Source of the DNA: a virus
Reading direction: 5' to 3' (one strand)
Virus record (IMG/VR): IMGVR_UViG_3300000980_000024
DNA length: 64,000 nucleotides
In this document: positions 1 through 64,000 of the stretch, piece by piece
How positions within the stretch are numbered: the stretch's first letter is position 1
Layout: the number at the start of each line of letters is the position of its first letter
Translations under genes and position numbers: made by a program
The notes under the pieces: generated by a model
What the model saw: the letters and a program-made list of their open reading frames with translations, nothing else
Told to the model about the DNA's origin: nothing
Databases searched by the model: none

Positions 1-1
1 T

Positions 2-85
2 TATTCATGGGTGGACAGAGACACATTTGTAATTTCACAATCAAATAAGCAAATTCTTAAAGCCGTTTTTAAACCAGAGGAGTAA
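2..85 (+). CDS. 3' end of a hypothetical protein running in from the window edge
   Basis: Open frame YSWVDRDTF...KPEE* ends at TAA 83-85; it contains the GAGGAG RBS of the next gene. Confidence 0.4.
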   Translation, partial: YSWVDRDTFVISQSNKQILKAVFKPEE

Positions 86-89
86 TGAC

Positions 90-575
90 ATGCGAATATC
101 AGAAAAACGTCTAAAAGAAACAGTCGGTAGAATTAACCGCCGAATTTTATTTGACGGCGCCATTGATTTAATTGGTGTTCAAGGTCGCTACGGTTACCAA
201 GCCATTGACCATTACCGAATAACACCGGATGGCCGATTAAGTTGTCAATGTAACATTCACTCAGGCACTAATAAGGAATGCTTACAATCAGCTTATGACT
301 TTACAAACACTGACAGAGTGACCACACGTGAGCAAGCTAAAGCCGTGTTAGTGTTGGTTGGTGTTGACTTCACCACCCAAGACTTTCACGAGTTAAGCAT
401 GCACATCGTTGATCATTTAGTAACACTAGCCAAGTTAACCAAGTACCGCAAACCCAAGAACGTAGTAAGCCTTGCTTTTTACTTTTACCAGCACTTGAGT
501 AAAAACAAGTACAAGCATATCGATATTGATAGCTTGACGGGCGCTTACTTGCTCAACCTCGATGAGAAGTGGTAA
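90..575 (+). CDS. hypothetical early protein
   Basis: 161-aa ORF; GAGGAG RBS about 7 nt upstream. Confidence 0.7.
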   Translation: MRISEKRLKETVGRINRRILFDGAIDLIGVQGRYGYQAIDHYRITPDGRLSCQCNIHSGTNKECLQSAYDFTNTDRVTTREQAKAVLVLVGVDFTTQDFHELSMHIVDHLVTLAKLTKYRKPKNVVSLAFYFYQHLSKNKYKHIDIDSLTGAYLLNLDEKW

Positions 576-631
576 CGACTCATTAGAATTAAGTGACATT
601 AAAAAATTCAACAATCTAATAAGTGAAACTG

Positions 632-763
632 ATGAACAACAAACAAATTAAAAAAGCAATGTACTGGTTGGAACGTAAAGTTATGTTGAAAGTAGTAGCT
701 AAACATTTCGATCTAACAGTTGATGAACTCACACAACTAATCGAAGATTATAAGAACCAATGA
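632..763 (+). CDS. small hypothetical protein (43 aa, MNNKQIKKAMYW...)
   Basis: Read by hand, below the ORF-track cutoff; ATGA overlap with the next ORF at 760. Confidence 0.5.
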   Translation: MNNKQIKKAMYWLERKVMLKVVAKHFDLTVDELTQLIEDYKNQ

Positions 764-942
764 AAACAACGCAAGAGTATTTAAAAAACTCTCACAGTTG
801 CCCAAAATGTAACAGCACAGATGTATCAGGCTCGAAGTTACAATCAGATGATGGCGGTGTTTGGTAAGACATAACGTGTAACAACTGTGAATATGAATAC
901 ACTGATTTTTATTCGTTAACACACTATAAGGAAAACCAATGA
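760..942 (+). pseudogene. Zn-ribbon protein (CPKC...CNNC) interrupted by an in-frame TAA at 865-867
   Basis: ATGA coupling at both ends (760 and 939-942); two CxxC pairs flank a single internal stop (W*DITC). Confidence 0.6.
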
Positions 943-1355
943 GAACAAGTAAAAGATGGCAACCGATTCGTGATGGTGATAAATATTGTGCACCTGCATG
1001 TGGTGCAGGTTGTACTTACGATCAGTATGAATGGGCTAAACAATGTGGTCATGCGTTGGTAGCAATGCTTGACTCAAATAATTTTAAACCCCGAATATGG
1101 GAGAACTTAGGTTGGCACTATTCAGCAACAACCAAAGATGATAATCATGAGGAGGGTGATTTTTTCATACAGGTGTACGACTATAATCAAGAAAGACAAG
1201 TTAAGTATTGGGTCGATATACAGGTGGGTGGTAGACAATACACTGGTCATTTCGATTGCCCGAACGAAGGTATTAATTCTTTAATGACACAACTGATGTC
1301 TGATGTTATGAAGATGCAACTCGCACTAAACAAATATGAGGATGATGACAAATGA
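939..1355 (+). CDS. hypothetical protein (CAPACGAGC motif)
   Basis: 138-aa ORF, AAGGA RBS, coupled to neighbours. Confidence 0.7.
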   Translation: MRTSKRWQPIRDGDKYCAPACGAGCTYDQYEWAKQCGHALVAMLDSNNFKPRIWENLGWHYSATTKDDNHEEGDFFIQVYDYNQERQVKYWVDIQVGGRQYTGHFDCPNEGINSLMTQLMSDVMKMQLALNKYEDDDK

Positions 1356-1819
1356 AAACAAAAGAATTAAGAAACAGTGAGGTATGTAGTTTACTAGGGT
1401 TACCAGCAATTAATAACAACACGAGGTTGTATGACATAAAAAGATTAATTTATGGTGACTTAACTCACATAGCACATGCGCTTTTACAAGGTAAGGTAGT
1501 CACATACGGTAAACAAGCTACTACCAATGAAACTGGGTTTTATTTCACTCATAAAGCAGAGTATTACATCATTGAAGAACCTAAGTTTATTGTCGGTGGT
1601 ATTGAACTCGATGAACACCCCGTTGATATGTTACTAAAGGGTGTTGGGTACTATTCTGTCAACATGTGGGGTAAACAATCCAACTATAACTCACGCAGTA
1701 ACCTTGATTCTAAGTTATTAAACAGTTACTACTTTAAAACCCAACAAGGCGCACAGGCATTTACTCAAGCATTAAATCAAACGATTCAACTACCTAAGAG
1801 TTGCCACGATGAGAATTAA
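1352..1819 (+). CDS. hypothetical protein
   Basis: 155-aa ORF with ATGA overlap. Confidence 0.7.
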   Translation: MKTKELRNSEVCSLLGLPAINNNTRLYDIKRLIYGDLTHIAHALLQGKVVTYGKQATTNETGFYFTHKAEYYIIEEPKFIVGGIELDEHPVDMLLKGVGYYSVNMWGKQSNYNSRSNLDSKLLNSYYFKTQQGAQAFTQALNQTIQLPKSCHDEN

Positions 1820-2033
1820 AAAACCGAATGAAATAATTAGTTTGATCACTAAAGATTTTGGATTCATGACATTTGTGTTCATTGTAACAACAGTATTTTT
1901 ATTGTTAGTAATGTTTTCATGTTATGTGAAATTTGTAACACCAACATGGATTCAGTTTAGAATTTTATCACTGATAGCACTGATTCAATTCTTAGTATGT
2001 TGGGTTGATTGGAGTGATGACAATGGTAACTAA
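1809..2033 (+). CDS. small membrane protein, two hydrophobic helices
   Basis: FMTFVFIVTTVFLLLVMFSCYV and ILSLIALIQFLVCWV. Confidence 0.6.
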   Translation: MRIKKPNEIISLITKDFGFMTFVFIVTTVFLLLVMFSCYVKFVTPTWIQFRILSLIALIQFLVCWVDWSDDNGN

Positions 2034-2289
2034 AATAACAAAGACCGTTTATATTGACAGTCAAAACATCGAACATGATTGTGAACTTGACGCTGAATTA
2101 AGTGACACTAGAGCCAGTCTACGTAACCACTTTGAACGTTCTAAAGTTAGTGCAAGTGAAAAATATTTCAACGCAATGATTAAGGAACTAACTGATGAAC
2201 ACGTTTACGCAATTAGTAATTATATTGATGTAGTTATTCGTATGCGAGAACAGAAACGAGACGGAGAATTAAAATCTAATGAAAGCTAA
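2005..2289 (+). CDS. hypothetical protein
   Basis: 94-aa ORF; start may be 2023 (GGAG RBS). Confidence 0.6.
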   Translation: MIGVMTMVTKITKTVYIDSQNIEHDCELDAELSDTRASLRNHFERSKVSASEKYFNAMIKELTDEHVYAISNYIDVVIRMREQKRDGELKSNES

Positions 2290-2943
2290 ACAACTACTGA
2301 CAGACAACAACCTACATAATACCCACTGGGGTAAGAACATTATCAAAGCCGAAAATAGAGGGGCTTTTACTACTGAAAATGATTCAGACGCTGGTAATTG
2401 GGTTACGTGTGCATGTGGTCAACACACTAAGGGTATACTCAAAGATGAATTTAATAAACCAGATGACAAGGTGTTAGAGTATTTGGGTATGCAATTTACA
2501 ATAGACGTTGTACGACAAGAATTTTTTAAAGCAGCGGAAACTTTAATTCAGATTGAAAAACGTGTAATTGAATTACTAAAGGATAAATCTAATGAAAGCT
2601 AAACAACTACTGGTGGACAACAACCTACACAACACCCACTGGGGTAAACGCATTATTGATGCTGAAAACAGAGGTGAGTTTACTAATAAAGATAAAACCG
2701 ATGCTGGTAGTTGGGTTACGTGTGCGTGTGGACAACACTCAAATGATATTGTGTTTGTTAAAGATGAACATGATGTACTTGGTTACCCAGAAGACAGCCA
2801 CCTGTACATGTATGGTATTGATTTTAGTGATGTTGTAATAATGAGTCATGCAAGTGATACAAACCCTTACATCGAAGCAGCGGAAACTTTAATTGAGATT
2901 GAAAAACGTGTAATTGAATTACTAACGGATGAATCTAATGAAA
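2272..2943 (+). repeat. imperfect tandem duplication (units about 313 and 346 nt)
   Basis: AAATCTAATGAAAGCTAAACAACTACTG at 2272 and 2585; AAGCAGCGGAAACTTTAATT...GAAAAACGTGTAATTGAATTACTAA at 2529 and 2875; AATCTAATGAAA junction occurs three times. Confidence 0.85.
2279..2602 (+). CDS. hypothetical protein, tandem paralogue A (WVTCACG motif)
   Basis: Near-identical N- and C-termini to 2592..2972. Confidence 0.75.
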   Translation: MKAKQLLTDNNLHNTHWGKNIIKAENRGAFTTENDSDAGNWVTCACGQHTKGILKDEFNKPDDKVLEYLGMQFTIDVVRQEFFKAAETLIQIEKRVIELLKDKSNES

Positions 2944-2972
2944 ACAATCAGCGTAATAATACCGACATGTAA
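2592..2972 (+). CDS. hypothetical protein, tandem paralogue B (WVTCACG motif)
   Basis: MKAKQLL.DNNLHNTHWGK shared with 2279..2602. Confidence 0.75.
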   Translation: MKAKQLLVDNNLHNTHWGKRIIDAENRGEFTNKDKTDAGSWVTCACGQHSNDIVFVKDEHDVLGYPEDSHLYMYGIDFSDVVIMSHASDTNPYIEAAETLIEIEKRVIELLTDESNENNQRNNTDM

Positions 2973-3693
2973 CCGACCTAAGAAAGTTAGAAAAGCTGTT
3001 AAGTCTTGCATGAAGCAAACCCGGTTACCCCATGAAATCATTATCGTTGACAACGGTTCATCACCTGAGACGATCAAGCAAAACATACAAACAGCTAAGC
3101 TTAAATCATCCAAGGGTATTGTTGAGCACATAACGCTTCCTGATGGTGATGTAAGTGCTGCACGTAACATCGCAGCTAGTTACGCTAAAGGTGATTACAT
3201 TGCACTGCTTGATGATGACGACGTGTGGTATACCGACAAATTAAAAAAGCAAGCGCAATTACTTGATGATGACCTAAGTATTGATCTAGTTGGTTGCTGC
3301 TCATCCACTCACCACTCACCGTTAAAAATTAAAAGTAAGTACTTCCATATTAAACCCATCCATGCGGTTTACGTTTGCTTCATCTTCCCATCGGCAATGT
3401 TAATGCGTAACCACGTGATTAAAAACATACCGTTCAGAAAAGGTATGAAACTTTACGAGGACTACGAGTGGTTAATCAGGGTGTCTGGTGAATATAAAAT
3501 CGTTAGAACACCCGACAAACTTTATTTTCGTGGTCACGGTGGTGTGTCAAGCACCAGTTCTGGTTTTGATAAGGAACGAACTTCCATACTCATGCAGTTA
3601 ATGAGTGAGTTACCAATGAATGCATTAAATATTAAGCAAGCCATCGTAAAATTCTGCGAGGCTAAAGAGAAACACGAACGAGGTGACAAGTAA
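2938..3693 (+). CDS. glycosyltransferase family 2 (GT-A fold)
   Basis: SVIIPTCNR, IIVDNGS, SAARN, YIALLDDDDVW, EDYEW motifs; start moved from 2929 to ATG 2938. Confidence 0.9.
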   Translation: MKTISVIIPTCNRPKKVRKAVKSCMKQTRLPHEIIIVDNGSSPETIKQNIQTAKLKSSKGIVEHITLPDGDVSAARNIAASYAKGDYIALLDDDDVWYTDKLKKQAQLLDDDLSIDLVGCCSSTHHSPLKIKSKYFHIKPIHAVYVCFIFPSAMLMRNHVIKNIPFRKGMKLYEDYEWLIRVSGEYKIVRTPDKLYFRGHGGVSSTSSGFDKERTSILMQLMSELPMNALNIKQAIVKFCEAKEKHERGDK

Positions 3694-3977
3694 TGAGATA
3701 TAAACTTAACAACACAGCACTTGAGAATCTAAATCTATTAATCGAAGACGCAAAACTCAAGAACACCCACGAGGCTAACGTCATTGACGATTCAATTGGT
3801 GAACAACTGCGCAAAGTTCGTGACGACAAACGTGATGAGCAGATCATGGGGTTGCAGGAAAAAATTAGCTCTTTACGTAATATAATATTTGATTTGATTG
3901 AAGACGAGGCTGCCCATCTACCATCAACACAACAAGAACAACTGGAAGTAATACTGGAGGACTCAAGTTATGAGTAG
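3693..3977 (+). CDS. hypothetical coiled-coil protein
   Basis: 94-aa ORF, GAGG RBS, coupled. Confidence 0.65.
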   Translation: MRYKLNNTALENLNLLIEDAKLKNTHEANVIDDSIGEQLRKVRDDKRDEQIMGLQEKISSLRNIIFDLIEDEAAHLPSTQQEQLEVILEDSSYE

Positions 3978-4323
3978 CTTATATTTTTTAATTTCAAACG
4001 GTATGGATGAAGACATATCAAACATCAATGGTTACGAACAGATTGCAGAGTGTCTTGGTTGTGACAAAGTTGAACCCGATGACATTTTAGAAATGTTAAA
4101 CGACATGGATATTGACAGGCAAACCGACATACACATTGGTAACATGCATGCTCAAATTTTACTGACCAGAATCAAACTCAAGTTAGAAAATACTCACCCT
4201 GATCTTGACGTTACTTACTACGTGAATGCAATGGACACTCATTTAAACATTAACGGTGAAAAAGTTTACACCATTGGCGATGTAAATGAGGTGATGCATG
4301 AAGAGGTGACAGATGGTCAGTGA
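3970..4323 (+). CDS. hypothetical acidic protein
   Basis: 117-aa ORF, GGAGG RBS. Confidence 0.65.
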   Translation: MSSLYFLISNGMDEDISNINGYEQIAECLGCDKVEPDDILEMLNDMDIDRQTDIHIGNMHAQILLTRIKLKLENTHPDLDVTYYVNAMDTHLNINGEKVYTIGDVNEVMHEEVTDGQ

Positions 4324-4549
4324 TATCACAGAAGAGATGGTACCAATCGTCACCGACTATGCTAGAGATAAACAATTGTACTGGGCTGACAATGAAATAC
4401 TCGATATTGATTTCGACATAAACGAACCACTAGTAAAAATTGAATTCAAAACAACATGTTTAGATAGGGGTTATGACACAGACACAATCCCTTTCACCAG
4501 TTTAATATCATACGTGTACTCACACATTAAGAACGGAGTAAAGCAATGA
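4313..4549 (+). CDS. hypothetical protein
   Basis: 78-aa ORF, GAGG RBS. Confidence 0.6.
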   Translation: MVSDITEEMVPIVTDYARDKQLYWADNEILDIDFDINEPLVKIEFKTTCLDRGYDTDTIPFTSLISYVYSHIKNGVKQ

Positions 4550-5973
4550 CTAATCATTCACACTTTTCACACGCAACATATGACCCTGATGATAATAAAA
4601 TTCGCATGTATCCAAACGATATTGATGATCGTATGGAGCGTGAAGATTGGGAGAAACTATGTAGGCAAATGAAATTTCAGAAAGCATACAAGCAAGGTTG
4701 TTACTTTGCGGTGTGGACGTATGCACGTAAAGAGTTTGCTGTAAGCTGGTGCGGTGAGATTGTACGAGAAGGTTCAACGCTTGAAGAACGAGCGACGGCT
4801 AGAGCATTACGCTTCGATCAACACGCCATGAATCGGTACGCTGACAGTAATACATACCTTCGCAGTGCTCAACAGTACGCAGAACAATCAAACAATCAGC
4901 CTATTCTCAGCGGTCATCACAGTGAACGCAAGATGGAAACAGCGGAGAAGCGACGCAAGTCTGCTGAAGCTAATGCAATTAAGAATCGTGAGACTGCTAA
5001 CTATTGGTTACAGAAAGCCACAGGTGTTGAGCGTCACGCTAACCGCATGCAATCACGTAAGCTAGTTGAAGGTCGAATTGAAACAATACTGAAAGACATG
5101 CGCGGCTATCAACGCAGAATCAACCACGCTAACAACATGGTTGAGCAGTGGGGAACTCTTGCGATTTGTAAACTTGAAGGTCGACAGTTACATGCTTATG
5201 TCAAGCATCTTGCTGGTAATCATTATGATTATGGTGCAGCTATACCGGCCAACTGTGAGTTTACATACGACAACATCAAAGAAGACATCCACTTATTAAA
5301 TGATGAAGAAGTTAGGGACCATGTGTGCCGTACTATTGAGTTAGCTTGGGGCGATGTTGTCTCGTCACCATACTTGAACGAAAGCATTGAGCACTGTTTA
5401 AACCGATTGGCTTATGAGTCTGGTAAGTTTAGTAACACCCCATGGTATGATGGCAACATAACAGCCGCTGTGATTCAAACGTTTGCCCGTAAGCACGGTG
5501 CTGAAAAACCCAAAGCACGCAAGACAGAGGACGACTATTGGGAACTTGAAACTGAGTCACCGTTACCTATTCATTGGGGTGGTAACGTCTCAGTGAGCAA
5601 GACTGATGATGAATGGCGTGAGTTTATGAACGACCTTTACTATGAAGTACCTCAAAAAGCACCAGCTAAAGCACCGATACTGAACTTTGAAATACCAGGT
5701 GGTACGTTGTCAGTGAAACAGTGGGGTAACATTAACAAAATGCGTCAAATTAAAATGACCAAACAAGAGTACATGAACGTTCACTCAGATCAACGTGGTG
5801 TAACAATGCATCAGAGTGGCACCTTTCGTGTCAAGTTTTGTAAAGACCCTAATACACGTGAAGCCGGTAAGCCTTGGTCGGGCGAGTGGTGTGTTGTGTT
5901 GCTGACCGATAGTAAAGTTCATCCAATCCCTGAAGTATTAACAACCCCTAGTTCTTGCGAGAGTGAAGCATGA
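4546..5973 (+). CDS. DUF3560-like protein
   Basis: N-terminal ATYDPDDNKIRMY and central QPILSGHHSERK, typical of DUF3560 proteins of plasmids and phages. Confidence 0.7.
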   Translation: MTNHSHFSHATYDPDDNKIRMYPNDIDDRMEREDWEKLCRQMKFQKAYKQGCYFAVWTYARKEFAVSWCGEIVREGSTLEERATARALRFDQHAMNRYADSNTYLRSAQQYAEQSNNQPILSGHHSERKMETAEKRRKSAEANAIKNRETANYWLQKATGVERHANRMQSRKLVEGRIETILKDMRGYQRRINHANNMVEQWGTLAICKLEGRQLHAYVKHLAGNHYDYGAAIPANCEFTYDNIKEDIHLLNDEEVRDHVCRTIELAWGDVVSSPYLNESIEHCLNRLAYESGKFSNTPWYDGNITAAVIQTFARKHGAEKPKARKTEDDYWELETESPLPIHWGGNVSVSKTDDEWREFMNDLYYEVPQKAPAKAPILNFEIPGGTLSVKQWGNINKMRQIKMTKQEYMNVHSDQRGVTMHQSGTFRVKFCKDPNTREAGKPWSGEWCVVLLTDSKVHPIPEVLTTPSSCESEA

Positions 5974-6335
5974 GTTATCAAAGAGAAATACCCCGTGATT
6001 TATTTAACGAAGCTAAGTTATTAAAGTGTTTAGGTTTGCTAAGTTTAAAAGTTCATGATGGTGAGTTACCGCCGTTTGTAGAGATCAGACTTTATCAAGA
6101 CCCACAACGTGATGAATATGGTGAACCAGATTTAGGTTTTGATATTAGGCAAGACCCTTCTGATGGCAGCATTTATGCGAACGGGATACAGATATTAATT
6201 AAAGGTCAACAAGTACCACATCACGCACGTCTTAATGACCGATCTAATTTCTCGCTCATGTTACGTATCGATGAGGTTGACTATGATGTATTTAATGAAC
6301 AGGGTGAAATTGTTTGCCCATATCTTGTGGAGTAA
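5970..6335 (+). CDS. hypothetical protein (YQREIPRDLFNEAKLLKCLG)
   Basis: 121-aa ORF with ATGA overlap. Confidence 0.7.
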   Translation: MSYQREIPRDLFNEAKLLKCLGLLSLKVHDGELPPFVEIRLYQDPQRDEYGEPDLGFDIRQDPSDGSIYANGIQILIKGQQVPHHARLNDRSNFSLMLRIDEVDYDVFNEQGEIVCPYLVE

Positions 6336-6337
6336 CT

Positions 6338-6925
6338 GTGAAGCTATTTGACAATATAAAACGCAAAGCAATTGACATAACTAAGCGTGAACCGTTCAAT
6401 GATATTGACCCTCACCAAACACCTGAGCCGCTACGGGTACATAAAGACAATGAGTGCCATGTCACACCTGATTGGTTAGCCAATCAAATGGTGGAGTATT
6501 TAATACCTCACTCTGATCATATCGTACTTGAACCAAGTGCTGGGACAGGTCAACTAGTAAAAGCTTTAATGATTGGCGGTGTACACTCTAACAACATTAA
6601 AGCAGTTGAAATTAATTTATCATTGGTTAACAACCTTCAGTCTAATTTCTGCAATATGAAGATTAGTTACAATGATTTTCTTGACAACCGAGTCATGAGA
6701 GAAGTGACTTTTGACAGGGTGATAATGAACCCACCGTTCAAAAAAGCAATACAGCATGTCAGTAAAGCACATCAGTTACTCAAACCTGATGGGATATTGA
6801 TCGCGCTAGTACCTAGTACCTTTAAACATGAAAACTTTTACAACTGTGAGGTACTGCTAGAGCTAGATAACACCACATTCAGTACCACCAAAGTCACCAC
6901 TAAAGTCATACGAATTATTAAATAA
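6338..6925 (+). CDS. N6-adenine DNA methyltransferase-like (class I SAM-dependent)
   Basis: VLEPSAGTG (motif I) precedes IMNPPF (motif IV); GTG 6338 with GGAG RBS preferred over 6314. Confidence 0.85.
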   Translation: MKLFDNIKRKAIDITKREPFNDIDPHQTPEPLRVHKDNECHVTPDWLANQMVEYLIPHSDHIVLEPSAGTGQLVKALMIGGVHSNNIKAVEINLSLVNNLQSNFCNMKISYNDFLDNRVMREVTFDRVIMNPPFKKAIQHVSKAHQLLKPDGILIALVPSTFKHENFYNCEVLLELDNTTFSTTKVTTKVIRIIK

Positions 6926-6941
6926 CTACGGAAAATTTAAA

Positions 6942-7535
6942 ATGAGATTAAATAAAAAACATAAACAAGCTTTGTTAAACTTCGCATTGGAAAAAACCAC
7001 TATCGACATTAAGGTGTTAGATGAACACGATAAACTCCAAGTAAAGACCATCAATGCTATAGCGGAGCATTTTGTAAAGAAAATGGGTGTGGATTATTCG
7101 TCATTGAAACGTCAAGGTTCACTGAAAGAATTATCACGTTTAAATTTTCGCATCTATTCAGGTGAAAAAGATAGATATGACCGTGAAATATTTAAAGATT
7201 ACAAAGTTGGTATACCTAAACTTGATGATGTGATAGTTGAAGTACCCCGAACTAAGGACAACAGTGACTTTAATGAGGCTTACTACACGATACCCAAGTC
7301 ATTGCAAAACTTATGTATTAAGTACATTGAGTCAGTTAGCAATGTAGCTAATCTCAAAAGAGAGCACCGACAAACTTTCGAGAGATTGATTAACAGCATG
7401 ACTACGTTTAAGCGTGCATGTGAAGTATTCCCTGAATTTGAAAATGCTGCTCACATAATCATGAGTAACACGCAATTGGTGACGACTAACGCCGAGTTTC
7501 AAAAAATGATTAAACAATATGAGGTGATCAAATGA
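6942..7535 (+). CDS. Nmad5-like (nucleotide modification associated domain) protein
   Basis: MRLNK.. N-terminus and C-terminal TTFKRACEVFPE resemble Nmad5 as recalled. Confidence 0.5.
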   Translation: MRLNKKHKQALLNFALEKTTIDIKVLDEHDKLQVKTINAIAEHFVKKMGVDYSSLKRQGSLKELSRLNFRIYSGEKDRYDREIFKDYKVGIPKLDDVIVEVPRTKDNSDFNEAYYTIPKSLQNLCIKYIESVSNVANLKREHRQTFERLINSMTTFKRACEVFPEFENAAHIIMSNTQLVTTNAEFQKMIKQYEVIK

Positions 7536-8008
7536 GTAACGGTTTCTTAGCAATGGGTGAAGTGATAGCAGTTAAACCATACAACGACTTGAGTGAGTTC
7601 AGTAGTATCACAGAGGTGAGTGACGCATTAGATGACAGCACGATGCATCATCTAACCGAAGATGAATATAGTGAACTGACTCATGCTGAATGGATTTCGG
7701 GTGACTATCAACAGTCATTCACTCAGGTTTTAGAATGTGTTGAGGATTGGGCCGAAGAGAATGGTTTAATTCACAGCGAAGAAGATGCGACTGAAAAATT
7801 TGAACACACGTTGATTGACAACATGGATACAATTGCTTTAATCAGAATGGTAGATCACGCCAATGATCTGGATACTTACTATTCAGAATGGGCTGATGGT
7901 ATGGTTAAAGATAACCAACTACATCAAGAGCAATATAGCAGCTATGAATATGTGGGTGATGTTGATGATCTTAAACAGAAAGCCTTACACAATTCAGGAG
8001 AAAGTTAA
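7532..8008 (+). CDS. hypothetical acidic protein
   Basis: 158-aa ORF, GAGGTG RBS. Confidence 0.7.
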   Translation: MSNGFLAMGEVIAVKPYNDLSEFSSITEVSDALDDSTMHHLTEDEYSELTHAEWISGDYQQSFTQVLECVEDWAEENGLIHSEEDATEKFEHTLIDNMDTIALIRMVDHANDLDTYYSEWADGMVKDNQLHQEQYSSYEYVGDVDDLKQKALHNSGES

Positions 8009-8569
8009 GTGAGTAACAATGACGGTGGTATAAAAGTAAAGTTGGGTATGAGTGTGATGGCGTATAGTCATAATGATTCATACGGCAAATGGGCAACACT
8101 AGTAGGTTTAGTTGTACCAGAACTAAGGAAGGACGATAAATACATAGTAGTTGCATATAGTAATGGTAATGTTCAAAGAGTTGCCAAAGTTGAAAGAGTG
8201 GATAGTGATGGAAATGAGACATGGCCTATTAAAAAGAGTGAGTTAGTAGAAGCGGTTAATGCTGCTACTCACGCTGTGAAGATTTCAGACTTACAACGTA
8301 CTGAGGTAGTGCCAAGCATAATGGAAGATAAACCAAGACCTGACAATAAACCAACACAAATAGAAGCTTACCAGATAACAGATGGTAGATTGTTTGATAA
8401 CAAAGACGAGGCAGACAGAATGCAACTTAGGATAGATTTTTACAATTGGTCTAAAGGTGTGGTTGATCCAGAGTTCAAGGGGTTGCGGTCTAAGCTTCTT
8501 GATTTTTTAATCGATAACAAAACTGACGTTAGTGCTTTCTTGCGTCGAGTTAAAAAGGTGAAACAATAA
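8009..8569 (+). CDS. hypothetical protein
   Basis: 186-aa ORF, GTG start, AGGAG RBS. Confidence 0.65.
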   Translation: MSNNDGGIKVKLGMSVMAYSHNDSYGKWATLVGLVVPELRKDDKYIVVAYSNGNVQRVAKVERVDSDGNETWPIKKSELVEAVNAATHAVKISDLQRTEVVPSIMEDKPRPDNKPTQIEAYQITDGRLFDNKDEADRMQLRIDFYNWSKGVVDPEFKGLRSKLLDFLIDNKTDVSAFLRRVKKVKQ

Positions 8570-9048
8570 TGAGTATAACTAAAGAACAAGTATTAAATTA
8601 TTTAGAAGATGATGAAAAAACAGTTGATCAACTTGGCCAAATAATAGCTGACATGGTTAACGGAGATATGACACCGACATCATTAAAAGAATCCATCGAT
8701 CAAGATCAAGTGGTTTACAGATACGGTGACTTTTGTGTTACTCAATCAGGTAAATGTTTCCTTGATTTTGATACCCGCCTCGTTACTTTGTCAGATAAAG
8801 TCGTAGGCAATCTACCACACCATGTTGTTAAAGCGTTTGATTATCAAGACAGTGTTGTGTTTACATTAACTGCTGACATCATCTACAACCTAGGTGCTCA
8901 AAGTGGTCACACCCTATCAGACAATCAGTGTCACGAAATTTTAGGTCAGCTACGCAATCAAAACCTACCAGTGACTAGTGTGACCAGACAGTTAATAGAT
9001 AACTATATTCATATGGTCTTGAATAATGACCAACAAGAAAGTAGGTAA
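8569..9048 (+). CDS. hypothetical protein, paralogue of 9056..9595
   Basis: TKE.L.., YG.F....G.C, NLPHHV.KAF and L.D..C..I motifs shared. Confidence 0.75.
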   Translation: MSITKEQVLNYLEDDEKTVDQLGQIIADMVNGDMTPTSLKESIDQDQVVYRYGDFCVTQSGKCFLDFDTRLVTLSDKVVGNLPHHVVKAFDYQDSVVFTLTADIIYNLGAQSGHTLSDNQCHEILGQLRNQNLPVTSVTRQLIDNYIHMVLNNDQQESR

Positions 9049-9055
9049 ATAACAA

Positions 9056-9595
9056 ATGAAATTCACAAAAGAAATGTTATTAAACTGGATAGGTACTGAT
9101 AACCAAAACGTTCCTGAACTAGCGCAGTTAATCGTAGACGTGTTGAATGGTGAAGATGGTATACCTCAGATGAGAAAAGACATCGCTGCTTATCAAAGCG
9201 AACCTCAACCAGAACCAGTAATTGTACATGAATACGGGCGGTTTAAAATTCTTTCAAACGGTCAATGCATGTACCACTTCGATTCCGGACAGACATCTGT
9301 AATTTCCAACCTACCACATCACGTAATCAAAGCATTCAACGATCATAAAAAATGTGTGATCCGATGGAGTCCTGAAGATGTTAAAGGCCGAGCCTCTAGT
9401 CAAGGCATTCAATTAACTGATGATGAATGCGCTAAGATTATCCAGACAATGGATAAGCGGCACGATTACTGTCACGGTATCAGTTGGGAAACCATTGACG
9501 TTTACATAGACGATCTAGTTGAGGAGAAAAAAGATGCTACAGACACAACACAACGCACACCTGTTAGTGACTGCGTCACCGAAAGTAATACCTAA
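9056..9595 (+). CDS. hypothetical protein, paralogue of 8569..9048
   Basis: Same shared motifs. Confidence 0.75.
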   Translation: MKFTKEMLLNWIGTDNQNVPELAQLIVDVLNGEDGIPQMRKDIAAYQSEPQPEPVIVHEYGRFKILSNGQCMYHFDSGQTSVISNLPHHVIKAFNDHKKCVIRWSPEDVKGRASSQGIQLTDDECAKIIQTMDKRHDYCHGISWETIDVYIDDLVEEKKDATDTTQRTPVSDCVTESNT

Positions 9596-11249
9596 CCCAA
9601 AGAAGCTGACGTTCAAAAGACTAGTCATGGACCTGTCTGATCATCAGCTTGATCAACGAATTAAAAACGCCGACCACAAACTATTCATTGACAGTTTTGC
9701 TGGCGGTGGTGGTGCAAGTGAAGGTGCTGAATGGGCAATCAATAGACCTGTTGACATTGCAATTAACCACAACAAACGTGCTATTGCTATGCACAAACGT
9801 AACCACCCATACACTAGACACTACAATGAGAATGTGTGGGACGTTGACCCAATCAAAGCAACGTTTGGTAAACATGTTGGTGGTATGTGGTTCAGTCCTG
9901 ACTGCCGACACTTTAGTAAAGCTAAAGGTAGCGCACCCGTATCGTCAAGTGTACGTGGTCTTGCTTGGATTGCGTTACGGTGGGCCGGTCTTAAACGACC
10001 CGATGTTATCTGGCTTGAGAATGTCGAAGAGTTTAAAACGTGGGGGCCTGTTAAGTCACGCAACACTAAGAAGATAGATCCTAATCGTAAAGGTGAGACG
10101 TTTAACAAATGGTTACAACAACTTAAAGATTTAGGGTACGAAGTTGAACATCGTATTCAATCATGTGATCGATGGGGTGTACCGACATCACGCAAACGTT
10201 TCTTCTTAGTCGCACGTTGTGATGGTAAACCTATTGTGTGGCCAGAGGATACGCATGGTGACGAAGAAGGGTTAAAACCTAGACTCAGTGCTGCTGAGCA
10301 TGTGATCGACTGGTCACTTGATTGCCCTTCAATATTTGAACGCAAGAAAGAATTAGCAGTTAATACTCAGCGGCGTATAGCTAAAGGGTTGGAAAAATTT
10401 GTATTCAATAAAGCCGAACCTTTTATAGTAACGACTAACCATTCCGGTAGTAATCGATTTAGAGGGCAGAGTATAAACGAACCACTGACAACCCGAACTA
10501 AAAAGAACGGTGAGGGTTTAGTCACACCTATCATTACTCGACTTGGTCAAACTAAATGGAACGGTGACAACTCAGCGTATGATATTAAAAAGCCTATCAC
10601 CACCATCACACGTAAAAACGAACATTGTTTAGTTGCTCCGATACTAGAGCGCTCGTTTAGTGCAAGTGAAGGTGCTGACATTGGGCAACCTGTCCAGACG
10701 TTAACCACTAAGAACAAGACAGCGTTAGTTACTGCATTCTTAGATCAACATAAGTTTAAAACCAGTCACCTAGTTAAGATGAGGGGTACTAATCTTGGTA
10801 ATGATATGCGTGAACCACTGGCTACAATCAGTTCAGGTGGTACTCATCATGCTGAGGATCGTGGTATTCTCGAAAAAGATGATGACACAGTGTACCCAAA
10901 TGAAGAGGCGTGTACTGCGTTCTTGACTAAGTACTACGGTGCACCTACTGAGGGCGGTCACTCAGTTGATAACCCAATCGGCACACTGACAAGTAAAGGT
11001 CGGTTTGGTTTAGTCATGGTTCATGGTGTACCGCATAAAATCGTAGACATCTGCATGAGAATGTTACAACCTCATGAGTTATACGCAGCACATGGGTTTC
11101 ATGACACGTACATTATTGACGAAGATGTTAACTTTAAAAAATTCACCAAGGCAGATCAGACAGCAATGGTTGGTAACAGTGTACCACCTCGAATGGCTTA
11201 CCTTTTAATTAAAGAAAACTTAGGAGTTGTTAATCATGAAAGAGTATAG
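9534..11249 (+). CDS. DNA (cytosine-5) methyltransferase
   Basis: FAGGGG (I), SPDC (IV), ENV (VI), RKR (VIII), GNSV (X); ATG 9534 follows GAGGAG. Confidence 0.92.
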   Translation: MLQTQHNAHLLVTASPKVIPNPKKLTFKRLVMDLSDHQLDQRIKNADHKLFIDSFAGGGGASEGAEWAINRPVDIAINHNKRAIAMHKRNHPYTRHYNENVWDVDPIKATFGKHVGGMWFSPDCRHFSKAKGSAPVSSSVRGLAWIALRWAGLKRPDVIWLENVEEFKTWGPVKSRNTKKIDPNRKGETFNKWLQQLKDLGYEVEHRIQSCDRWGVPTSRKRFFLVARCDGKPIVWPEDTHGDEEGLKPRLSAAEHVIDWSLDCPSIFERKKELAVNTQRRIAKGLEKFVFNKAEPFIVTTNHSGSNRFRGQSINEPLTTRTKKNGEGLVTPIITRLGQTKWNGDNSAYDIKKPITTITRKNEHCLVAPILERSFSASEGADIGQPVQTLTTKNKTALVTAFLDQHKFKTSHLVKMRGTNLGNDMREPLATISSGGTHHAEDRGILEKDDDTVYPNEEACTAFLTKYYGAPTEGGHSVDNPIGTLTSKGRFGLVMVHGVPHKIVDICMRMLQPHELYAAHGFHDTYIIDEDVNFKKFTKADQTAMVGNSVPPRMAYLLIKENLGVVNHERV

Positions 11250-11415
11250 AGTAACTTGGGAAATTGATATTACTGCTGACACACCAGAAAATGCAGCACG
11301 TCAGGCACTAGCTATTCAACGTGATGTTAATTCAAGAGCTACTAACTTTAATGTTAGAGATGAGGTTGGTACTAACGGTGTCGATATAGATATGGAGCAA
11401 GTTAATGATAACTGA
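11236..11415 (+). CDS. hypothetical protein (YRVTWEIDI)
   Basis: AGGAG RBS before ATG 11236. Confidence 0.6.
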   Translation: MKEYRVTWEIDITADTPENAARQALAIQRDVNSRATNFNVRDEVGTNGVDIDMEQVNDN

Positions 11416-11578
11416 TCAAACAAATACACAACTTAAAGTATTGAAAGCATCACATCAAGCAGCTTTTGATCACTATGAAATTTCACCAGGTTCTAAATTT
11501 ATCGGTGCACCGTATCAGAAACTAAACGGTCACGGAACATGGTATCAATTAATGAGCACACCAGTTAAGGAGAATTAA
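11405..11578 (+). CDS. small hypothetical protein (57 aa)
   Basis: Read by hand; fills the gap, GGAG RBS upstream. Confidence 0.5.
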   Translation: MITDQTNTQLKVLKASHQAAFDHYEISPGSKFIGAPYQKLNGHGTWYQLMSTPVKEN

Positions 11579-11579
11579 A

Positions 11580-11876
11580 ATGTTAGTACTATCAAGACGT
11601 GTAAAAGAAAAAGTTAAAATTGGTAATGTGTTTATGACTGTGCTATCAATCAATCAGAAAAGACAAGTCGCTAAGGTTTCGTTTAAATATCCAGACGGTG
11701 ACAGTGAAACGTATCAACTGACTGATTACTTACCGTATGTAAACATTGAAGTTGATCAAGCAAAAATATGTAGAGTGGAAATGATCAACGTTCCGGGTAA
11801 TCAAGTGCGATTAGGTTTCGATGCGCCTAAAGATGTGAACATTGACCGTACTGAAATTATGGGGAGAACAAAATGA
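11580..11876 (+). CDS. csrA: CsrA/RsmA-family RNA-binding protein with internal insertion
   Basis: MLVLSRRVKEKVKIG ... GNQVRLGFDAPKDVNIDRTEI. Confidence 0.85.
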   Translation: MLVLSRRVKEKVKIGNVFMTVLSINQKRQVAKVSFKYPDGDSETYQLTDYLPYVNIEVDQAKICRVEMINVPGNQVRLGFDAPKDVNIDRTEIMGRTK

Positions 11877-12265
11877 AAGTAGTATTTTATTCAATTAGGA
11901 AAACAGGCGAAGATTTTTATCAATCGTTTAGTAATGAGACAACCGCAAAAGAACGGTTTAACCAATTAAAAAATGACATATCTGTCAGTTACTATGGTAT
12001 GGGAGACATAACCCATGCATCCGAACCACACTGGGTTGATAAAAAAGAAGCTAAATCTGAGGCAACCGACGAGGACAAAATGCGTTGGTTGTTTAAGCAG
12101 GTACACGGTGAACCAACAAACTGTCGGTTGGACATAGAAGAAGTCGATGATCGTGACAAGGACATGACTTATATTGCGCGTGTAATGAAAGGTAATGACC
12201 TGTGTTGGTCACGAACAATGGAAGAATTAACATTTGAATATCTAACACGAAACGTGGAGGGTTGA
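11873..12265 (+). CDS. hypothetical protein
   Basis: 130-aa ORF, coupled. Confidence 0.65.
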   Translation: MKVVFYSIRKTGEDFYQSFSNETTAKERFNQLKNDISVSYYGMGDITHASEPHWVDKKEAKSEATDEDKMRWLFKQVHGEPTNCRLDIEEVDDRDKDMTYIARVMKGNDLCWSRTMEELTFEYLTRNVEG

Positions 12266-12266
12266 G

Positions 12267-12545
12267 ATGATAACAATTGCAGAGTTTTTACTTCTGACCT
12301 TTGTTATATTGGCACCAGTGTTTATGTATCTAGGTGCGTGGTTGTGCGAAAGAAGTTGTAAACCCTTCTACATCGACTTGATCAATGAAGAACTTAAAAC
12401 GTGCACGATGAGTAATGGTAATTACAGACACGTTGGTTTTCAAGAACAAAGCTTATTAAGAATAGCTAAACGACTCAAGGTTGAGAATAGAATTGATCAA
12501 TACACGAGTAACGTCTATCCGTATTTAGAAAAAGGCGGTCAATGA
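12267..12545 (+). CDS. membrane-anchored hypothetical protein
   Basis: N-terminal hydrophobic helix; GGAGG RBS. Confidence 0.6.
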   Translation: MITIAEFLLLTFVILAPVFMYLGAWLCERSCKPFYIDLINEELKTCTMSNGNYRHVGFQEQSLLRIAKRLKVENRIDQYTSNVYPYLEKGGQ

Positions 12546-12925
12546 TGCATGCGAAACTAACTAACAAAGGTAAGTTCGATATAGAAATTGCACCCGAGGT
12601 TGTACTGAAAAGTTTGTCATTGTTTGAGTTTTCGGCTGTGATCACAGCTTTAGCTGAGCACACTGAGCATGATAAGACTAGATACCTTGACGCAATACCG
12701 ATGAATTACACCAGCGAAACGGTATCAGTACACAATGATGAGATGCCTCACGGTACAACACCAGACTTCTTTGACTTCATGGTTCGAAGTGAGAAGTTAT
12801 CAGAAGAAACAATCTATTTTGAAATAGAATACATCCCAAATGAATTAAGCAACGAGATCGATGATATTATATCGAAAGCTTTCAAACTAACGGAGGAAAC
12901 TAATGCGGGAAAAACACCTTGTTAA
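12542..12925 (+). CDS. hypothetical protein
   Basis: 127-aa ORF with ATGA overlap. Confidence 0.6.
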   Translation: MMHAKLTNKGKFDIEIAPEVVLKSLSLFEFSAVITALAEHTEHDKTRYLDAIPMNYTSETVSVHNDEMPHGTTPDFFDFMVRSEKLSEETIYFEIEYIPNELSNEIDDIISKAFKLTEETNAGKTPC

Positions 12926-13334
12926 ACTGGCTTATGAGTTAGCAAAAGCTGCCCATGCCGGGCAAAAGTACGGTGATAACGACTACTTTGATTATCATGT
13001 TGTAGGTGTAGCTAGTGCGTTTGATAGTATTGAAGACCAAGACCGTCACATTGTAGCGTTACTGCATGATGTACTGGAAGATACGTCTGTTGATTCACGA
13101 AAAATAAAAAAACTTTTTGGTGCTAAGATTGCAACAGCTGTTATATTTATTACCAAGTATAGTGATGAAACTTATTTTCAATACATTAAAGATTTATTGC
13201 AAAATCAAATAGCAACTGATGTAAAGATTGCAGACATAGAGTTTCATTTAAGGCAACCAACTGTGCGAAGCGAAGATCGCTATAACAAAGCACTCAATAT
13301 ATTAAAGGAAGGAAAACAATGTTTAAGATCATAA
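12903..13334 (+). CDS. HD-domain small alarmone hydrolase-like (RelA/SpoT hydrolase, Mesh1-like)
   Basis: AKAAHAGQ..G..Y..H, ALLHDVLEDT, VKIAD motifs. Confidence 0.85.
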   Translation: MREKHLVKLAYELAKAAHAGQKYGDNDYFDYHVVGVASAFDSIEDQDRHIVALLHDVLEDTSVDSRKIKKLFGAKIATAVIFITKYSDETYFQYIKDLLQNQIATDVKIADIEFHLRQPTVRSEDRYNKALNILKEGKQCLRS

Positions 13335-13675
13335 TAATTAATTTCATACTACTATCACTAACAGCATGTGTGACACTAGGTGAGGGGCCAACTAACAATA
13401 CCGATGACATAATTGTCAATGTAACCACGTTGGCCGAAGTCAATGACGAGTATGGTAAAGCCACATCGTCATTCTTGCTGACATCCGAAGATCAAACTAC
13501 TCAGCTATGGTTCAACTGGACTAATGAATTGATTTTGCCACCAGTAAACGCTGACATAATGTTAGTGTACCGTACAACCAATAGACCCATGCTACAAACT
13601 AATGTTTATCAAACAGTGTTGTTGATCAAAGGTAATGTAGTCGTTAAGAAATATCATGAGGTGTCACAGATATGA
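13319..13675 (+). CDS. predicted lipoprotein
   Basis: MFKIIIINFILLSLTAC lipobox. Confidence 0.7.
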   Translation: MFKIIIINFILLSLTACVTLGEGPTNNTDDIIVNVTTLAEVNDEYGKATSSFLLTSEDQTTQLWFNWTNELILPPVNADIMLVYRTTNRPMLQTNVYQTVLLIKGNVVVKKYHEVSQI

Positions 13676-14079
13676 TTAAGTCACCACCAATAGGTTACAG
13701 AATATCCAGATTGAATGACTCTGTACCAGAGGCACCTAAATATTTTGAATCGTATGAAACTGCGTGTGATTGGAAGACGAGCCAACCCAAAGCATCACAC
13801 AGTCTTTATGCGATAGGTCCGACATACAAACCATTAGATAAAACGTATGACCATAAACCCAAAGTGTTAACACAAGGTGCTGATGTTAGTCGGTATCATA
13901 GGACAAGTGACGAGGCTGGTATGCAAGATCAAGCGTTTCAAGCTGGTCAAGTCCATCGAACATTATCTGACACAGAGTATAAGTTTAAACCAAAGAACTT
14001 CTTCACTAGAATTGCGCTAGGTAGTGTTGCTGTGTTTATTATTTTAAAAATAGCATCGTTGTTTATTGGGGGTGGTTAA
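13672..14079 (+). CDS. hypothetical protein with C-terminal membrane anchor
   Basis: IALGSVAVFIILKIASLFIGG. Confidence 0.6.
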   Translation: MIKSPPIGYRISRLNDSVPEAPKYFESYETACDWKTSQPKASHSLYAIGPTYKPLDKTYDHKPKVLTQGADVSRYHRTSDEAGMQDQAFQAGQVHRTLSDTEYKFKPKNFFTRIALGSVAVFIILKIASLFIGGG

Positions 14080-14463
14080 TGCCTAAAGTTTGGACAAGTG
14101 ACAAGGTTATGTCTGTTGAAATGTCTGAACGTTGCGCCAAATTAATTACGAGAATATTTAAACGGTGCGAAGTAGAAGACCATGGTTACAAAACAAAATG
14201 TTGGGTGTGGACTGGTGCCGATTCAGGAACTGGTCGAGGTGGCGGGTATGGTAGAGTCAAGGTTGATGGTGAAGTATCTGCTGTACACCGTGTAATATGG
14301 GCATGCTTCAATGGTTACCTGTCAAAGAACAGACAGATTGACCACCTATGCAGGAACAGAGCCTGTTGCAGACCTGCCCATCTTGAGTCAGTAACCAACC
14401 AACCAAGAAAACCAACGGCGTAAAAACATAGTGTACAATCAAATAACAAGAGGTAAGCGATGA
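14079..14463 (+). pseudogene. HNH endonuclease, frameshifted near the C-terminus by an extra AACC
   Basis: CWVWTG, GYG, HR, DHLCRNRACCRPAHL; (AACC)3 at 14393-14404; removing one unit gives VTNQENQRRK...* ending in TGA 14461-63, coupled to the next ATG. Confidence 0.75.
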
Positions 14464-14870
14464 GTACAGGTACACCAGAAAAACCAATAAGAATTAAATC
14501 AAAAGATGACGTTGGTGGTTTATTAACTGATTTAAAATTAGCATTGAATCGTGCCGTAATCGATGATTCGGAACCGTGTAATGGATGGTTTTACAGAGGT
14601 AAAGTCAATCAATACTATGATGGTGGGTTTAGAGAAGATCGTCGACTAGTTCGCTTAAAACGCAAAAGTTGCAGCGGATGTAGTGGTTGTGGTTGGATAG
14701 ATGAGTTTATAACTGAAGATTATTGCAGCGACACAACTATTGATTTAAGTTTTGTAGAGCACGGTGGTCTTTACCGATTAACTTTTGAAGGTGGTGGTGC
14801 GTACCACACAGAAGCAGGTATGGAATATGATGCACCAGATATTGTTTTTAATAAAATAGTGGAGAAGTGA
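14460..14870 (+). CDS. hypothetical protein with CSGCSGC metal-binding motif
   Basis: 136-aa ORF, GAGG RBS. Confidence 0.7.
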   Translation: MSTGTPEKPIRIKSKDDVGGLLTDLKLALNRAVIDDSEPCNGWFYRGKVNQYYDGGFREDRRLVRLKRKSCSGCSGCGWIDEFITEDYCSDTTIDLSFVEHGGLYRLTFEGGGAYHTEAGMEYDAPDIVFNKIVEK

Positions 14871-14873
14871 TTG

Positions 14874-15119
14874 ATGATCACAGTTAAAATAACTGAAATA
14901 AAAACAGGTAACTCAGTCAGGGTGTACACCCACGGTATGCCAGTAAATGATTGCGCCGCTAATTTTCTGGTGACTGGCTGCATTAGACCACCGTTACTTA
15001 CTGACTTGGGAAATGGTGTGACTCGAATAACCGAACCAGAACCAATGACAATGTTTGGTTATGATGAACTTGACCATGATGGATTCATACACTACAAAGT
15101 AGAACAGGTAAATAAATAA
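14874..15119 (+). CDS. hypothetical protein
   Basis: About 81-aa ORF, GGAG RBS. Confidence 0.55.
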   Translation: MITVKITEIKTGNSVRVYTHGMPVNDCAANFLVTGCIRPPLLTDLGNGVTRITEPEPMTMFGYDELDHDGFIHYKVEQVNK

Positions 15120-15334
15120 TGAGCGACATAGCAGATCAAGCAACTAAACAAAATCAAATGGAACAAGACTTAATTTTGCAAGCAGCAAAAGAAAGTTCGC
15201 AACAATTTGAAGAAGGTCAGGCGGGTGAATGTGATCACTGTGGTGAGCACTTTGACCGAGTTGTTAAACGAAGTTACGGTAACATGACAGGTATGTTCTG
15301 TGGTCGATGCAGAGATGAGTTGAAATTACCATGA
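15119..15334 (+). CDS. TraR/DksA-family C4 zinc-finger protein
   Basis: N-terminal DIADQA (DxxDxA) followed by CDHC...CGRC; 71 aa, TraR-sized. Confidence 0.8.
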   Translation: MSDIADQATKQNQMEQDLILQAAKESSQQFEEGQAGECDHCGEHFDRVVKRSYGNMTGMFCGRCRDELKLP

Positions 15335-15774
15335 CTATTGATAAATTAAGACCATGCACTAGAACAACTGAATGTTTGAAAAGACCACCAGTTACAGTGA
15401 TGGATCACATGCGTGATGAACTTATTTATTATTGTGGTGGGTGTACGGATGAACTCAGACCGTTTACCCAAGATGAGTTAGACATGAAAGATAATATTAA
15501 AAAACAAGACTTATACTTTGATCTAATTAAACCCGTAATCAATGATGTGGTTCAACTGTTCATTAATATGGAAGGTGATAAACCTGTTGGTCTTGATGTC
15601 AGTGACCCACTACTTGACTCACACAAAGTTCTTTCTCATTTGTCTGATGCGTTGCAGTTAAAAGACAACCCTGACGGGATGTCACACGGCACAGCAATGG
15701 TAGCAAGGGCTATAAAATTTGAGTTGGGTGTGCGAAAAATAAAAGATGAACTAGATAATGATAACGATACATAG
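15331..15774 (+). CDS. hypothetical protein
   Basis: 147-aa ORF with ATGA overlap. Confidence 0.6.
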   Translation: MTIDKLRPCTRTTECLKRPPVTVMDHMRDELIYYCGGCTDELRPFTQDELDMKDNIKKQDLYFDLIKPVINDVVQLFINMEGDKPVGLDVSDPLLDSHKVLSHLSDALQLKDNPDGMSHGTAMVARAIKFELGVRKIKDELDNDNDT

Positions 15775-16039
15775 AAAATTAAATCAGAAGTTCATGGTTC
15801 ATTCCCAAAACATCGCGGCTCAGTCATACTGGGTTGAGTTAACGTATGTTGAACCTGAAAACTGTGAAATTCTAATCACATACCCTAATCGACACGATGC
15901 TTTACTGATGATTAATTCAGGTATAATGATAGAATCAGTTGCGAAAATAAGAGCAGTAGTAATCAGTGATTACGAGGTTGAGTTCTTTATCGACCCGTTA
16001 TCGGACATAGATGTAATTACACAGGAGATGATACATTGA
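15758..16039 (+). CDS. divergent CsrA-like protein
   Basis: MITIHRKLNQKFMV and VEFFIDPLSDIDVITQEM align by eye with both ends of 11580..11876; similar length. Confidence 0.45.
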   Translation: MITIHRKLNQKFMVHSQNIAAQSYWVELTYVEPENCEILITYPNRHDALLMINSGIMIESVAKIRAVVISDYEVEFFIDPLSDIDVITQEMIH

Positions 16040-16503
16040 GTATTGAAGCAGAAAAAATTGACAATAAAGAGTTGACTGAAGAGTTTGCTGAAGAGATTAA
16101 ACCACCTGAGGTTGACCCGTTCCAAGGTTACTCAAGTGTTGACGATTTTATATACGACAGCATGATAGGGTTTTGTCAAATGATATCGATTACATATAAG
16201 AAAGAATTCAACGCTACTGAGTACGAGTCTAACGTATCAGGTAAAGAAGCTGTTGAGCGATGTATCACCAACCTTCAGAAACGGGCTGACGGTGTACCAT
16301 ACATTGACACTACCCCTGAAATGCCGACAATCACTGATCATTACGAACACAACATGATGTTCTTTATGGGTAATGTTATTGAACCCGCCATCCCTAGCGA
16401 GTCAAAACCAGAATCGGAGATTGAACTTTCTAAGCTTTTCATCTCATCACTTGAGAAACTTAAAAATCTTTTCAATGTTGAGATGACAATGAAAAGTCGC
16501 TAG
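16036..16503 (+). CDS. hypothetical acidic protein
   Basis: 155-aa ORF, last of the early + block. Confidence 0.6.
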   Translation: MSIEAEKIDNKELTEEFAEEIKPPEVDPFQGYSSVDDFIYDSMIGFCQMISITYKKEFNATEYESNVSGKEAVERCITNLQKRADGVPYIDTTPEMPTITDHYEHNMMFFMGNVIEPAIPSESKPESEIELSKLFISSLEKLKNLFNVEMTMKSR

Positions 16504-17129
16504 ATGTCCAAGTCGTCTAGGTCGTCGAAGTCAACATTACCAAAGTCATCTGACGACTCCGTGTCTACGACGTTATCAAACTCGCTATCATAAAGGGGTT
16601 CGTCAGATGGTTCTTCGTTACCAATATTATCCCAAGGACCCGCCTCATCAATAGGTGGTACTTCTTTTATCTCTGCTGACTTAGTTACGTTGTCACCAAA
16701 GACATCGTCAAGCTCATCATCACTCAAGCTGTCATTAACTTCTGAATCATCTTCGTCGTTATATAATGCGTCCATCTCGTCATCAAGTGACAGTGCGTCA
16801 TCAAGATCAGAAAAATCATCTTCAATTTCTCCCATATCATCTTGATTAACAATAATTGCACGATTGTCATCACCTGCTTGACGCTTAAACATAGTGTCTA
16901 TGGCGCCATATACATTACGTAACATCTCAGTAAATTCAGGAACCGTATCGTTCTCTATGCAATTTTGAATTGCTTTCAAATGACCGTCTTGAATCGGTCT
17001 AACATTACCCCGTGTGAAGTTTGCTATTTGATTCCGAGTTAATGATTCATCAATTACATTACTGAACATGATCGCAAACTTATCTAGCGACAGGTCACTT
17101 ATATTCTTGAGTAGTTTATACTGGTTCAT
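16500..17129 (-). CDS. putative HTH protein with long acidic C-terminal region
   Basis: N-terminal helical LSLDKFAIMF...LTRNQIANFTRG.VRP; D/E-rich second half ending DFDDLDDLDI. Confidence 0.6.
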   Translation of the reverse strand: MNQYKLLKNISDLSLDKFAIMFSNVIDESLTRNQIANFTRGNVRPIQDGHLKAIQNCIENDTVPEFTEMLRNVYGAIDTMFKRQAGDDNRAIIVNQDDMGEIEDDFSDLDDALSLDDEMDALYNDEDDSEVNDSLSDDELDDVFGDNVTKSAEIKEVPPIDEAGPWDNIGNEEPSDEPLYDSEFDNVVDTESSDDFGNVDFDDLDDLDI

Positions 17130-17130
17130 T

Positions 17131-19437
17131 CTATTCTCCGTTATCGTTTATTGATTTGAAATAAAGTTTAATTTTTTCTTTCGATTGATTAATTGATTTT
17201 ACCACATCATCCATATTGTTATGAGCGAAGGAGCAAACTTTCACACTACCTTTGTTCTTAGTCTTAACCATCTGTTTTGTTTTGATCTCTTTGTTTATTA
17301 AGAAGTTTAATTCCTTAGGGTTTATAGTTGATGAGTCGGTCCCATGTAACACCTGGTACTCAGCCATAAACTCTTTCAACATATGATCGGTAAATAAACC
17401 GTCACCCACTAACTGCTTAAACTCTAAAAACCCAACACCTGTTGGTGACTTACCCGCTTTAATTAACGCTTCACGAGCTGGTGTTTTACGTGACGCTTGA
17501 AGCATTGACTCGTCAACTACCACATCGTTACACAGGTAACAGTACAGTTGATCCATAAATTCTGTCTCGCCTTTACCGATCAACCCGTACATTTTTTTAT
17601 AATATTCTTTTTCTCTTGGTGGTGAGTTGTTCATAAATACTTCGATACGCTCATCTTTTTCATCAAGCACCATCGCATCCATGTGGTTAGATTGAAAAAA
17701 GAATCGAGTGTATATAGTTTTACTCGCTTCTTCACCGTACTTAACGTCGACATGTTGGAACGAATCACCCAGTAGGTTGCGTAATCGATTGTCTATTTGA
17801 TAACGCTCAGCCTGTTTAACATACGTCTCGTTAACTAGACATAGTGTTGTGTTGTTAATGAACCCTGTTTTAGCTCCGCTTCTGACTATCTCACCAATCT
17901 CTTTTAGTGTTGATGAGTTACTAATGCCGACTAGGTTTTGCATCACATTACCCAACCAACCACGACCTGTGCCGTGAAACGTACTGATTGATAACGGTGC
18001 TACACGGAAACGCTCATGCGGTGATTGAACCAACTGAGCCAACCAGTTAACCATCCATTCAGTATCACCTTCATTGGGGAACATGTACGCCAAGTGATCT
18101 AAGAATAACGGTATCAAATCCCTGTCTTTCGTTTGATTCACAAATGGTGGGCTGTAAATGTTACAATACTGACTCTTGCTACCTCGTGACGTATTGCGAA
18201 GTATACGCTCTGTGCTCGGGTAGTACGTTGTGTTGTAGCATGTTATCCTTGATCTTGATTTCTTCCACAGTTTATAAACTTCAATCTCTTTGACTTTGTC
18301 GCCTACGGGTATCGCGGCAACAACGTTAGACATCGAACATTCCCACTCACTAATTTTAAGTAGTTGTTCTTCTGGTGGCATTGATAAGTCTGCAACACGT
18401 GAACCCTTTTCAATCAACACGAAACGTTCTTCAAAGTCTTCGACAGTTTCAGGTGTTGCTACGTCTTGATCTTGTAACGCTCGACCTTGTGTTTGTTTAT
18501 TGTACCAAGTCGCAAAGGTTCGGAACGTAACCATCTTACCTTTCGATTTTTTAAAACTGTTCCACTGAGTTTGTACATCGTTAGATCCAGCATACCCCTC
18601 GAACTGAGCAGACCAAGCGTCCCAAACTTCAAGGCCTTCATCTGACCCACGATATTGAACATGTAATGCCATACCCATTTTTAACCATATTGGTCGATCA
18701 TCACCAGAAAAATGATTAAGATAACGTTGAACCTTACTGTCAGCAAAGTGTGGATACTTTTGATCTTCGGAAAAACCCAAGTCATCAGCAGAGTCACCAT
18801 CCTCTTCGTGCAACATCTCACGATCAGTAAAGTTTCTGACATCTTTAAGTTTATATTTTTGCTGCATCCCATGCTTAAAGAAATCAAATATCTTTTCGAT
18901 ATTAACCTTATTGAGTTCAGCAATATCAAGCACCGATGTCTTATAAGGGTTGCGATTGTTACCCCATCGATACGTTTTTCTAGTCTTACGATGCTTACCC
19001 CACAACATAAACGCTCTGTTACCGATCAATTCGATTTGTGCGGTATTACCTTGAACAGTAAATGTTTCACTATGTGCTTCAGAGTATTCAAGTAATGATT
19101 CTTTAGCTCTAAACAAGCAAGCAAAGCGTCCGGGGTTACATGTCCTTACTAAGATATTGGGGTATTTTGTTTTAATTTTACGCATCAATATATCAGCCAT
19201 TTCAACATCATCAATGTCAAAATCTAAAGCGTAAACATCATTGACACCACACACCACAGCGATGTGTGATGATTGGAATTTATCAGCCCACTCGTCAGCA
19301 TCATTCTTGGTAAAAATTTTAGTAGTGTATTTCTCAACTAAAGGTATACCACCATTGGTTGTTACAGGGATTGCCTGATAACCATTCTGAATGATACGAG
19401 GTATTTGATTTACATAAAGCTTAGCAGCTTGTGTCAT
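17131..19437 (-). CDS. primase-polymerase / PriCT-2 / SF3-like helicase (DUF5906, NrS-1-like)
   Basis: YALDFDID (PrimPol), IWLKMGMALH...WDAWSA (PriCT-2), ISTFHGTGRGW P-loop variant, LCLVNE, FFFQSNH; start at ATG 19437 after GAGGT. Confidence 0.85.
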   Translation of the reverse strand: MTQAAKLYVNQIPRIIQNGYQAIPVTTNGGIPLVEKYTTKIFTKNDADEWADKFQSSHIAVVCGVNDVYALDFDIDDVEMADILMRKIKTKYPNILVRTCNPGRFACLFRAKESLLEYSEAHSETFTVQGNTAQIELIGNRAFMLWGKHRKTRKTYRWGNNRNPYKTSVLDIAELNKVNIEKIFDFFKHGMQQKYKLKDVRNFTDREMLHEEDGDSADDLGFSEDQKYPHFADSKVQRYLNHFSGDDRPIWLKMGMALHVQYRGSDEGLEVWDAWSAQFEGYAGSNDVQTQWNSFKKSKGKMVTFRTFATWYNKQTQGRALQDQDVATPETVEDFEERFVLIEKGSRVADLSMPPEEQLLKISEWECSMSNVVAAIPVGDKVKEIEVYKLWKKSRSRITCYNTTYYPSTERILRNTSRGSKSQYCNIYSPPFVNQTKDRDLIPLFLDHLAYMFPNEGDTEWMVNWLAQLVQSPHERFRVAPLSISTFHGTGRGWLGNVMQNLVGISNSSTLKEIGEIVRSGAKTGFINNTTLCLVNETYVKQAERYQIDNRLRNLLGDSFQHVDVKYGEEASKTIYTRFFFQSNHMDAMVLDEKDERIEVFMNNSPPREKEYYKKMYGLIGKGETEFMDQLYCYLCNDVVVDESMLQASRKTPAREALIKAGKSPTGVGFLEFKQLVGDGLFTDHMLKEFMAEYQVLHGTDSSTINPKELNFLINKEIKTKQMVKTKNKGSVKVCSFAHNNMDDVVKSINQSKEKIKLYFKSINDNGE

Positions 19438-19792
19438 TATCTTTACCTCGATGCAAGTTACGTAAAGCAATGTACTCTTGATCTAGTTGATCACAAACCC
19501 ATTCGTAAAGTAGAGGTTGAGCAACCTGAAGGTAATTTAATATTTCAGCAATAATGGGTGAGTCATGATCGAAATGATCTATTACAGACTGAGCCAACAA
19601 GTGTTGTGAATGAGTATGTTTGTAACCACCACTTAAACATTGAGCTAGGTACTCACCTTTAGTAATGCGTTCAATATTTATTGCATGCTCTATTGGGACA
19701 GCACCCACCCTATACCAATGTTGTACAGCACCTTTTGATACACCAAAGTCTTCATGGTTGTCACGCAGGTATTGGTAAGTTGTTTTGAGCAT
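19421..19792 (-). CDS. Cro/YdaS-like HTH transcriptional regulator
   Basis: FGVSKGAVQHW...VP..HAINIE..T.GE. Confidence 0.7.
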   Translation of the reverse strand: MLKTTYQYLRDNHEDFGVSKGAVQHWYRVGAVPIEHAINIERITKGEYLAQCLSGGYKHTHSQHLLAQSVIDHFDHDSPIIAEILNYLQVAQPLLYEWVCDQLDQEYIALRNLHRGKDNDTSC

Positions 19793-19847
19793 TTCGATTT
19801 TCCGTCGTTATGTAATTTTTTCACACACTAACACATGAATTAAAACA

Positions 19848-19879
19848 AATCAATATGATTTATTTTAATCAACATGATT
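19848..19879. promoter_or_regulatory. two palindromic operator-like sites AATCA-N3-TGATT
   Basis: AATCAATATGATT 19848-19860 and AATCAACATGATT 19867-19879, in the divergent intergenic region. Confidence 0.65.
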
Positions 19880-19906
19880 GACTTTAATACAACAGTAGTT
19901 TACGAT
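19878..19906 (+). promoter_or_regulatory. sigma70-type promoter of the replication operon
   Basis: TTGACT-N17-TACGAT. Confidence 0.7.
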
Positions 19907-19941
19907 TTACGAAATATCAAATAACCAACAACGGAGTTTTA

Positions 19942-20826
19942 ATGAAACATTCTATTCTTTATAAAGCATTAGCTGGTATTCACGGTGTACTTGAAAATTA
20001 TGACGAAGGTGAGATAGGTGCTGAAGGTCTTAACAATTTAGGGTTTGCGATCATAACACTGAATCAACTAACAGGAAATCAAGTTGTTAAAGAATCAACT
20101 GAATCCGAACCAACTGAACTTACTGATGACAGCGATGAGTTTGGTGAAGTAGATGGCCCTTCTAATGACCTCAATGAAAACATTGAGGGTGACTTAGATG
20201 ATTTAGACGAACTTGACGAAAATGAACCAGAAGATGATTCAAAAGTTGACGCTTTACTTGAAGACGCTTACAATTTATTAAAGGATGAGAGTAAGCCCGG
20301 ACCAACACTACTTAGAAATAAATTACGCATTGGTGCTAAACGTGCCAGTGAATTAGTCACCACATTAGTTGATCAAGGTCGTATTAAAAAACATAGCCGT
20401 AAGAAACCAGTCAAGAAAGACAAACCATTAGGTGAGTTGATTGCAGAATTACCAGCGGGTAGTGATTTAATTGTGCATAGTTGGTTACAACCTTTAATTT
20501 ACTTAGACCCTGAGCGCAGATCATTGTATACAAATGGTTTGGGTGACACTGTTAAGGACATGCTGACAGCGAAAGATATTAAACGTGCCACTAAGAACGG
20601 TGCTGACACTGTACTTATTGATGCGTTCATTAGTGGTGCTGACAGTGATGTAATTGAGGTCGATACAATTGCTACGACAGAAAAAGTTCAAGGGTTTATC
20701 AACAAAGCTAACACAATACTAAGCGATGAGGGCAAACTTTTTGACTTCATTGTACGTAACGGTATGAATGGTGATACTGTACGCGACCTTGTTACCATGG
20801 CCCGTGGCGTAAAAGGTAACTCGTAA
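19942..20826 (+). CDS. protein with acidic linker and FtsK gamma-like winged helix
   Basis: LLEDAYNLL..ESKPGPTLLRNKLRIGAKRASELVTTLVDQGRI. Confidence 0.7.
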   Translation: MKHSILYKALAGIHGVLENYDEGEIGAEGLNNLGFAIITLNQLTGNQVVKESTESEPTELTDDSDEFGEVDGPSNDLNENIEGDLDDLDELDENEPEDDSKVDALLEDAYNLLKDESKPGPTLLRNKLRIGAKRASELVTTLVDQGRIKKHSRKKPVKKDKPLGELIAELPAGSDLIVHSWLQPLIYLDPERRSLYTNGLGDTVKDMLTAKDIKRATKNGADTVLIDAFISGADSDVIEVDTIATTEKVQGFINKANTILSDEGKLFDFIVRNGMNGDTVRDLVTMARGVKGNS

Positions 20827-20855
20827 TCTATTAATCAAACTAACGGAGAAAAATA

Positions 20856-21320
20856 ATGAGTGAATTTAAAAAGTACATGCGTAAAGGTTTATCTGAGATG
20901 CGTCCATACGTACAAGGTGAGGACATTAGTCATGTCAGTGTTGCGGATGTTGACACACCATCGGTAGGTGGAATGATTGCACGAAACCCTAAGAACCATG
21001 ATGACCAGTGGTATGTTGCCGCCGAATATTTCGCAGACAATTTGACTGAGATAATACCCAATTTTGAGTTTGCATTAATTCAGTTAAAACAAGGTAAGCG
21101 GGTAGCCCGATCTGGTTGGAACGGCAAAGGTATGTTTTTGTTTTTGGTACAAGGTTCTACATTCCAAGTTAACCGTGCGCCTCTGAATCAATTTTATGAG
21201 GAAGGTACTGAGGTTAACTATCATGCTCATATAGATATGAGAACTGCTGACGGCACCATTGTTCCTTGGTTGGCATCACAAACCGATATGTTGGCTGAAG
21301 ATTGGGAAGTGGTTGAGTAA
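20856..21320 (+). CDS. two-domain protein with C-terminal DUF2829 (Tad2-like anti-defence sponge)
   Basis: F..AL..LKQGKRVARSGWNGKGMFLFLV ... PWLASQTDMLAEDWEVVE. Confidence 0.85.
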   Translation: MSEFKKYMRKGLSEMRPYVQGEDISHVSVADVDTPSVGGMIARNPKNHDDQWYVAAEYFADNLTEIIPNFEFALIQLKQGKRVARSGWNGKGMFLFLVQGSTFQVNRAPLNQFYEEGTEVNYHAHIDMRTADGTIVPWLASQTDMLAEDWEVVE

Positions 21321-22432
21321 TGGCACATGCATTCTTAGCGCCATCAGGCGCACACATTACTTTCAAGTGTGCCGCATCAGCGTTACGATCAATGCAAGTA
21401 AACGCCCGTATCGATCTGTTAAGTCAGGTCGGTGCGGAGTTTTACGGACTTGATAAAGAAGCGACTGATCGGTTTGAGATTAACCTATCACCTGACCAGA
21501 CTGCCGCAGAGGACGGTACGATTTATCATGAAGTGTTTGAAGAGTGTGTCGATAACGGCATTACGTCACCTAAAGATATACAACATATCATTGATCAACG
21601 TGATGACTTATCAAGTGGTGCTAAGACTGACGAGTTCATACATAAAAAATTAGTTCATTGTATCCAAGAGCAAATTCATTTCCTAGAAGACTGTGACTTC
21701 TTCGTTGTTGAAAAGAAAGTTAAGATAAAAGGGTTACCTCAGTTTGGGCACACTGACTTAGTGGCTGGTAAAGATCGTGTGATGTACATGCGTGACCTCA
21801 AAACTGGTCGTGTTGACGTACACGCTGAGGGTAACGAGCAACTTATGGTGTACGCTGTCGGTATCTTAGATGAAATGGGGTGGGATCGATTTGACACTGT
21901 CGAGATTAAACCACTAGGGTTACACTGGGAAGCTGACGAATGGGTTGTTGAGGTTGAGGACTTGTTGGTTTTTAAGAACGAAACAATGTTACCGGCCTTT
22001 ATGAATGCCTATTCTATAAACCCAACAGCTACACCAGGTGATCATTGTTTATACTGTGATGCTAAGATTCACTGTAAAGAATGGCAAGAAAAGTTTAAAG
22101 CTCTTGACAACGAATACTTTAAGAATAACGACATTAAAGAATGTGATAGTGATGAGTTAGTTAAGATGTTTCGTATGACCAAGCAAGCTGATCAACTAGG
22201 TAAAATATTAAACCCTGAGTTGTTGCAACGAGCTGAAGGTTTTAACCCACCTAAAAACATAGCTGTTGTAAAAGGTCGTCGTATCCAAAAGTGGAAAGAT
22301 GAAGCCGCTGCCGCTAAGAAAATAGGCGATGATAAATTTTACAAGAAAGAAGCCAAAAGCCCGAGCAATTTTGAACCTGCTCAGAAAGAAGGTTTATACA
22401 CTGAGACATTTGCGCGAGGTTATTTAAAATGA
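21320..22432 (+). CDS. DUF2800 / Cas4-like PD-(D/E)XK exonuclease
   Basis: HAFLAPS, GT..H, GHTD, DLKTG, NEQL..YA.G, PGDHCLYC. Confidence 0.8.
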   Translation: MAHAFLAPSGAHITFKCAASALRSMQVNARIDLLSQVGAEFYGLDKEATDRFEINLSPDQTAAEDGTIYHEVFEECVDNGITSPKDIQHIIDQRDDLSSGAKTDEFIHKKLVHCIQEQIHFLEDCDFFVVEKKVKIKGLPQFGHTDLVAGKDRVMYMRDLKTGRVDVHAEGNEQLMVYAVGILDEMGWDRFDTVEIKPLGLHWEADEWVVEVEDLLVFKNETMLPAFMNAYSINPTATPGDHCLYCDAKIHCKEWQEKFKALDNEYFKNNDIKECDSDELVKMFRMTKQADQLGKILNPELLQRAEGFNPPKNIAVVKGRRIQKWKDEAAAAKKIGDDKFYKKEAKSPSNFEPAQKEGLYTETFARGYLK

Positions 22433-22653
22433 TTCGCCGTAGTGACATCATTAAATGTGAGTTTGACTACGACAATAACACTATCGTGGTCAATGTTAAG
22501 TTACCTAATGGTGATAAAAAGTTTAAATCATTTAACATGAGCCATTTTCTACAAGGGTCTGGTTGTTATGTTGATCGCATTTTAAAACACATGAATGATA
22601 GCTTACTTAACGAACATATACGTAATCAATTAACTAAACATAAGGTTATTTAA
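22429..22653 (+). CDS. hypothetical protein
   Basis: 74-aa ORF with ATGA overlap. Confidence 0.55.
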   Translation: MIRRSDIIKCEFDYDNNTIVVNVKLPNGDKKFKSFNMSHFLQGSGCYVDRILKHMNDSLLNEHIRNQLTKHKVI

Positions 22654-22654
22654 A

Positions 22655-22855
22655 ATGATAAAAATCAACACCAGAGATGGTAGCACTGTATTAATTAACC
22701 CAATGCATGTTGTATCATTGAAAATAGATCAGTTAGAATTAGTCGTCACTGATGTAAACAACACAAGCTATGAATTAAGCTTCAGTTCGCAAACTGAGAT
22801 GGAGGATTCACTAGCTTTAATAAACGGGGTAAGTCCTACGATACAAATTAATTAG
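22655..22855 (+). CDS. small beta-rich hypothetical protein
   Basis: 66-aa ORF. Confidence 0.55.
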   Translation: MIKINTRDGSTVLINPMHVVSLKIDQLELVVTDVNNTSYELSFSSQTEMEDSLALINGVSPTIQIN

Positions 22856-22918
22856 AAAGAATTGGCTTAATGCATCTGCCAATAATAAACGGTGCAACTT
22901 TTAAAACTTTTGAAAATT

Positions 22919-23596
22919 ATGAAACATAATATTGAATTTAAAAAACTTTCCGACAACGCATTTATGTTAACGGGTCCGCAGATTTCTTTTCCTAACTTGT
23001 GGAAGCCGGGTAAATATAAAGGGGCGTTGAAACCAAACCTTGATACATCATTTATCATACCTAAGAAAGACATTGAGATTGTTAAACAGATCAATAAATT
23101 CTTAATTGCTGTAGCAAAGCAAGAGAATGGCAACGTTAAAAAATTGTCAGAGACGATGGATGTAAAATTAATCAAATCAAAGTCTGATGGTAAAGAAAAT
23201 GGTGATTGGGTGTTACGTACAACCAACTCATTTGAATACCCACCTAAGTTTGTAAACTTAAAAGGTGCAACAATTGAATACTCTGGTGGACCAACTAGTA
23301 ACGTACCGACTAACGTAACAGGCTTACTTCGCGCAGGTAATTACGTAAAGATTGTTGTCGCTTGTAACCCACAAACAATTGACAGTAAAGTAAAAGTCTG
23401 GACTAACCTTGATCGAATTCAGTTCTTTAAAGAAGGTCCTAACCTTGGTGGTGGTGTTGCTGATGACTTAGTCAAAGATGAGTTTGGTACAGTTGAGGGT
23501 GACTACGATATGGATGATTCACCATCTGAAGATGACGTATCACCCGACGAAGAGTTCGATGATGATGAGTTTGACGATGAGGAGTTAGATATTTAA
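22919..23596 (+). CDS. DUF2815-like single-stranded DNA-binding protein
   Basis: ISFPNLWKP, AGNYV, LDRIQFFKEG..LGGG; acidic tail; follows the DUF2800 gene. Confidence 0.75.
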   Translation: MKHNIEFKKLSDNAFMLTGPQISFPNLWKPGKYKGALKPNLDTSFIIPKKDIEIVKQINKFLIAVAKQENGNVKKLSETMDVKLIKSKSDGKENGDWVLRTTNSFEYPPKFVNLKGATIEYSGGPTSNVPTNVTGLLRAGNYVKIVVACNPQTIDSKVKVWTNLDRIQFFKEGPNLGGGVADDLVKDEFGTVEGDYDMDDSPSEDDVSPDEEFDDDEFDDEELDI

Positions 23597-23614
23597 CGGG
23601 GTGAGTTGAGTCTT

Positions 23615-23656
23615 TGGCGGCTTTATCAGTAATGGTTTGGTCGCCATTTTCTTTTT
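23615..23656 (+). terminator. intrinsic terminator after ssb
   Basis: TGGCGGC/GTCGCCA stem, inner ATCA-GTAA-TGGT hairpin, T-rich tail. Confidence 0.7.
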
Positions 23657-23674
23657 AACGGATTGAGGTGATGC

Positions 23675-25666
23675 ATGACTGACTGGGTCTACGATATTGA
23701 GGTGCTACCTAACACCTTTACTATGACAGCGTTGAATTCAAAGAATAAAAAGTTTTATGACTTTGAAATTTCACCGCGCAAGAATGAACTTGAACGTATA
23801 AAAAAGTGGATCAACTATATGATCTACAAAGATGATTGTCGCATGGTTGGTTTCAACAATGTCAGTTACGATTACCCAGTGTTACATAACCTCATGATGT
23901 TAAGTGGTTCAGCTAAGTATTTAACAAATGAAACATATTTGTTTTCAAAAGAAGTTATTGGTTCATCAAATAAAGGTGGGCTTGGTCGATTCAAATACAG
24001 AGTGTGGGAAAACCAAGTGCTCGTGCCCCAGATTGATTTGTTGCTAATACATCACTTTGACAACCCTGCAAGACGTACATCACTGAAGCGGTTACAGTAC
24101 AACATGCGCATGAACAACATCGTTGAGTTTGAATTAGACTTCGACAAAAGGTTGCGTAAATCACAAGAGATAACAGACTTACTAACATACAACCAACATG
24201 ATGTACACTCAACAGACTTATTTCTGGATGAGACACAAGATCAAATTAAATTCCGCGATTCGTTGAATGAACGATTCGAGGGGTACAATTTTTTAAACAT
24301 GAATGACACCAAAATTGGTGAGGTGTTCATGACTATTGAGATTGAGAATAAAGTTGGTAGACATGTTCTTTACGAAGAAGATGATAGAACCAAACGCAAA
24401 ACAAAACGCGATGTCATGAACATCGATGATTTAATTTTTGACACGATTGAATTTAAACACCCAGCATTTAATCGCGTACTAACTAAACTCAGAGGTATGA
24501 CCATTGAGTCAGTTGGTGGTAAGTTTGAATGGAGCACTGATGAGAATTTAATATCATGCACTGTCGATAACTTTCAGTTCGATGTGGGTAAGGGTGGTTT
24601 GCATGGTGCAAAGAAAAATTCAGTTTATGTTAGTGATGATGAGTATGTAATCGATGACCGCGACGTAACTTCATTCTACCCAAGTATCGGTATTGAATAT
24701 GGTTTGTATCCAGAACATCTGACACGTGCATTTGTCGAGGTTTACGGCGGTGTTAAAGAGATGAGACTTAAATACCCCAAGGGTACAACTGAAAACGCCA
24801 TGTTAAAACTGGCACTCAATGGCGCATATGGTAAAACAAATAGTGAGTTCAGTGTATTCTATGATCCAAAGTACACCATAAGTACAACCATTAATGGTCA
24901 GCTGTTACTTCTAATGTTGTGGGATAAATTACGCAGAGTACCAACAATCGAGATTATACAGGCCAATACAGACGGCCTAACTCTTTACTATCATCGTCAG
25001 TATACTGAGATGGTCGATAGGTTATGTGTTGAATGGGAGAAAGCAACACGAATGGATCTTGAACAAGTCATCTACAGTAAAATGTTTACTCGTGACGTAA
25101 ATAATTATTTGTGTGAATACGAAGGTGGTGGTACTAAACAGAAAGGCAGTTATGTATTTGAAGGTTTAGACTGGCATAAAAACTTTTCTCAACTAATTGT
25201 ACCAAGAGCAGCGGCTAATCATTTGATACACGGTACACCTATCGATAAGTTTATTAAGAGTCACGATGACATACATGATTTCTTTTTATGTACTAATGTT
25301 AATCGGGCAACCAAACTAACAGCGCGTGTACCTGAACAAGGTCGAATTGATATACCCTACGTTGACCCTGAAACAAACGAAGAACTTATTTACCCTACGT
25401 TTGACGCTAAGTATGACGACATTAAACAACGAACATCCCGTTATTTAATTACTAAGTCAGGTCATTCACTGTTTAAAATTATGAAGCCTACACCGACAAT
25501 GCTTCGTAAGGGTAACAACAACAATCGATACATCGGTATAAATAGTGACCAAGTAGCAACTATTTACAATAAAATACCTGACGGCATGAAACCTCAGGAT
25601 TGTAATATCGATTACGACTATTACATCGGGGAAGCTGAGAAACTAACGGAGTGTTTTAAACCATGA
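23675..25666 (+). CDS. family B DNA polymerase with 3'-5' exonuclease
   Basis: YDIE (ExoI), DVTSFYPS (A), KLALNGAYGK (B), ANTDG (C). Confidence 0.92.
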   Translation: MTDWVYDIEVLPNTFTMTALNSKNKKFYDFEISPRKNELERIKKWINYMIYKDDCRMVGFNNVSYDYPVLHNLMMLSGSAKYLTNETYLFSKEVIGSSNKGGLGRFKYRVWENQVLVPQIDLLLIHHFDNPARRTSLKRLQYNMRMNNIVEFELDFDKRLRKSQEITDLLTYNQHDVHSTDLFLDETQDQIKFRDSLNERFEGYNFLNMNDTKIGEVFMTIEIENKVGRHVLYEEDDRTKRKTKRDVMNIDDLIFDTIEFKHPAFNRVLTKLRGMTIESVGGKFEWSTDENLISCTVDNFQFDVGKGGLHGAKKNSVYVSDDEYVIDDRDVTSFYPSIGIEYGLYPEHLTRAFVEVYGGVKEMRLKYPKGTTENAMLKLALNGAYGKTNSEFSVFYDPKYTISTTINGQLLLLMLWDKLRRVPTIEIIQANTDGLTLYYHRQYTEMVDRLCVEWEKATRMDLEQVIYSKMFTRDVNNYLCEYEGGGTKQKGSYVFEGLDWHKNFSQLIVPRAAANHLIHGTPIDKFIKSHDDIHDFFLCTNVNRATKLTARVPEQGRIDIPYVDPETNEELIYPTFDAKYDDIKQRTSRYLITKSGHSLFKIMKPTPTMLRKGNNNNRYIGINSDQVATIYNKIPDGMKPQDCNIDYDYYIGEAEKLTECFKP

Positions 25667-26880
25667 TACTTTCTAAAGAACAAACCAAAGCGTACGATGA
25701 TGTTATGTTGTGGGCAAGTAACCCAGACAAACCTTACTTTGTCATTAAAGGGTTTGCTGGGACAGGTAAAACTTTTTTACTGTCACAAATAGTACGCAAC
25801 TACTCGGGTACTGATTTATTTTGTTGTGCACCTACCGCTAAAGCAGCCAGTGTCTTGATGGGTAAGCTGGAAAACGTTATGGTTACTACTATCCATGCCC
25901 TACTGTACCGCCCAGTGCCACCCAGTGACGCTGAGATGAACGGAATTAAAGATGAGTTACGTTTTGACCCAGATAACGAACGGCTACAAGAACTTTACGC
26001 TAACGCTGTCGAAGAGTTTAAAAAGCGAGAGGTCATGTTCCAGTTTGAGGGTGGTCACTTAGCCGGTACAAATTCATTAATTATTGTTGATGAAGGCAGC
26101 ATGGTGAATAATAACATCAGGGAAGACTTGATGAACTTAGGTTGCCGGGTGTTGTTTGTCGGTGATGACGGACAACTACCACCAGTTAAGTCAGCTGATT
26201 GGTTCCATGCTATTGACCCTGATGCACGACTAATTGAAGTACATCGTCAGGCATTAGAAAGCCCAATCATTCGGTTGTCAATGGATATACGCAGCGGTAA
26301 ATTACAGTCAAACCAATACACTAGCGATGATTGTCGGATCGTGCGCAAGAAACAAGTTAAAGTTTCTGAACTAATTAACTGTGACCAAATAATCACAGGT
26401 GCTAACGCTGAACGCCACAAGCTCAATCGATTGATTAGAAAAAAATTAAAACGCAACAGCGATCACCCAGTAAAAGGTGACAAACTAATTTGTGTCAAGA
26501 ATGATTTAAAGACTAGCCACATATTGTACGTTAATGGTGCACAAGCAATTGCTGCTTCTGACGCCATACATCGTGACGAATTTACAGCAACCATGGACGT
26601 AGAGTACGGTGGTCAGCTTGTTGAAGACTTAATGTATTATCGTTACCATACTGAAAACAATTACGATAAAGGTTCTGAGTCTTTAGATTGGCGAGAAATA
26701 TCACACTTGCAGCAATTTGATTACGCATACGCTGTAACGTGCCACAAGTCACAGGGTTCCGAGTGGGATAACGTAGTCGTGGTTGACGATAGAATGTTTG
26801 CGCATGACAAGGCTTTCCGTAGACGTTGGTTATATACAGCGGTGACAAGAGCTAAACAACAACTAACTTTAGTAAGGTGA
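25663..26880 (+). CDS. RecD/Dda-like SF1B helicase
   Basis: GFAGTGKT, IIVDEGSM, GDDGQLPPV, YAVTCHKSQGSEW, LYTAVTRA. Confidence 0.9.
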   Translation: MILSKEQTKAYDDVMLWASNPDKPYFVIKGFAGTGKTFLLSQIVRNYSGTDLFCCAPTAKAASVLMGKLENVMVTTIHALLYRPVPPSDAEMNGIKDELRFDPDNERLQELYANAVEEFKKREVMFQFEGGHLAGTNSLIIVDEGSMVNNNIREDLMNLGCRVLFVGDDGQLPPVKSADWFHAIDPDARLIEVHRQALESPIIRLSMDIRSGKLQSNQYTSDDCRIVRKKQVKVSELINCDQIITGANAERHKLNRLIRKKLKRNSDHPVKGDKLICVKNDLKTSHILYVNGAQAIAASDAIHRDEFTATMDVEYGGQLVEDLMYYRYHTENNYDKGSESLDWREISHLQQFDYAYAVTCHKSQGSEWDNVVVVDDRMFAHDKAFRRRWLYTAVTRAKQQLTLVR

Positions 26881-26883
26881 TTA

Positions 26884-27162
26884 ATGGGTGGTATTTCAGA
26901 TTGGCAACTACAACAAGGGTACATGTGTGACCCTGAGATTACGGGTTATAGTGATCGTGAAGATGATCAAGAAGTAACCTGCTCATTGGTCAAAGAAACA
27001 CGGAAAGCATATTTATTCGAGACTGATGGTGAACGGTTTTGGTGCCCCAAGTCAGCATGCCATTATGACGGACACGATACCGCTGTCATAGCTGGGTGGT
27101 TTGATATTAAGTTCCTGAAAAAACAAAATGATTTTGATAGTGAGTTTGGTGAGGTTAAATAA
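26884..27162 (+). CDS. hypothetical protein (ETRKAYL...W.PKS)
   Basis: 92-aa ORF, AAGGTG RBS. Confidence 0.65.
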   Translation: MGGISDWQLQQGYMCDPEITGYSDREDDQEVTCSLVKETRKAYLFETDGERFWCPKSACHYDGHDTAVIAGWFDIKFLKKQNDFDSEFGEVK

Positions 27163-27449
27163 TGGGTAACATAGAAATAGATATGTTCACTGACGGCGGT
27201 ACGATTTTTATTAAAAGAGAGTGTGTTGAGTTGTATATTAATTTTAGAGTCAACAGCCCTGATAAAGGTGCTCTTTATGATCAATATCCTTCTAGTGAAA
27301 TTGAACCAATTGACAAGATAACAAGTGATCAATTACTGTTACTTACAGATGTTATTGTTAAACAATTTCATGATCGAATTAATTCTGAAAACAGTAATAG
27401 GGAATTAATTCGATCAATGCACAAGGTATTAATAAAGTCAACCAACTAA
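27162..27449 (+). CDS. hypothetical protein
   Basis: 95-aa ORF, GAGG RBS. Confidence 0.6.
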   Translation: MGNIEIDMFTDGGTIFIKRECVELYINFRVNSPDKGALYDQYPSSEIEPIDKITSDQLLLLTDVIVKQFHDRINSENSNRELIRSMHKVLIKSTN

Positions 27450-27453
27450 AAAC

Positions 27454-27738
27454 GTGAAAGAAACCAATTTAGAACTACGTTGTCGAAAGCTGGCTGAACG
27501 AATGGGTTATGTGGTTTACAAAGGTGCTGGTCGTGATGGTGCTCCTGATAAAGTGTTCCTACGTAACGGCTTTGGATTCGTTGTTGAATTTAAGAAACCC
27601 AAGAAGTACCAGCAACACAATCAAAAAATAGAACAGGGTTACTGTGAGTCACGTGGTGTCAAATATTACGTTGTTAAAACACTAGAGGAAATGAGAGAGG
27701 TCTTGCTAGAGCAAGAAAAAATACATGCTGACACCTAA
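27454..27738 (+). CDS. VRR-NUC domain nuclease
   Basis: E..LE, G.PD, VEFKKP, Q; sits before the SNF2 gene. Confidence 0.8.
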   Translation: MKETNLELRCRKLAERMGYVVYKGAGRDGAPDKVFLRNGFGFVVEFKKPKKYQQHNQKIEQGYCESRGVKYYVVKTLEEMREVLLEQEKIHADT

Positions 27739-29179
27739 GAACTTACACCCTGAGCAATTGTCTTGTTACAAAGACATATTGAAAAAGAAAGTATTCTGTA
27801 TAACTAGTGACTGTGGGTTCGGTAAAACTATTTCAATCCTCACAGCTTTTGTTGTGATGAAGAAAAAGTATCCTGACCGTAAATTACTGGTAGTGTGTAC
27901 ACCAATGGGTGCAAAAAAGACATGGGTTAAAGAGCCGACCAATTGGACGCACACTAAACACTTAAAAGTATTGTCACTGAATAATCTTAAACCCAACCAA
28001 CGAGAAGTTGAGTTAAATAAAAACCAGCACGATATATACGTCATTAGTTATCAGATGCTTGGATGGTTGTTAGAAAACAATAAAACGGTTAAGTTTGACT
28101 TTGTTGCTGGTGACGAAGCGGATTGTTTAAAAGGTCCGAGTTCAGTATGGCGTGATCAATTAATTAAGTGTGCGCCAAGTGTGGTCTATAAAATACTTGC
28201 GTCAGCTACACCCAAGACTCGTGAAGAAGATGATTACTGGGGATTGTGTAAATATTTAGATGATGGCAAGTCGCTGAACGCCGAGACAGTGACTGAGTTT
28301 AGGGCTAGATATTGTAAGTCATACACCCACAAGAATCGAACCATTTATAAAATTGGTAACAAAAAACAGATCGCTGACTTAGAAAATCGAATACGTCATT
28401 TGTTTATTAACTATGACACCACGACACAGTCACAAATACCAATCAAAACAATTACAGTCAACGCCGAACTCAGTGACAGTTCCCGCGAAATATATGATCG
28501 GTTAGTTAGAGAACAATGTGTCAACTCTATTGTGTACGACGATGACGGTTACCGTGATGATGATGAATCATTGGACGCAATGACGCTGAGTGGTAAGTTA
28601 TCCCAACTGTCTTGTGGTTTTTTATATATTGACGAGAATATACGCATTACTGCTGACATGTTAGAACAAGCCACAAGTATTCCAAAACTTTTGGATGATA
28701 CGACTAAAAAAATACCTGTGGATATATTCGATGATCGGATTGTTAAGTTTGGTAAATTAATTAATGTACTCCATGAACGTCACGAAGATACCCCAATAGC
28801 CATACCGTACCATTACAAACATGAACTTACACAACTAGAAGGGTTATTACCCACTGGTGTTCGTGACACTGAGCCAGATTTCGAGGAACGATGGAACGAC
28901 AAAGATATACCGTACCTTTTCTTGCAGTACATGAGATCCAGTAAATCACTCAATATACAAGACGGTGGTAATGTTATGGCGTTCTACAGCCCCACATGGT
29001 CGTGGGCTGACGACTACCAGATCATAAGACGTCTAGCCCGACAAGGTCAGTCGGCTAAGATGGTGTACGCTTATCGCCTGTACATGAAAGGTACTATCGA
29101 TGACAACAAAACACGCAAACTAACTGATCGATTTATTGGTCACTCTCGGTTTCAGAATTCGATAATTCATCGGGTTTAG
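27725..29179 (+). CDS. SNF2-like SF2 helicase
   Basis: DCGFGKT, GDEAD, SATP, GKLSQL, SLNIQ, RLARQGQ. Confidence 0.8.
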   Translation: MLTPKNLHPEQLSCYKDILKKKVFCITSDCGFGKTISILTAFVVMKKKYPDRKLLVVCTPMGAKKTWVKEPTNWTHTKHLKVLSLNNLKPNQREVELNKNQHDIYVISYQMLGWLLENNKTVKFDFVAGDEADCLKGPSSVWRDQLIKCAPSVVYKILASATPKTREEDDYWGLCKYLDDGKSLNAETVTEFRARYCKSYTHKNRTIYKIGNKKQIADLENRIRHLFINYDTTTQSQIPIKTITVNAELSDSSREIYDRLVREQCVNSIVYDDDGYRDDDESLDAMTLSGKLSQLSCGFLYIDENIRITADMLEQATSIPKLLDDTTKKIPVDIFDDRIVKFGKLINVLHERHEDTPIAIPYHYKHELTQLEGLLPTGVRDTEPDFEERWNDKDIPYLFLQYMRSSKSLNIQDGGNVMAFYSPTWSWADDYQIIRRLARQGQSAKMVYAYRLYMKGTIDDNKTRKLTDRFIGHSRFQNSIIHRV

Positions 29180-29393
29180 CTTCATCATCTTCAGCGGTTT
29201 CAACAGCAATTGAGTACAAATATTCAATTACCGACATATAAAATACGACCAACGCAAGGATGACAGATGCTAATTTGGGTGGTAGAATGATTGAAACTAA
29301 TGATAGTATCATTGCTCCTAAAAAGAATTTACTTGGTGGGATTATTTGAACTATTTTTCCGAGGTATTTAATCATGGGTTGTGGATGCTCCAA
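29133..29393 (-). CDS. putative two-TM membrane protein with acidic C-tail
   Basis: Two hydrophobic helices; lone antisense gene; start may be 29375. Confidence 0.45.
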   Translation of the reverse strand: MEHPQPMIKYLGKIVQIIPPSKFFLGAMILSLVSIILPPKLASVILALVVFYMSVIEYLYSIAVETAEDDEAKPDELSNSETESDQ

Positions 29394-29541
29394 AAAAAAT
29401 CAGGCTGATAAACATAAAGTTGCTGCAAATGCAGCTAAGAAAGCAAGCACTCAAGCTGTTGTAGATCAAGCTATTAAGAGTGCGCAAAGCAATATTAACA
29501 TATCTAACTACGCTAGAGAAATTAAAGCTCTACAAAAATAA
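29374..29541 (+). CDS. small basic protein MGCGCSKKNQ... (55 aa)
   Basis: Read by hand; GAGGT RBS; TAA abuts the ATG at 29542. Confidence 0.65.
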   Translation: MGCGCSKKNQADKHKVAANAAKKASTQAVVDQAIKSAQSNINISNYAREIKALQK

Positions 29542-30057
29542 ATGACAGCAGTCACTACAACGGAATTACATCAAGTAAGTGGGTTGTTAGCAGCAGTACC
29601 CAGTTGGTTAGATAAAGCTTTACTTGTCGAGAAAGAAATTGGTATGGATAATATCTATGCCATGATTTCAAATGGTCAAGCTGTAGAAAGAATCGCCGCG
29701 TCACTGTACATAACAAAAGAACAAATGAAGTTCATGTTGACTCGTACACCCAAACACCGTAAAGATTACATGAATGCCCGTGCGTTTAAACAAGCTGAGA
29801 GCAGCATGGATGTACTTGAGAATCCTTCATTTAAAACTGCTGGGATGTTAATTAAAGAACAGGCAAGTGCTGCTAAGCATCACAATCAAGTCATTGATCG
29901 TGCAATGAACACATTAAATAAAAGCGATGAGGCTAAAGCGAATGAAGCTATCATCGTTAACAACACAGTAGTTGTGAGAGATTCAGACGACATCGCACCT
30001 CTACCCGATGAACTTAAAGATATTATGGAAGGAGAGTTTGAAGATGTTAGTTCTTGA
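29542..30057 (+). CDS. putative terminase small subunit
   Basis: HTH-like N-terminal half then helical region; upstream of terL. Confidence 0.5.
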   Translation: MTAVTTTELHQVSGLLAAVPSWLDKALLVEKEIGMDNIYAMISNGQAVERIAASLYITKEQMKFMLTRTPKHRKDYMNARAFKQAESSMDVLENPSFKTAGMLIKEQASAAKHHNQVIDRAMNTLNKSDEAKANEAIIVNNTVVVRDSDDIAPLPDELKDIMEGEFEDVSS

Positions 30058-30265
30058 ACGTAAGTTAGAGAAAAGCGTGTTAGTTGGTGCAGGTGAAGAT
30101 GAGGTTAAAGTTACGGTACTTGGTGTAACTGAAGACCCGTTAACTGGTGAGGTTAGTGTGAAGCTGGGGTTTATTGGAGGTAAGCACATTTGTATTGATC
30201 GGGAAGAAGTAAGACCCAAGCGTAACGAACGGATAAAGAAGATACTAAATGGTACAAACTCTTAA
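30044..30265 (+). CDS. csrA: CsrA-like RNA-binding protein
   Basis: MLVLERKLEKSVLVG...VKVTVLGV....VKLGF.GGKHICIDREEV; ATG 30044 after GGAG. Confidence 0.75.
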   Translation: MLVLERKLEKSVLVGAGEDEVKVTVLGVTEDPLTGEVSVKLGFIGGKHICIDREEVRPKRNERIKKILNGTNS

Positions 30266-31949
30266 TAGAGAACACTTTGTTGACCCGTTTTTTGACGAGG
30301 CCATAAATCAAATATTTTTAAATCCCAATAAGTCAGCCTATTTTATGGATGGCACTATTGGTGTGGGTAAGTCATCTCAATTCTTAATGCCTTGCGCGTA
30401 CAACATTGCGTCGCTAGTAGAACCTCAGTTAGTAAACAACAAACAAGTAAGAGAAAGTAAGTGGTTAGCTATTCGTGAAAGTGGTGCAGCAACTGTAGCA
30501 ACAATTGAGCAGTTACTTGAGTCTATATTTTCTAATGGTGTACTGAGTCGAGACGATACACCTGTTAAGAAATACGGATCTCACCCGACATACATTGAAG
30601 TAAAGCATAAGCTGATGGACGATACTCATATTAAAATGGTTATTGAGTGTCACGGTTTTAATGATGAAAGATCGCTGGGTCGTATAAAAAGTAGAGAGTA
30701 TCTTGGTGCAATTATACCTGAATTACAAACAGTACCCTACCCTGTTATCGAAACAGCCATTGAACGTTGTGGTCGTTGGCGCACCGAAGAAACAACAATC
30801 AGTAAAGTTATTGACGGTAAAAAATACACGTTATCTGGTGTGCAAAAACTGTGTACTGTCTTAGGTGACATCAACATACCTAAACGAGATCACCCATTGT
30901 ACTCTAAGTATTACGACTTATCGGCAAAGCAAAAGGATGAGTCTGAAATATTAATGATTACCCCGCCTCCACCATTAATTCACAAATTAGTTTCAAGTCT
31001 TGACGCTGAGAAAGTTAAAAAAATAATTGCTTCTGGGTTGGGTAAAATTACCAGGTTCGAGGGTAAAGAAACGCTTTGGTATCCCAACCCTAAAGCGTAC
31101 AACATGACTCGCCACTATGAGGAACGGGACGACGATGGTAACCCTATACCGTGGTCAGGTTACCAGTATTGGTTATCACGATTAAACAGAACTGACAGTT
31201 ATGTGAGGCGGTTTATTATTGGGATACCTGACTCAGTTGGTGGCCAAGCAGCTGTTTATAAATCGTTTGACCGCAATTCAATGGTTAAAGAACGAACATT
31301 GTTGCACGATGAACCTGTATGGTTAGGGTTTGATCCGGGCGGTAATTCTGCAGCAGAGATGCTTCAATATTACCCAGATGGAAAAAACATACATTTCTTT
31401 AAAGAGTTTACCACTGAGGCCACTGAAGGAATATCAACCCGCATGTTGTTCCGTAATTTTATATTACCGTACTGCAGAACAGAGCTAAAGGGCAAGGTAG
31501 TTAAAATTGTTCCTGACCCAGCAGCTACTACACTTGGTAAGAACATTAGTTCTGGTGCTACCGAGTCATTATGGTTACAAATTAAAGACGAGATTGATAA
31601 GGAGATGTCAAAACACAGCAGTGTGGTCTATGAACTCATACCATGTATGGTTAATAATCAGAACACTAGTGCTCGTATTGACTCACTTGGGTACATGATT
31701 GAACAAAATTCATGTACTGTTAGTGAAGATTGCGGTAAGTTAGTTAGTGCATTAACTGGTGGTTACAAGTATATTGAATTGAAATCAGGCGCCATATCAG
31801 ATAATATTGACAAACATAATCCGTTCTCACACCCAGCTGAAGCGGCGCAATATCCTGTTGTAAACATATTATGGGCGATCAGGAAACATGGTAAAAGACA
31901 AACAAACAAAAGCCGTAAGGCCTACACCATCAGGCACGTTAGAAGCTGA
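30249..31949 (+). CDS. terL: terminase large subunit
   Basis: DGTIGVGKS Walker A, IIPE Walker B-like, LGFDPG nuclease, SHPAEAAQY. Confidence 0.8.
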   Translation: MVQTLNREHFVDPFFDEAINQIFLNPNKSAYFMDGTIGVGKSSQFLMPCAYNIASLVEPQLVNNKQVRESKWLAIRESGAATVATIEQLLESIFSNGVLSRDDTPVKKYGSHPTYIEVKHKLMDDTHIKMVIECHGFNDERSLGRIKSREYLGAIIPELQTVPYPVIETAIERCGRWRTEETTISKVIDGKKYTLSGVQKLCTVLGDINIPKRDHPLYSKYYDLSAKQKDESEILMITPPPPLIHKLVSSLDAEKVKKIIASGLGKITRFEGKETLWYPNPKAYNMTRHYEERDDDGNPIPWSGYQYWLSRLNRTDSYVRRFIIGIPDSVGGQAAVYKSFDRNSMVKERTLLHDEPVWLGFDPGGNSAAEMLQYYPDGKNIHFFKEFTTEATEGISTRMLFRNFILPYCRTELKGKVVKIVPDPAATTLGKNISSGATESLWLQIKDEIDKEMSKHSSVVYELIPCMVNNQNTSARIDSLGYMIEQNSCTVSEDCGKLVSALTGGYKYIELKSGAISDNIDKHNPFSHPAEAAQYPVVNILWAIRKHGKRQTNKSRKAYTIRHVRS

Positions 31950-33954
31950 GGTTAATTTATTATTCACACAAGCCGTATCTTATCGTGATTCGGTTGGTGT
32001 CACTCCCTCCCTGCAACTAGGGTATGTCAGAGAACTGATTGGTTCAGGTGAAGACTATACTGAGTTCGTAAACCTAAATAAAAACGGTAAAGATTGTGAT
32101 GTGCCAGAACCATGTAACTGTGGTGAAGGTCAGGAATGTAATCAATGCTCACCACATTTAGAAAACGTATGTTCTGTTGAGGACGCTGTTGGTTTATGCA
32201 ACAACATGTCACCGTTTGATGGCGTGGCCAATCTGTTAGCAACAGTTAAAAAGTACGAATACATCGCATTAATGGAAGATGCTTACGCCGAGACAGGTGA
32301 TAAACCATTTAAACTAAAACCTACCATTCAAGCAGCACCTACCCAAGCACAAAAAGATGAAGCGGCTAACGCTATGTTTGAGCAAGTTGATTCTTTTTTA
32401 TCTGAGAATAATGTGCGCCTTAATGAATTACCATTTGTTTTTGGTGAAGGTGACCTTACCGAAATCGTTAAATCGCTATCGTCGAGCGTTAAACAACAAG
32501 CTGACTCTGACTTACATGATTCTACTGAGCAAGTTGAGGCAGCATTAAAACTAACATTTACTCGCGCCAATTTTATGCGTGAGTACATGGAAGTAATTAA
32601 AGACACCACCAATAAACCAATCGGTATCCTATGGGTGGACGATAAAACAATTAAAAAAGAAACCAGTGTTAAAAGCGGTAAGCTTGCTATTAATTACTCA
32701 ATGCAGTGTGACGCTAAAAGAATAGACCCTTGTTATTTTTGGGCAACTCAAGACTATGAATTAAATCGTGTCGGTCAAGCTGTGTTTAAGTTAGAACAGT
32801 ACACCAGTGGTGACATACATCGTTGGTTAGAATATACCAAGTCTAATCAAATCAAACAAAACATTAAAGATTACTTGCATGATTACAAAAAAACAGGCTA
32901 TCGAATGTACGAAGCTATGTTATTCCGTGATCATTTTACACAGCAAGATTTAAATTTTGATGTGCTAGTTTCTCGTGGGTATTATTCTCGTGAAGCTGTC
33001 GAAGAACTAAAATTAGAAATTCCTGAGATTTACGACAAAGAGAACATGCTACCTTGTGAAGTTTTTATTTCTGGTGGTATGATTCTTAAAGCCCGAGTGT
33101 TCCCGTGTATTGATGATGAGTTGGGTGTATACACAACGTTATTCCGTCGTAAGTCACAAAGTATTTTCGGTTATTCGTTGCATGATTTTATTTACCCGTT
33201 CACTAAGTTGTATGAAGGTTCAATCCAAGCAATCGACAAAGCTATGGGTAAAAGTGTTGGTTCAATTGTCCAAGTGGATACAGGTGTAATCGAAGACCCA
33301 ACCAAGTACATCAAGAAAAACGAAGCTACAGGTGAAGTAACGTTAGATCTTTCTAATGATTTGATTATTGAGTTTGATTCTACACAAGCAATTATGTCAC
33401 CTAACTTTAAAGGTGTACCCATCCATGTGACACAGTTACCCAGTGATTTAGAAAAGTTATTGCCGGTAGTAGATTTTGTTTTTCAACAGTTAGAAAAAAT
33501 TAGCGGTATTGAAAGCATACTAGTTAGCAGTAGTAGTATTTCATCTGCATTACGAACTGATAGTAACTTCAATGCTGCGTTTAAATCATCAGCCAAATCA
33601 GTCAAGTCTCTATTCCGTGAGAGTGAAAATCGAATACTGATTAAAGCAGTTAAGTTTATATTCATGGCCAAGGCAATGAGTGATGACCTAAGTGATTACT
33701 TGATTGACGCTGAACCCGAGATACTTCTATCTGACACGTTGAGCCGAGAAGCTGGTGATGATCAGAAGTTACTTCAAGGAGTTACTACGATGATGCAGTT
33801 AGGTGGCGACCTTATATCACAAGATCAAATGGCTGCATTGTTAAACCGTGTGGGACGTGAGGTATTTAATTTTACTGAGGACTTAATACCAGGTGTCGAA
33901 CCATTAGAAGTTTCTACTGTGTCGACACCTTCGGCTTCAGAGATTACAGCTTAG
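31888..33954 (+). CDS. probable portal protein with a Cys-rich N-terminal insertion
   Basis: 688 aa, directly after terL, largely helical. Confidence 0.65.
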   Translation: MVKDKQTKAVRPTPSGTLEAEVNLLFTQAVSYRDSVGVTPSLQLGYVRELIGSGEDYTEFVNLNKNGKDCDVPEPCNCGEGQECNQCSPHLENVCSVEDAVGLCNNMSPFDGVANLLATVKKYEYIALMEDAYAETGDKPFKLKPTIQAAPTQAQKDEAANAMFEQVDSFLSENNVRLNELPFVFGEGDLTEIVKSLSSSVKQQADSDLHDSTEQVEAALKLTFTRANFMREYMEVIKDTTNKPIGILWVDDKTIKKETSVKSGKLAINYSMQCDAKRIDPCYFWATQDYELNRVGQAVFKLEQYTSGDIHRWLEYTKSNQIKQNIKDYLHDYKKTGYRMYEAMLFRDHFTQQDLNFDVLVSRGYYSREAVEELKLEIPEIYDKENMLPCEVFISGGMILKARVFPCIDDELGVYTTLFRRKSQSIFGYSLHDFIYPFTKLYEGSIQAIDKAMGKSVGSIVQVDTGVIEDPTKYIKKNEATGEVTLDLSNDLIIEFDSTQAIMSPNFKGVPIHVTQLPSDLEKLLPVVDFVFQQLEKISGIESILVSSSSISSALRTDSNFNAAFKSSAKSVKSLFRESENRILIKAVKFIFMAKAMSDDLSDYLIDAEPEILLSDTLSREAGDDQKLLQGVTTMMQLGGDLISQDQMAALLNRVGREVFNFTEDLIPGVEPLEVSTVSTPSASEITA

Positions 33955-33956
33955 TA

Positions 33957-34043
33957 TTACTTCTTTTTCTCAGCTTCTTTCTTTGCTTTCTTTAAAGCTT
34001 TGCTATTTTTAACTGCTTGAGCGTGTGGGTTTTTAGTAGCCAT
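33957..34043 (-). CDS. 28-aa lysine-rich peptide MATKNPHAQAVKNSKALKKAKKEAEKKK
   Basis: Read by hand; AGGAG RBS and its own promoter. Confidence 0.6.
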   Translation of the reverse strand: MATKNPHAQAVKNSKALKKAKKEAEKKK

Positions 34044-34085
34044 TATGACTCTCCTATTTAAAATTAAAAAAAAAATTGTAGAATT

Positions 34086-34113
34086 ATTGTATTAGATTCT
34101 AAAATTTAGTCAA
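34086..34113 (-). promoter_or_regulatory. sigma70-type promoter for the basic peptide
   Basis: TTGACT-N16-TACAAT on the minus strand. Confidence 0.6.
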
Positions 34114-34125
34114 GTTGGTTGGGTT

Positions 34126-35253
34126 TCAATCTACCATTGCTGGTATGTAACCACTTGATGTTAACTCAGCATCAAAGTTATTAACGTTCTCAGTGAGACG
34201 AGCAACCATTTGATCCCTGAAGCCATCAGCAGCTACAGCTAACTCACTAGACTTATTGTCAGCAACTTTACCACCATAACCATCGTCAACAAATAATGTG
34301 TCTCTAAATGATTTGTTGCGGTCATACAGGTATAACGATGTGTCACCTCCTTTCCACCGACCAGCATAACTAGCCTCTTTAATGGGGTACTTTTGATAGA
34401 GTGGACCGAACGGGCTGTTGTTAATATTTTGATCCAGTGTCAATAGTTTGGTTTCATCACCACTACGCATCATTCCCCTGAACCCTTCTTCATCCCGAAA
34501 AAAGTTGTTGAAGTGACTAATGTATGGTCTTATGCGGTTCCATGCGTCAACATATTCAGGGTGCGCTTCTCTGTTCCAGTTGGCCACCCAATAAACATCA
34601 GTAGTTTTTAGCGTACCAAGCTTATCTTTCATCCCATCGATAGCGTTAGCGAGGGTAATGATAGACCCCCATATCTCGATGACCAACCGTTCGCCATCTC
34701 GATTGGCTTGTTGTATTTCGTTGCGATAAAATTGAGCACCTTTTTCTGACGTGTATACAGGGTACTGTTTGTACAATGGTGATACTTGAGTGTTCAGCTC
34801 GGCTAACCGAGACTCAATGTGTGTCTTGGCTGTACTGCGTGTACTATCAACTGTAGATATAATGCCAAGTAAGTCCCAACGTAATCGTATGTAACTGGCT
34901 AAAGTGACACCTAGTGTGTGATAATCATCAGGGTCACCAGTTGAATGCATGTCAGTATCGATGATACGTCGGTGGTCATATGTCACAATAGGTACATCGG
35001 GTACCGGACCATCAACACCGAGGTAAGGTTTACGCCCCTCTTCTCGGCCCGATGTATCGTAGTGTGTCCACGCGTCAGCACCTGCTGTGGCAACATCTGG
35101 ATTCATCGATAAATATAAAGCGGCGTCAAACCAATCAGGTATAACAGAGGTTACATTCAGTTCATCTCTAGTGTCATCTTTAGTCATCTCATACAGTAAA
35201 CCCAGCACAATAAGTACGGCCAATACTGCTAATACAATTTGTGTAGTTGTCAT
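34126..35253 (-). CDS. membrane-anchored nucleoside-hydrolase-like (DUF1593/Sde182-like) protein
   Basis: N-terminal TM; FDAALYLSMNPDV...HY...G..EGRKP module; IIDTDMHSTGDPDD; LVIEIWGS; VYWV. Confidence 0.65.
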   Translation of the reverse strand: MTTTQIVLAVLAVLIVLGLLYEMTKDDTRDELNVTSVIPDWFDAALYLSMNPDVATAGADAWTHYDTSGREEGRKPYLGVDGPVPDVPIVTYDHRRIIDTDMHSTGDPDDYHTLGVTLASYIRLRWDLLGIISTVDSTRSTAKTHIESRLAELNTQVSPLYKQYPVYTSEKGAQFYRNEIQQANRDGERLVIEIWGSIITLANAIDGMKDKLGTLKTTDVYWVANWNREAHPEYVDAWNRIRPYISHFNNFFRDEEGFRGMMRSGDETKLLTLDQNINNSPFGPLYQKYPIKEASYAGRWKGGDTSLYLYDRNKSFRDTLFVDDGYGGKVADNKSSELAVAADGFRDQMVARLTENVNNFDAELTSSGYIPAMVD

Positions 35254-35265
35254 TCGTTGCCCCGT

Positions 35266-35625
35266 TTAGTTTGTTGGTTGTTGACTAGGTGTACACCAGT
35301 CAGGAAGATTGATAAGTTGGGTGCCTTTGCTGGATACCCAAATAGTTTGCTGATGTTGCTCCACTCGATAACACCTATCTCTGTCAATGTATTGAATCGT
35401 TGACAGTAGTTCTTTATAGCAATCCTCGAAGTCACCAACGACTTCAATCGGTTTACTACATCTAGGTGTTGCTATCATCTGCTCAACGTCCCAATACAAA
35501 GTGCTCGGTATCTTAGGGGGTTCTTCTCTTAACGATGACGTTATTCGATAACCATCGTTCCAAGCACACCCACTAATAAATAGGCTTGCGAGAATCAGGC
35601 ACAGGTACTGGCTGACATTCCACAT
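35266..35625 (-). CDS. lipoprotein, probable o-spanin (Rz1-like)
   Basis: LFISGC lipobox, Pro-rich, several Cys; overlaps the 3' end of the Rz-like gene. Confidence 0.6.
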   Translation of the reverse strand: MWNVSQYLCLILASLFISGCAWNDGYRITSSLREEPPKIPSTLYWDVEQMIATPRCSKPIEVVGDFEDCYKELLSTIQYIDRDRCYRVEQHQQTIWVSSKGTQLINLPDWCTPSQQPTN

Positions 35626-35983
35626 AATCTTGCTCCGTTGCGTTTAAATTTTCAGAAGATAAATAAGATTCTTTCTCTGCTTTGTACTCACCCATCTTAG
35701 CCCAAGCATTGTTGCGTTGATCGATAACTTCTTCTCGACTTTTTTGCAATGCTGTAACACTGAGTTCCAATCTGTCCGACGTGCTTCTCTCATCTCTCAA
35801 TACAGTCTCTATTGCAACAAGAGCAGACTTTAAGTCAGCGACATCTGATTTACTTTGTTTTAGTGTCTCACGTAAGTTATCGGCACTACCTGAGTACCAC
35901 CAAGCGAAACTAATCGGTACTACAAAAGCTAAAACCTTAATAGCTTTCCACCAGAAACTAACTGTTGATAGTGTAGCCCACAT
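35573..35983 (-). CDS. probable i-spanin (Rz-like)
   Basis: N-terminal TM, long coiled coil, C-terminal C.PVPVP. Confidence 0.7.
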   Translation of the reverse strand: MWATLSTVSFWWKAIKVLAFVVPISFAWWYSGSADNLRETLKQSKSDVADLKSALVAIETVLRDERSTSDRLELSVTALQKSREEVIDQRNNAWAKMGEYKAEKESYLSSENLNATEQDYVECQPVPVPDSRKPIY

Positions 35984-36861
35984 TATATTGTCACTATATT
36001 GCCATCATTAGTTGAACACACCGACGTCACGCCGTTGACATCGAATAACAAACTAGTCGGGTCAGCAATTTCATCTTCAAACGCTTCGCGTACTGTGTAC
36101 CCCTGAACCGTACAACTAGCAGCGTCAAATACTTCAGTACTACCCTCTACATCGTTAGATGCTGTTAACTGAACATCAGCGTCTTTCGTACCGATACCAC
36201 CAGCCTCATCGTAGTTACCTGATTCAGTAATTGTAGCCCCATTATCAGCTTCTTGTGATGATGTAATGGCTCGATTACCATCACCATTTATTACAGTCCG
36301 GTTACCTGCACTACCAGCGATGGCACTCAACCCCGCTGTTGCGATTTCAGCTGTAGTGTTCTGACCGTTGATACCGTAGGCAAGCCCACCAACAATACCT
36401 AATGCTGTAGGGATGATAGACATACGTGCTTTACTTCGCTCAGTCTTACCCTTTTCTTGGGCAATCGCTACGTCATTACTGTTAGTGCCCATATTGGTGC
36501 AAGGTTGTGTGTCGGGTTTATTTGCTGCGGTAATTGCTTTGTTTGATTCAACAAGTGCGTTAGCCATCATAAATATTGCTAAGTCACCCGCTGATAACCC
36601 AGCCGGTATTTGCATACTAGATGATTTGTTGATTACTGCTTGTGTATCCCAGCACTTACCTGTTGCATTTGCAATGGCAATGTCAGCACTAACCTTTTGA
36701 GACTGAATGAACTCATTGCTGGTTAATGTTTGCTCAGTCTCGGTCATGATCACTTGCCCGTTGACACCATGTGTCGTTGTGCTTTTAATGGTTGACCTGT
36801 TTGATATTGAACATGCGGATAATATTGCAGTGAGTAGCAATAACGTAACTATTTTTTTCAT
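35983..36861 (-). CDS. lipoprotein with internal Gly/Ala-rich hydrophobic segment
   Basis: MKKIVTLLLLTAILSAC lipobox; ALGIVGGLAYG...AGLSAIAG. Confidence 0.75.
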   Translation of the reverse strand: MKKIVTLLLLTAILSACSISNRSTIKSTTTHGVNGQVIMTETEQTLTSNEFIQSQKVSADIAIANATGKCWDTQAVINKSSSMQIPAGLSAGDLAIFMMANALVESNKAITAANKPDTQPCTNMGTNSNDVAIAQEKGKTERSKARMSIIPTALGIVGGLAYGINGQNTTAEIATAGLSAIAGSAGNRTVINGDGNRAITSSQEADNGATITESGNYDEAGGIGTKDADVQLTASNDVEGSTEVFDAASCTVQGYTVREAFEDEIADPTSLLFDVNGVTSVCSTNDGNIVTI

Positions 36862-36904
36862 GTGATCTCTCTATTTTATTGGTAATTACCACATAATTTA
36901 CCAC

Positions 36905-37579
36905 CTAGTTGCAAATTTTTCCACCCATCTCACTAAACAAAGGTTGGTATCTGCTAATGTGATGACGATATGCGTAGTTTTCAGCACATGCTCTGATCGA
37001 TCTACGGCGACCATTGGGTAAAATATCCACGCCACATATGGATTCAGCCGATTCAAACGACATAATTGGTGCGGCTCTTAGTTCCCATACACACCACCAA
37101 CCACCGTTATACCGGCACTCATCAACGGCCTTGTTATCACAGTAATTATCGAAAGGTTCTATGTCCATGTATTGATTCATTGCCTCTGAGCAGGGTACAG
37201 CCCAGTACGGGTCCATCGGGTCACCCTCCCCGAGATGCGCACAATATGACCTTTGCGCTGTGTCCACAGTGGGTTGTGTGAATTGCATTAAACCTAACCC
37301 ACCATACGGACTTTCAGCGTATTGATTACCTTTACTTTCCACCCACATCTGAGCCATTGATCGGCTAGGGTTTTCAAAGTCCTCGAACAAGTGTGAGTAT
37401 TTTTGGGCGTTAACAGGTAATGTGTTGACTATTTTTTGTTTTGGTGGATCACTGACAACTACAGTTGATGCTTCCTCAACAGACTGTGTGTCAGGTGACC
37501 ACAGCGAAGCACAGCGAACCAATGCAGTAATTATAATTAATACTATTGCGATACAACAATAGCGATAGCGATTATCCAT
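36905..37579 (-). CDS. lytic transglycosylase (SLT-like) endolysin with N-terminal TM
   Basis: QMWVES.G, GLGLMQF..PT, YNGG; signal-anchor/SAR-like N-terminus. Confidence 0.8.
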   Translation of the reverse strand: MDNRYRYCCIAIVLIIITALVRCASLWSPDTQSVEEASTVVVSDPPKQKIVNTLPVNAQKYSHLFEDFENPSRSMAQMWVESKGNQYAESPYGGLGLMQFTQPTVDTAQRSYCAHLGEGDPMDPYWAVPCSEAMNQYMDIEPFDNYCDNKAVDECRYNGGWWCVWELRAAPIMSFESAESICGVDILPNGRRRSIRACAENYAYRHHISRYQPLFSEMGGKICN

Positions 37580-37845
37580 ATTGCCATTATCCCCACACTT
37601 AACGGTCCAATTGTTTTTTGATTGGTTTTACTGTCTTGTTCTGACTCACACACCTCATGAGTCCTGATGTGGTTGAACACTCGACTACCTAAGTACAATA
37701 TTACCAGATCAATAATTATATTTCCGTGATCAAGTACCGCTGTCCAGAACCAAGCATTATCAACGTTGCGTACATGGCCAGATGTAAATACTGTATACAT
37801 CATGGTAAGACCAATACCTATTACTATAAACCAAATTACTCTCAT
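37543..37845 (-). CDS. three-TM membrane protein, candidate holin
   Basis: Three hydrophobic segments, immediately upstream of the endolysin. Confidence 0.55.
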   Translation of the reverse strand: MRVIWFIVIGIGLTMMYTVFTSGHVRNVDNAWFWTAVLDHGNIIIDLVILYLGSRVFNHIRTHEVCESEQDSKTNQKTIGPLSVGIMAIWIIAIAIVVSQ

Positions 37846-37848
37846 TCG

Positions 37849-38334
37849 CTAACCTTCCACATTTTTAAATATTACTATTTGAACTCTACGATTACAGGCC
37901 CTGCCGTCCGATGTTGAGTTATTACATTCAGGGTATTGACTACCATACCCCTTAACGTCTATTCGATCTATATGATAACCATGACGGACTATCTCTTTAG
38001 CTACATTACTAGCTCTGCGTAATGATAATCTTAAATTAAAATTGTCATTACCTACGTCATCAGTGTGCCCCTCAACATAAAGTAGTCGATTGGTAAAATC
38101 AGAACTTAGTACTCCCGCAACTTCACTAACTATTATCCTAGAAGATTCCATCATCTGATCATCACCCATTTCAAACATGGGGTCTTCAAAAAACAAAACA
38201 GCTAAACCTTGTTTATTCTTAACCTGCACACCTGACACATATTTTAATTTCTCATCTAGTATTACAAAATCATCATTAATTAAAGTCTTACATGCTGGTA
38301 GATATAGCAGGAGTCCCAATAGAACATACTTCAT
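37849..38334 (-). CDS. OmpA-family peptidoglycan-binding lipoprotein
   Basis: LPAC lipobox; VEGHTD..G....N..LS.RRA..V; GYG...P; NRRV. Confidence 0.9.
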   Translation of the reverse strand: MKYVLLGLLLYLPACKTLINDDFVILDEKLKYVSGVQVKNKQGLAVLFFEDPMFEMGDDQMMESSRIIVSEVAGVLSSDFTNRLLYVEGHTDDVGNDNFNLRLSLRRASNVAKEIVRHGYHIDRIDVKGYGSQYPECNNSTSDGRACNRRVQIVIFKNVEG

Positions 38335-38345
38335 ACTCTTGCAGG

Positions 38346-38696
38346 TTAATCATCTCGCGCTAGTTCATCAACTATTCGTTCAAGTAATCGTGATTGTTTC
38401 TCTTGTGATTCACGGGCTTCTTTTTGATCGTCATCATAGTCGTCTTTAAATTCTTTAAAACTTTCCGACAACGTGCTTAGTTTTACGTTGGTAATTTCAA
38501 CGTCAGTTTTAATTTCATTTTGACTTGTTCCTAAGCTTTCAATCTTAGCCGCGTTCGTTTCAACCTTATCCTTCGTATTGCTTTGCGCCGCAGACAACGT
38601 ACCCCATGTGACACCCGCTACTAATATTAACACACATAGCTTAACTAAGTTACCAATTCCAGATGCCGCGTCCCATATTCTTTTTTCGGTTGACAT
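38346..38696 (-). CDS. single-TM coiled-coil protein (holin/antiholin-like)
   Basis: LVKLCVLILVAGVTWG followed by a coiled coil; ATG 38696 (MSTEKR) preferred. Confidence 0.55.
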   Translation of the reverse strand: MSTEKRIWDAASGIGNLVKLCVLILVAGVTWGTLSAAQSNTKDKVETNAAKIESLGTSQNEIKTDVEITNVKLSTLSESFKEFKDDYDDDQKEARESQEKQSRLLERIVDELARDD

Positions 38697-38709
38697 TTTT
38701 ACCCCCAAG

Positions 38710-39285
38710 TTATAATGAATATAACGATAACCCTGTACCGTCACCAGGTGGTACAGGAGGTGTGCCCGTTATACTAACAGTTGCAAAATTAGATATAGGG
38801 TTAGTTCCAGAAAATAAATAACTAAATGTGCCATCTGCATTCTCTTCTTCTATAACCGTATACGGGCCTGAGTTTAAAGTCAAATCACCTGCCTCTATAG
38901 AGTAAGGTTTATTTTCTAAGAAAGCTTCCCACGGGACACTTAAATTATTATTACTAGATACTTGTAATAAGAATGGTGTAGTACCACCTTGATCTTGAAA
39001 ATTATCAGATCTTATTGAACCAGTTGTAGCTGGTAGATTAGGGGAAAGAGGGGCTACATATTCTGTCACAACCCCTGTTATAACTGAACCCATTGAATCA
39101 ACATAAACTGTTTCAATAATTTGTCCTGTACTAGGCTCATACTTCACTATAGGAGTTACGTTAACAGGCTGTCCGTCAACATTCACTGTAATGTTTTGTA
39201 GAGGTAATAGACCCGTTTGATTACTGATACGGGTTACTATTTCATCTTTGGCACACCTAATAATATTTATTAATTCTTGACTCAT
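38710..39285 (-). CDS. putative fibre/spike protein 1
   Basis: Shares the TPIV....STG.I....YVD..G..ITG module with the next two ORFs. Confidence 0.5.
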   Translation of the reverse strand: MSQELINIIRCAKDEIVTRISNQTGLLPLQNITVNVDGQPVNVTPIVKYEPSTGQIIETVYVDSMGSVITGVVTEYVAPLSPNLPATTGSIRSDNFQDQGGTTPFLLQVSSNNNLSVPWEAFLENKPYSIEAGDLTLNSGPYTVIEEENADGTFSYLFSGTNPISNFATVSITGTPPVPPGDGTGLSLYSL

Positions 39286-39315
39286 GTTAATACCTAAATT
39301 ATTTAGTTTGTTAAA

Positions 39316-40254
39316 TTAAGGGTAGTCAGTAATAGTATATTCTAAAATTGTACTAGGTTCCCAAGGTATCCCTGTATCGATAATGAAATTACTACTAAAA
39401 TTAAATACCGCCTCTGATGATGAGTTATTTCCGTTTCCGTTATTATGAAAAGGTATAGAGAATGGTAGCGATTGTTGTACACCATTTATATCTACTATGT
39501 TACCTTGGGTGACAATAATTTGATGAGTATCTTCGGTGCCTGTAGGATCTGCAGGCAGATCTAATAAATACTGTTTAGGCTCAACGTCATAGCCTGAATC
39601 CAAGTCTGTGAAAAATTCTATTCTGATCCCACTTGTATAATCCGCGTCATACCCGATGGTTGCCACATTATCTAACAAGAATGATACATCTGTAGTACTA
39701 TTATCTTCTGTACAGCTGGTACAATCCTTACAATCACAAGAATCTAATTCTGAAACCTGACCTGTAATTGGATTACCTGTGGGGTCAACATAATTTTTAC
39801 CCACAATTTCACCAGTAGATTGATTCAACAATACAATAGGGGTCACATATGTTGGGTCACCACCATCTATGCTTGCGCATATAGCTGGCATTGGTATACC
39901 TTGAGCAAGCGCTGCATCAGGTGATGATAATGAAGCGAGTATTGCGGCCAGTATTGCCTCTACTTGATCAGTGTTATCGTCAAGCTCTTGAAGCAACGTG
40001 GCAACATTTTCCAATTCACTTACAGTCTGAGCAGTGTTAGTAGTTGTTGCACTGGTGTCTGAGTTTATATTATTTAAGATAGTTTCTATTTCGTCGGTAT
40101 TACCTTCAATATTTCCTAAATTACTTATCATGTCATTAAACATGGTAGTGTAATCTATGGGTTGCAAACCAGCTAATGAAACTATCACTTCATCTAATTT
40201 ATCTAAGACATCCTTACCTATACACATAAGTTGATTTATTAATTGAGCACTCAT
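39316..40254 (-). CDS. putative fibre protein 2 (coiled coil, shared module, CDCKDC)
   Basis: Heptad-like N-terminal half, beta-rich C-terminus. Confidence 0.55.
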   Translation of the reverse strand: MSAQLINQLMCIGKDVLDKLDEVIVSLAGLQPIDYTTMFNDMISNLGNIEGNTDEIETILNNINSDTSATTTNTAQTVSELENVATLLQELDDNTDQVEAILAAILASLSSPDAALAQGIPMPAICASIDGGDPTYVTPIVLLNQSTGEIVGKNYVDPTGNPITGQVSELDSCDCKDCTSCTEDNSTTDVSFLLDNVATIGYDADYTSGIRIEFFTDLDSGYDVEPKQYLLDLPADPTGTEDTHQIIVTQGNIVDINGVQQSLPFSIPFHNNGNGNNSSSEAVFNFSSNFIIDTGIPWEPSTILEYTITDYP

Positions 40255-40268
40255 TTTTACTGATACCT

Positions 40269-40814
40269 TTAAGTTGTTGATGTTGCAGACTCATCACATT
40301 GTAAACAGTCGCAATCACAAGGATTACCTACTGTAACTGTGCCTGTGACTGGTTCACCTGATAAATTATAATACACTGTTGAAACACGTTGACCTGTTTC
40401 AGGAACAACAGAAACAACCGGATACACGAACATTGTGTTAACCACCCCATCACCCAGTAAGTCTACACTGGCACATACTGACGGCAGGTGAAAAGTATTA
40501 AATGACGCACCTGTTGATCCAGCAGGTGTGCCTGTTAATCCAGTAACAGGTACTGACGCAACAGTATCTACTGATAATGTACCAGTTTTATCGCAAGGTA
40601 CAGATAAGCAAACATTAAAATCACCAGCATAAGGAATTTGACCCAAAGGGTTAGACGCACTTAATTTGATTATTGGTGTGTTAGACCCTATTGGTGTGAC
40701 TGAAGCGGAACCTGTACCAGTAAATGTTACCACTGATTGTTCCGTTGTAGTTATTGCAGTGCATTCGTTGAAAGTATTGCAATCTGAAGCAAGGGCTTGG
40801 AGAACAACAGGCAT
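40269..40814 (-). CDS. putative fibre/spike protein 3
   Basis: T/G/V-rich; shared module; C-terminal PCDCDCLQC. Confidence 0.5.
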   Translation of the reverse strand: MPVVLQALASDCNTFNECTAITTTEQSVVTFTGTGSASVTPIGSNTPIIKLSASNPLGQIPYAGDFNVCLSVPCDKTGTLSVDTVASVPVTGLTGTPAGSTGASFNTFHLPSVCASVDLLGDGVVNTMFVYPVVSVVPETGQRVSTVYYNLSGEPVTGTVTVGNPCDCDCLQCDESATSTT

Positions 40815-40885
40815 ATTTTATCACCACCTAACATTTAATATAATTAATCCGATGACAAATACTAATTCCGAGTATTGAAATCCTA

Positions 40886-43800
40886 TCACCTAACATGCGC
40901 CAAAGCAAGTGTCAGAGATTTAATGTTATTGCGTACAGCATCGATGTCAACGTTAGCTCTGTTGATATTAACTTTTTGATCATCAATTGCATCAGTAATT
41001 ACTTTAGATACACGATCTCTAAATATAGAACGCCCCTGCAGCAAAGCATTTACTTGGTCTTTCCCAGCTATTCGTGACGCAACTTTGCGTTTATCATCTC
41101 TACTAGTCATGAAACCTTGGATCTCTTCATTGCTCATACCTAATTGTTGATATGCTTGAACAAACGTAAGGTTGCCTGTGTCCATTTCATCAGCCACATC
41201 AATCATTTCAGACACAATGTCTGCAGTTTGTTCTGTCGTAAGTAAATCACCAGACATCAATCGAGACAAATTAGACTTAATATCTGCGTTTCTACTGAAC
41301 GATGACCATTGTCTAGCTAAATCATAACCGTGGGACCGCACTGTTTTCTTTAGATCAAACACTCTGACCTTAGTTCCTGTGGTGGAAATTAGTTCTGACA
41401 CACCATCTTGCATCGCTTTGATTTGATCTTCATTGGGGTTTTCGATACTTACCCCGTTTACCACGTCATAGATTGCTGCAGGTTTGTGATAGAAAGCATC
41501 TTTAACCCACGTCGGTATCGGTGCAAAACTTTCACCCAACTCAAGAAATGCTTTCGACTTAGTTATTTCGTTACCATATTGATCCTCAGGTTGCTGATCA
41601 GTTAGTCGAATAAATTTACGGATCAAGTTACTGTTATCATCTTTATTACCAGCAAACTTATTTACAAAACCCCACACACTATTCTCGAAAGAGAACTCGC
41701 CGCTGTCTGAGTCAGGAGGTACTGCCAAACTTAAATTAATGTTTGTTCTGGCGTTGTTCCACATAGTCACTTCCCATTTGTCAGTGTCAACTATCTGACG
41801 CACTGGTGTGTACAATGATGATCCATCGTATGAAAATCTATGTGCTATTGTTTGAACAGCCTGTAATTTCTCGCCACTTAAAACAATTTCATTATCTTCA
41901 ACTTCCTGATCTTCGTTAATTGCATCCAATAATGACGAAATACCTTGACTAGCCAGCGGTATACCGCCAGCAATCACAGCGTAGTTTGTTGCGTCAGTCA
42001 GTGCTAAACCTGCTGTTCTCGCTGCTATACGACCACCCAGCACGTTTGCATATTCTTTATGTCCTTCTTTCACGGCACGAGTGTATTCGCTAATGTCCTC
42101 GAACCATAACCGATGACTATCAACCATGATGCGTAAAAATTGTTGCGGGTGCATCATAAAGTTACTGGTGAACGGGTGCCACTTCGCGCGAGCTAAACTT
42201 TTAAACCAAGTCGGTGCTAACGACCAAACGAATGTCTCACGTGATGTACGGTTTACTGCTTCAGGTACAGCCATACGCAAAATATCTCTGTCGTATTGTT
42301 GCTTACCTTTTTCTGTATTTGGGTAGTTGTCACGAAGAATTACAGTCTCAGCCTTAGCAACTGCTAATTCTCGATTAAGTATGTACGGTAATACCTTTGA
42401 GTAGTCATCACCAAACGAATAAGCGGTTTCCAACGCATCGTTTATCTTTTCCAACTTGCGTCTAGTTTCTACTCTCGTTGCTTCTCCTCCGGGGTTACCT
42501 GTAAAATCCATCACCCCAGTTACTAACTTTTCAAATAAATCAGTTCGGCCCACTTCAACATCTAATGACGTAACACCAGCATTAGATAGATAATTCTCTT
42601 CTAATTCACGGGCGATCAACTGAGGGTACGTTTCATTTTCAGTTACACCAACTCGATTACGCCGATCCCACAATTCTTTAATGCCCCGACCAGCTGTACC
42701 GAATCTGTTCAGATAGGCGTAGTGTCCCCCCATACCAGATAGAAACGCACTACTGACATAGTTAGAAGCGCCTAGGTCAATGTTTTGCACGGTTAGGTTT
42801 TTCTTTGTGTACGCAAATAATCTTTCTATCCAGTTTTCCTCAACAGCGTCTATTGTTTTAAACATACTGTTGGTTTCTTCAGCGATGAACTCAGGTACTT
42901 CTATGTGTGCAAGTATTGAACCCTTCTGATACTTTTGTAGTATCGGACTACCACGCCACGAATTAGTGGCGTCTGCCCCCTTAAATCTAGCAATACCAGA
43001 ACGAAATAACACCTCTGAGTAATCATTTGCCCAGTTTAATATGGCCAATGTTTTATTTTGTTGTTCCCTTGTCCCAATCAAAACTTCAAGTGGTTCAGTT
43101 ACAGGGTCTAAAAATTTCATTAGTAACCTGTCGGTAGCTACGTTTTCATTAAGAGTTCGACCTCTAACACCATCAACCAACTGCAACTTATCTGTTGACC
43201 TCAGTGACGATTGTTTTGGGTCATGATCTTCAACGTGCTTACTTAAATAATCAATCACTACTTGGTTTACTTGGCTTTGGTTTGCATCTGGTCCAGCTTG
43301 TTCTCTGGCCCACAGTTGAATTATCTTTTTACGGTGCCCTAAGTTTATAATTGGTTCCAGTTTATTGATCTTATTTATAGCAGATTTTTCTGTGATCTTA
43401 CCGTCACGTAGGTCAGCTTTAACAATAGCAACATCTTTAATTGCTTGACTCACACGGTCTTCAACACCACGACCTACTTTATTAGGTGCTGTGAAATCAG
43501 TTAATATATCCTGAACCAACCTGACCCCATCAGGTGTGAATGATCTGTACTCACGATGTCGGTAATCTTCTGTGAAACGATTTTTAAAATCTCTAACCTC
43601 AGTGATCATTTCATTTAATGTGTTGCTGGTGTTACCGGATCTATTGTCATTACTATGTACTGCAACCATGGCGGCAGCTAATCGTTCCGACTTGGTTATT
43701 GCTGCTTGGATTTCACGTACACCATCAATAACAGCAGCGTTACCTTCTGTTATTAACTGGTCAAGTTCACGGGCATCTTTAACATATCTACTTTTTTTAA

Positions 43801-46800
43801 TCCCCGCATTACTTAATCGTTTCTCATATGTTTCATTTTCTGAAACAGTAAAATCAAAAACTGGCGCGGTGCTCAGTTCTGACTCTGAATCAAAATTTCT
43901 AGTTTTCTTTATCAATGAATCGATATGGCTGAATCGACTAGCACCCTCTTCTGTTTTTAATCGCGCAGATATACCTTTATGTTTGTTGCTCGCATCACGT
44001 AAACCATTGACTCGATTACGAAGCATTGCCTGTAAACCACCAGAACTGATGTTGGTGATTTTATTACCTAAAAATTGCTCACCAACAAAACCTTTAACGT
44101 ACCTGTCTAGTCCCAAATTAACTTTAGAAACCAAATCGTTATTGTCCTTAGCGTTAGCGTGTAAGTTTATTAATCGGGCAAAGTGCTGTGAGTCAGCGTC
44201 ATTATTACTAACATTAATAGTTTTACCTGACGGAGTTGTTCGTATTTGAACACGACGCTTCTTACCATTCAAACCATCTTGAAGGTAAGTTACATGTAGT
44301 TTACGATTACTGGTAGCTGCTGTTTGTGCCTTAACAATGTTTTCGATAAACTCTCTTGATGGTTGGTCACTACCAGATGTTAAATCTTGTATGATGCTCA
44401 CAGCACCATTGTCGATCACGTCTTTTTGTAATTGATTAAATTGTTGCTCAGTTAACACGCCGTCCATGCTCCCACTCTTTATGTCCAGCAATGTTGAGTT
44501 GTGTTTAGCAAAGTACTCATGCACTAACATCCATCGAGTAGCTGGGGTTGTTGCATCAACAGTTACATTGTAGTGTCTCAAATATGGTTTGAGTTCTGCA
44601 CCAATTCGGGGTTTAAGTATTTCAAAAGCTCGATCATACATTTTTTGAAACCTCGCATCACCCCAAGAATCCAACCCAAAGTGAGCTACTTCATGTGATA
44701 TTGTATTAACAACGTCACTAAGGCTACGCTCTGACGGTCTTGCGTCAATATTTATTTGTACACCATCAGGGCCACTAAATGATATTCGCCCTGTTGCATT
44801 GGTTCCAACAAGAGGGTTGTTTTCCGCGGTAGTGTGTATGTTAATTAAGTCCCTTATTCTCGGAGGCAGTGCATCTAAGTAAGGATCTAGGTCGCTAGGT
44901 ACCCACTCACCAATAGTGCTGGTGTCAGTAACACTGTTGATACTGTTAAGTGTTGATGAGACTTCAGCGTTTACAAGTACGTCGTTAATACTTTCTCTGT
45001 CGGACAGTACGATATCAACATCAACACCATCTGCATTGCCGGCTGTCAGTGTCGCAGTGCCGTCATCAGCTAACGAAAACAACTCGGCGTTTTGTCTTGG
45101 TGCCGCGTATCCGGCGATTTTTCTAGCAAAATCAATTTGGTAATCCGAATCAATGGTGCCCTGACGAACCTGTGGGTTTATTGTAGCAACAACTGTTGTT
45201 GGTCTACCTACTGATTCAGTAGCAACTTCTTTAGCGCGAACAATTCTAGGATCTTGTGGGTCAGTTTGAACCACCTCATCATAATTTTGATTAGGGTTTT
45301 CTTGATTGAAAACATCTCTCTCTACTTCATTAGTAACATCTAAAAGACCTGCTCTACCACCAATGTCTACAATGTTTTCAAACCTAACACTGTCATAACC
45401 GTTTAGTTGTGCCGCCTTTGTTACAGTGTTAGTGTCCACCACGTTAGTATCGAGGTCACCAAATAATTGACTTAATTTAAATGATTTACCTTTATCATCA
45501 GTCACTGTTGCATCTAGTGAATTCTCTGTGAAGTCCCCGCCTTTTAGATCAATCGTTAATTGATTCTCATTACTCACAGCTATCTGTGAGACGTTACCAC
45601 CACGTTGAGTGTATGTTCTTGCTGCAATTGGTGATGACGATGCGAACGTAAAGTCATTGGTGCTGACAGCACTGTCTGCATCATGACCACGAAAGAACAC
45701 TTCACTGTTGCCAGCAGTTGCAGATATTGAATTGAGGTCGCTCTGTCCCGGCTCTAAAATTGGCTGCTCTATTGTTTCAGCAAAAAACCTACCGTCATTT
45801 TCAATTATTTGGTAGTCCTGATTTATTACCAAGTCTGACGTATCTTTTCTTACTTGTATTGCCCGTTGAGCAGAACCCTGACTAGCATAACCGTTTTGAT
45901 TACCCACTGTCTGTGGTGTGAACACGGTTGTTTCCTGAGTGTTAGTGGTTTGCTCTGACTCAGTGTTGGTAACTATTTCACCAGTATCAGTTTGATCTGG
46001 TTCACTGACCGCTGTATTTGGTTGGTTTACTGTCTCAACTGGTTCTACGTTAGGTTGTGATGTATCGGTTGTTTGATCAAACTCAGGGGCAACTCTCTCA
46101 GGTTGGGAATCATTGGTCGTATCTGTAGGTTGTGATTGAGCGATTCGTCTACCGTCAATTAAACCAAGTAATGCGTTAATTGTGAAACCCGCAGCACTAC
46201 CAACCTCACCTGCTTCAACTAACCCTGAGTAAACATCACGGTCAGGGTCGTAACCAACTATATTCTTGGCTACTTGATTACTGGCGTACTCACTCACTAC
46301 CTCCTGAAGACCTTCTTCAAAAGCACCAACACTACCTCGCTTCAACGCTGTGACAATGCGCCCATTAGTTTCATCATTTAAAAACTTTAAGAATGTTGGT
46401 GAGTCAACAAAACCAAGGAACCGCCCAGCTGCTTTAAAACCCGGAACAGCCTCTAGTGCACCAAACGCACCTCCCCATAAAGCAGTGTTTGCTGCTGCAT
46501 CAGGGTCAAACTTTTCCCCATTTGCAAGTAACGTTTGCTCATAGTCATCCACTTGGTATTGAGATCCTGATGTCACACCCAGCGAACCAGTAGTTGCCAC
46601 GGCGCCCGCTGTCCCACGTGCTAAACCACCAGCAAAACCACCACCTATATACGTAGCCAATTGCCCAGCTATTGATGCTGCTTTAAACCATATGGATTCT
46701 TCGTTACCTTCTTCCGCTATATCGGCACCTAAATCCTGAATTGACTGACCCAACCTGCCAATTAAATCCCCGGATAAACCATGCTCAGCAACAGCTTGTT

Positions 46801-47566
46801 GCATTTCTTCCGCAGTATAGTAATCAAAAAGTTTAAAGTTACCTTCGTCATCTCGCGTACCTATACGTATATCGCCAAATTTTGTACCAATAGTATTACC
46901 GAGAGAGCTTATCCCTTCTACAGCTTTACCCAGTGTGTCAAGTACGCCTTGTCCAATAAATGCTCGCCCAGCACTTTCTAACCCACTTACTTCATCAGTA
47001 GTGGTTTGTTGCGCAATAGTTTCTTGTTGGCGATCAAACCTTGTGTCAAACAAGGATCTGTTCTCACCGACAGTACCTTGTGTATTATATGGTGTCTCGA
47101 TGAATGCGTTATCTAAACGCTCAGACAAAGATTTTCTGTAGTCAGATTCACTAACACCTGGTGGTACTCTAAACTGTGGGTGTGATGGGTTATCAATCAA
47201 GTTGTCTAAGTAACTGTCACGGTATAAACCTACTTGATTCTCTTCGTACAACCCTTCCTTGTTGTTATCATACACGTACGCCATAAAGTTATCAGGGTTT
47301 ATCTGGTAATCTTCATCTGGTTCTGGTAAACCAATAAATGGTCTTGCGTCAGGTATGTCGTCCAATGTTTGCAGTAATACTTGATTGTTATCACTACCCT
47401 TAAATCGATCAGACTCTGATAGATCACGGGCGTACCCATCAATAAACTCTGAGTATAATTGTTGTTTTTGTTCTTCTTGTAGCTCTTGATCAGGGTCAAC
47501 ATCAAAAGAACTTAGACCCGAGTTAGCGTAACCCTTAAAGTCGAACGTATCAAAAGTGATTGACAT
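40886..47566 (-). CDS. large internal virion/ejection protein (polyvalent: ART-like and zincin HExxH domains)
   Basis: 2226 aa among virion genes; A/G-rich hydrophobic N-terminal region; FRGH...FTFASS...A.TY...GYDSV; HEVAH with a downstream HE. Confidence 0.75.
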   Translation of the reverse strand: MSITFDTFDFKGYANSGLSSFDVDPDQELQEEQKQQLYSEFIDGYARDLSESDRFKGSDNNQVLLQTLDDIPDARPFIGLPEPDEDYQINPDNFMAYVYDNNKEGLYEENQVGLYRDSYLDNLIDNPSHPQFRVPPGVSESDYRKSLSERLDNAFIETPYNTQGTVGENRSLFDTRFDRQQETIAQQTTTDEVSGLESAGRAFIGQGVLDTLGKAVEGISSLGNTIGTKFGDIRIGTRDDEGNFKLFDYYTAEEMQQAVAEHGLSGDLIGRLGQSIQDLGADIAEEGNEESIWFKAASIAGQLATYIGGGFAGGLARGTAGAVATTGSLGVTSGSQYQVDDYEQTLLANGEKFDPDAAANTALWGGAFGALEAVPGFKAAGRFLGFVDSPTFLKFLNDETNGRIVTALKRGSVGAFEEGLQEVVSEYASNQVAKNIVGYDPDRDVYSGLVEAGEVGSAAGFTINALLGLIDGRRIAQSQPTDTTNDSQPERVAPEFDQTTDTSQPNVEPVETVNQPNTAVSEPDQTDTGEIVTNTESEQTTNTQETTVFTPQTVGNQNGYASQGSAQRAIQVRKDTSDLVINQDYQIIENDGRFFAETIEQPILEPGQSDLNSISATAGNSEVFFRGHDADSAVSTNDFTFASSSPIAARTYTQRGGNVSQIAVSNENQLTIDLKGGDFTENSLDATVTDDKGKSFKLSQLFGDLDTNVVDTNTVTKAAQLNGYDSVRFENIVDIGGRAGLLDVTNEVERDVFNQENPNQNYDEVVQTDPQDPRIVRAKEVATESVGRPTTVVATINPQVRQGTIDSDYQIDFARKIAGYAAPRQNAELFSLADDGTATLTAGNADGVDVDIVLSDRESINDVLVNAEVSSTLNSINSVTDTSTIGEWVPSDLDPYLDALPPRIRDLINIHTTAENNPLVGTNATGRISFSGPDGVQINIDARPSERSLSDVVNTISHEVAHFGLDSWGDARFQKMYDRAFEILKPRIGAELKPYLRHYNVTVDATTPATRWMLVHEYFAKHNSTLLDIKSGSMDGVLTEQQFNQLQKDVIDNGAVSIIQDLTSGSDQPSREFIENIVKAQTAATSNRKLHVTYLQDGLNGKKRRVQIRTTPSGKTINVSNNDADSQHFARLINLHANAKDNNDLVSKVNLGLDRYVKGFVGEQFLGNKITNISSGGLQAMLRNRVNGLRDASNKHKGISARLKTEEGASRFSHIDSLIKKTRNFDSESELSTAPVFDFTVSENETYEKRLSNAGIKKSRYVKDARELDQLITEGNAAVIDGVREIQAAITKSERLAAAMVAVHSNDNRSGNTSNTLNEMITEVRDFKNRFTEDYRHREYRSFTPDGVRLVQDILTDFTAPNKVGRGVEDRVSQAIKDVAIVKADLRDGKITEKSAINKINKLEPIINLGHRKKIIQLWAREQAGPDANQSQVNQVVIDYLSKHVEDHDPKQSSLRSTDKLQLVDGVRGRTLNENVATDRLLMKFLDPVTEPLEVLIGTREQQNKTLAILNWANDYSEVLFRSGIARFKGADATNSWRGSPILQKYQKGSILAHIEVPEFIAEETNSMFKTIDAVEENWIERLFAYTKKNLTVQNIDLGASNYVSSAFLSGMGGHYAYLNRFGTAGRGIKELWDRRNRVGVTENETYPQLIARELEENYLSNAGVTSLDVEVGRTDLFEKLVTGVMDFTGNPGGEATRVETRRKLEKINDALETAYSFGDDYSKVLPYILNRELAVAKAETVILRDNYPNTEKGKQQYDRDILRMAVPEAVNRTSRETFVWSLAPTWFKSLARAKWHPFTSNFMMHPQQFLRIMVDSHRLWFEDISEYTRAVKEGHKEYANVLGGRIAARTAGLALTDATNYAVIAGGIPLASQGISSLLDAINEDQEVEDNEIVLSGEKLQAVQTIAHRFSYDGSSLYTPVRQIVDTDKWEVTMWNNARTNINLSLAVPPDSDSGEFSFENSVWGFVNKFAGNKDDNSNLIRKFIRLTDQQPEDQYGNEITKSKAFLELGESFAPIPTWVKDAFYHKPAAIYDVVNGVSIENPNEDQIKAMQDGVSELISTTGTKVRVFDLKKTVRSHGYDLARQWSSFSRNADIKSNLSRLMSGDLLTTEQTADIVSEMIDVADEMDTGNLTFVQAYQQLGMSNEEIQGFMTSRDDKRKVASRIAGKDQVNALLQGRSIFRDRVSKVITDAIDDQKVNINRANVDIDAVRNNIKSLTLALAHVR

Positions 47567-47569
47567 TAG

Positions 47570-48061
47570 TTACCCTTTAGTTAATAAATAATCAAAAAAG
47601 CTTTTTTCTTCTTTTGTTAAGTCCGATTCAACATCCGACTCTGTTAGTAATTCAATAACATCTTTCCTAGTTGCTAACCGAGGATACATGATTCGATGTG
47701 TATCTGCGCGTGATTCATCAATCTGATCAATGAATTCTTTATGTTCGGTTATGTCATCATTAGGATAATGAAACGCAACAATCATATCATTGATGTTACC
47801 AAGGTTCTCATAATTTACTCGATCTATTGCTAACGCTGCCGTGACGTTAGTTTGTAAACCAAACACATCTGTTACACCTACTTCAGTAGCCTGTTCAATT
47901 GTCATTGGCATAAATCCAAACTTACCACCGTCACCGATGTACTCATCGTCACCTTCAGATAACAACAATGCTCTTGTCACAAACCCAATAGGGTCAGGGT
48001 GACCAAAAGGTTTAATAAAACCCTCATATATTTCCCTCAATTGCAATGAATCTAATATCAT
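47570..48061 (-). CDS. virion-associated degenerate lytic transglycosylase-like protein
   Basis: ALLLSEG, KFGFMPMT, N...A......MIVAFHY parallel the SLT motifs. Confidence 0.5.
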   Translation of the reverse strand: MILDSLQLREIYEGFIKPFGHPDPIGFVTRALLLSEGDDEYIGDGGKFGFMPMTIEQATEVGVTDVFGLQTNVTAALAIDRVNYENLGNINDMIVAFHYPNDDITEHKEFIDQIDESRADTHRIMYPRLATRKDVIELLTESDVESDLTKEEKSFFDYLLTKG

Positions 48062-49377
48062 GAGCGTAAGTCCCTCAGTACTTGTTCCTGTTGAGCAATG
48101 GCAGCTTGCATGCTTGATCTTTGCGCAGGGTCAGTAATACTGGCCAAAGCCTGACGTTGAGAATCTAATGTTGCTTGGATCTGCTGAACCCTGATGTCAT
48201 CATCACTTACCAGACTCTTATCTAATTTGGTAAGTAAGTTTGACCTTGCTGCTGATACTTGATCACTTTCATCAGACGGTAATGCCGCTATCGCAGCAAC
48301 AATACCACTACTGTCACTCAACCCTTCTGTACCAATTTCATTATTTAAAATGTTTAATGGTGCAAGTAATGACTCATCACGACTTTCGATAAATTGATTT
48401 GCTAAATCGTCACGTTGTATTATCTGAGTTAAACGTTGTTGTTCGGTTATTTCAGGAACAGGTTCTGGTTCAACGGGTAATAACTCAGTTGCAGGTGTGG
48501 TAGCTTCATCAGTTGACGATTCGATAATCTCATTTAAATCATTAATGTTCTCAGGTTGTCGTCTTAGTGTCTCGGGTATTCCATCTGCACCAACGCCATC
48601 ATTGTTGATTGCAGCGGGTGCCGTAGTTATTTGATTAGCATTAACCAACGGTTGTACGTTTGCATTGCCTTGTCTAGCAAAATCTAAGAATGACCCAACC
48701 TGTTCATTTGTATCGCTTGATATTCGTTGCCTTTCGACAGATGCATCAGCGGTAATTTGAACTTGTTGAGTTCTGGCTGCATTGTCTGCAGCACGTAAGG
48801 CCGCATTAGCAGCTTGGTCTTGTGCAGTATTGTTATCAGCTTGTAATTCCTGTAGGTCATTAGCGTCACCTTGTGAGATCAATGCTGCGTTGTTCACATT
48901 CTGTTCAAAATTAGTAGTGGCTAATTGCGACTGAGCCTGAATAAACGTTTGCTCAGCTTGATTTAAATCAGTTTGTCGTTGATTAGCTGCTTCAATTGAA
49001 GCTATTGCAACATCACGTTGTTCACCTAACCTATCAGCCTGTGATGCTCTTGCTAACTCAAACCCAGCAAAAATAGAAGTCAGTGTCGGTGCGTTAATAT
49101 TTGAATGCTGAATTAAAAAATCTAATGTCTTATCGTTCAGTACATTCTGAGTAATCTCACTGTACTCACGATTAATTGTATCAATACGAGATTGTGAGTC
49201 TTGTCTGAACTGCAATAAGTTCCTAGAATTGTTGAGTTGTAATTCACTTAAACCAGAGTATCGATCATTAAAACTTCTAAATGATGCTCTATTAGCAATG
49301 GCCTGACGTTCTCTTATGTTACGGAATGATCCGTTTTCAGAATTTGCTCTACGTGTTACTGCGTTATTAGTAGCCAT
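48058..49377 (-). CDS. internal virion/ejection protein (Q/A/N-rich coiled coil)
   Basis: 439 aa, Cys-free, upstream of the large ejection protein. Confidence 0.6.
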   Translation of the reverse strand: MATNNAVTRRANSENGSFRNIRERQAIANRASFRSFNDRYSGLSELQLNNSRNLLQFRQDSQSRIDTINREYSEITQNVLNDKTLDFLIQHSNINAPTLTSIFAGFELARASQADRLGEQRDVAIASIEAANQRQTDLNQAEQTFIQAQSQLATTNFEQNVNNAALISQGDANDLQELQADNNTAQDQAANAALRAADNAARTQQVQITADASVERQRISSDTNEQVGSFLDFARQGNANVQPLVNANQITTAPAAINNDGVGADGIPETLRRQPENINDLNEIIESSTDEATTPATELLPVEPEPVPEITEQQRLTQIIQRDDLANQFIESRDESLLAPLNILNNEIGTEGLSDSSGIVAAIAALPSDESDQVSAARSNLLTKLDKSLVSDDDIRVQQIQATLDSQRQALASITDPAQRSSMQAAIAQQEQVLRDLRS

Positions 49378-49961
49378 TAGTGAAGTATATTAAATAGTGA
49401 CTTACCAAAGGCGACCCCTGCTGAATTAAAGCCCTGTGATAAGGATGTTATTGTTTTAAACGACGATTGGATTATAGCAGTAGTTGTTGATGATGCATAC
49501 CGTTCCACACCGACAGGGGCATTCACAACGGCTTGCCATCGTTGCAACGTGTGTAAATTACTGATGTGTCGTTCTTTATTTAAAGTGTTCGCCCTACTTC
49601 TAGCGACTATATCAAGTGGTTCATGTGCGTATAATTGATTGAAGTGTACTCGTTCTAATGGCGTAAAACCTCGTGATGAACTGAATGACCGCCGCAATGA
49701 CTCACCATATTGGTAGAACCCCACACCTTTGTTGCGTTTAACAGCTGATTCACACACAGCATACTCAGGTAAAGTTTTGTAATACTCATAGAAATCCGGA
49801 TCACAATCACGAAACTCTTTGTAATATTCTTTGTTCTCATCAGCCGTAGTGCACAACCAATCAGCCAACTCATCCAACTTTTCTTTGTATTTATCTAAGC
49901 CATCCAGATAGTATGTCATCTGTGCAACTTGAATAATCAAGCTTGCTATTTCCCAAAACAT
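49377..49961 (-). CDS. putative virion (pilot) protein
   Basis: Position; C-terminal GFNSAG shared with 49961..50785. Confidence 0.5.
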   Translation of the reverse strand: MFWEIASLIIQVAQMTYYLDGLDKYKEKLDELADWLCTTADENKEYYKEFRDCDPDFYEYYKTLPEYAVCESAVKRNKGVGFYQYGESLRRSFSSSRGFTPLERVHFNQLYAHEPLDIVARSRANTLNKERHISNLHTLQRWQAVVNAPVGVERYASSTTTAIIQSSFKTITSLSQGFNSAGVAFGKSLFNILH

Positions 49962-50785
49962 TACGCAACACCACTATAATCGACATAACTTTGTCCCGCC
50001 GAATTACCAGCAGAACCACCGATTGGGTCTGTACCTGTGCTCGTACCACTCGCCAATCGACCCAATAAAACACCTGCTGCGGCACCCGCTGAGTTAAAAC
50101 CAGATATGAATATGTCAGCAAACCCTTGATGGATTGTTGCACCTTGTTGGTACATGGCCAACACTTCGCCACTATTAAACACAGACTTCATACCCTGCTG
50201 TGCTGTTCTAACCATACTAGTTTTATGCTGCCTAAACGCTTCTTGTTCCCGCTTAGCGTTGTTAGCTATTGCTCCACCAGCGTTGCTTCCAGCCTTAGCT
50301 GCCGCCAATGAACCCTCATGCACACACCAATTATCAGGTATACCACCACATGTTTGATCAGCAAGGTGTTCAGACTTTAAATCTACAGCACGACCATCAT
50401 CTTCTGACTCATCAGCACAATAAATAGCGTCTGAGCAAGTGTCAATAGTGGGTAACCCTAAGCCAGTGAGTACATCTTTTTTACACCGTAACATGGGTAA
50501 ATCTTGATTAACTTTGTAATCTTGGATGTCCTGCATAAACTCAATTTGCTTGTCGATCTTTTCATCGCGCGCATCTATTGCGTCATTGTACTTATCCCAA
50601 TAGAAAACCAACTGCCCTAGTTGCAGACCCAGCTGGAAAATAGTAGCTATATCAAGATCGATGTCTCTTTGATTTTGGTTGGTATACCATGTGCCACCTT
50701 GTTGTAAATAAGTTACTGCGTTTGCATCAGTGATTGACGATATGTTATTAGCTGAAACAGTTACGGTCATACTGTTATACTCCAA
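49961..50785 (-). CDS. putative virion (pilot) protein
   Basis: Ala/Gly-rich C-terminus with GFNSAG. Confidence 0.5.
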   Translation of the reverse strand: MEYNSMTVTVSANNISSITDANAVTYLQQGGTWYTNQNQRDIDLDIATIFQLGLQLGQLVFYWDKYNDAIDARDEKIDKQIEFMQDIQDYKVNQDLPMLRCKKDVLTGLGLPTIDTCSDAIYCADESEDDGRAVDLKSEHLADQTCGGIPDNWCVHEGSLAAAKAGSNAGGAIANNAKREQEAFRQHKTSMVRTAQQGMKSVFNSGEVLAMYQQGATIHQGFADIFISGFNSAGAAAGVLLGRLASGTSTGTDPIGGSAGNSAGQSYVDYSGVA

Positions 50786-51189
50786 TAAAATCTATCAGGG
50801 TGAGTCGGATGTGGTTTAGCCAAGAAACCAGTTCTATGCATCAAGATATTCATTTCATAATGACTTACAAAAGTCTCAGCGTAAATCGCACCACCACTAT
50901 GAGCACTCTTGACATGCTCGAACAGTTTCATGGTTATCCGTATGTCACCATTACCATTGTTCATTGCTGAGACTTCAATCTCTCTTGTCTCAGGGTTGAA
51001 CACCATCATACCTTTCATGTGATCTTCGCTATCGACAACGCAATATATAATCACGCCTCTATCGAAAGAGTCCTCAATATAGTTAAAGTCTTCTGGTTTT
51101 TCTTGTCCGGGTGGAACAGCAACCCACGGAAGATCCATAAACCCTTCCAGTTGACTGATGTCATCTTTTGTTGCTGTGCGAATATCCAT
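50767..51189 (-). CDS. GNAT-fold acetyltransferase-like protein
   Basis: MDIRTAT..D, GMMVF, N..M...GF; GNAT genes commonly sit here in podoviruses. Confidence 0.55.
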   Translation of the reverse strand: MDIRTATKDDISQLEGFMDLPWVAVPPGQEKPEDFNYIEDSFDRGVIIYCVVDSEDHMKGMMVFNPETREIEVSAMNNGNGDIRITMKLFEHVKSAHSGGAIYAETFVSHYEMNILMHRTGFLAKPHPTHPDRFYWSITV

Positions 51190-51689
51190 TACTTACTCAA
51201 CGACTCAAACATTCTAGTCATACCAGCATCAAGCTGAATAAGTTGACGGAACTTACGGTCAAATTCTAAAGCAAACGTATGTCCTTTCCATAATGATGCA
51301 ATCAATGTAATGGTATCAAACTGTGTCATATACACAGCTTTCGATTGCTCAACTAAACTAACTGGTGGTTTATTCGCTGAGTTCATTGCCGCCATGTATT
51401 CCATCATTGTTTGGAATTTAATATCAACCATCATTAGTGATGATCGGATTGCCGCAAAATTTTGAAGATAGAACTCATTAGTAGTTAACCCTGTATCAAA
51501 ACGCTTCACCATGTGCAACGCTTCCGGTGGCACAGGTACTTGTGTTTGATTAGTCATAACGCCGATTGCAACCATTAGATCCAATGTCAGCGTAGACGTT
51601 ACATAGTTAACAACTTCATGAACCTCTGGTGCCTCTGAAAAATGGTCATGTATGGCTTTACTTATATTATTTGGTGTTGAATCCGTCAT
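51189..51689 (-). CDS. hypothetical virion-region protein
   Basis: 166-aa ORF, GAGGT RBS. Confidence 0.6.
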   Translation of the reverse strand: MTDSTPNNISKAIHDHFSEAPEVHEVVNYVTSTLTLDLMVAIGVMTNQTQVPVPPEALHMVKRFDTGLTTNEFYLQNFAAIRSSLMMVDIKFQTMMEYMAAMNSANKPPVSLVEQSKAVYMTQFDTITLIASLWKGHTFALEFDRKFRQLIQLDAGMTRMFESLSK

Positions 51690-53431
51690 GTTACCTCTAT
51701 TTGTGAATTAGAATTGTTAGTTAGTTCTTGATTGGATGTGGCCATCCGCACTTCATGCATGATAGCACAGCTTGTCATCTTAACAGCGAAAGTCTGAGAT
51801 GAGCAATACTTAGGGATACTAAACCCACGAGAACAAATAATTTCTATTCCGTCAACAATTAAATCTTTCTTACCAAACCGCCACCGATAATATTCTAAAT
51901 CAATAGAGTCGGTGCGCTCATCAAACTCGACTCTCATCTTACTGAATCGATTCTTACCTTCATTGTCCACGTATATCCATACAGTCCATGGACAACAGTT
52001 ACACCTGTCACACTTTGGTGGGTTCACGTGATCAGCTATTTCAAAATCACCGCAATCAGATCGCCGATAATCCCAGCAGTATATGTCACCATCCTGCTGA
52101 TAGACCAAGTGACCATTGTGATCTGTAGCAAACGCATTAGCGTTTATATAACTGATCGGCATTATGTGGGTATCAGTGTATCGATTGTCAGTCCCATCTT
52201 GCCCGAACTCCATCATTAATGAGTAGTCCATCTTGTCGGATGAGAATATGTAACCATATTCATATGCCGTACCTGTGATTGTCTGAGGGTCCATGTTCTT
52301 CCACTGCTCTGGGCTAAACAAACCATTTGACCCAACCGACCTAATATCGGCACCGTAACCGGATGTATCCCAAGCGTAGAAAGAATACTCACTTGCGAAG
52401 TAAACTACATTACCGTAGCACGATAGGCTCCTGACAGACGTGAGTGGTAACCTTCTCTTGATTACTTGCTTATCAACTGTCATGACGTTCTGACTGTGTT
52501 GATAGCTAAGCTTGACAGGGTGGTTGTCTGTAAGTACAAAAATTGTATTATTGATTGCCGCTATTGCACGTATGGTATCTTCAATCTCAACCACACCATC
52601 AAATGTAAACTGAGGTTGCCCTGCAACACTAATGTAAACTCTGTTGGTATCAGCCACAACAATACCGTCAGTCGTTCTCGCTAGACCAATTAGGTTTGTT
52701 GGTGCTGGGAATGCTGAGGGTGAGTATGTTGTTAACGGGTAGCCTGTTTCACTTGCCGGTACGTTGTCATTGAATGACCCACCGTCCCCACCAGCAAACT
52801 CTGCCACTAAAACAAACTCTGCTCCCATTGGGGCTATCGATGTCGTACCATCTTCATATGTAGTTTCTACTCGGTAAAGCCTTGTTGCCATCACACAGTA
52901 CCCACCAGGTGCTGCGCCCCAACTTACACTTGCGTTCGGTACATTACCGTTACTTGCCACAATTTCACTGGCTGGACTTGGTGCTGATTCAACCTGAATA
53001 CCCGCATGCTGTGTGACATAAGTGACAACATACGAAACACCTACACCATCGCACCCGCCACTACAACCACTTGACACAGATGGCGCTTGCTTTGTTGTCG
53101 GTGCACCTGCTAGACATGAACTGTTGTTTGCACATAGCTCTGATTCGGTTGCTTGCCTTAATTGTGAATTCGCTACGTAGAAATGCTGCTCACTACAGAA
53201 ACCTTTAACGATTGGTGTGTCAGCTTCAAACCCTAAACATTTACAATCTGGTAATGGGTATAGTGTTGAGTATGCTGGTTCTGATTGGCAAACAACCTCA
53301 GGGCAAGCAAATGGCCTCACATCATTATGACGCAAGTTAGCATCCCATATCTCGATAGAACCACCACGAAGAAACTTATTCGATAAGTGATTGACTCTCC
53401 AATTTTCTCGGTAGATCGCTGTAGTGGCCAT
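51686..53431 (-). CDS. probable tail nozzle/stabilisation protein, Cys-rich
   Basis: 581 aa, beta-propeller-like repeats, after adaptors and before ejection proteins. Confidence 0.6.
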   Translation of the reverse strand: MATTAIYRENWRVNHLSNKFLRGGSIEIWDANLRHNDVRPFACPEVVCQSEPAYSTLYPLPDCKCLGFEADTPIVKGFCSEQHFYVANSQLRQATESELCANNSSCLAGAPTTKQAPSVSSGCSGGCDGVGVSYVVTYVTQHAGIQVESAPSPASEIVASNGNVPNASVSWGAAPGGYCVMATRLYRVETTYEDGTTSIAPMGAEFVLVAEFAGGDGGSFNDNVPASETGYPLTTYSPSAFPAPTNLIGLARTTDGIVVADTNRVYISVAGQPQFTFDGVVEIEDTIRAIAAINNTIFVLTDNHPVKLSYQHSQNVMTVDKQVIKRRLPLTSVRSLSCYGNVVYFASEYSFYAWDTSGYGADIRSVGSNGLFSPEQWKNMDPQTITGTAYEYGYIFSSDKMDYSLMMEFGQDGTDNRYTDTHIMPISYINANAFATDHNGHLVYQQDGDIYCWDYRRSDCGDFEIADHVNPPKCDRCNCCPWTVWIYVDNEGKNRFSKMRVEFDERTDSIDLEYYRWRFGKKDLIVDGIEIICSRGFSIPKYCSSQTFAVKMTSCAIMHEVRMATSNQELTNNSNSQIEVT

Positions 53432-53433
53432 AG

Positions 53434-53997
53434 TTACTCGTCACAACTTATGTCGCTAGTTGGTACACTTTTTAAGTCACAACCAGATGTCACAGTGACA
53501 ATTCGATCACTAACTACTAACGGACCTTGTGGTATACCATTAGGGTATAAATCACAGAATACAATGTTACCTTTAACTTCTTCAATGATTGCATCTTTTA
53601 ATGTACCAAATGTGACGAACCCTGACGGGCAACCGTCATCATCTAATATCGACAACTTGGTTTCGTCTGTTAACGTTGTTGGTTCTGTGTTGTTACAATA
53701 ATCAGGTAGCCCGTCACCATCTGCATCATTGTCATCACCCACATCTGGGCATGTGACTGTGAAACAACTATTGGACGGTAATGTTATTTGTTCCTCATTA
53801 AAAGCAAACAGGATTACTAACCCATCACTAGCTAAACCTATCGAACCAGAATACGTGACGTCACCTACTTCAATTACAAATTGACAATCGTCTCCCACCT
53901 TATCGAATACGTCATCCCAGTTGCTAATACATTCGGGCCCAAGTACCGCTGTTGTGGTTATTATTGGACAGCTTGTTACTACAGTAAACATTGACAT
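53434..53997 (-). CDS. Cys-rich virion protein
   Basis: About 10 Cys in 187 aa; DNDADGDGLPD Ca-binding-like motif. Confidence 0.55.
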   Translation of the reverse strand: MSMFTVVTSCPIITTTAVLGPECISNWDDVFDKVGDDCQFVIEVGDVTYSGSIGLASDGLVILFAFNEEQITLPSNSCFTVTCPDVGDDNDADGDGLPDYCNNTEPTTLTDETKLSILDDDGCPSGFVTFGTLKDAIIEEVKGNIVFCDLYPNGIPQGPLVVSDRIVTVTSGCDLKSVPTSDISCDE

Positions 53998-54566
53998 TAC
54001 TCTGCTACCTCTGTTTCATCAGCAGTTACTACATTGTTAACTCTTGTTATTCCGTAACCATCCCGTGTCTTAACCTTAGCTGTGATGTATTTTTTATTAC
54101 AGTACAAACAACCATCATCAGACTTAGATCGACCACACCCGCATCTTTTTTCGGGGTCACATGTTGGTTCAACCCACATTGTTTTATTGCAAGTATCTGT
54201 GGTGTTAGCGCCTTTAATGTAATGCCCCGGCGCCTTAATAATTTCTAACTTACCAAACACACAAGCCTTATCACAGTCATCAGCAGGTACTGTGATTAAC
54301 TTCGCGTCATAGAAACCCTTAGGTGCTTCACTTAAAAATTCATCACTAATTTCAAAATGAGCACATGAGTCAGCGTTGACAACATAACTAGTCATCTCAT
54401 AACTGGTGCTGTGCTTATGACCCCTGCGTCTCAACTTCAAGACAATGTTAGGGTGATCACAAATTAAATAACTACCATTTGCTCGGCCAATATCAATAAT
54501 TATTTGATTGGTCTTCGGTCCAACGTACAAACGTGGGTTAGCATGCGCAACCATCATTACCTCCAC
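53997..54566 (-). CDS. Cys-rich virion protein
   Basis: About 10 Cys in 189 aa. Confidence 0.55.
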   Translation of the reverse strand: MEVMMVAHANPRLYVGPKTNQIIIDIGRANGSYLICDHPNIVLKLRRRGHKHSTSYEMTSYVVNADSCAHFEISDEFLSEAPKGFYDAKLITVPADDCDKACVFGKLEIIKAPGHYIKGANTTDTCNKTMWVEPTCDPEKRCGCGRSKSDDGCLYCNKKYITAKVKTRDGYGITRVNNVVTADETEVAE

Positions 54567-55179
54567 TGGCGTTTGATGTCATAGGTTCGTAGTGAAGTGT
54601 TAACAAACCACCGCCAGTCAGAGCGTTTCGCTTAGCTTTGATGACGTTATGTCGGTAGTACTTTTCCAATCGGTCAACCTTGGTAGTGAATCCCCATGTA
54701 CGCGCTTGCATTCGTGCCAGTCTCCATAACATGTTGGACAGTATTGCATCATAGTGTTCTTGAATAAAATCAGAATCAAACTCACAATGCTCTAATCGCT
54801 TAGGTATCAACGACACCTCAACGTACAAAGCTTCATCAATATCTTTAGTCGGACAACAAGTCAGTGTCAGGCTTTTCTTATCGTAGCAATTCTTAGGGAT
54901 ATTAATTTTGTTTTCTTTAAGGCTGATTACACCATGGACTAAATAACCTTCTGGTGGAATCAGATCATATCGCTGAACATCTTTGTATAGATCAATCGGG
55001 ATCTCTGTGCGATACAGCTCACTGTCACGCATAAACTCAATGACCGCACTACGGTACACTGTCTGTACAGCAATTTTAATTTCTTTGGTTGTCTCGACTT
55101 CATCAGCATCTTTCTTGGGTGCAATGTGTAGCGCTACCTCTTGAAGAAAATCCTCATACCCAATCTTACTCTTGTTCAT
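54538..55179 (-). CDS. putative head-tail adaptor/tail tubular protein
   Basis: Position; EVSLIP...F..EHYDAI...L.RL....W pattern. Confidence 0.55.
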   Translation of the reverse strand: MNKSKIGYEDFLQEVALHIAPKKDADEVETTKEIKIAVQTVYRSAVIEFMRDSELYRTEIPIDLYKDVQRYDLIPPEGYLVHGVISLKENKINIPKNCYDKKSLTLTCCPTKDIDEALYVEVSLIPKRLEHCEFDSDFIQEHYDAILSNMLWRLARMQARTWGFTTKVDRLEKYYRHNVIKAKRNALTGGGLLTLHYEPMTSNASGGNDGCAC

Positions 55180-55904
55180 TAGTCAGCCACCTTACGGCTA
55201 CCGTAATTGTAATCATCTTCACGTAAACTAAATTCAATACGCAACTTTGTCTCAACAAAAAACTGGACAGCTTGAAAATGTAATGTCGCTCTTTCTAAGT
55301 TACTACGTGACTCACTGTCGGTACGGAACAACCACCATAATGCATAGTCTGCAATCATCGAGTGGTATTGACAAAGGTTTGCATCATCAATAGTTTCAAT
55401 TGACGGAGTTGGTGCACAAAGATAAGTTAGCACCGTACCGGCTGGGATGTCAGGGTTGAACTTCAGTACACTAGTACTACCATCAGCAACAGTCCAATTA
55501 TAAGTAATCTCTTCATCATCATTATTTTCGTCATCACTTGATGATGCACTTTCACTGACACACAGGTCACCAAGTAAAGGTAGTAAGTCGATTGAGTCCT
55601 CATCCTCAGACTCATCTTCTTGATTCAAGTCAACACACTGTGTGTCACCGATTGACATGTTCACCAAACTAATGAACCGTTCACATTGAGAACTTAGGTC
55701 AACAACACATGTACCCTCAGACACTGTGTATGTTTTTAATTCAGAAAATTCTTGAGGGATTAACGAGTATAGGTAGCACAACCCTAACTGTAAAGCATCG
55801 CAAATATGAGATTCTGTCCATTCAGTATACGTATCTTGCTTTACACCACTAGGACTCTCACAATGATCGTTAAGTTGTCGTGCTACAAACTCTTTAAGAC
55901 TCAT
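55179..55904 (-). CDS. putative head-tail adaptor
   Basis: VARQLND...WT...I.DAL; DYALWW; F pattern typical of adaptors. Confidence 0.55.
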   Translation of the reverse strand: MSLKEFVARQLNDHCESPSGVKQDTYTEWTESHICDALQLGLCYLYSLIPQEFSELKTYTVSEGTCVVDLSSQCERFISLVNMSIGDTQCVDLNQEDESEDEDSIDLLPLLGDLCVSESASSSDDENNDDEEITYNWTVADGSTSVLKFNPDIPAGTVLTYLCAPTPSIETIDDANLCQYHSMIADYALWWLFRTDSESRSNLERATLHFQAVQFFVETKLRIEFSLREDDYNYGSRKVAD

Positions 55905-55913
55905 TACCTTCGC

Positions 55914-56309
55914 TTACGCGACCTCTTTTTGTTTTATTGCCCCACCTCTTTGTGCACGTAAATGTTTTTCATAGTCATCTGCTTCTGCGTCTGACATTAC
56001 TGTGTACAAAGCCTGTGAAACGTTTGCTGGTGCACCACTTGTTGTATTACTGTCGATGAATCGAATATACAATTCATCGGTCACATAGTTCAAATCATGC
56101 ACTGTTAATTTCGCTGTTAATTTACCATTGGCTTTCGGACCTGGTACTACTGTCCTACCATTGTAATAACCTTCTTTTGTTGTGTTATCGTTTTCCGATG
56201 CTGGTACTTGTGCAACAAGGTATCGAGTTCGTTCCCACAATTTGGCCATTGCTGCCCGTGGGTTTGATGAACTCATTACTTTTGCTGTTATCTGTGCGCT
56301 AGTTGGCAT
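55914..56309 (-). CDS. hypothetical virion-region protein
   Basis: 131 aa, AACGGAG RBS. Confidence 0.6.
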   Translation of the reverse strand: MPTSAQITAKVMSSSNPRAAMAKLWERTRYLVAQVPASENDNTTKEGYYNGRTVVPGPKANGKLTAKLTVHDLNYVTDELYIRFIDSNTTSGAPANVSQALYTVMSDAEADDYEKHLRAQRGGAIKQKEVA

Positions 56310-56333
56310 TCGTTATTCTCCGTTAGTTATAAT

Positions 56334-56367
56334 AAAAAAGCGTATACCCGCGAAGATATACGCTTTT
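56334..56367 (-). terminator. intrinsic terminator after the capsid genes
   Basis: AAAAGCGTATA/TATACGCTTTT stem followed by a U-tract on the minus strand. Confidence 0.8.
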
Positions 56368-56390
56368 CCAATTCAAGTCAATGAATGTGC

Positions 56391-57137
56391 TTACTTGCTA
56401 TCTGTGCAGGTATTGCAGTCACCCAAAGTTTCTGGGCAGTTACAAGTATTAGTGATCTTCTGTTTATCAAAACAGATTTCATCAGCAATAATACCTGCTG
56501 CAAAAATAGGAAGCTGACCTTCACCACACGAACCACAGCAACCACCATCACCTAATGTAGCAGGAACAGCTGTGATTGTTAATCGTAAGTAAAGAGCCTG
56601 ACCCAATAATGCTGGTACTGGAGGGATAATGCCCTCGTAAACCAATGCGTCATTGTTGCGGAAGTCAGATGCATCACCGTCATAAAGACACGCTTGTTGT
56701 TCAGCGTCTTTGGTTGAATTCATCATTCCGTTACCAAAGTCATATGAAATCGTCGGAGTACCTGCAAAAGCAGCCACACCAGATGCGTCACCGTCATTAG
56801 CAACATACGCATCACAGACATCGGTGACCGATACCAATTCAGCATCTGCTGTCATACCAGCTAGGGCAGAATAACTACCCATCCATAGACCACGGTAAAC
56901 AGCAGCATCAGGAAACACCGCAACAAAAATCTCGTCACCCACAGCTAAACTAGATAAATAGTCAGAGTATGCGTTTAACGCGAGTTCTGTACGATGGCTG
57001 TTGCCGTCAACTTGACCAGTTAACGCTGGATCAAAGAAGACTTGTTCTGCTTCGCTCGTAGTTAGTGGGACGCGAATCCGACCATCGTCGAGATTGCGTT
57101 TGTAATTACCACCATTGAATAAGAAAAATGTGCTCAT
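56391..57137 (-). CDS. putative capsid cement/decoration protein, Cys-rich
   Basis: Between the MCP and the terminator; GGCCGSCG and TCNCPETLGDCNTC. Confidence 0.55.
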   Translation of the reverse strand: MSTFFLFNGGNYKRNLDDGRIRVPLTTSEAEQVFFDPALTGQVDGNSHRTELALNAYSDYLSSLAVGDEIFVAVFPDAAVYRGLWMGSYSALAGMTADAELVSVTDVCDAYVANDGDASGVAAFAGTPTISYDFGNGMMNSTKDAEQQACLYDGDASDFRNNDALVYEGIIPPVPALLGQALYLRLTITAVPATLGDGGCCGSCGEGQLPIFAAGIIADEICFDKQKITNTCNCPETLGDCNTCTDSK

Positions 57138-57152
57138 TTGGATTCCCCTGTA

Positions 57153-58193
57153 TTAATCACAAGCCGGAGCTAGTATAGGTTTCTCGTCATTCACAACAAT
57201 GTGACCCTTACCTAAGAAACGGCAATCGTACACATGCATGTGCCAGTAGTAGACGATCTGATTAATCATCGCACCTGTCGCATCTTCCATATACGTTTTG
57301 TTTTTCAAACGTATTGACGCCTTAGCACCACGATACCGCTTACCGAATAAAATTGGATAAACAGTTTGTGGTTCGCCGCCAGAAAGACAAGTCAAAGACT
57401 CAACGCAGTAAGATGTAATAACATCTAAACCACGTGGTTTGTGTGGAAAATAATCACGAAACAACGCACAAGAACCACAGTCGCCAACAGAGTCATACCT
57501 ATTGTATTCAGAAACACTCATCAGTACAGACTCAATTTCTTGAGGACCAAAGATGAAACCGTCAACACTTGAATGACCGAACTCGTTAGGGACACTAGCA
57601 GTACGGGGCATTTGTTTGATGACGTTGACAACTTGCTTGAACCAAGCGTCAGCATTGTCTTTGTCAAATAAAACAGCGGCACTTGGGGCACCAACTACTT
57701 GACCACCAGTAGTTAAACCAGCACTGTTACCTGTGTTTTTAGGGTGTACGCTTGTTAGTAATGTACGGTAGAAACGAGTCATCAATGCGTTACGACCATT
57801 TTCAATGGCAGTTGCAAGTTGATCGTTGTACCACATTTTAAGAACAGGGAATTGATTGATGCACTCCATCTGATCCTCGTCCATCTTAATTTCAAAACCG
57901 CCTTTACAGAAGCCATGAAATGTCAATGTCCGTGGAGGACTAAGTGTTTGTCGTTTGTATGCAGCATCCACCGCAGAATCAGACATAGAAGGAAGTTGAG
58001 CATGATCTTCAACTAGATAAGTAACCGTATTACAAATATCTAAACTAGAATCGATCTGAAGAAAAAGCTCAATCGCCAACGTGCGTCGATACTGATAAAT
58101 AATATATTCCGACAATCGAGTACCCATGAGTACTTGAAGGTCTTTATTATCCATCGCTGGTAGTTGCGCAGCATGGTTTATGCCGTTTAACAT
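57153..58193 (-). CDS. major capsid protein
   Basis: 346 aa after a scaffold-like gene; dedicated strong promoter and downstream terminator. Confidence 0.65.
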   Translation of the reverse strand: MLNGINHAAQLPAMDNKDLQVLMGTRLSEYIIYQYRRTLAIELFLQIDSSLDICNTVTYLVEDHAQLPSMSDSAVDAAYKRQTLSPPRTLTFHGFCKGGFEIKMDEDQMECINQFPVLKMWYNDQLATAIENGRNALMTRFYRTLLTSVHPKNTGNSAGLTTGGQVVGAPSAAVLFDKDNADAWFKQVVNVIKQMPRTASVPNEFGHSSVDGFIFGPQEIESVLMSVSEYNRYDSVGDCGSCALFRDYFPHKPRGLDVITSYCVESLTCLSGGEPQTVYPILFGKRYRGAKASIRLKNKTYMEDATGAMINQIVYYWHMHVYDCRFLGKGHIVVNDEKPILAPACD

Positions 58194-58278
58194 ATGAGAA
58201 ACCTCAATAAAAAGTTAAGTCCGAATTGTTTTGTCTGGGGTTCCGTCAAACGTCCAACGATGCGAAGGACTAAATCAA

Positions 58279-58307
58279 AGCATACTTAGTTGCAATATGC
58301 TTGTCAA
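58279..58307 (-). promoter_or_regulatory. sigma70-type capsid promoter with an embedded inverted repeat
   Basis: TTGACA-N17-TATGCT; AAGCATA(58278-84)/TATGCTT(58296-302). Confidence 0.75.
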
Positions 58308-58324
58308 ATTTTTACTAGAAGTGG

Positions 58325-58951
58325 TTATCGTCGTAACATATCCGCTTCTTCAGCCATTAGTCTTGCATGTTCTTCAGAGAACTGATTAAGGTTTGTAAAC
58401 TCACCTCTATCAAGCTTTGCATACAGATCGTCATACTTACCCTGCATGTCTGTCGCAAGCTGCTGTTCTCGGGTGTTAACGATTGGTTGTCGTCCCGGTA
58501 CGTTTGCAGATGCTTCAGCGAAACTTTGTTGTAATGTGCGCAGCGTAGTTAGGCGTTGTTTTACATCTGGGATCTGATTGATTTGATCCATCCTGCCACG
58601 GCCATAATCGTCGTTACCTTTTAGGAAATCTTCAAAACCCGGTGTGCTTTGTTTGATTTGATCGAACTGCTGATCGAATACCAACTGCATAGCTTCATTG
58701 TCAGCGGCCAACTGACGTTGATCGAGCACATCCGTTAACTGAGAAACAAGATCAGTATTAGGTGTTGCTGCTGGCGTTGTGTCAGTTATAGCAGGTGTTG
58801 CTGGTTGTGCAGCTAAAGGTGGTGTCTGTGAATTGTGCTTAGCAATTGCACCAGCTAACTTATCATAATCAATCTCAGGTACTACCGCTTGAGTAGGCTG
58901 TGATGATTCATTATTCGCAGGTGGTGGTGGGTTGTTAACTATGTCATTCAT
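58325..58951 (-). CDS. putative scaffolding protein
   Basis: Low-complexity P/Q/T N-terminus, helical, immediately upstream of the MCP. Confidence 0.6.
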   Translation of the reverse strand: MNDIVNNPPPPANNESSQPTQAVVPEIDYDKLAGAIAKHNSQTPPLAAQPATPAITDTTPAATPNTDLVSQLTDVLDQRQLAADNEAMQLVFDQQFDQIKQSTPGFEDFLKGNDDYGRGRMDQINQIPDVKQRLTTLRTLQQSFAEASANVPGRQPIVNTREQQLATDMQGKYDDLYAKLDRGEFTNLNQFSEEHARLMAEEADMLRR

Positions 58952-59333
58952 ACTTTATCTCCGTCAGATACTTCAAAATTGTTTGTGTTTGAATAAGCAT
59001 TGCTTTGTTACCAGCAGGTGCCTGTCCGATTAACCACGCTTTAAGCTCGTCAATATAAATCAGTGTCTGCTCTAAATCAAGTACTGCTTTAACTGGTTTA
59101 CGTACTATCCATGGTCTGGGTCCAGAATTATCAACCAATAAATAGTTCAGTGCGGTCAACGTATTAAACTCACCCAGTATACGACTAACCATGTAAGTAA
59201 ACGTATCGTCATCTTGATCGGCTGTTGAGAAAGAAGTCAGAAGCTTCATTCGCTTCAATGCTTTATCTTCCAATAACTGACGTATGAACTTACGCTCAGT
59301 GTCGTCAAACCAAGATACCTGCAGTGTTAGCAA
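58944..59333 (-). CDS. hypothetical protein
   Basis: 129-aa ORF in the late operon. Confidence 0.55.
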   Translation of the reverse strand: MLTLQVSWFDDTERKFIRQLLEDKALKRMKLLTSFSTADQDDDTFTYMVSRILGEFNTLTALNYLLVDNSGPRPWIVRKPVKAVLDLEQTLIYIDELKAWLIGQAPAGNKAMLIQTQTILKYLTEIKYE

Positions 59334-59821
59334 GACACAGACCCCGTTAATTGATAAGGAACAATGGTCATATCAACAACCGTTGGGTTTGCACAGTCTG
59401 CCAGTGATGGGTTCTCGCATCGATCAGCGATGATGTAGTAGTCGCCCGGTCTAGTTATGTGAATGAAATCATTGTAAGTGTTGTTGAATCGGTCCCAACC
59501 TAATCGCAAGATACTTCGATTATCATCTGTGAAACTTGTGGGTGGTCCCTGAATTACATCTTTGTTAGGTGTGTAGCAACGATACACTTTATCAATGCAG
59601 TTGTCGGGTAACTTACACTCAGGGTCAACCAATGCAGGGGCTATGCGGATAACATAAAATGTTGTGCAACCACGGTAATTATCGTGCGTAGTCATTTCAA
59701 GTACAGCAGCTTCACCTGCTAATACTTGAAATGTTGAACCCCTGAAATAATTCTCGCACTCGGTATAAACATTACCGGCTTGACGTGAGTCAAATATAAT
59801 CTTGGCTTGATTACTCATCAT
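59327..59821 (-). CDS. Cys-containing virion-region protein
   Basis: Likely start MMSNQ near 59821 after GAGTGGC; several Cys. Confidence 0.55.
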   Translation of the reverse strand: MMSNQAKIIFDSRQAGNVYTECENYFRGSTFQVLAGEAAVLEMTTHDNYRGCTTFYVIRIAPALVDPECKLPDNCIDKVYRCYTPNKDVIQGPPTSFTDDNRSILRLGWDRFNNTYNDFIHITRPGDYYIIADRCENPSLADCANPTVVDMTIVPYQLTGSVSC

Positions 59822-60308
59822 CGCCACTCGAAGTATCATCAGCAATGAGTTGTTCCATGTGAGACAACACACCGCCACTGATGGCAGCTAATGTGATCTC
59901 ATCTTGGATTGTTGATATTTCCAACTCTTCCAATTTTTTAAACTTAGCGTACAACATGGTTGCTTTCTCTAAGTTCATTGCGTCTTGTGCTTCCAAGATT
60001 GAAGTGTTTAATGCTTCGATCTCAGCTAAACCATCTTCATTGATAAGACCACCAGCAATACCCAACCGACCCATTGGTGGGTTTTTGAACTCTTCAGTTA
60101 ACACAGCGTAATCTTCCTCAGTTATCTCAGCGACTTTGTACATGTCGTCCATTGGGTAACTGATCGCAGGTTCACCGTTCAAATATAAAGCTGTCATTAG
60201 AGTCAGACCTTCTTTCTCTGATCTCGACCCTAACGTGTAGTATTTATACTCCCTAACTTGTGCTGTTGGTTCATTGTCGTCAACAACTATTTCGTTTTCG
60301 TCTGTCAT
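59811..60308 (-). CDS. acidic hypothetical protein
   Basis: 165 aa, GAGG RBS. Confidence 0.6.
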   Translation of the reverse strand: MTDENEIVVDDNEPTAQVREYKYYTLGSRSEKEGLTLMTALYLNGEPAISYPMDDMYKVAEITEEDYAVLTEEFKNPPMGRLGIAGGLINEDGLAEIEALNTSILEAQDAMNLEKATMLYAKFKKLEELEISTIQDEITLAAISGGVLSHMEQLIADDTSSGDDE

Positions 60309-60320
60309 GATTGACCTCTA

Positions 60321-61799
60321 TTATTCAGTTCGTAGCCACAAAATTTGTGCTGTCATTTCACCGTGATAAAACAACGCAGGTAGTGACGCAATGTTAACAT
60401 TGTTCGTGTCCAACGCTAACCACCACTGACTGTATCGTTGGACATTTGCACCAGCCGCAACAATCACATCCTCTGTCATAATTGCACTACTGACAGACTT
60501 CTCAAATAAATCTTGATAACCATTGCCTGACGGAGCATCTTCATAACCAAGATTCGATGACCAACCATTACCCAATGTAACAATCGATGAGTTCATATTA
60601 AGATCAAAGTATGGGGGAAGTGGTGCGTTAGGGTCAGCATCCAATGTGTAAATAACTGACTGATCCAAGTCACGCTCAACATCTTCGTCTATTGGGCCCA
60701 ATGGTCTATATGACGCATGACCTTTCACAGTAATGCGCGCTATGGCTGGCGAGTCAGTAAATGGATTAGTGTCATTGATCGATAAGATACCTGCACCACC
60801 TAATACACCTGGTGTAACTGCACCACTTATAAATGTGTTATCACGTGCTTGATAAACGATGTTGCCTCTGGCGTCAGCTGCTGTCGGTGTGAATGCAACA
60901 CATACCGCACCACCAACTGCTGTCTCAGATGAAAATGCTGCAGGGCAACACTTTATTGCACCTTTACCACAGTTACCATTTTCATCTACGAAAACAACAG
61001 ATGCTCCATTAGGGATTTGAGTATCACCGTCACCATCTAGTGTGTTGAGTGATTCACAAATCTCAGGGATTTCTGGTTCCTCAACAACAACTCTTAATCG
61101 TTTCCTGACAATGCTACCGTCTGGGTTACAAAACCAAGCCCATTCGGTTGTTGCTGTTCCATCAGTAGCCAGTGTAATCGTGCCGTCAGTCGGAGGACAT
61201 GTTGTGGTCAGATGATAATTGATACCACCATCATCGTTTGGTGTGGCTGTTAGAACGAGAATGTTACTGTCTTCAGATACTGTCGGTACTGGTGTTGGTG
61301 CTACTGCACCAAAGTTTACTGTTCTCTGTACACAGTTTTCCAAGTCAGTAAATGTAAACGACCCACCTTCAGAGGGGTCAATGTTTACTGGTACACCATC
61401 TGGGAAAACATTTTCCTTCGCACATAAACATTTCAAGAACTGATCAACGAACTCGTTGAGAGTTAATGTACCAGTGTTACAACAACCATTTGCATCAAGA
61501 CGTAAAGGTATCTGCAGTAATTCACAAAGGTCGTTAATGTTGTTAATTTCAAGTGGTTCTAAATCACACAGGCTTGACAAGTCTACATACAACCAGTCGT
61601 GATCACATGTGTGATAGTACAATTTTTTCGAACCATCACAATCTTTGTAGACAGCAAAAGGAAGTTGGTCAGGTTCTGGTTGCCATTCGGGAGGGGCTGT
61701 TGTCGATGTGGGGATACAACTTATATCCAGTTCATCAGGACAAGGAAGAGTGCCTTCAGCATCACAGGTCTTACTACTGCAATTGTTATTGGTCGCCAT
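60321..61799 (-). CDS. Cys-rich fibre-like virion protein
   Basis: About 20 Cys in the N-terminal ~295 aa; Cys-free beta-rich C-terminal domain. Confidence 0.55.
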   Translation of the reverse strand: MATNNNCSSKTCDAEGTLPCPDELDISCIPTSTTAPPEWQPEPDQLPFAVYKDCDGSKKLYYHTCDHDWLYVDLSSLCDLEPLEINNINDLCELLQIPLRLDANGCCNTGTLTLNEFVDQFLKCLCAKENVFPDGVPVNIDPSEGGSFTFTDLENCVQRTVNFGAVAPTPVPTVSEDSNILVLTATPNDDGGINYHLTTTCPPTDGTITLATDGTATTEWAWFCNPDGSIVRKRLRVVVEEPEIPEICESLNTLDGDGDTQIPNGASVVFVDENGNCGKGAIKCCPAAFSSETAVGGAVCVAFTPTAADARGNIVYQARDNTFISGAVTPGVLGGAGILSINDTNPFTDSPAIARITVKGHASYRPLGPIDEDVERDLDQSVIYTLDADPNAPLPPYFDLNMNSSIVTLGNGWSSNLGYEDAPSGNGYQDLFEKSVSSAIMTEDVIVAAGANVQRYSQWWLALDTNNVNIASLPALFYHGEMTAQILWLRTE

Positions 61800-61850
61800 A
61801 ATATTTATTTTGTGGTTGTCCGAGGTGCATTGTTCTTGTCCTAGACAACG

Positions 61851-61880
61851 ATCATATTACGTGGCTTGGTGTCTTGTCAA
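61851..61880 (-). promoter_or_regulatory. sigma70-type late promoter
   Basis: TTGACA-N18-TATGAT upstream of 61799. Confidence 0.6.
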
Positions 61881-62137
61881 ACGTTTAGCGACGCTAGATA
61901 TAGTTGAAGTTGGTCACGTTGTTGATCTGTTTTTAAAATTACATCAGCAACATAAACACCCTCATTATTTTTTTCTATGAAACCAACAGGTGTGCAGCAA
62001 CCAATTGATACACGGATACGGTTGTCTCTACGTTTTATAAACCTAAGCGTTGCATCACTTTTTACCATCGAACTAATCTGTCGTGCCTTCATAATGCTGT
62101 TGGTAAATGGTCGTGATGATTTAAAACTACCTTTCAT
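61877..62137 (-). CDS. hypothetical protein, paralogue of 62134..62364
   Basis: L.F....N.I.V..G.....G.I..N..G....DV...T..QR.QL...L..LN shared. Confidence 0.65.
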   Translation of the reverse strand: MKGSFKSSRPFTNSIMKARQISSMVKSDATLRFIKRRDNRIRVSIGCCTPVGFIEKNNEGVYVADVILKTDQQRDQLQLYLASLNV

Positions 62138-62364
62138 TGGTTTAACTCCATAAGGTGGTTGTCTAGTTGTTTACGTTGTTCGGGTGTGACATTGGTTACG
62201 TCTGATTGGAACAAACCATCGTCGTTCTGGTTTATAACACCCATGTACTGAGATTTTCCGGCAATGACTTGTATTTGATTAGAAGCAAGTTGTACAAACT
62301 TTAAAGGTTGCTTCTTTTGCTCAGCACTTCTTCGGACTCTTTGTCTTAAATAATTTGATACCAT
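62134..62364 (-). CDS. hypothetical protein, paralogue of 61877..62137
   Basis: Same shared pattern. Confidence 0.65.
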   Translation of the reverse strand: MVSNYLRQRVRRSAEQKKQPLKFVQLASNQIQVIAGKSQYMGVINQNDDGLFQSDVTNVTPEQRKQLDNHLMELNQ

Positions 62365-62471
62365 TACTTATTTTCCCAGACATTGTACGCCAATGGTCCT
62401 AGTGGTAAAACTTTTTCCGATTGTAGTTTCAGTATTGATTGCGCGAACAACCTTTCAATTTTTTTAAGCAT
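62364..62471 (-). CDS. 35-aa hypothetical peptide (MLKKIERLF...)
   Basis: Read by hand; ACGGAG RBS; TAATG coupling to 62364. Confidence 0.5.
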   Translation of the reverse strand: MLKKIERLFAQSILKLQSEKVLPLGPLAYNVWENK

Positions 62472-62495
62472 TGCTTATTTTCTCCGTAGTTTCTT

Positions 62496-62541
62496 AAAAT
62501 GAAAACCAACATGAGTAAGAGAGACAGAAACCTCATGTTGG
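62496..62541 (-). terminator. terminator/attenuator-like hairpin ahead of the leftward operon
   Basis: Perfect 10-bp stem CCAACATGAG/CTCATGTTGG followed by TTTTCATTTT. Confidence 0.55.
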
Positions 62542-62611
62542 CCTCACTGTTTACCAACTAACATCATGTTGAGGCATGATGAATTTGTAATATACATTAA
62601 CGTGCGGAAGT

Positions 62612-62634
62612 TACAATATAAATTTTATATTGTA
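62612..62634. repeat. perfect 11-bp inverted repeat TACAATATAAA-T-TTTATATTGTA
   Basis: Seen directly. Confidence 0.8.
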
Positions 62635-62636
62635 CT

Positions 62637-63122
62637 TTACAGACTCCACCACTCTGCTTTGGTCAATCCCCATGGCCCATTCTGCAACAACAGTGCTACA
62701 CCGTAATCACAACACTTTACATTACCGTCTTGGTCTATGCCCCAATTCTGAATCTTTCGATCAGTAATCCATCGTGGTATATGTGTTGGTAGCAAAGGGT
62801 TATTAATATCTGTGATTGGTTTAAGTTTTTCTTGGGTGAGTATTTTGCCGCATGATGATATGAAGTAACACGCCGCTAACCATTTTTTAGCTTCCTTCGT
62901 TTCTTTGAAGTCTTGCCAGATGCTGTACTCTAGAGTGTTGGCGATGTGTGCTGGGTCTGTGGAAATCTTTACAACCTTACCAGTTTTACTATTGTAAAGA
63001 TCATAAACAACTCTCGAATGACCTTTACCTAGATGTTCACCGCATAATGTTTCACCTAATGCAATTGCAATATCGTTAGTCTCTCGATTGTTTAAATCAT
63101 GGATACTGTCGCGTATGTCCAT
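62637..63122 (-). CDS. minimal protein-kinase-fold protein
   Basis: LGKGHSRVVY (Gly loop), VVKI, NTLE, DRKIQN (catalytic loop), DYG. Confidence 0.8.
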   Translation of the reverse strand: MDIRDSIHDLNNRETNDIAIALGETLCGEHLGKGHSRVVYDLYNSKTGKVVKISTDPAHIANTLEYSIWQDFKETKEAKKWLAACYFISSCGKILTQEKLKPITDINNPLLPTHIPRWITDRKIQNWGIDQDGNVKCCDYGVALLLQNGPWGLTKAEWWSL

Positions 63123-63148
63123 TTGTTACTCCGTTGGTGGCGGTTAAG

Positions 63149-63198
63149 AAAAAAAAATCCCCTCAGTAAGAAGCTTTTTCACGGCTGTACTTTGGGGA
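63149..63198 (-). terminator. intrinsic terminator directly upstream of the kinase gene
   Basis: TCCCC..AGTA/TACT..GGGGA stem followed by T9 on the minus strand. Confidence 0.6.
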
Positions 63199-63339
63199 CT
63201 AAAATATCATAGGTAGTAATAATGATTTCAGAATGATAGCACTTTTATTCTTTGATTACTATAGGGTGTTCGTAGGCTGGTAATTGTTATGGTGTAAGAG
63301 TGATTTTCAAAAACGTAAAAAAATTCATGGTTAGTCAGA

Positions 63340-63460
63340 TATACTACCCCACCCCCGCCACACGTAATCAGCTTTCCCCATTAAGACGCACAAGGCCTCA
63401 CAGCCTCAACACCTCACAACACCACACGTCATCATATACACCACACACTACATATAATGT
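63340..63460. repeat. C/A-skewed low-complexity tract, candidate genome end
   Basis: CCCCACCCCCG, CCTCA x3, CCACACGT x2. Confidence 0.45.
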
Positions 63461-63547
63461 TACACGCTAACAATTGCAGCACTTAGCCTTTGCACTCTAT
63501 TAGACAGTTGTCAGTTATTACATTAACTATTTGTAATGATAAAACAT

Positions 63548-63575
63548 TTGACAGCTACCCCTATTGTGGTATTAT
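63548..63575 (+). promoter_or_regulatory. strong early sigma70 promoter with extended -10
   Basis: TTGACA-N16-TATTAT with TGG immediately before the -10. Confidence 0.75.
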
Positions 63576-63731
63576 TTGCATCGTGACTAGTGGGCATATA
63601 TGGCAACGTCACAAAGGCACTCGCTAATAACTGGCGACTTTAAACATTCGGTTATCGTCTGTAGTATCAAAGCACCATACTGGTTGCGTACTATTCAGAC
63701 AGTAATCATTAATGACCTTGGAGGTTATGTA

Positions 63732-64000
63732 ATGGCTAAGCGTACTAAAGCAAGAATCAAACGCGATCAATTGAAACAGGTTGAACGATTAAGAGCTAAG
63801 CAACGTAAACTATCAATCAAGTATTTGCGTACAGCTAGGACTGAGTTAAATGACTTAGGTGTCGAGCTTGACGGTAATGTCAGCATCTATAATCCTAAAA
63901 CTAATAAACGTACAACAATGACTATTGAGCAATTCAAGAAGATTCAAAAAACAATCAACATGAGTGACATACAAAGTGCTGGCTTGGGTTATTCACAATC
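63732..64000 (+). CDS. basic hypothetical first early protein (runs off the window)
   Basis: GGAGG RBS; MAKRTKARIKRDQLKQ... open to the window end. Confidence 0.7.
   Translation, partial: MAKRTKARIKRDQLKQVERLRAKQRKLSIKYLRTARTELNDLGVELDGNVSIYNPKTNKRTTMTIEQFKKIQKTINMSDIQSAGLGYSQ

Follow-up and report, generated by a model that had tools for sequence, protein, structure and literature searches.

Why would a phage keep a gene for a CsrA-family RNA-binding protein between the two genes of its terminase, and which RNAs would such a protein read? The question arises in a 64,000-nt stretch of viral DNA (hereafter, the window), for which a first-pass annotation had proposed that a CsrA-like gene, the third of its kind in the window, stages the translation of the structural genes. 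The window begins with early genes on the plus strand (1–16.5 kb), which are followed by replication genes and by a plus-strand packaging operon (29374–33954) that converges with a long minus-strand operon of virion and lysis genes (34126–61799). The packaging operon contains the following genes:

29374..29541, plus strand, small basic CxC protein, first gene of the operon; present in most relatives
29542..30057, plus strand, probable terminase small subunit (TerS), 171 aa; assigned by position, retention in 11 relatives, and a structural match
30044..30265, plus strand, terL-linked csrA, 73 aa; assigned by Pfam PF02599, PHROG 9500, the structural model, and conservation in 12 of 12 relatives
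30249..31949, plus strand, terminase large subunit (TerL), 566 aa; assigned by PHROG 10250, tblastn to cultured TerL, and an invariant Walker A region
31888..33954, plus strand, portal by position and size, 688 aa; found after terL in every relative, 34–73 per cent identical

The product of 30044–30265 is a real CsrA-family protein. It matches the Pfam CsrA family (PF02599) with 31.9 bits against a cut-off of 27, as well as PHROG 9500, and its model (pLDDT 93) is predicted to fold into strands beta1–beta5 plus a helix, as in the CsrA family. The top 12 PDB rows for this model are all CsrA or RsmE (TM-score by target 0.62–0.80, E-value 0.005–0.24), and a profile of the terL-linked subfamily matches solved CsrA chains with an E-value of about 1e-12. 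The equivalent of the RNA-binding residue Arg44 is kept as Arg53 and is invariant in 22 sequences, and the N-terminal RNA-contact positions and position 46 read E5, R6, K7, and E46. The ATG of csrA lies within the C-terminal codons of terS (a 14-nt overlap) and is preceded by the Shine–Dalgarno (SD) sequence AAGGAG, while its 3' end shares 17 nt with terL; an upstream in-frame ATG at 30008 is unused in relatives. The upstream neighbor encodes a helix-turn-helix, further helices, and a C-terminal beta-strand motif, an architecture that, together with the position before terL, fits TerS. Its best structural match is Sf6 TerS (3hef; Z = 5.5, rmsd 2.1, 53 residues aligned), which is modest and within the range of common arrangements, and we regard the protein as probable TerS. 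The placement of a CsrA-like gene inside the packaging operon, between terS and terL, was thus borne out by the family matches, the TerL match, and the TerS-like neighbor. Divergent from this operon lies a small membrane-protein gene (29133–29312, minus strand), which is kept in L001, L003, L004, L017, L018, and L019 and has a TCGGA 50 nt upstream of its probable start.

Two readings of the locus itself were rejected. Fusion of csrA with TerS or TerL by frameshift or read-through conflicts with the csrA/terL junction, whose reading frame and spacing are variable. There is also no support for autoregulation of the packaging operon: a conserved CsrA site was sought at the terS, csrA, terL, and portal starts and not found, and the GGA triplets at these starts vary and follow from coding (Met-Asp/Glu).

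Among the capsid, portal, and TerL proteins, only TerL has a match to cultured phages (22 per cent identity to a cultured TerL in tblastn). Neither capsid nor portal has a match among the cultured phages of the phage collection, and the portal candidate also has no family match in Pfam or PHROG. No prophage was detected in GTDB genomes scanned with TerL and capsid alignments, and single-protein locus scans returned no matches. By these comparisons, the phage belongs to a lineage that is unrelated to Lessievirus and has no cultured member.

The csrA–terL pair is conserved throughout the relatives that we assembled from TerL homologs, which represent 12 distinct lineages (TerL 41–71 per cent identical, 38–51 per cent GC). 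In all 12, csrA lies just upstream of terL: ten have the order terS–csrA–terL, one has a 52-aa open reading frame (ORF) after csrA, and in one (L016) terS is displaced by an insertion sequence, with csrA still adjoining terL. In the subfamily, Leu2, Leu4, and Arg44 are invariant, Thr5, Arg6, Arg7, and Glu46 are variable, and the C-terminal helix is extended, with its own conserved motif DRxxVRxxRxxRI. The gene is under purifying selection, with a dN/dS of approximately 0.10 in the closest pair (L007 and L014); dS is saturated in the others.

Several of these relatives have peculiarities of their own. The closest one encodes, at the same place, a 131-aa internally duplicated CsrA (P0072, L001:5710-6105), and the window protein aligns with the start of its repeat 1 and the end of its repeat 2. 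L016 (7710-9357 and 1-2394) is probably a phage-plasmid of this clade: besides a Rep3 replicon gene and a RelB/YafQ pair, it has an IS200/IS605 element in the place of terS. The TerL homologs P0010 and P0012 (L017:10001-12706) are about 335 aa longer, and one has a faint LAGLIDADG match, which suggests an intein. A ROS/MucR regulator gene at L015:3965-4387 is a possible hint to the host group of L015.

Two further CsrA-like proteins are encoded among the early genes, of which two small ones are also tandemly duplicated at 2272–2972 (165 nt at 81 per cent and 69 nt at 96 per cent identity):

11580..11876, plus strand, early single-chain CsrA, 98 aa (beta1–4 plus beta2–5-helix); Pfam match of 57.7 bits in two stretches
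15758..16039, plus strand, divergent single-chain CsrA-fold protein, 93 aa; Atlas model with a TM-score of 0.83 to a PF02599 cluster

The first is a chain of two partial repeats in which R6, R7, R44, and E46 are kept, and its CsrA identity is evident from sequence. The second has no Pfam or profile match and no Arg44 equivalent, and its predicted structure gives it a CsrA likeness at the level of fold only; the description of the packaging gene as a third paralogue holds with this qualification. The complete relative G001 (76 kb) has a single CsrA, the terL-linked copy, and no 11580-type protein, and a joint role of the three paralogues is therefore not supported. Because the terL-linked gene is present in all 12 lineages and is the sole copy in G001, it belongs to the core genes; the early paralogues look accessory, the latter on the evidence of one complete genome. 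G004, a distant and incomplete record that is not clearly a relative, gave no CsrA match. The suggested heterodimers with host CsrA also lack support. Both early paralogues are single-chain pseudo-dimers, which, to judge from known dimer architecture, would offer one RNA-binding surface and no free partner interface; heterodimers of either with host CsrA are thus unlikely.

If the terL-linked protein reads the phage's own late mRNAs, its sites should be sought in the leaders of the virion operon, for which the following features are relevant:

57153..58193, minus strand, major capsid protein, 346 aa; Atlas feature with structure matches to phage capsid clusters (TM-score 0.65–0.68)
58194..58307, minus strand, major capsid leader; promoter TTGACA-N17-TATGCT, GGA at −62, −51, and −29 from the ATG, SD GAGGT
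61800..61880, minus strand, leader of the first late gene (492 aa); promoter TTGACA-N18-TATGAT, GGA at −42 and −22, no SD
40815..40950, minus strand, leader after the gene of a 2226-aa virion protein; two candidate promoters (−35 at 40950 or 40908), TCGGA at −57 and −38
47616..47669, minus strand, TAGGA and two TCGGA upstream of the 2226-aa gene and inside the preceding coding sequence

The GGA motifs that had been quoted for the three leaders (58194–58271, 61800–61850, and 40815–40885) are all present there. Of the five best late-strand matches to the sigma-70 consensus, three belong to these leaders, and a non-exhaustive look within the window recognized no late sigma factor or phage RNA polymerase. 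In each, two or three GGA lie between promoter and SD, upstream of the ribosome site and never on the SD, and all three have at least two GGA with spacing within 10–63 nt, the range over which CsrA can bridge (PMC7652899). At 47616..47669 (minus strand), the sequence TCGGACTTAAC is identical to the proximal site of the capsid leader. The TAGGAT at 40885 may be a −10 box outside the transcript. Further along the minus strand, 62365–62500 contains at least four GGA (ACGGAG, TCGGA, TAGGA, and TGGGA) upstream of 62364, part of which may be covered by an uncalled short ORF from near 62471.

GGA is enriched beyond chance in the window: its four late intergenic leaders contain nine copies versus 2.6–4.1 in shuffles. 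TCGGA is the top k-mer 24–110 nt upstream of late starts, where nine of its 16 copies fall versus 1.67 expected (P-value = 8e-6, or approximately 0.01 after Bonferroni correction). The canonical ANGGA form, which the first-pass annotation had expected to be enriched, accounts for only one of the leader GGA versus 0.8–1.2 expected from shuffles, and in the late leaders of relatives for five versus 4.7–5.1; this expectation was not borne out. Genome-wide, ANGGA is depleted (237 versus 380), in line with rare GGA glycine codons.

Equivalent leaders of relatives also have paired GGA behind sigma-70-type promoters. In L027 and L028, the capsid leader combines TTGACA-N17-TAnnnT with GGA at −66/−35 and −56/−32, respectively; GGA at −43 and −31 also precedes the L028 homolog of the first late gene. 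After the giant virion gene, L004, L016, and L017 have two or three GGA and L018 has one, and L003 lacks any outside the SD; several G001 leaders are also without a GGA pair. Taken together, 11 equivalent leaders (a set in which the gene after the G001 giant ORF is not an orthologue and is included conservatively) contain 17 GGA versus 7.9 expected, and seven of the 11 have at least two versus 1.7 expected. In paired leaders, the nearest GGA is 22–43 nt upstream of the start, and no site overlaps the SD or start codon. Among the 64 trimers, GGA ranks first in late promoter UTRs (12 versus 3.5; 7 versus 2.1 without the window). When the late intergenic gaps of relatives are taken without selection, the excess of plain GGA is marginal (22 versus 16.6, P-value of approximately 0.08–0.09), and TGGA in their late intergenic leaders is clearly in excess (16 versus 5.4–7.8, P-value of 0.002 or less). 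YGGA, a wording of the motif that was chosen after inspection, occurs 17 times in late versus seven times in non-late leaders of relatives (P-value = 0.001), and its reverse complement has no copies in their late intergenic leaders, which is a strict strand bias. The enriched motif is therefore YGGA (TCGGA in the window and TGGA in relatives) and not canonical ANGGA. Two unrelated marine phages used as controls have three intergenic GGA in 805 nt and none in 460 nt. The leaders do not align outside the promoter and motif and have no conserved helix.

Presentation of GGA in hairpin loops, as had been suggested, is not supported. In predicted folds of late leaders, the sites are mostly paired or in open chain, and few are in hairpin loops; the exceptions are the L028 leader of 3055 and the G001 capsid leader, where an AUGGAG hexaloop sits on a 5-bp stem (−6.1 kcal/mol, predicted), the one clear case and in a distant relative. 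The AATACT/AGTATT stem described for 40815–40885 exists, but the predicted fold pairs its GGA rather than presenting it in a loop, and the SD of this leader is base-paired in that fold. At L028:2962-3054, 43 nt before a secreted-protein gene, lies a 12–13 bp hairpin with a loop that contains CUGGACA. At G001:61277-61339 (minus strand), the short leader behind a sigma-70 promoter contains TCCTCC, which can pair with the GAGGA SD of the same leader and would make it another late leader with a hidden ribosome site.

A separate pattern concerns ribosome-binding sites:

2261..63134, eleven dispersed ACGGAG ribosome-binding sites, before 2279, 4546, 12903, 17129, 19942, 20856, 25663, 35625, 56309, 58951, and 63122

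The many ribosome sites noted earlier as (A/T)ACGGAG are real, since 11 of the 17 genome copies of ACGGAG lie in SD windows. They read AACGGAG or GACGGAG, never TACGGAG, and seven of them precede early or replication genes, three late genes, and one a gene at the genome end; they are thus not supported as late targets. The shorter ACGGA makes up 16 of 49 SD-window GGA versus 26 of 419 in coding DNA (P-value = 4e-7), and 11 of these 16 sites belong to early or replication genes. As a feature of the clade, the bias was rejected: the corresponding count is 6 of 157 in relatives (2 of 21 and 2 of 35 in control phages), and G001 favors AAGGAG. The ACGGAG bias is a phenomenon separate from the late-leader motif and may reflect repression by the early or host CsrA, or only a lineage habit.

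How do the conserved gene and the late leaders fit together? Our leading hypothesis, to which we give about even chances, is that the late leaders are the targets of the terL-linked CsrA, which would thereby set the time of virion synthesis. The protein would be a phage-owned RNA-binding dimer that controls how the phage's own late mRNAs are translated or how stable they are. Late operons would be read from host sigma-70-type promoters that, if active as predicted, fire from the start of infection, and within the predicted leaders of 45–80 nt two or three GGA lie 10–31 nt apart. Translationally coupled to terS and terL, csrA would accumulate with the packaging motor, after the replication genes, and by bridging two GGA sites CsrA would switch the synthesis of capsid, tail, and ejection proteins. 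Virion operons with host-type promoters need a timing device, and a CsrA made with the terminase would supply one. Among the observations that count against this late-leader reading are that csrA is present in every relative, which leaves no csrA-less phage for contrast, that the GGA pair is missing from L003 and several G001 leaders, that the leaders fail to align beyond promoter and motif, and that conservation is lost at Thr5, Arg6, Arg7, and Glu46. Of the earlier proposal that a phage CsrA stages structural-gene translation, the core gains support from the relatives, in the csrA beside terL in 12 of 12 and the paired GGA behind sigma-70 promoters in equivalent leaders; its ANGGA sites, hairpin loops, ACGGAG late targets, joint paralogue role, and heterodimers do not.

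Activation appears somewhat likelier than repression, given that none of the candidate sites covers the ribosome-binding site, which is predicted to be occluded in some leaders. In four leaders after the giant gene, the ribosome site is occluded by a predicted 8.6–10.3 kcal/mol. Footprints placed on GGA open these leaders by 3.8–5.2 kcal/mol versus 2.6–3.4 kcal/mol with random footprints, and capsid leaders change little; this effect is weak relative to random footprints, and our preference for activation is therefore slight.

The main difficulty is the motif itself. In A(N)GGAX, the A is recognized through the protein backbone and is reported to be required and not substitutable (PMC4005645), yet most of the sites are TTGGA, TCGGA, or CTGGA. 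The sites may be read by another factor, or the subfamily may have a shifted motif preference, as its altered residues would allow. That the sites mostly lack the A of ANGGA suggests a shifted specificity (YGGA), which host CsrA would read poorly.

The deviation from the canonical motif is also in keeping with a phage CsrA that acts on host RNA, such as host Csr targets, defense-system mRNAs, or Csr small RNAs, while host CsrA or some other factor reads the late GGA pairs. The CsrA proteins of mobile elements are usually proposed to act in this way (PMC11879866, PMC7366521), and the plasmid protein RsmQ, as outlined in PMC9928087, takes global control of its host. We nevertheless think this explanation unlikely. 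It would be unusual for a host-takeover gene to stay at one position of the packaging operon in lineages of 38–51 per cent GC, and the A(N)GGA that host CsrA is expected to require shows no enrichment. The ACGGA excess at ribosome sites points to a different target, namely that CsrA proteins repress early and replication genes at ACGGA(G) and so end replication-phase translation when packaging starts. The sites are canonical ANGGA overlapping the SD, mostly at early or replication genes, but they are single and unstructured, and relatives keep the terL-linked gene without the bias; such repression, if real, would sit better with host CsrA or with the accessory early CsrA (11580), and overall we hold it to be distinctly improbable.

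Still less probable, in our judgment, is domestication, in which the protein would be no regulator but a structural or accessory component of the packaging machine or the virion. Its tight coupling to terL, its own C-terminal helix (DRxxVRxxRxxRI), the loss of N-terminal RNA-contact residues, and the detection of one CsrA peptide in purified JC1 virions (PMC9144972) are in keeping with such a role; the invariance of Arg44 and the absence of any fusion to TerS or TerL in 12 loci are not, and the leader motifs would be left unexplained. We rate lowest the idea that the YGGA pairs, independently of CsrA, act at the level of DNA or transcription as operator, pause, or antitermination sites beside late promoters, or that they are partly due to chance. 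In favor of this idea, promoters lie a short way upstream of the pairs, one TAGGAT is a possible −10 box, relatives show marginal enrichment of plain GGA, and the numbers are small, but the strict strand bias, the lack of dyad symmetry, and 10–31 nt spacings without helical phasing argue against it.

Returning to the late-leader reading, a bolder version, which we put forward as rather doubtful, is an orthogonal Csr switch in which a terminase-coupled CsrA with a YGGA preference turns on the translation of virion mRNAs made from constitutive host-type promoters, replaces a late transcription activator, and is insulated from host CsrA. If true, the altered specificity would be unexpected, since the backbone is considered to fix the motif, and would provide a useful orthogonal translational switch. 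The common assumption is that phage CsrA manipulates the host; the alternative, control of a phage's own late translation, becomes testable here with a 73-aa protein and three short leaders, since both the gene and its candidate targets are conserved.

Phage csrA genes as such are already known (PMC7366521, PMC9144972, PMC11879866) and occur in approximately 1 per cent of phage genomes (PMC7366521); no RNA target of a phage CsrA is described in the searchable literature. New here is that the order terS–csrA–terL is fixed in a separate lineage and that its late sigma-70 promoters are followed by paired motifs of non-canonical form. PTXU04_00028, whose knockdown leads to smaller plaques (PMC11879866), and the CsrA proteins of 30 csrA-carrying phages (RsmM and others; PMC7366521) are likewise phage-encoded homologs, but the searchable literature describes no targets, mechanism, or terminase linkage for them. 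The Lessievirus (Bcep22-like) CsrA, for example JC1 gp47 (PMC9144972), is similar in that a CsrA-like gene of putative function is kept in a podophage head-morphogenesis module, although there it lies between the portal/scaffold and capsid genes rather than between terS and terL.

Compared with cellular CsrA/RsmA/RsmE (PF02599; PDB 2jpp, 1vpz, and 2bti), the phage protein has the same five-strand plus helix fold and keeps Leu2, Leu4, Arg44, and the equivalents of Val42 and Ile47, and its candidate targets are paired GGA within bridging distance. It differs in that His43 is replaced by Asp and Tyr48 by Arg in 12 of 13 sequences of the subfamily, in the variability at positions 5, 6, 7, and 46, and in its longer loops and C-terminal helix. 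The candidate sites are mostly YGGA rather than ANGGA hexaloops and are not on the SD, and a search against Rfam gave no match and thus no Csr small RNA. In repressed leaders of the glgC and hcnA type, unlike in those of the phage, sites lie on the SD or start codon. The closer parallel is with activated leaders (Escherichia coli ymdA, moaA, and flhDC and Pseudomonas aeruginosa phz2; PMC7652899), in which two sites lie upstream of the SD and, for ymdA and phz2, activation is known to proceed by opening an SD hairpin. Some of the phage leaders, with their predicted occluded SD, resemble these, with the differences that the candidate regulator is phage-encoded, the targets are virion genes, and the opening effect is weakly predicted.

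Follow-up and report, generated by a model that had tools for sequence, protein, structure and literature searches.

The block at positions 34126-38744 of the 64,000-nt stretch of DNA analysed here (the window) consists of eight ORFs, all on the minus strand, that follow the fibre genes and close the late operon. The genome of origin is that of a novel, uncultured marine podovirus-like phage of ~67.6 kb, with a marine Gram-negative host and probably virulent. The spacing across the eight genes ranges from -53 to +43 nt, and none of them is separated from the next by a coding-strand terminator-like site, the single one of the minus strand lying within the coding sequence of the fifth gene, g292. 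The initial annotation had described eight contiguous genes for transmembrane or lipobox-type proteins, and indeed all eight ORFs are present and each carries a membrane or export signal. With a crude hydrophobicity scan, 20 of the 88 genes of the window passed, and the eight genes of the block were consecutive among them, a run far beyond chance. The block is a lysis cassette together with real, exported accessory proteins.

Lysis core and cassettes of relatives

The textbook scheme of lysis by phages of Gram-negative bacteria has three steps, those of the holin, the endolysin, and the spanin. The holin candidate is g100 (37543..37845), a 100-aa 3-TM protein with hydrophobic segments at residues 3-21 and 79-97 and a weaker one in the middle. 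Its size, transmembrane segments, and position are consistent with a holin and it is conserved in relatives, with homologues directly upstream of the lytic transglycosylase gene in the phages L001 and L007 and a weak one in L005. It matched no named holin family in Pfam or PHROG, its only match being phrog_37623 (0.006), annotated without function, and its C terminus (VSQ) is devoid of the usual charged tail. The gene overlaps by 37 nt with g224 (36905..37579), coding for a family-1 lytic transglycosylase (SLT) whose N-terminal transmembrane segment or signal predicts a Sec-exported or membrane-tethered enzyme, the probable endolysin. It matched PF01464 (7e-6, 26.0 bits, with a cut-off of 21.3) and the endolysin family phrog_669 (1e-12), and the motifs E81-S82, GLMQ (at 96; G96-L97-Q99), and YNGG (Y157-N158-G159-G160) are invariant in five homologues.

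The putative i-spanin, g136 (35573..35983), is similar to the Rz-like spanins of phrog_214 (6e-5) and has an N-terminal hydrophobic segment followed by a helical, charged periplasmic part. The Rz1-like lipoprotein g119 (35266..35625), the putative o-spanin, has a canonical lipobox (ISGC, Cys20, Ala at +2), according to the consensus applied throughout, [LVI][ASTVI][GAS]C after a short signal peptide. With a type-II inner membrane protein, an overlapping lipoprotein gene, and a location downstream of the endolysin, the two fit a two-component spanin, and from sequence they are assigned to an overlapped Rz/Rz1 pair (overlap of 53 nt), one of the three architectures described, embedded, overlapped, and separated (PMC6139136). 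Homologues of both were found in the relative L010 (64% for g136 and 71% for g119). In this core, g100 would permeabilise the inner membrane, g224, exported and membrane-tethered, would cut the cell wall, and the overlapped spanins would break the outer membrane.

The likeness to the canonical Gram-negative cassette (of the P2 lysB/lysC type, or lambda S-R-Rz/Rz1 in function) extends to a small multi-TM protein directly upstream of the muralytic enzyme, a type-II coiled-coil i-spanin whose gene overlaps that of a lipoprotein o-spanin downstream, and a terminal location in the late operon. Here, however, a 292-aa lipoprotein is inserted between endolysin and i-spanin, the holin candidate is preceded by a coiled-coil/OmpA pair, and a gene for a predicted nucleoside-hydrolase fold lies downstream. 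In addition, the muralytic enzyme appears to be Sec-exported and membrane-tethered, and in some relatives it is a putative lipoprotein, with lipoboxes on the SLT homologues of L001 and L005, prompting the question of how such an enzyme, once exported and tethered, is restrained.

To compare the cassette with those of relatives we used three phages found via their portals (L001, L005, and L007; 37-61% identical). Homologues of the 3-TM protein and the SLT are adjacent in all three (the 3-TM homologue of L005 being weak) and present in four relatives, while the spanins match those of the portal-defined relatives in topology and position only. The gene order of L001 (TM protein, 3-TM protein, SLT, Rz, Rz1, nucleoside-hydrolase-like gene) is that of the window minus the OmpA gene and g292. 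The initial annotation had named two observations that would count against a role of these extras, their absence from homologous cassettes and a deletion without effect; the first is what we found, since both genes are absent from the cassettes of L001, L005, and L007. Close long relatives presumably lyse without either of them. We consider it likely that the block is a lysis cassette made of a standard core and three independently travelling additions, i.e., the pair g132/g161, g292, and g375, a reading that follows the observed gene identities, signals, synteny, and recurrence, from which we infer the functions proposed for the additions.

The coiled-coil and OmpA-like pair

The claim of a lysis cassette enlarged by extras was borne out, each extra recurring elsewhere with a fixed neighbour. 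The first gene of the block, g132 (38346..38696), has GGGGG as ribosome binding site, at a distance of 13 nt from the stop codon of the fibre-like gene before it. Its likely start is the ATG at 38696 (116 aa), with the ORF open back to a GTG at 38744. The transmembrane segment (ORF residues 27-45), the coiled-coil-like C terminus, and a 93-aa homologue in the phage L009 (29% identity, E value of 7e-8) point to a membrane protein of type-II (N-in) topology whose coiled-coil-like domain is periplasmic. The next gene, g161 (37849..38334), codes for an exported OmpA C-terminal-like protein, predicted to bind peptidoglycan, that matches PF00691 (1.5e-15, 57.7 bits, with a gathering cut-off of 27.2) and, in the PDB, OprF, YiaD, YfiB, Omp38, and MotB (E values of 1e-12 to 4e-15). 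Its motifs GHTD at 89, LSLRRA at 103 (LSxRRA), and NRRV at 148 all have counterparts in the aligned structures of OprF and 9v99. Thus, of the OmpA lipoprotein initially annotated the domain is well supported, but the lipobox is not: the candidate (LPAC, Cys15) departs from the consensus with a Pro at -2, and P0025 of L009 (45%), the one close homologue, has a signal peptide and no Cys. A bacterial lipoprotein with a canonical, conserved lipobox was rejected on these grounds, and by sequence g161 is only possibly a lipoprotein.

Compared to other proteins with OmpA-C-like domains (Pal, YiaD, YfiB, and the C-domains of OprF and MotB/PomB), g161 has the full domain but is phage-encoded and late-expressed, only 161 aa long with a short linker, and of uncertain lipid anchoring. 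Besides, where MotB has the domain fused to a TM helix and OmpA to a beta-barrel, g161 has a separate coiled-coil inner membrane protein as its partner. The pair has two instances only, the window and L009, where the g132 homologue adjoins the OmpA homologue with an ATGA overlap, in a neighbourhood different from that of the window. The literature searched contained no description of an OmpA-type wall-binding protein and a coiled-coil membrane protein paired beside a phage holin gene.

Together, g132 and g161 could act as a brace from the inner membrane to the wall, modulating envelope failure or the entry of a second phage. If a pair of this type does brace or release the envelope, it would represent a new phage control of lysis timing or superinfection. 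It is improbable, in our view, that they are a second, non-canonical spanin-like pair, with an outer subunit carrying an OmpA wall-binding domain. Gene order and topologies do match the separated two-component architecture (PMC6139136), and the L009 homologue of g132 matched phrog_739, a Rz-like spanin family (2e-4). However, a canonical overlapped Rz/Rz1 is already in the block, the atypical lipobox of g161 and its Cys-less homologue in L009 indicate that there is no conserved outer membrane anchor, and a wall-binding domain suits a tether better than a membrane-fusion subunit.

The lipoprotein between endolysin and i-spanin

The product of g292 (35983..36861), predicted to be a 292-aa outer membrane lipoprotein, belongs to a new small family of five members, of which one is represented by a gene table only. 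The homologues are 80% (P0027, in L010), 46% (P0028), and 42% (L098) identical, and the conserved core covers residues 99-236. The initial description as a lipoprotein with a hydrophobic Gly/Ala segment was right about the lipobox, which is canonical (LSAC, Cys17, Ser at +2; TAC and VGC in homologues). The Gly/Ala segment (147-165), however, has a KD19 of only 1.36 (1.18-1.54 in the homologues), values that predict a stretch too weakly hydrophobic for membrane spanning. No match to g292 was found in Pfam (E values up to 10), PHROG, or the PDB, nor by tblastn against plasmids, and structure prediction gave no usable fold. A unimolecular spanin of the T1 gp11 type was discarded, as there is no C-terminal TM segment and the only other hydrophobic stretch is internal and weak. 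TraT (PF05818) was also rejected, with no Pfam match and an hhalign probability against F-plasmid TraT of 0.7% over 26 columns.

The family is found immediately before the i-spanin in all four places found (the window, L010, the P0028 contig, and L098), and it follows an endolysin, either SLT or GH24 lysozyme, wherever upstream DNA or gene calls exist. In the window, the stop of g292 overlaps the Rz start by 1 nt. In L010, the sequence ends on the endolysin side of the lipoprotein gene, which is followed by the Rz and Rz1 homologues. The P0028 contig has a GH24 lysozyme, a 43-aa gene, the 262-aa lipoprotein, and genes of 143 and 93 aa, in this order. L098, a myovirus-type prophage in a gammaproteobacterial MAG, has a holin (phrog_20), a 3-TM protein, an SLT (phrog_669, 2e-34), the 259-aa lipoprotein, Rz (phrog_89), and Rz1 (phrog_456), joined by 4-nt overlaps, and here the flanking 3-TM protein and Rz are not detectably related to those of the window. 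Identities of 42-46% together with a constant endolysin/i-spanin slot, despite swapped lysis genes, would suggest a conserved extra function in the outer membrane step. Recurring in lysis cassettes of unrelated phages, the g292 family may mark an undescribed accessory step of lysis.

We propose that g292 may act at, or control, the outer membrane step. More specifically, it is conceivable, although rather unlikely, that the family serves two-component spanins as gatekeeper or third partner, translated in coupling with the i-spanin, and that, separately, g132/g161 form a tether between inner membrane and peptidoglycan that sets when or where the envelope fails.

Lipoprotein genes adjoining spanin genes can also be unrelated morons, such as lambda bor, and exclusion lipoproteins are often located after fibre genes. 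We give some credence, short of thinking it probable, to g132/g161 and g292 being, rather than lysis components, envelope proteins for superinfection exclusion or receptor masking (compare Cor, Llp, TraT, Bor, or T4 Sp) that ride late transcription beside the lysis genes. The block follows the fibre genes, and the absence of both extras from the L001, L005, and L007 cassettes indicates that lysis in this lineage can do without them. Furthermore, g292, an outer membrane-targeted lipoprotein as are TraT, Cor, Llp, and Bor and similar in size to TraT, shares the layout of the latter (lipobox, central Gly/Ala-rich segment, and C-terminal domain), and hhalign aligned exactly that segment. However, at such a low probability the alignment does not amount to homology. 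Morons are usually found at cassette edges with their own signals, while g292 is embedded in the cassette, in the endolysin/i-spanin slot with 1- to 4-nt overlaps, and overlaps the i-spanin start codon. This slot is seen in the window and two further lineages, while for L010, closely related to the window, the sequence covers the i-spanin side alone. The GC3 of the extras is also within the range of the neighbouring genes, and no integrase was found among the large ORFs scanned, so that a benefit to a lysogen is unlikely.

The terminal gene and the separability of the parts

The last gene of the operon, g375 (34126..35253), codes for a protein with an N-terminal TM segment, a single copy of a widespread repeat of ~37 aa, and a domain modelled with a nucleoside-hydrolase fold. 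The AF2 model (pLDDT of 76) had YeiK/RihB as best Foldseek match (E value of 6e-6, TM scores of 0.48/0.57), and the only Pfam match, Sde182_NH-like (0.0096), was below its cut-off. Residues ~95-360 are modelled as the fold of the Ca2+-dependent nucleoside hydrolases (E. coli YeiK/RihB, RihA, and the Sde182 NH-like domain), keeping the N-terminal Asp cluster DTD...DPDD, which is invariant in the phmmer family (D99, T100, D101, D107, P108, D109, and D110) and was compared with the metal-binding DxDxxxDD cluster of nucleoside hydrolases. In contrast to these enzymes, g375 is only 10-15% identical, does not match the classical Pfam family (IU_nuc_hydro), and adds the membrane anchor and the repeat module. 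The anchored hydrolase of the initial annotation keeps its anchor, while its hydrolase nature would be that of a nucleoside-hydrolase fold, and g375 is probably not an envelope hydrolase. The 306-aa gene after Rz1 in L001 is a distant member of the family (E value of 5e-9, with about 45 proteins searched), but the closest homologue, P0030, lies outside any lysis cassette, so that, judging from homologues, the family is not specific to lysis cassettes.

The initial annotation had envisaged, among other options, that the extras form a trans-envelope complex by which lysis is timed or localised, and we considered a single such assembly of all extras and core proteins. Tight packing, co-transcription, and the targeting of all eight products to membrane or envelope speak for such a complex, and yet we regard it as very improbable, given that the parts are distributed differently. 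The 3-TM protein and the SLT occur in four relatives, g292 is found with foreign endolysins and spanins, and g132 and g161 occur alone in L009. Instead of one assembly, the extras form two separable modules with different distributions, and the family of g375 is also found outside lysis contexts, where its closest relative resides.

Organisation of the envelope gene block

The window represents most of a phage genome of ~67.6 kb, in which the plus strand carries replication genes, an SNF2 helicase, the small and large terminases, and the portal. The minus strand converges on these with genes for capsid and internal-virion proteins, an ejection protein of 2226 aa, three fibre-like genes, and then a block of eight genes (34126-38744, named here by their length in amino acids). 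No integrase was detected among the large ORFs scanned. In the phage collection, searches at the DNA and protein levels retrieved no relatives of the window or its block of eight genes, nor of the portal, g292, or g375, and gave only one weak match for the SLT-domain protein g224. A crude hydrophobicity scan was passed by 20 of the 88 genes in the window, the eight of the block being consecutive, so the run of contiguous genes with membrane or export signals recognised in the initial annotation is real and not a product of chance. These genes are tightly packed (intergenic gaps of -53 to +43 nt), and no terminator-like site was found between them on the coding strand; the single minus-strand site of this kind in the block falls within the g292 coding sequence. 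The composition of the extra genes, with GC3 inside the range of their neighbours, showed no sign of recent acquisition. Four small genes of the early region (1809-2033, 12267-12545, 13319-13675, and 13672-14079, plus strand) also have strongly hydrophobic segments and are candidate early membrane proteins, e.g., for exclusion or host takeover.

The block is a real lysis cassette of a type already known, to which two recurrent accessory modules have been added (g132 with g161, and g292). All its genes lie on the minus strand. Its core comprises the holin candidate g100 (37543-37845), a protein of 100 aa with three transmembrane (TM) segments and without a named family; the probable endolysin g224 (36905-37579), a family-1 lytic transglycosylase with an N-terminal hydrophobic export signal, whose motifs Glu-Ser, GLMQ, and YNGG are invariant among homologues; the spanin Rz (g136, 35573-35983; phrog_214, 6e-5); and its partner Rz1 (g119, 35266-35625), with the lipobox ISGC and a 53-nt overlap with g136. 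Judging by family membership and synteny, these proteins would act in the order followed in other Gram-negative phages, with the holin first, then the lytic transglycosylase, and finally the spanins. A second transglycosylase-like protein (47570-48061, minus strand), signal-less and weakly matched (phrog_13449, 2.5e-4), adjoins the 2226-aa ejection protein. It is probably carried in the virion and distinct from the exported SLT encoded in the lysis cassette.

Lysis cassettes of related phages

Through homologues of the portal (37-61% identity), eight contexts were obtained from uncultured phages sharing the same backbone. A lysis cassette was located between the portal and fibre genes in three of them (L001, L005, and L007), while four other relatives had no SLT cassette at this position. 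The gene order in L001 is a 5-TM protein, a TM protein of 130 aa, the 3-TM homologue, the SLT homologue, Rz-like (108 aa), Rz1-like (97 aa, lipobox ISGC), and an anchored protein of 306 aa; in L005, a TM protein of 100 aa, a 3-TM-like protein, the SLT, a TM protein of 127 aa, a 420-aa lipoprotein, and a TM protein of 112 aa; and in L007, a protein of 88 aa, the 3-TM protein, the SLT, Rz-like (158 aa), and Rz1-like (83 aa). The 3-TM and SLT genes are thus kept as homologues, whereas the Rz/Rz1 slots are alike in topology and position only. At the cassette locus, to which this comparison applies, OmpA genes and g292 homologues are missing from L001, L005, and L007 alike, so both are to be regarded as additions. 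The initial annotation had described an expanded envelope cassette and would have counted against its proposal the absence of these two genes from homologous cassettes combined with a lack of effect on lysis timing, burst size, and exclusion when they are deleted. They are indeed missing from the cassettes of these relatives, but the enlargement itself holds, in the form of two accessory modules that recur elsewhere (L009 for one; L010, P0028, and L098 for the other).

The SLT homologues of L001 (13572-14186, minus strand) and L005 (14274-14927, minus strand) have lipoprotein signals, LTAAC and FLYGC, respectively, the latter having an Asp at +2 that would point to the protein staying in the inner membrane. 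The N-terminal segment of g224 is strongly hydrophobic and has no lipobox. We know of no description of lipid-anchored endolysins.

Six of the eight related contigs (L002, L003, L004, L005, L006, and L007) have a small CsrA-family gene (PF02599) that separates the small terminase gene from the large one, so its arrangement in the window (~30044-30265) is a conserved trait of the lineage. Some relatives have insertions of a mobile or defence type in the vicinity of their packaging genes: in L004, the portal is directly followed by an IS605 OrfB/TnpB-like gene (12480-13580), and a resolvase gene accompanied by a TnpB-like gene lies upstream (6110-7757), while L002 has an IS1595 transposase beside a gene with a BstA_C domain (3756-5693).

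A two-gene module with an OmpA-like domain

The first gene of the block, g132 (38346-38696, minus strand), encodes a protein with one TM segment and a charged, helical C-terminal part; its start is most likely the ATG at 38696, for which there is a GGGGG ribosome-binding site located 13 nt beyond the preceding stop. It is followed by g161 (37849-38334, minus strand), with a complete OmpA C-terminal-like domain (PF00691, 1.5e-15), whose wall-binding motifs align to the solved domains of OprF, YiaD, YfiB, and MotB, and a putative lipobox, LPAC, that is non-consensus. The only close homologue of g161 (P0025, 45%) has a signal peptide but lacks the cysteine, and so lipidation is not a conserved feature of the OmpA protein. 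We considered whether g132 and g161 could be a second, OmpA-bearing spanin, which is unlikely given that a canonical Rz/Rz1 pair is already there and that the lipid anchor is not conserved.

In the 2.1-kb contig encoding P0025 (L009), the gene directly upstream, with an ATGA overlap, encodes a homologue of g132 (29%, E 7e-8), which is a TM coiled-coil protein of 93 aa. The adjacency of both homologues makes g132/g161 a two-gene module, with two instances, the window and L009. The rest of the L009 neighbourhood is different: a PAP2-like gene precedes the pair, and a Cys-rich ORF follows it. The match of the former (289-1062, plus strand) to PAP2 (lipid phosphatase/haloperoxidase) is weak (6.6e-5, below the cut-off), and its neighbour has a Rho_N/SAP-like domain. 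No g132 homologue was found in 80 metagenome loci with OmpA relatives. The sole match in an OmpA profile scan of IMG/VR was a ZorAB-like locus on a contig classed as viral (L015:1269-3898, plus strand), in which the gene for a MotA-like protein (649 aa, ending in a long coiled-coil tail) is followed by that for a MotB/OmpA-like protein (222 aa). OmpA matches in the phage collection were discarded as bacterial flanks or misfiled bacterial DNA (YfiB beside an integrase, a PomA/MotB operon, and unverified records).

We estimate that the g132 ectodomain (~85 residues) would extend ~12 nm as a single helix, enough to reach the wall layer where OmpA domains bind. This geometry fits a brace between the inner membrane and the wall formed by g132 and g161, which might delay lysis, loosen the tethers between the host outer membrane and the wall, or hinder superinfecting phages. 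Literature searches turned up no account of lysis cassettes with OmpA-domain proteins or additional conserved lipoproteins, and a spanin survey makes no mention of OmpA (PMC6139136).

The g292 lipoprotein family and the last gene of the operon

Apart from a canonical lipobox (LSAC), nothing is recognisable in g292 (35983-36861, minus strand). Its Gly/Ala segment is too weakly hydrophobic to span a membrane, and the reading of g292 as a unimolecular spanin was rejected on this ground. Four homologues were found. That of contig L010 (80%) is followed by homologues of Rz (64%) and Rz1 (71%), while the gene table of the P0028 contig (46%) lists a GH24 lysozyme, a 43-aa gene, the lipoprotein, overlapping the next gene by 1 nt, and genes of 143 and 93 aa. 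In L098 (42%), a prophage that includes a baseplate gene and was recovered within a gammaproteobacterial MAG, the order is holin (phrog_20), 3-TM, SLT (phrog_669, 2e-34), lipoprotein, Rz (phrog_89), and Rz1 (phrog_456), with 4-nt overlaps; its 3-TM protein and Rz have no detectable relation to those of the window, yet the lipoprotein is still 42% identical. This prophage was the sole return for g292 in two further genome-collection scans, and IMG/VR scans with single sequences or an alignment gave no matches to g292 or g375. The conserved core of the family (residues 99-236) has strong motifs and a probable disulphide pair. With an AF2 model at pLDDT 31, an Atlas model at 0.43, and no match in a profile search against the PDB, there is no usable structure for g292.

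We regard g292 and its homologues as a novel family of proteins that is particular to lysis cassettes. The constant slot, the overlap with the i-spanin start, and the conservation despite exchange of neighbours point to g292 acting at, or controlling, the outer-membrane step of lysis, an assignment that, for g292 considered alone, is tentative and falls a little short of probable. The stronger conservation suggests contact with a conserved host structure rather than with the fast-evolving spanins. The main alternative is that the extra proteins serve in exclusion or receptor masking, which would agree with relatives managing without them and with the TraT-like layout of g292. However, g292 is inside the cassette and not at its edge, and its match to TraT is not significant (no tblastn match in the plasmid collection; hhalign probability of 0.7% against F-plasmid TraT). 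As for a single trans-envelope complex of all eight proteins, the different distributions of its parts argue against it.

The last gene, g375 (34126-35253, minus strand), encodes a protein with an anchor at its N terminus, a single ~37-aa repeat unit, and a domain in which a DTD...DPDD cluster is invariant. The model of this domain (pLDDT 76) matches nucleoside hydrolases (best YeiK, E 6e-6, TM 0.48/0.57). The linker after the anchor is net acidic in the window's copy but Lys-rich in most homologues, a hint that the domain of those proteins is cytoplasmic. The family includes, as a distant member, the 306-aa protein encoded in L001. The closest homologue adjoins a Metallophos gene and small ORFs, outside any lysis cassette; g375 was thus rejected as a lysis-specific gene and is better treated as a separate question. 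The repeat (residues ~40-80, FD..YL..NPDV...H....G..EGR) has no Pfam match and is present in 5 to 18 copies in thousands of large proteins (3697 matches at E<=0.001; P0034-P0178). Directly 3' of g375, in the gap where two operons converge, there is a TTGACT-N16-TACAAT promoter-like site with an AGGAG ribosome-binding site and a Lys-rich ORF of 28 codons (33957-34113, minus strand).

Follow-up and report, generated by a model that had tools for sequence, protein, structure and literature searches.

Virion genes of the phage

The window, a stretch of 64,000 nucleotides (IMG/VR record IMGVR_UViG_3300000980_000024), derives from an uncultured short-tailed phage and carries the virion genes listed in Table 1. 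We compared them with those of seven related metagenomic phages, giving a set of eight genomes.

Table 1 Virion-related features of the window and their Cys content.
Feature	Position	Strand	Size and Cys	Basis or remark
Seven-Cys insert of putative portal	32095..32199	+	residues 70-104 of 688 aa, 7 Cys	protein downstream of terL
Two fibre-like proteins	39316..40814	-	181 aa and 312 aa	fibre role suggested by position
Giant putative ejected protein	40886..47566	-	2226 aa, 0 Cys	
Small transglycosylase-like protein	47570..48061	-	163 aa, 0 Cys	PHROG 13449, transglycosylase, E 2.5e-4
Putative ejection protein	48058..49377	-	439 aa, 0 Cys	between nozzle and fibres
Nozzle protein	51686..53431	-	581 aa, 20 Cys	PHROG 511, E 2.5e-26, residues 106-462
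Tail-associated protein	53434..53997	-	187 aa, 10 Cys	8 core Cys and 1 extra pair
Tail-associated protein	53997..54566	-	189 aa, 10 Cys	CxC...CxxC cluster, residues 136-156
Virion structural protein	54538..55179	-	213 aa, 6 Cys	PHROG 437, E 1.1e-4
Adaptor-like protein	55179..55904	-	241 aa, 9 scattered Cys	PHROG 399, structural protein, E 1.2e-4
Jelly-roll cement (decoration) protein	56391..57137	-	248 aa, 10 Cys	structure match
Major capsid protein (MCP)	57153..58193	-	346 aa, 9 Cys	HK97 fold model and homologues
Scaffold-like protein	58325..58951	-	208 aa, 0 Cys	directly upstream of MCP
Cys-rich small protein	59327..59878	-	183 aa, 10 Cys	
Cys-rich virion-module protein	60321..61799	-	492 aa, 20 Cys	all Cys in first 300 residues

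The AF2 model of the MCP (pLDDT 73.8) confirms a predicted HK97-fold capsid protein, and its best PDB matches are the capsids of N4, Pan3 and GP4. The cement model was most similar to the GP4 capsid chain 8h89_J (Z of 10.1, VIA-align) and also resembled the Pam1 and KHP40 cement proteins (Z of 7.6, VIA-align), confirming at the level of the model a GP4-type jelly-roll decoration protein. Modelled as a trimer, the cement protein scored an ipSAE of 0.85 (best control 0.00), passing a mark that 20 of 30 proteins with a solved pair structure attained, against 1 of 23 whose solved structure is a single chain. Agreement among the three runs was at least 72% of contacts, with a partner pLDDT of at least 76. 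This pass may mirror the resemblance to cement trimers that have already been solved.

The nozzle is homologous to the 577-residue virion protein of GP4 (blastp, E 1.3e-7), and these matches upheld the MCP, cement and nozzle identities proposed in the first-pass annotation, which was made by reading the DNA without database searches. The adaptor-like protein has a homologue in the related genome L004 with a weak match to Pfam SU10_adaptor, and the L009 homologue of the 189-residue tail protein carries a PF01345 (CLIPPER) domain, probably a surface-display domain. The 688-residue protein is a putative portal by its position and matched no Pfam or PHROG family; the 492-residue protein likewise returned no family match. 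The two fibre-like proteins share a module of around 70 residues (38% identity over 72 residues, E 8e-10, BLASTP), which closes with a CxCx(1-2)CxxC cluster. The shorter protein (40269-40814) has 9 Cys in its 181 residues.

Cys-rich shell and Cys-free putative payload

Eleven shell, tail and fibre proteins contain 119 Cys in 3173 residues (3.75%), compared to 136 in 8969 residues (1.52%) for the non-virion proteins of the same phage (Fisher, p = 1e-12), while the 2226-, 439- and 163-residue proteins together contain none in 2828 residues (p = 1e-16). These script counts matched the earlier hand counts for the MCP, cement, nozzle and the 187-, 189- and 492-residue proteins, as well as the reported absence of Cys from the three putative ejected proteins and the scaffold-like protein. 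The Cys-rich insert noted in the portal was recovered as the seven-Cys segment of the putative portal. The fibres had been described as ending in Cys motifs; the motif itself was found, but in the 312-residue protein CDCKDCTSC lies mid-chain (residues 173-181), closing the shared module.

Comparison of the eight genomes reveals that the shell proteins conserve Cys better than any other residue class, with a score of 0.89 in the MCP (other residues, 0.54) and 0.77 in the 187-residue protein (other residues, 0.30). Cys accounts for 6 of the 33 invariant columns among 35 MCP homologues. The MCP Cys lie at positions 54, 96, 111, 239, 242, 263, 269, 324 and 345, of which C54, C239xxC242 and C263 are retained down to 15-20% identity. 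The cement protein has a C-terminal module with 8 Cys within residues 200-244, modelled with pLDDT below 50, in which C200, C201, C204, C222, C232 and C241 are invariant in the eight genomes. The nozzle Cys crowd both ends (residues 43-127 and 452-555), and eight in the N-terminal region are kept in 7-8 of the 8 genomes. Conservation in 8/8 genomes extends to C74, C115 and C163 of the adaptor-like protein, C108 and C132 of the 213-residue protein, and C102, C136, C153 and C156 of the 189-residue protein, and C88 and C183 of the 183-residue protein are kept in 7/7. The 187-residue family (38 homologues, 24-58% identity) has 8 Cys that are invariant or present in 37/38 sequences. Homologues of the 492-residue protein carry 7-31 Cys.

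The putative ejection proteins are as consistent in lacking Cys, with none in all seven homologues of the 439-residue protein (415-788 residues), in all five homologues of the transglycosylase-like protein examined, or in the giant homologues of 2494 and 2572 residues. The scaffold-like protein is Cys-free in 8/8 genomes, and so are the proteins in the scaffold position of T7 (gp9, 0/307) and GP4 (313-residue protein, 0/313). Both halves of the pattern, the retained shell Cys and the Cys-free payload, therefore hold in every relative examined, which supports the first-pass annotation on these points.

It is extremely unlikely that this contrast is a functionally meaningless by-product of composition or low complexity in large proteins. 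Relative to the shell set, the ejected set has somewhat more Gln, Arg and Glu and less Tyr, Pro and Met, as a composition effect might produce. However, such an effect is already contradicted by the conservation of the shell Cys and by the complete absence of Cys from 11,683 residues of putative ejection proteins across the eight genomes, where the giant proteins share only around 19-27% identity; at the phage's own background rate the chance of this is around 1e-77. Trp (0.67%) and His (1.2%) are at ordinary levels in the ejected set, and base composition is not the cause of the missing Cys in the giant ORF, whose two alternative reading frames contain 40 and 133 TGY codons. The contrast between a Cys-rich shell and a Cys-free payload is confirmed in this phage.

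Disulfides, metal sites or free thiols in the shell

We infer from the gene sequences that the shell Cys probably form disulfides. Even-numbered cores, such as the exactly 8 Cys in 32/38 sequences of the 187-residue family, and extra Cys gained in pairs favor this chemistry. Additional Cys in this family co-occur as 10+23 and 18+70, and MCP C276 occurs in only five sequences, which are all five that have lost C269; such paired behavior would be expected of disulfides. Points against are the Cys totals, many of which are odd (most MCPs have 9, and parity is mixed in cement and nozzle), the low-confidence cement module, and clusters that resemble metal sites. The phage has no recognizable thiol oxidase gene, in agreement with the first-pass annotation, and spontaneous oxidation after lysis would be less likely if the habitat is anoxic.

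Conserved CxxC clusters in the MCP, cement and putative portal leave room for metal, and a possible, if unlikely, reading is that the clustered Cys are Zn(Cys)4 knuckles, or Fe-S sites at fibre junctions, with few or no disulfides. Such sites would acquire their metal in the reducing cytoplasm and need no oxidation step, in keeping with the lack of a recognizable phage oxidase gene. In the MCP, C239xxC242 with C263x5C269 looks like metal half-sites: the CxxC spacing is invariant, two more Cys follow 21-34 residues on, the arrangement is retained down to 15-20% identity, and the fourth Cys shifts from 269 to 276 rather than being lost. Similar half-sites may be present in the cement module (CCxxC...C...CxC...CxxC), in the CxC...CxxC of the putative portal insert and the 189-residue protein, and in the fibre modules, which end in CxCxxCxxC and include a ferredoxin-like CxxCxxC spacing. 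An Fe-S cluster is found in the tail tip protein gpL of phage lambda. Against metal sites, the adaptor and the 187-, 183- and 492-residue proteins lack CxxC, the conserved N-terminal nozzle Cys are dispersed, the 187-residue family gains extra Cys by twos, not fours, and Pfam found no family in the proteins scanned (MCP, cement, nozzle, putative portal, and the 492-, 312- and 183-residue proteins).

It is distinctly improbable that the shell Cys are mainly free thiols, buried and contributing to hydrophobic packing or kinetic stability with neither bonds nor metals. Gut-phage HK97-fold MCPs have more Cys than reference phages, at positions conserved within clusters, with a median of 0.51% and an excess that is not significant at 6 or more Cys per MCP (10.64898/2026.07.03.736451). 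That preprint covers the MCP only and favors unpaired buried thiols, reporting 83% of the conserved Cys as buried and only 1/47 within disulfide range in predicted capsomeres; the odd totals in many proteins here would fit. However, Cys makes up 2.6-5.5% of the proteins here, 5-10 times the gut-phage median, with 8-11 per MCP (2.6%). Many lie outside hydrophobic cores, in short modules of pLDDT below 50 appended to known folds at their ends. Packing does not account for invariant CC, CxC and CxxC clusters or for a Cys at the penultimate C-terminal position, and strict 8-Cys counts with pairwise acquisition also argue against free thiols. We retain disulfides as the preferred chemistry.

Two traits known from other phages

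Position, size and composition, the last being the trait to be explained, suggest that the 439-, 163- and 2226-residue proteins are ejected. Like N4 gp50-52, DEV gp71-73 and T7 gp14-16, small, mid-sized and giant proteins are co-encoded in the virion module, with Cys essentially absent and a transglycosylase-like piece present; T7 gp16 has a transglycosylase domain at its N-terminus. The gene order differs, being mid-sized, small, giant, and the transglycosylase-like part is a separate 163-residue protein. The location of the 439-residue protein between nozzle and fibres resembles that of T7 gp15, but sequence and profile comparisons found no likeness to gp15 or the GP4 509-residue protein. 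Neither it nor the giant protein detectably resembles an ejection protein already known. The giant protein had no Pfam or PDB sequence match, and so no RNA polymerase domain was recognized.

Cys is suppressed in the ejection operon of N4 and 191 Schitoviridae, which has been rationalized by passage through the oxidizing periplasm, and gp71 homologues of the 191 contain 0.00075% Cys (PMC11445570). By our own counts, T7 gp15 (0/747) and gp16 (0/1318) have no Cys in 2065 residues, and the T7 shell is Cys-poor. Ralstonia phage GP4 (Gervaisevirus, MH638294; PDB 8h89), which gave the top structural match to the cement and one of the top matches to the MCP, shares detectable sequence similarity only in the nozzle. 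After its nozzle GP4 encodes Cys-free proteins of 509 (0/509) and 3224 residues (0/3224), the giant in the same position as here. Its shell, unlike that of our phage, is Cys-poor (MCP 1/369, cement 3/157, nozzle 2/577, fibres 0-1), and its cement lacks the Cys-rich C-terminal module. The GP4 head module also includes a CsrA gene.

Agrobacterium phage Milano offers the counterpart for the shell, with a disulfide network visible in cryo-EM maps and a particle weakened by DTT (PMC10491603). In Milano and 7-7-1, as here, structural proteins have 2-5% Cys, conserved in relatives, with MCP Cys near the C-terminus. We counted 10/465 Cys in the Milano MCP, 16/503 in the sheath and 0/778 in the tape measure, which leaves through the tail and is Cys-free like the putative ejection proteins here. 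No dedicated oxidase gene lies in bases 1-50,000 of the 68,531 of Milano. Milano differs in being a contractile-tailed, sequence-unrelated myovirus in which disulfides have been seen, while here they are predicted from the genes, and our phage has CxxC and CxC clusters in addition.

The first-pass annotation had tied the Cys-free payload to a crosslinked shell. That link was not upheld as stated, because T7 and GP4 combine Cys-free ejection proteins with Cys-poor shells; the two traits are thus independent, and the interpretation as a whole is partly supported. We propose, with slightly better than even confidence, that this phage combines two independent rules, both described before, with ejected proteins purged of Cys and an exterior loaded with it. 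The three-gene block between nozzle and fibres would encode internal proteins of the virion that leave together with the DNA and are purged in the manner of T7 gp15/gp16, N4 gp50-52 and DEV gp71-73. The likely reason for the purging is that these proteins would exit via the narrow tail channel and then refold in the oxidizing, DsbA-containing periplasm, where a Cys might be locked into an incorrect disulfide. The clade would have loaded its exterior proteins (HK97-fold MCP, trimeric jelly-roll cement, adaptor, tail proteins, nozzle ends and fibre modules) with conserved, even-numbered Cys sets. Most of these Cys would be reduced during cytoplasmic assembly and oxidized after lysis, forming intra- and inter-subunit disulfide staples as in Milano, and some CxxC clusters may instead hold metal. 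Each half of the pattern matches one known from other phages, and the phage is a clear new example of these rules rather than a new principle.

Cysteine distribution and identity of the virion proteins

Cysteine is unevenly distributed among the virion proteins: a real and highly significant contrast, conserved in relatives, separates a Cys-rich shell from a Cys-free payload. The first-pass annotation had described it from hand counts per protein, all of which were matched by a scripted recount. The 11 shell, tail and fibre proteins hold 119 Cys in 3173 residues (3.75%), against 136 in 8969 residues (1.52%) for the non-virion proteins of the window. Of the 2828 residues in the 2226-, 439- and 163-residue putative ejection proteins, none is Cys, as the earlier count had indicated. 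By Fisher test, the exterior enrichment has p = 1e-12 and the depletion in the putative ejected set p = 1e-16. For major capsid proteins (MCPs) in INPHARED, the median Cys content is 0.21% (10.64898/2026.07.03.736451). Base composition was rejected as the cause of the Cys-free giant ORF, since its off-frames hold 40 and 133 TGY codons; normal levels of Trp and His also argue against this explanation.

We fetched seven related genomes for comparison with the window, and found the same gene order and the same Cys contrast in them. The putative ejection proteins of the window and relatives have 0 Cys in 11,683 residues. These include giants of 2494 and 2572 residues, 7/7 homologues of the 439-residue protein and 5/5 of the 163-residue protein, while the giants share only ~19–27% identity. 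The scaffolds are Cys-free in 8/8 genomes. The shell cysteines, by contrast, proved to be conserved among homologues, Cys being the best-kept residue class in the shell proteins. The MCP alignment has 33 invariant columns, six of them Cys, and C54, C239xxC242 and C263 are kept in relatives at 15–20% identity. C239xxC242 and C263 are invariant in 35/35 homologues, with a fourth Cys at 269 or 276; the five MCPs that lack C269 all have C276, and no other aligned MCP has it.

The assignments of the MCP, cement and nozzle in the first-pass annotation were borne out. The model of the 346-residue MCP has an HK97 fold, closest to the N4, Pan3 and GP4 capsids. Foldseek returned 358 PDB matches at E <=0.001, the best being N4 (7.7e-10), and the best 50 of the 358 are all phage or archaeal-virus capsid, gene transfer agent or encapsulin shell proteins. 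The 248-residue protein is a jelly-roll cement protein, with a VIA-align Z of 10.1 to chain 8h89_J of the GP4 capsid (141/155 residues aligned, rmsd 3.8); the runners-up, the Pam1 and KHP40 cement proteins (7eel_H and 7dou_4), lie well below it at Z 7.6. It is predicted to form a homotrimer (ipSAE 0.85, best control 0.00), a mark reached by 20/30 proteins solved as pairs and by 1/23 solved as single chains. Three trimer runs gave contact agreement of >=72% and partner pLDDT of >=76, although resemblance to cement trimers of known structure may account for part of this result. The nozzle has matches to PHROG 511 (E 2.5e-26) and to the 577-residue virion protein of GP4. PHROGs support the adaptor, whose homologue in the related genome L004 shows a weak match to SU10_adaptor. 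The 688-residue protein is termed the putative portal by position only. No Pfam family was matched by the MCP, cement, nozzle or putative portal, and most of the small virion proteins had no match in Pfam, PHROGs or PDB sequences.

Positions of the features discussed, in the window unless a related genome is named
Feature	Position	Length (residues)
TraR-like zinc finger	15119-15334	
Tad2-like domain	20856-21320	
Putative ssDNA-binding protein	22892-23596	
Lysis/envelope proteins	34126-38744	
Protein of the lysis/envelope block	35266-35625	119
SLT endolysin	36905-37579	224
OmpA domain	37849-38334	
Virion-region protein	38710-39285	191
Fibre-like proteins	39316-40814	
Fibre-like protein	40269-40814	181
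Giant putative ejection protein	40886-47566	2226
HEVAH motif (giant residues 958-962)	44681-44695	5
Transglycosylase-like putative ejection protein	47570-48061	163
Putative ejection protein	48058-49377	439
Nozzle	51686-53431	581
Tail-associated protein	53434-53997	187
Tail-associated protein	53997-54566	189
Virion-region protein	54538-55179	213
Adaptor-like protein	55179-55904	241
Cement protein	56391-57137	248
MCP	57153-58193	346
Cys-rich protein with CxxC array, related phage	L002:944-3007 (- strand)	687
Cement homologues with C-terminal extension, related phages	L009:11063-12103; L005:742-1839; L010:10227-11306	
Tad3 and Acb2/Tad1 hairpin matches, related phage	L011:144-749; L011:2070-2285	
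CsrA gene, Ralstonia phage GP4	L013:2287-2484	

The putative ejection proteins

The nozzle gene is followed in the window by four small ORFs, the 439-, 163- and 2226-residue genes and the fibre-like genes, and the block between nozzle and fibres keeps this order in the 7 relatives and in GP4. Position (as in T7 and GP4), size and a weak transglycosylase match suggest that the three Cys-free proteins are ejected, and we treat them as putative ejection proteins. The transglycosylase match is that of the 163-residue protein to PHROG 13449 (E 2.5e-4), whereas Pfam returned no match. Searches of Pfam, PHROGs and PDB sequences (the last by phmmer) gave no match for the giant or the 439-residue protein, and a protein atlas search gave only sub-threshold leads for the latter. 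Aligned by hhalign with T7 gp15 and with the 509-residue and giant proteins of GP4, the 439-residue and giant families gave probabilities of <1%. These are fast-diverging families: gp72 of phage DEV and T7 gp15 share 7% identity (PMC11445570).

A zincin-like HEVAH motif had been noted in the giant protein, but is not kept as HExxH. In two related giants the first His is replaced by Glu (consensus SEEVAHFG), leaving only E959, V960 and H962 invariant, and Pfam gave no peptidase or ART match in the giant protein.

The reason for a Cys-free payload is already published and is independent of the shell. Among 191 Schitoviridae, Cys makes up 0.00075% of gp71 homologues and 0.0055% of gp72 homologues; this suppression, also seen for N4 gp50, was explained by passage through the oxidizing periplasm (PMC11445570). 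By our own counts, T7 gp15 (0/747) and gp16 (0/1318) and the giant (0/3224) and 509-residue virion protein (0/509) of GP4 are Cys-free, like the ejection proteins of the window. The shells of T7 and GP4, unlike that of the window, are poor in Cys (MCP 2/345 and 1/369, respectively). The payload trait is therefore independent of a Cys-rich shell, which rules out that a crosslinked shell forces the payload to be Cys-free. Thus, the first-pass interpretation was half right: the Cys-rich shell stands, with its disulfide reading favoured, while the tie between payload and shell does not survive once T7 and GP4 are compared. In GP4, structurally the nearest relative, a CsrA (carbon storage regulator) gene is annotated in the head module, between portal and MCP.

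Disulfide and metal readings of the shell cysteines

Two patterns of Cys are found in the shell and tail. In the first, the cysteines are scattered and lack CxxC, as in the adaptor and the 187-, 183- and 492-residue proteins; the conserved Cys of the nozzle are similarly dispersed over its N-terminal part. The 187-residue family is the clearest case, with 8 invariant or near-invariant Cys over 38 sequences at 24–58% identity, and exactly 8 Cys in 32 of them. Extra Cys co-occur as the pairs 10+23 and 18+70. An even Cys core with paired gains is the pattern expected from disulfide partners and is the one indirect line of evidence for such bonds. As a disulfide test, parity of the total Cys count is informative for this family only and says nothing about the MCP, cement, adaptor or nozzle.

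There are precedents for Cys-rich or disulfide-linked virions. The virion of the tailed Agrobacterium phage Milano is networked by disulfides, and its extra robustness is abolished by DTT (PMC10491603). Tail tubes with disulfide links (PMC13576161) and the Q-beta and PP7 capsids are further examples, and gut-phage MCPs are enriched in Cys (10.64898/2026.07.03.736451). The phage of the window shares with Milano Cys-rich structural proteins whose Cys are conserved in relatives, and the Milano tape measure, another protein that leaves through the tail, is Cys-free over its 778 residues (our count). Our best reading is that the Cys-rich shell represents a new, podovirus example of a Milano-type disulfide-stapled virion.

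The second pattern is one of dense clusters, which may represent either knotted disulfides or sites for Zn or Fe-S. In the MCP, a CxxC and two later Cys show, at the sequence level, the pattern of a structural zinc knuckle or ribbon (Cys4), with two half-sites at fixed spacing that are conserved together, also in remote relatives. The cement protein carries an 8-Cys module, modelled with low confidence, at the end of the jelly-roll domain. The window's cement stops directly after this module, whereas most relatives have a variable C-terminal extension of 80–120 residues, and the homologue in L009 carries a He_PIG Ig-like domain. The putative portal has a 7-Cys insert, and the 189-residue protein a CxC...CxxC arrangement. 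The fibre-like proteins have in common a module of ~70 residues (38% identity, E 8e-10), which has a single Cys at the start and is closed by a cluster of four (CxCxxCxxC); a 130-residue domain follows the cluster in the 312-residue protein. A less probable reading is that the clusters of the MCP, cement, putative portal and fibre junctions are Zn or Fe-S centres built into the capsid lattice and tail. Pfam returned no zinc-binding family for the MCP, cement, nozzle and putative portal. If the metal reading were true, the shell would be held by metals at hundreds of sites per particle; we know of no precedent for this in HK97-fold capsids, and it would be a new way to stabilize them.

We found no thioredoxin-, DsbA-, DsbB- or Erv1-like gene in the window by Pfam searches of ORFs of >=100 residues and a CxxC scan of ORFs of 45–99 residues, in agreement with the first-pass annotation, which had recognized no thiol oxidase. 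Seven of the larger ORFs were scanned by PHROGs only, not Pfam: six from the virion region (the adaptor-like, 213-, 189-, 187-, 181- and 191-residue proteins) and the putative ssDNA-binding protein. The sole real small CxxC protein is a TraR-like zinc finger. With no oxidase gene found, any disulfides would form by spontaneous oxidation once the cell has lysed, the alternative being metal loading in the cytoplasm.

The phage lineage and the meaning of the contrast

The phage genome is ~64–68 kb with 37–42% GC, the longest MCP-bearing contig being 67,655 bases. The plus strand holds mostly replication and host-takeover genes (DNA polymerase, primase, helicases, methylases and a Tad2-like gene), and the minus strand a lysis/envelope block (SLT endolysin, OmpA-domain protein and lipoproteins) and the long virion operon. 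No tRNA genes were found in the window. Pfam confirmed the SLT domain, the OmpA domain (E 1.5e-15) and the lipoprotein signal in the lysis block, and the last two argue for a Gram-negative host. The periplasmic lysis/envelope proteins are Cys-rich too, with 11/224 Cys in the SLT endolysin and 6/119 in the 119-residue protein.

The phage is known from metagenomes only, and no close relatives were found in INPHARED (tblastn, megablast), IMG/VR or GTDB genomes. Metagenomes yielded 41 MCP homologues at 43–69% identity. The family of this MCP stands isolated and has very few members: a profile search against 1.8 billion representative proteins gave only 18 clusters at E <=0.001 and only 8 at E <=1e-30. 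The Tad2-like domain of the window (Pfam E 2e-27) is complemented in a related phage by precomputed Pfam matches to Tad3 and the Acb2/Tad1 hairpin; the clade therefore holds several anti-Thoeris and anti-CBASS sponge genes. Another relative encodes, upstream of the virion operon and on the opposite strand, a 687-residue protein with 39 Cys, which is not the portal. It has at least 12 CxxC pairs at regular intervals over residues 442-678, resembling a zinc-ribbon-like repeat array.

The phage is a good example of known rules and not a new principle. Candidate natural staples are the Cys-rich modules added to the cement fold and the nozzle and the one inserted in the putative portal; they could guide the engineering of sturdier phage particles or shells. 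As T7 and GP4 show by comparison, the rules for payload and shell can be separated; this makes the absence of Cys a useful compositional sign of an ejected protein where podovirus genomes lack annotation. Proteins threading out of the virion tolerate no Cys, while those staying outside accumulate conserved Cys; a single particle shows both rules, kept across the whole clade, and provides a clean natural example.
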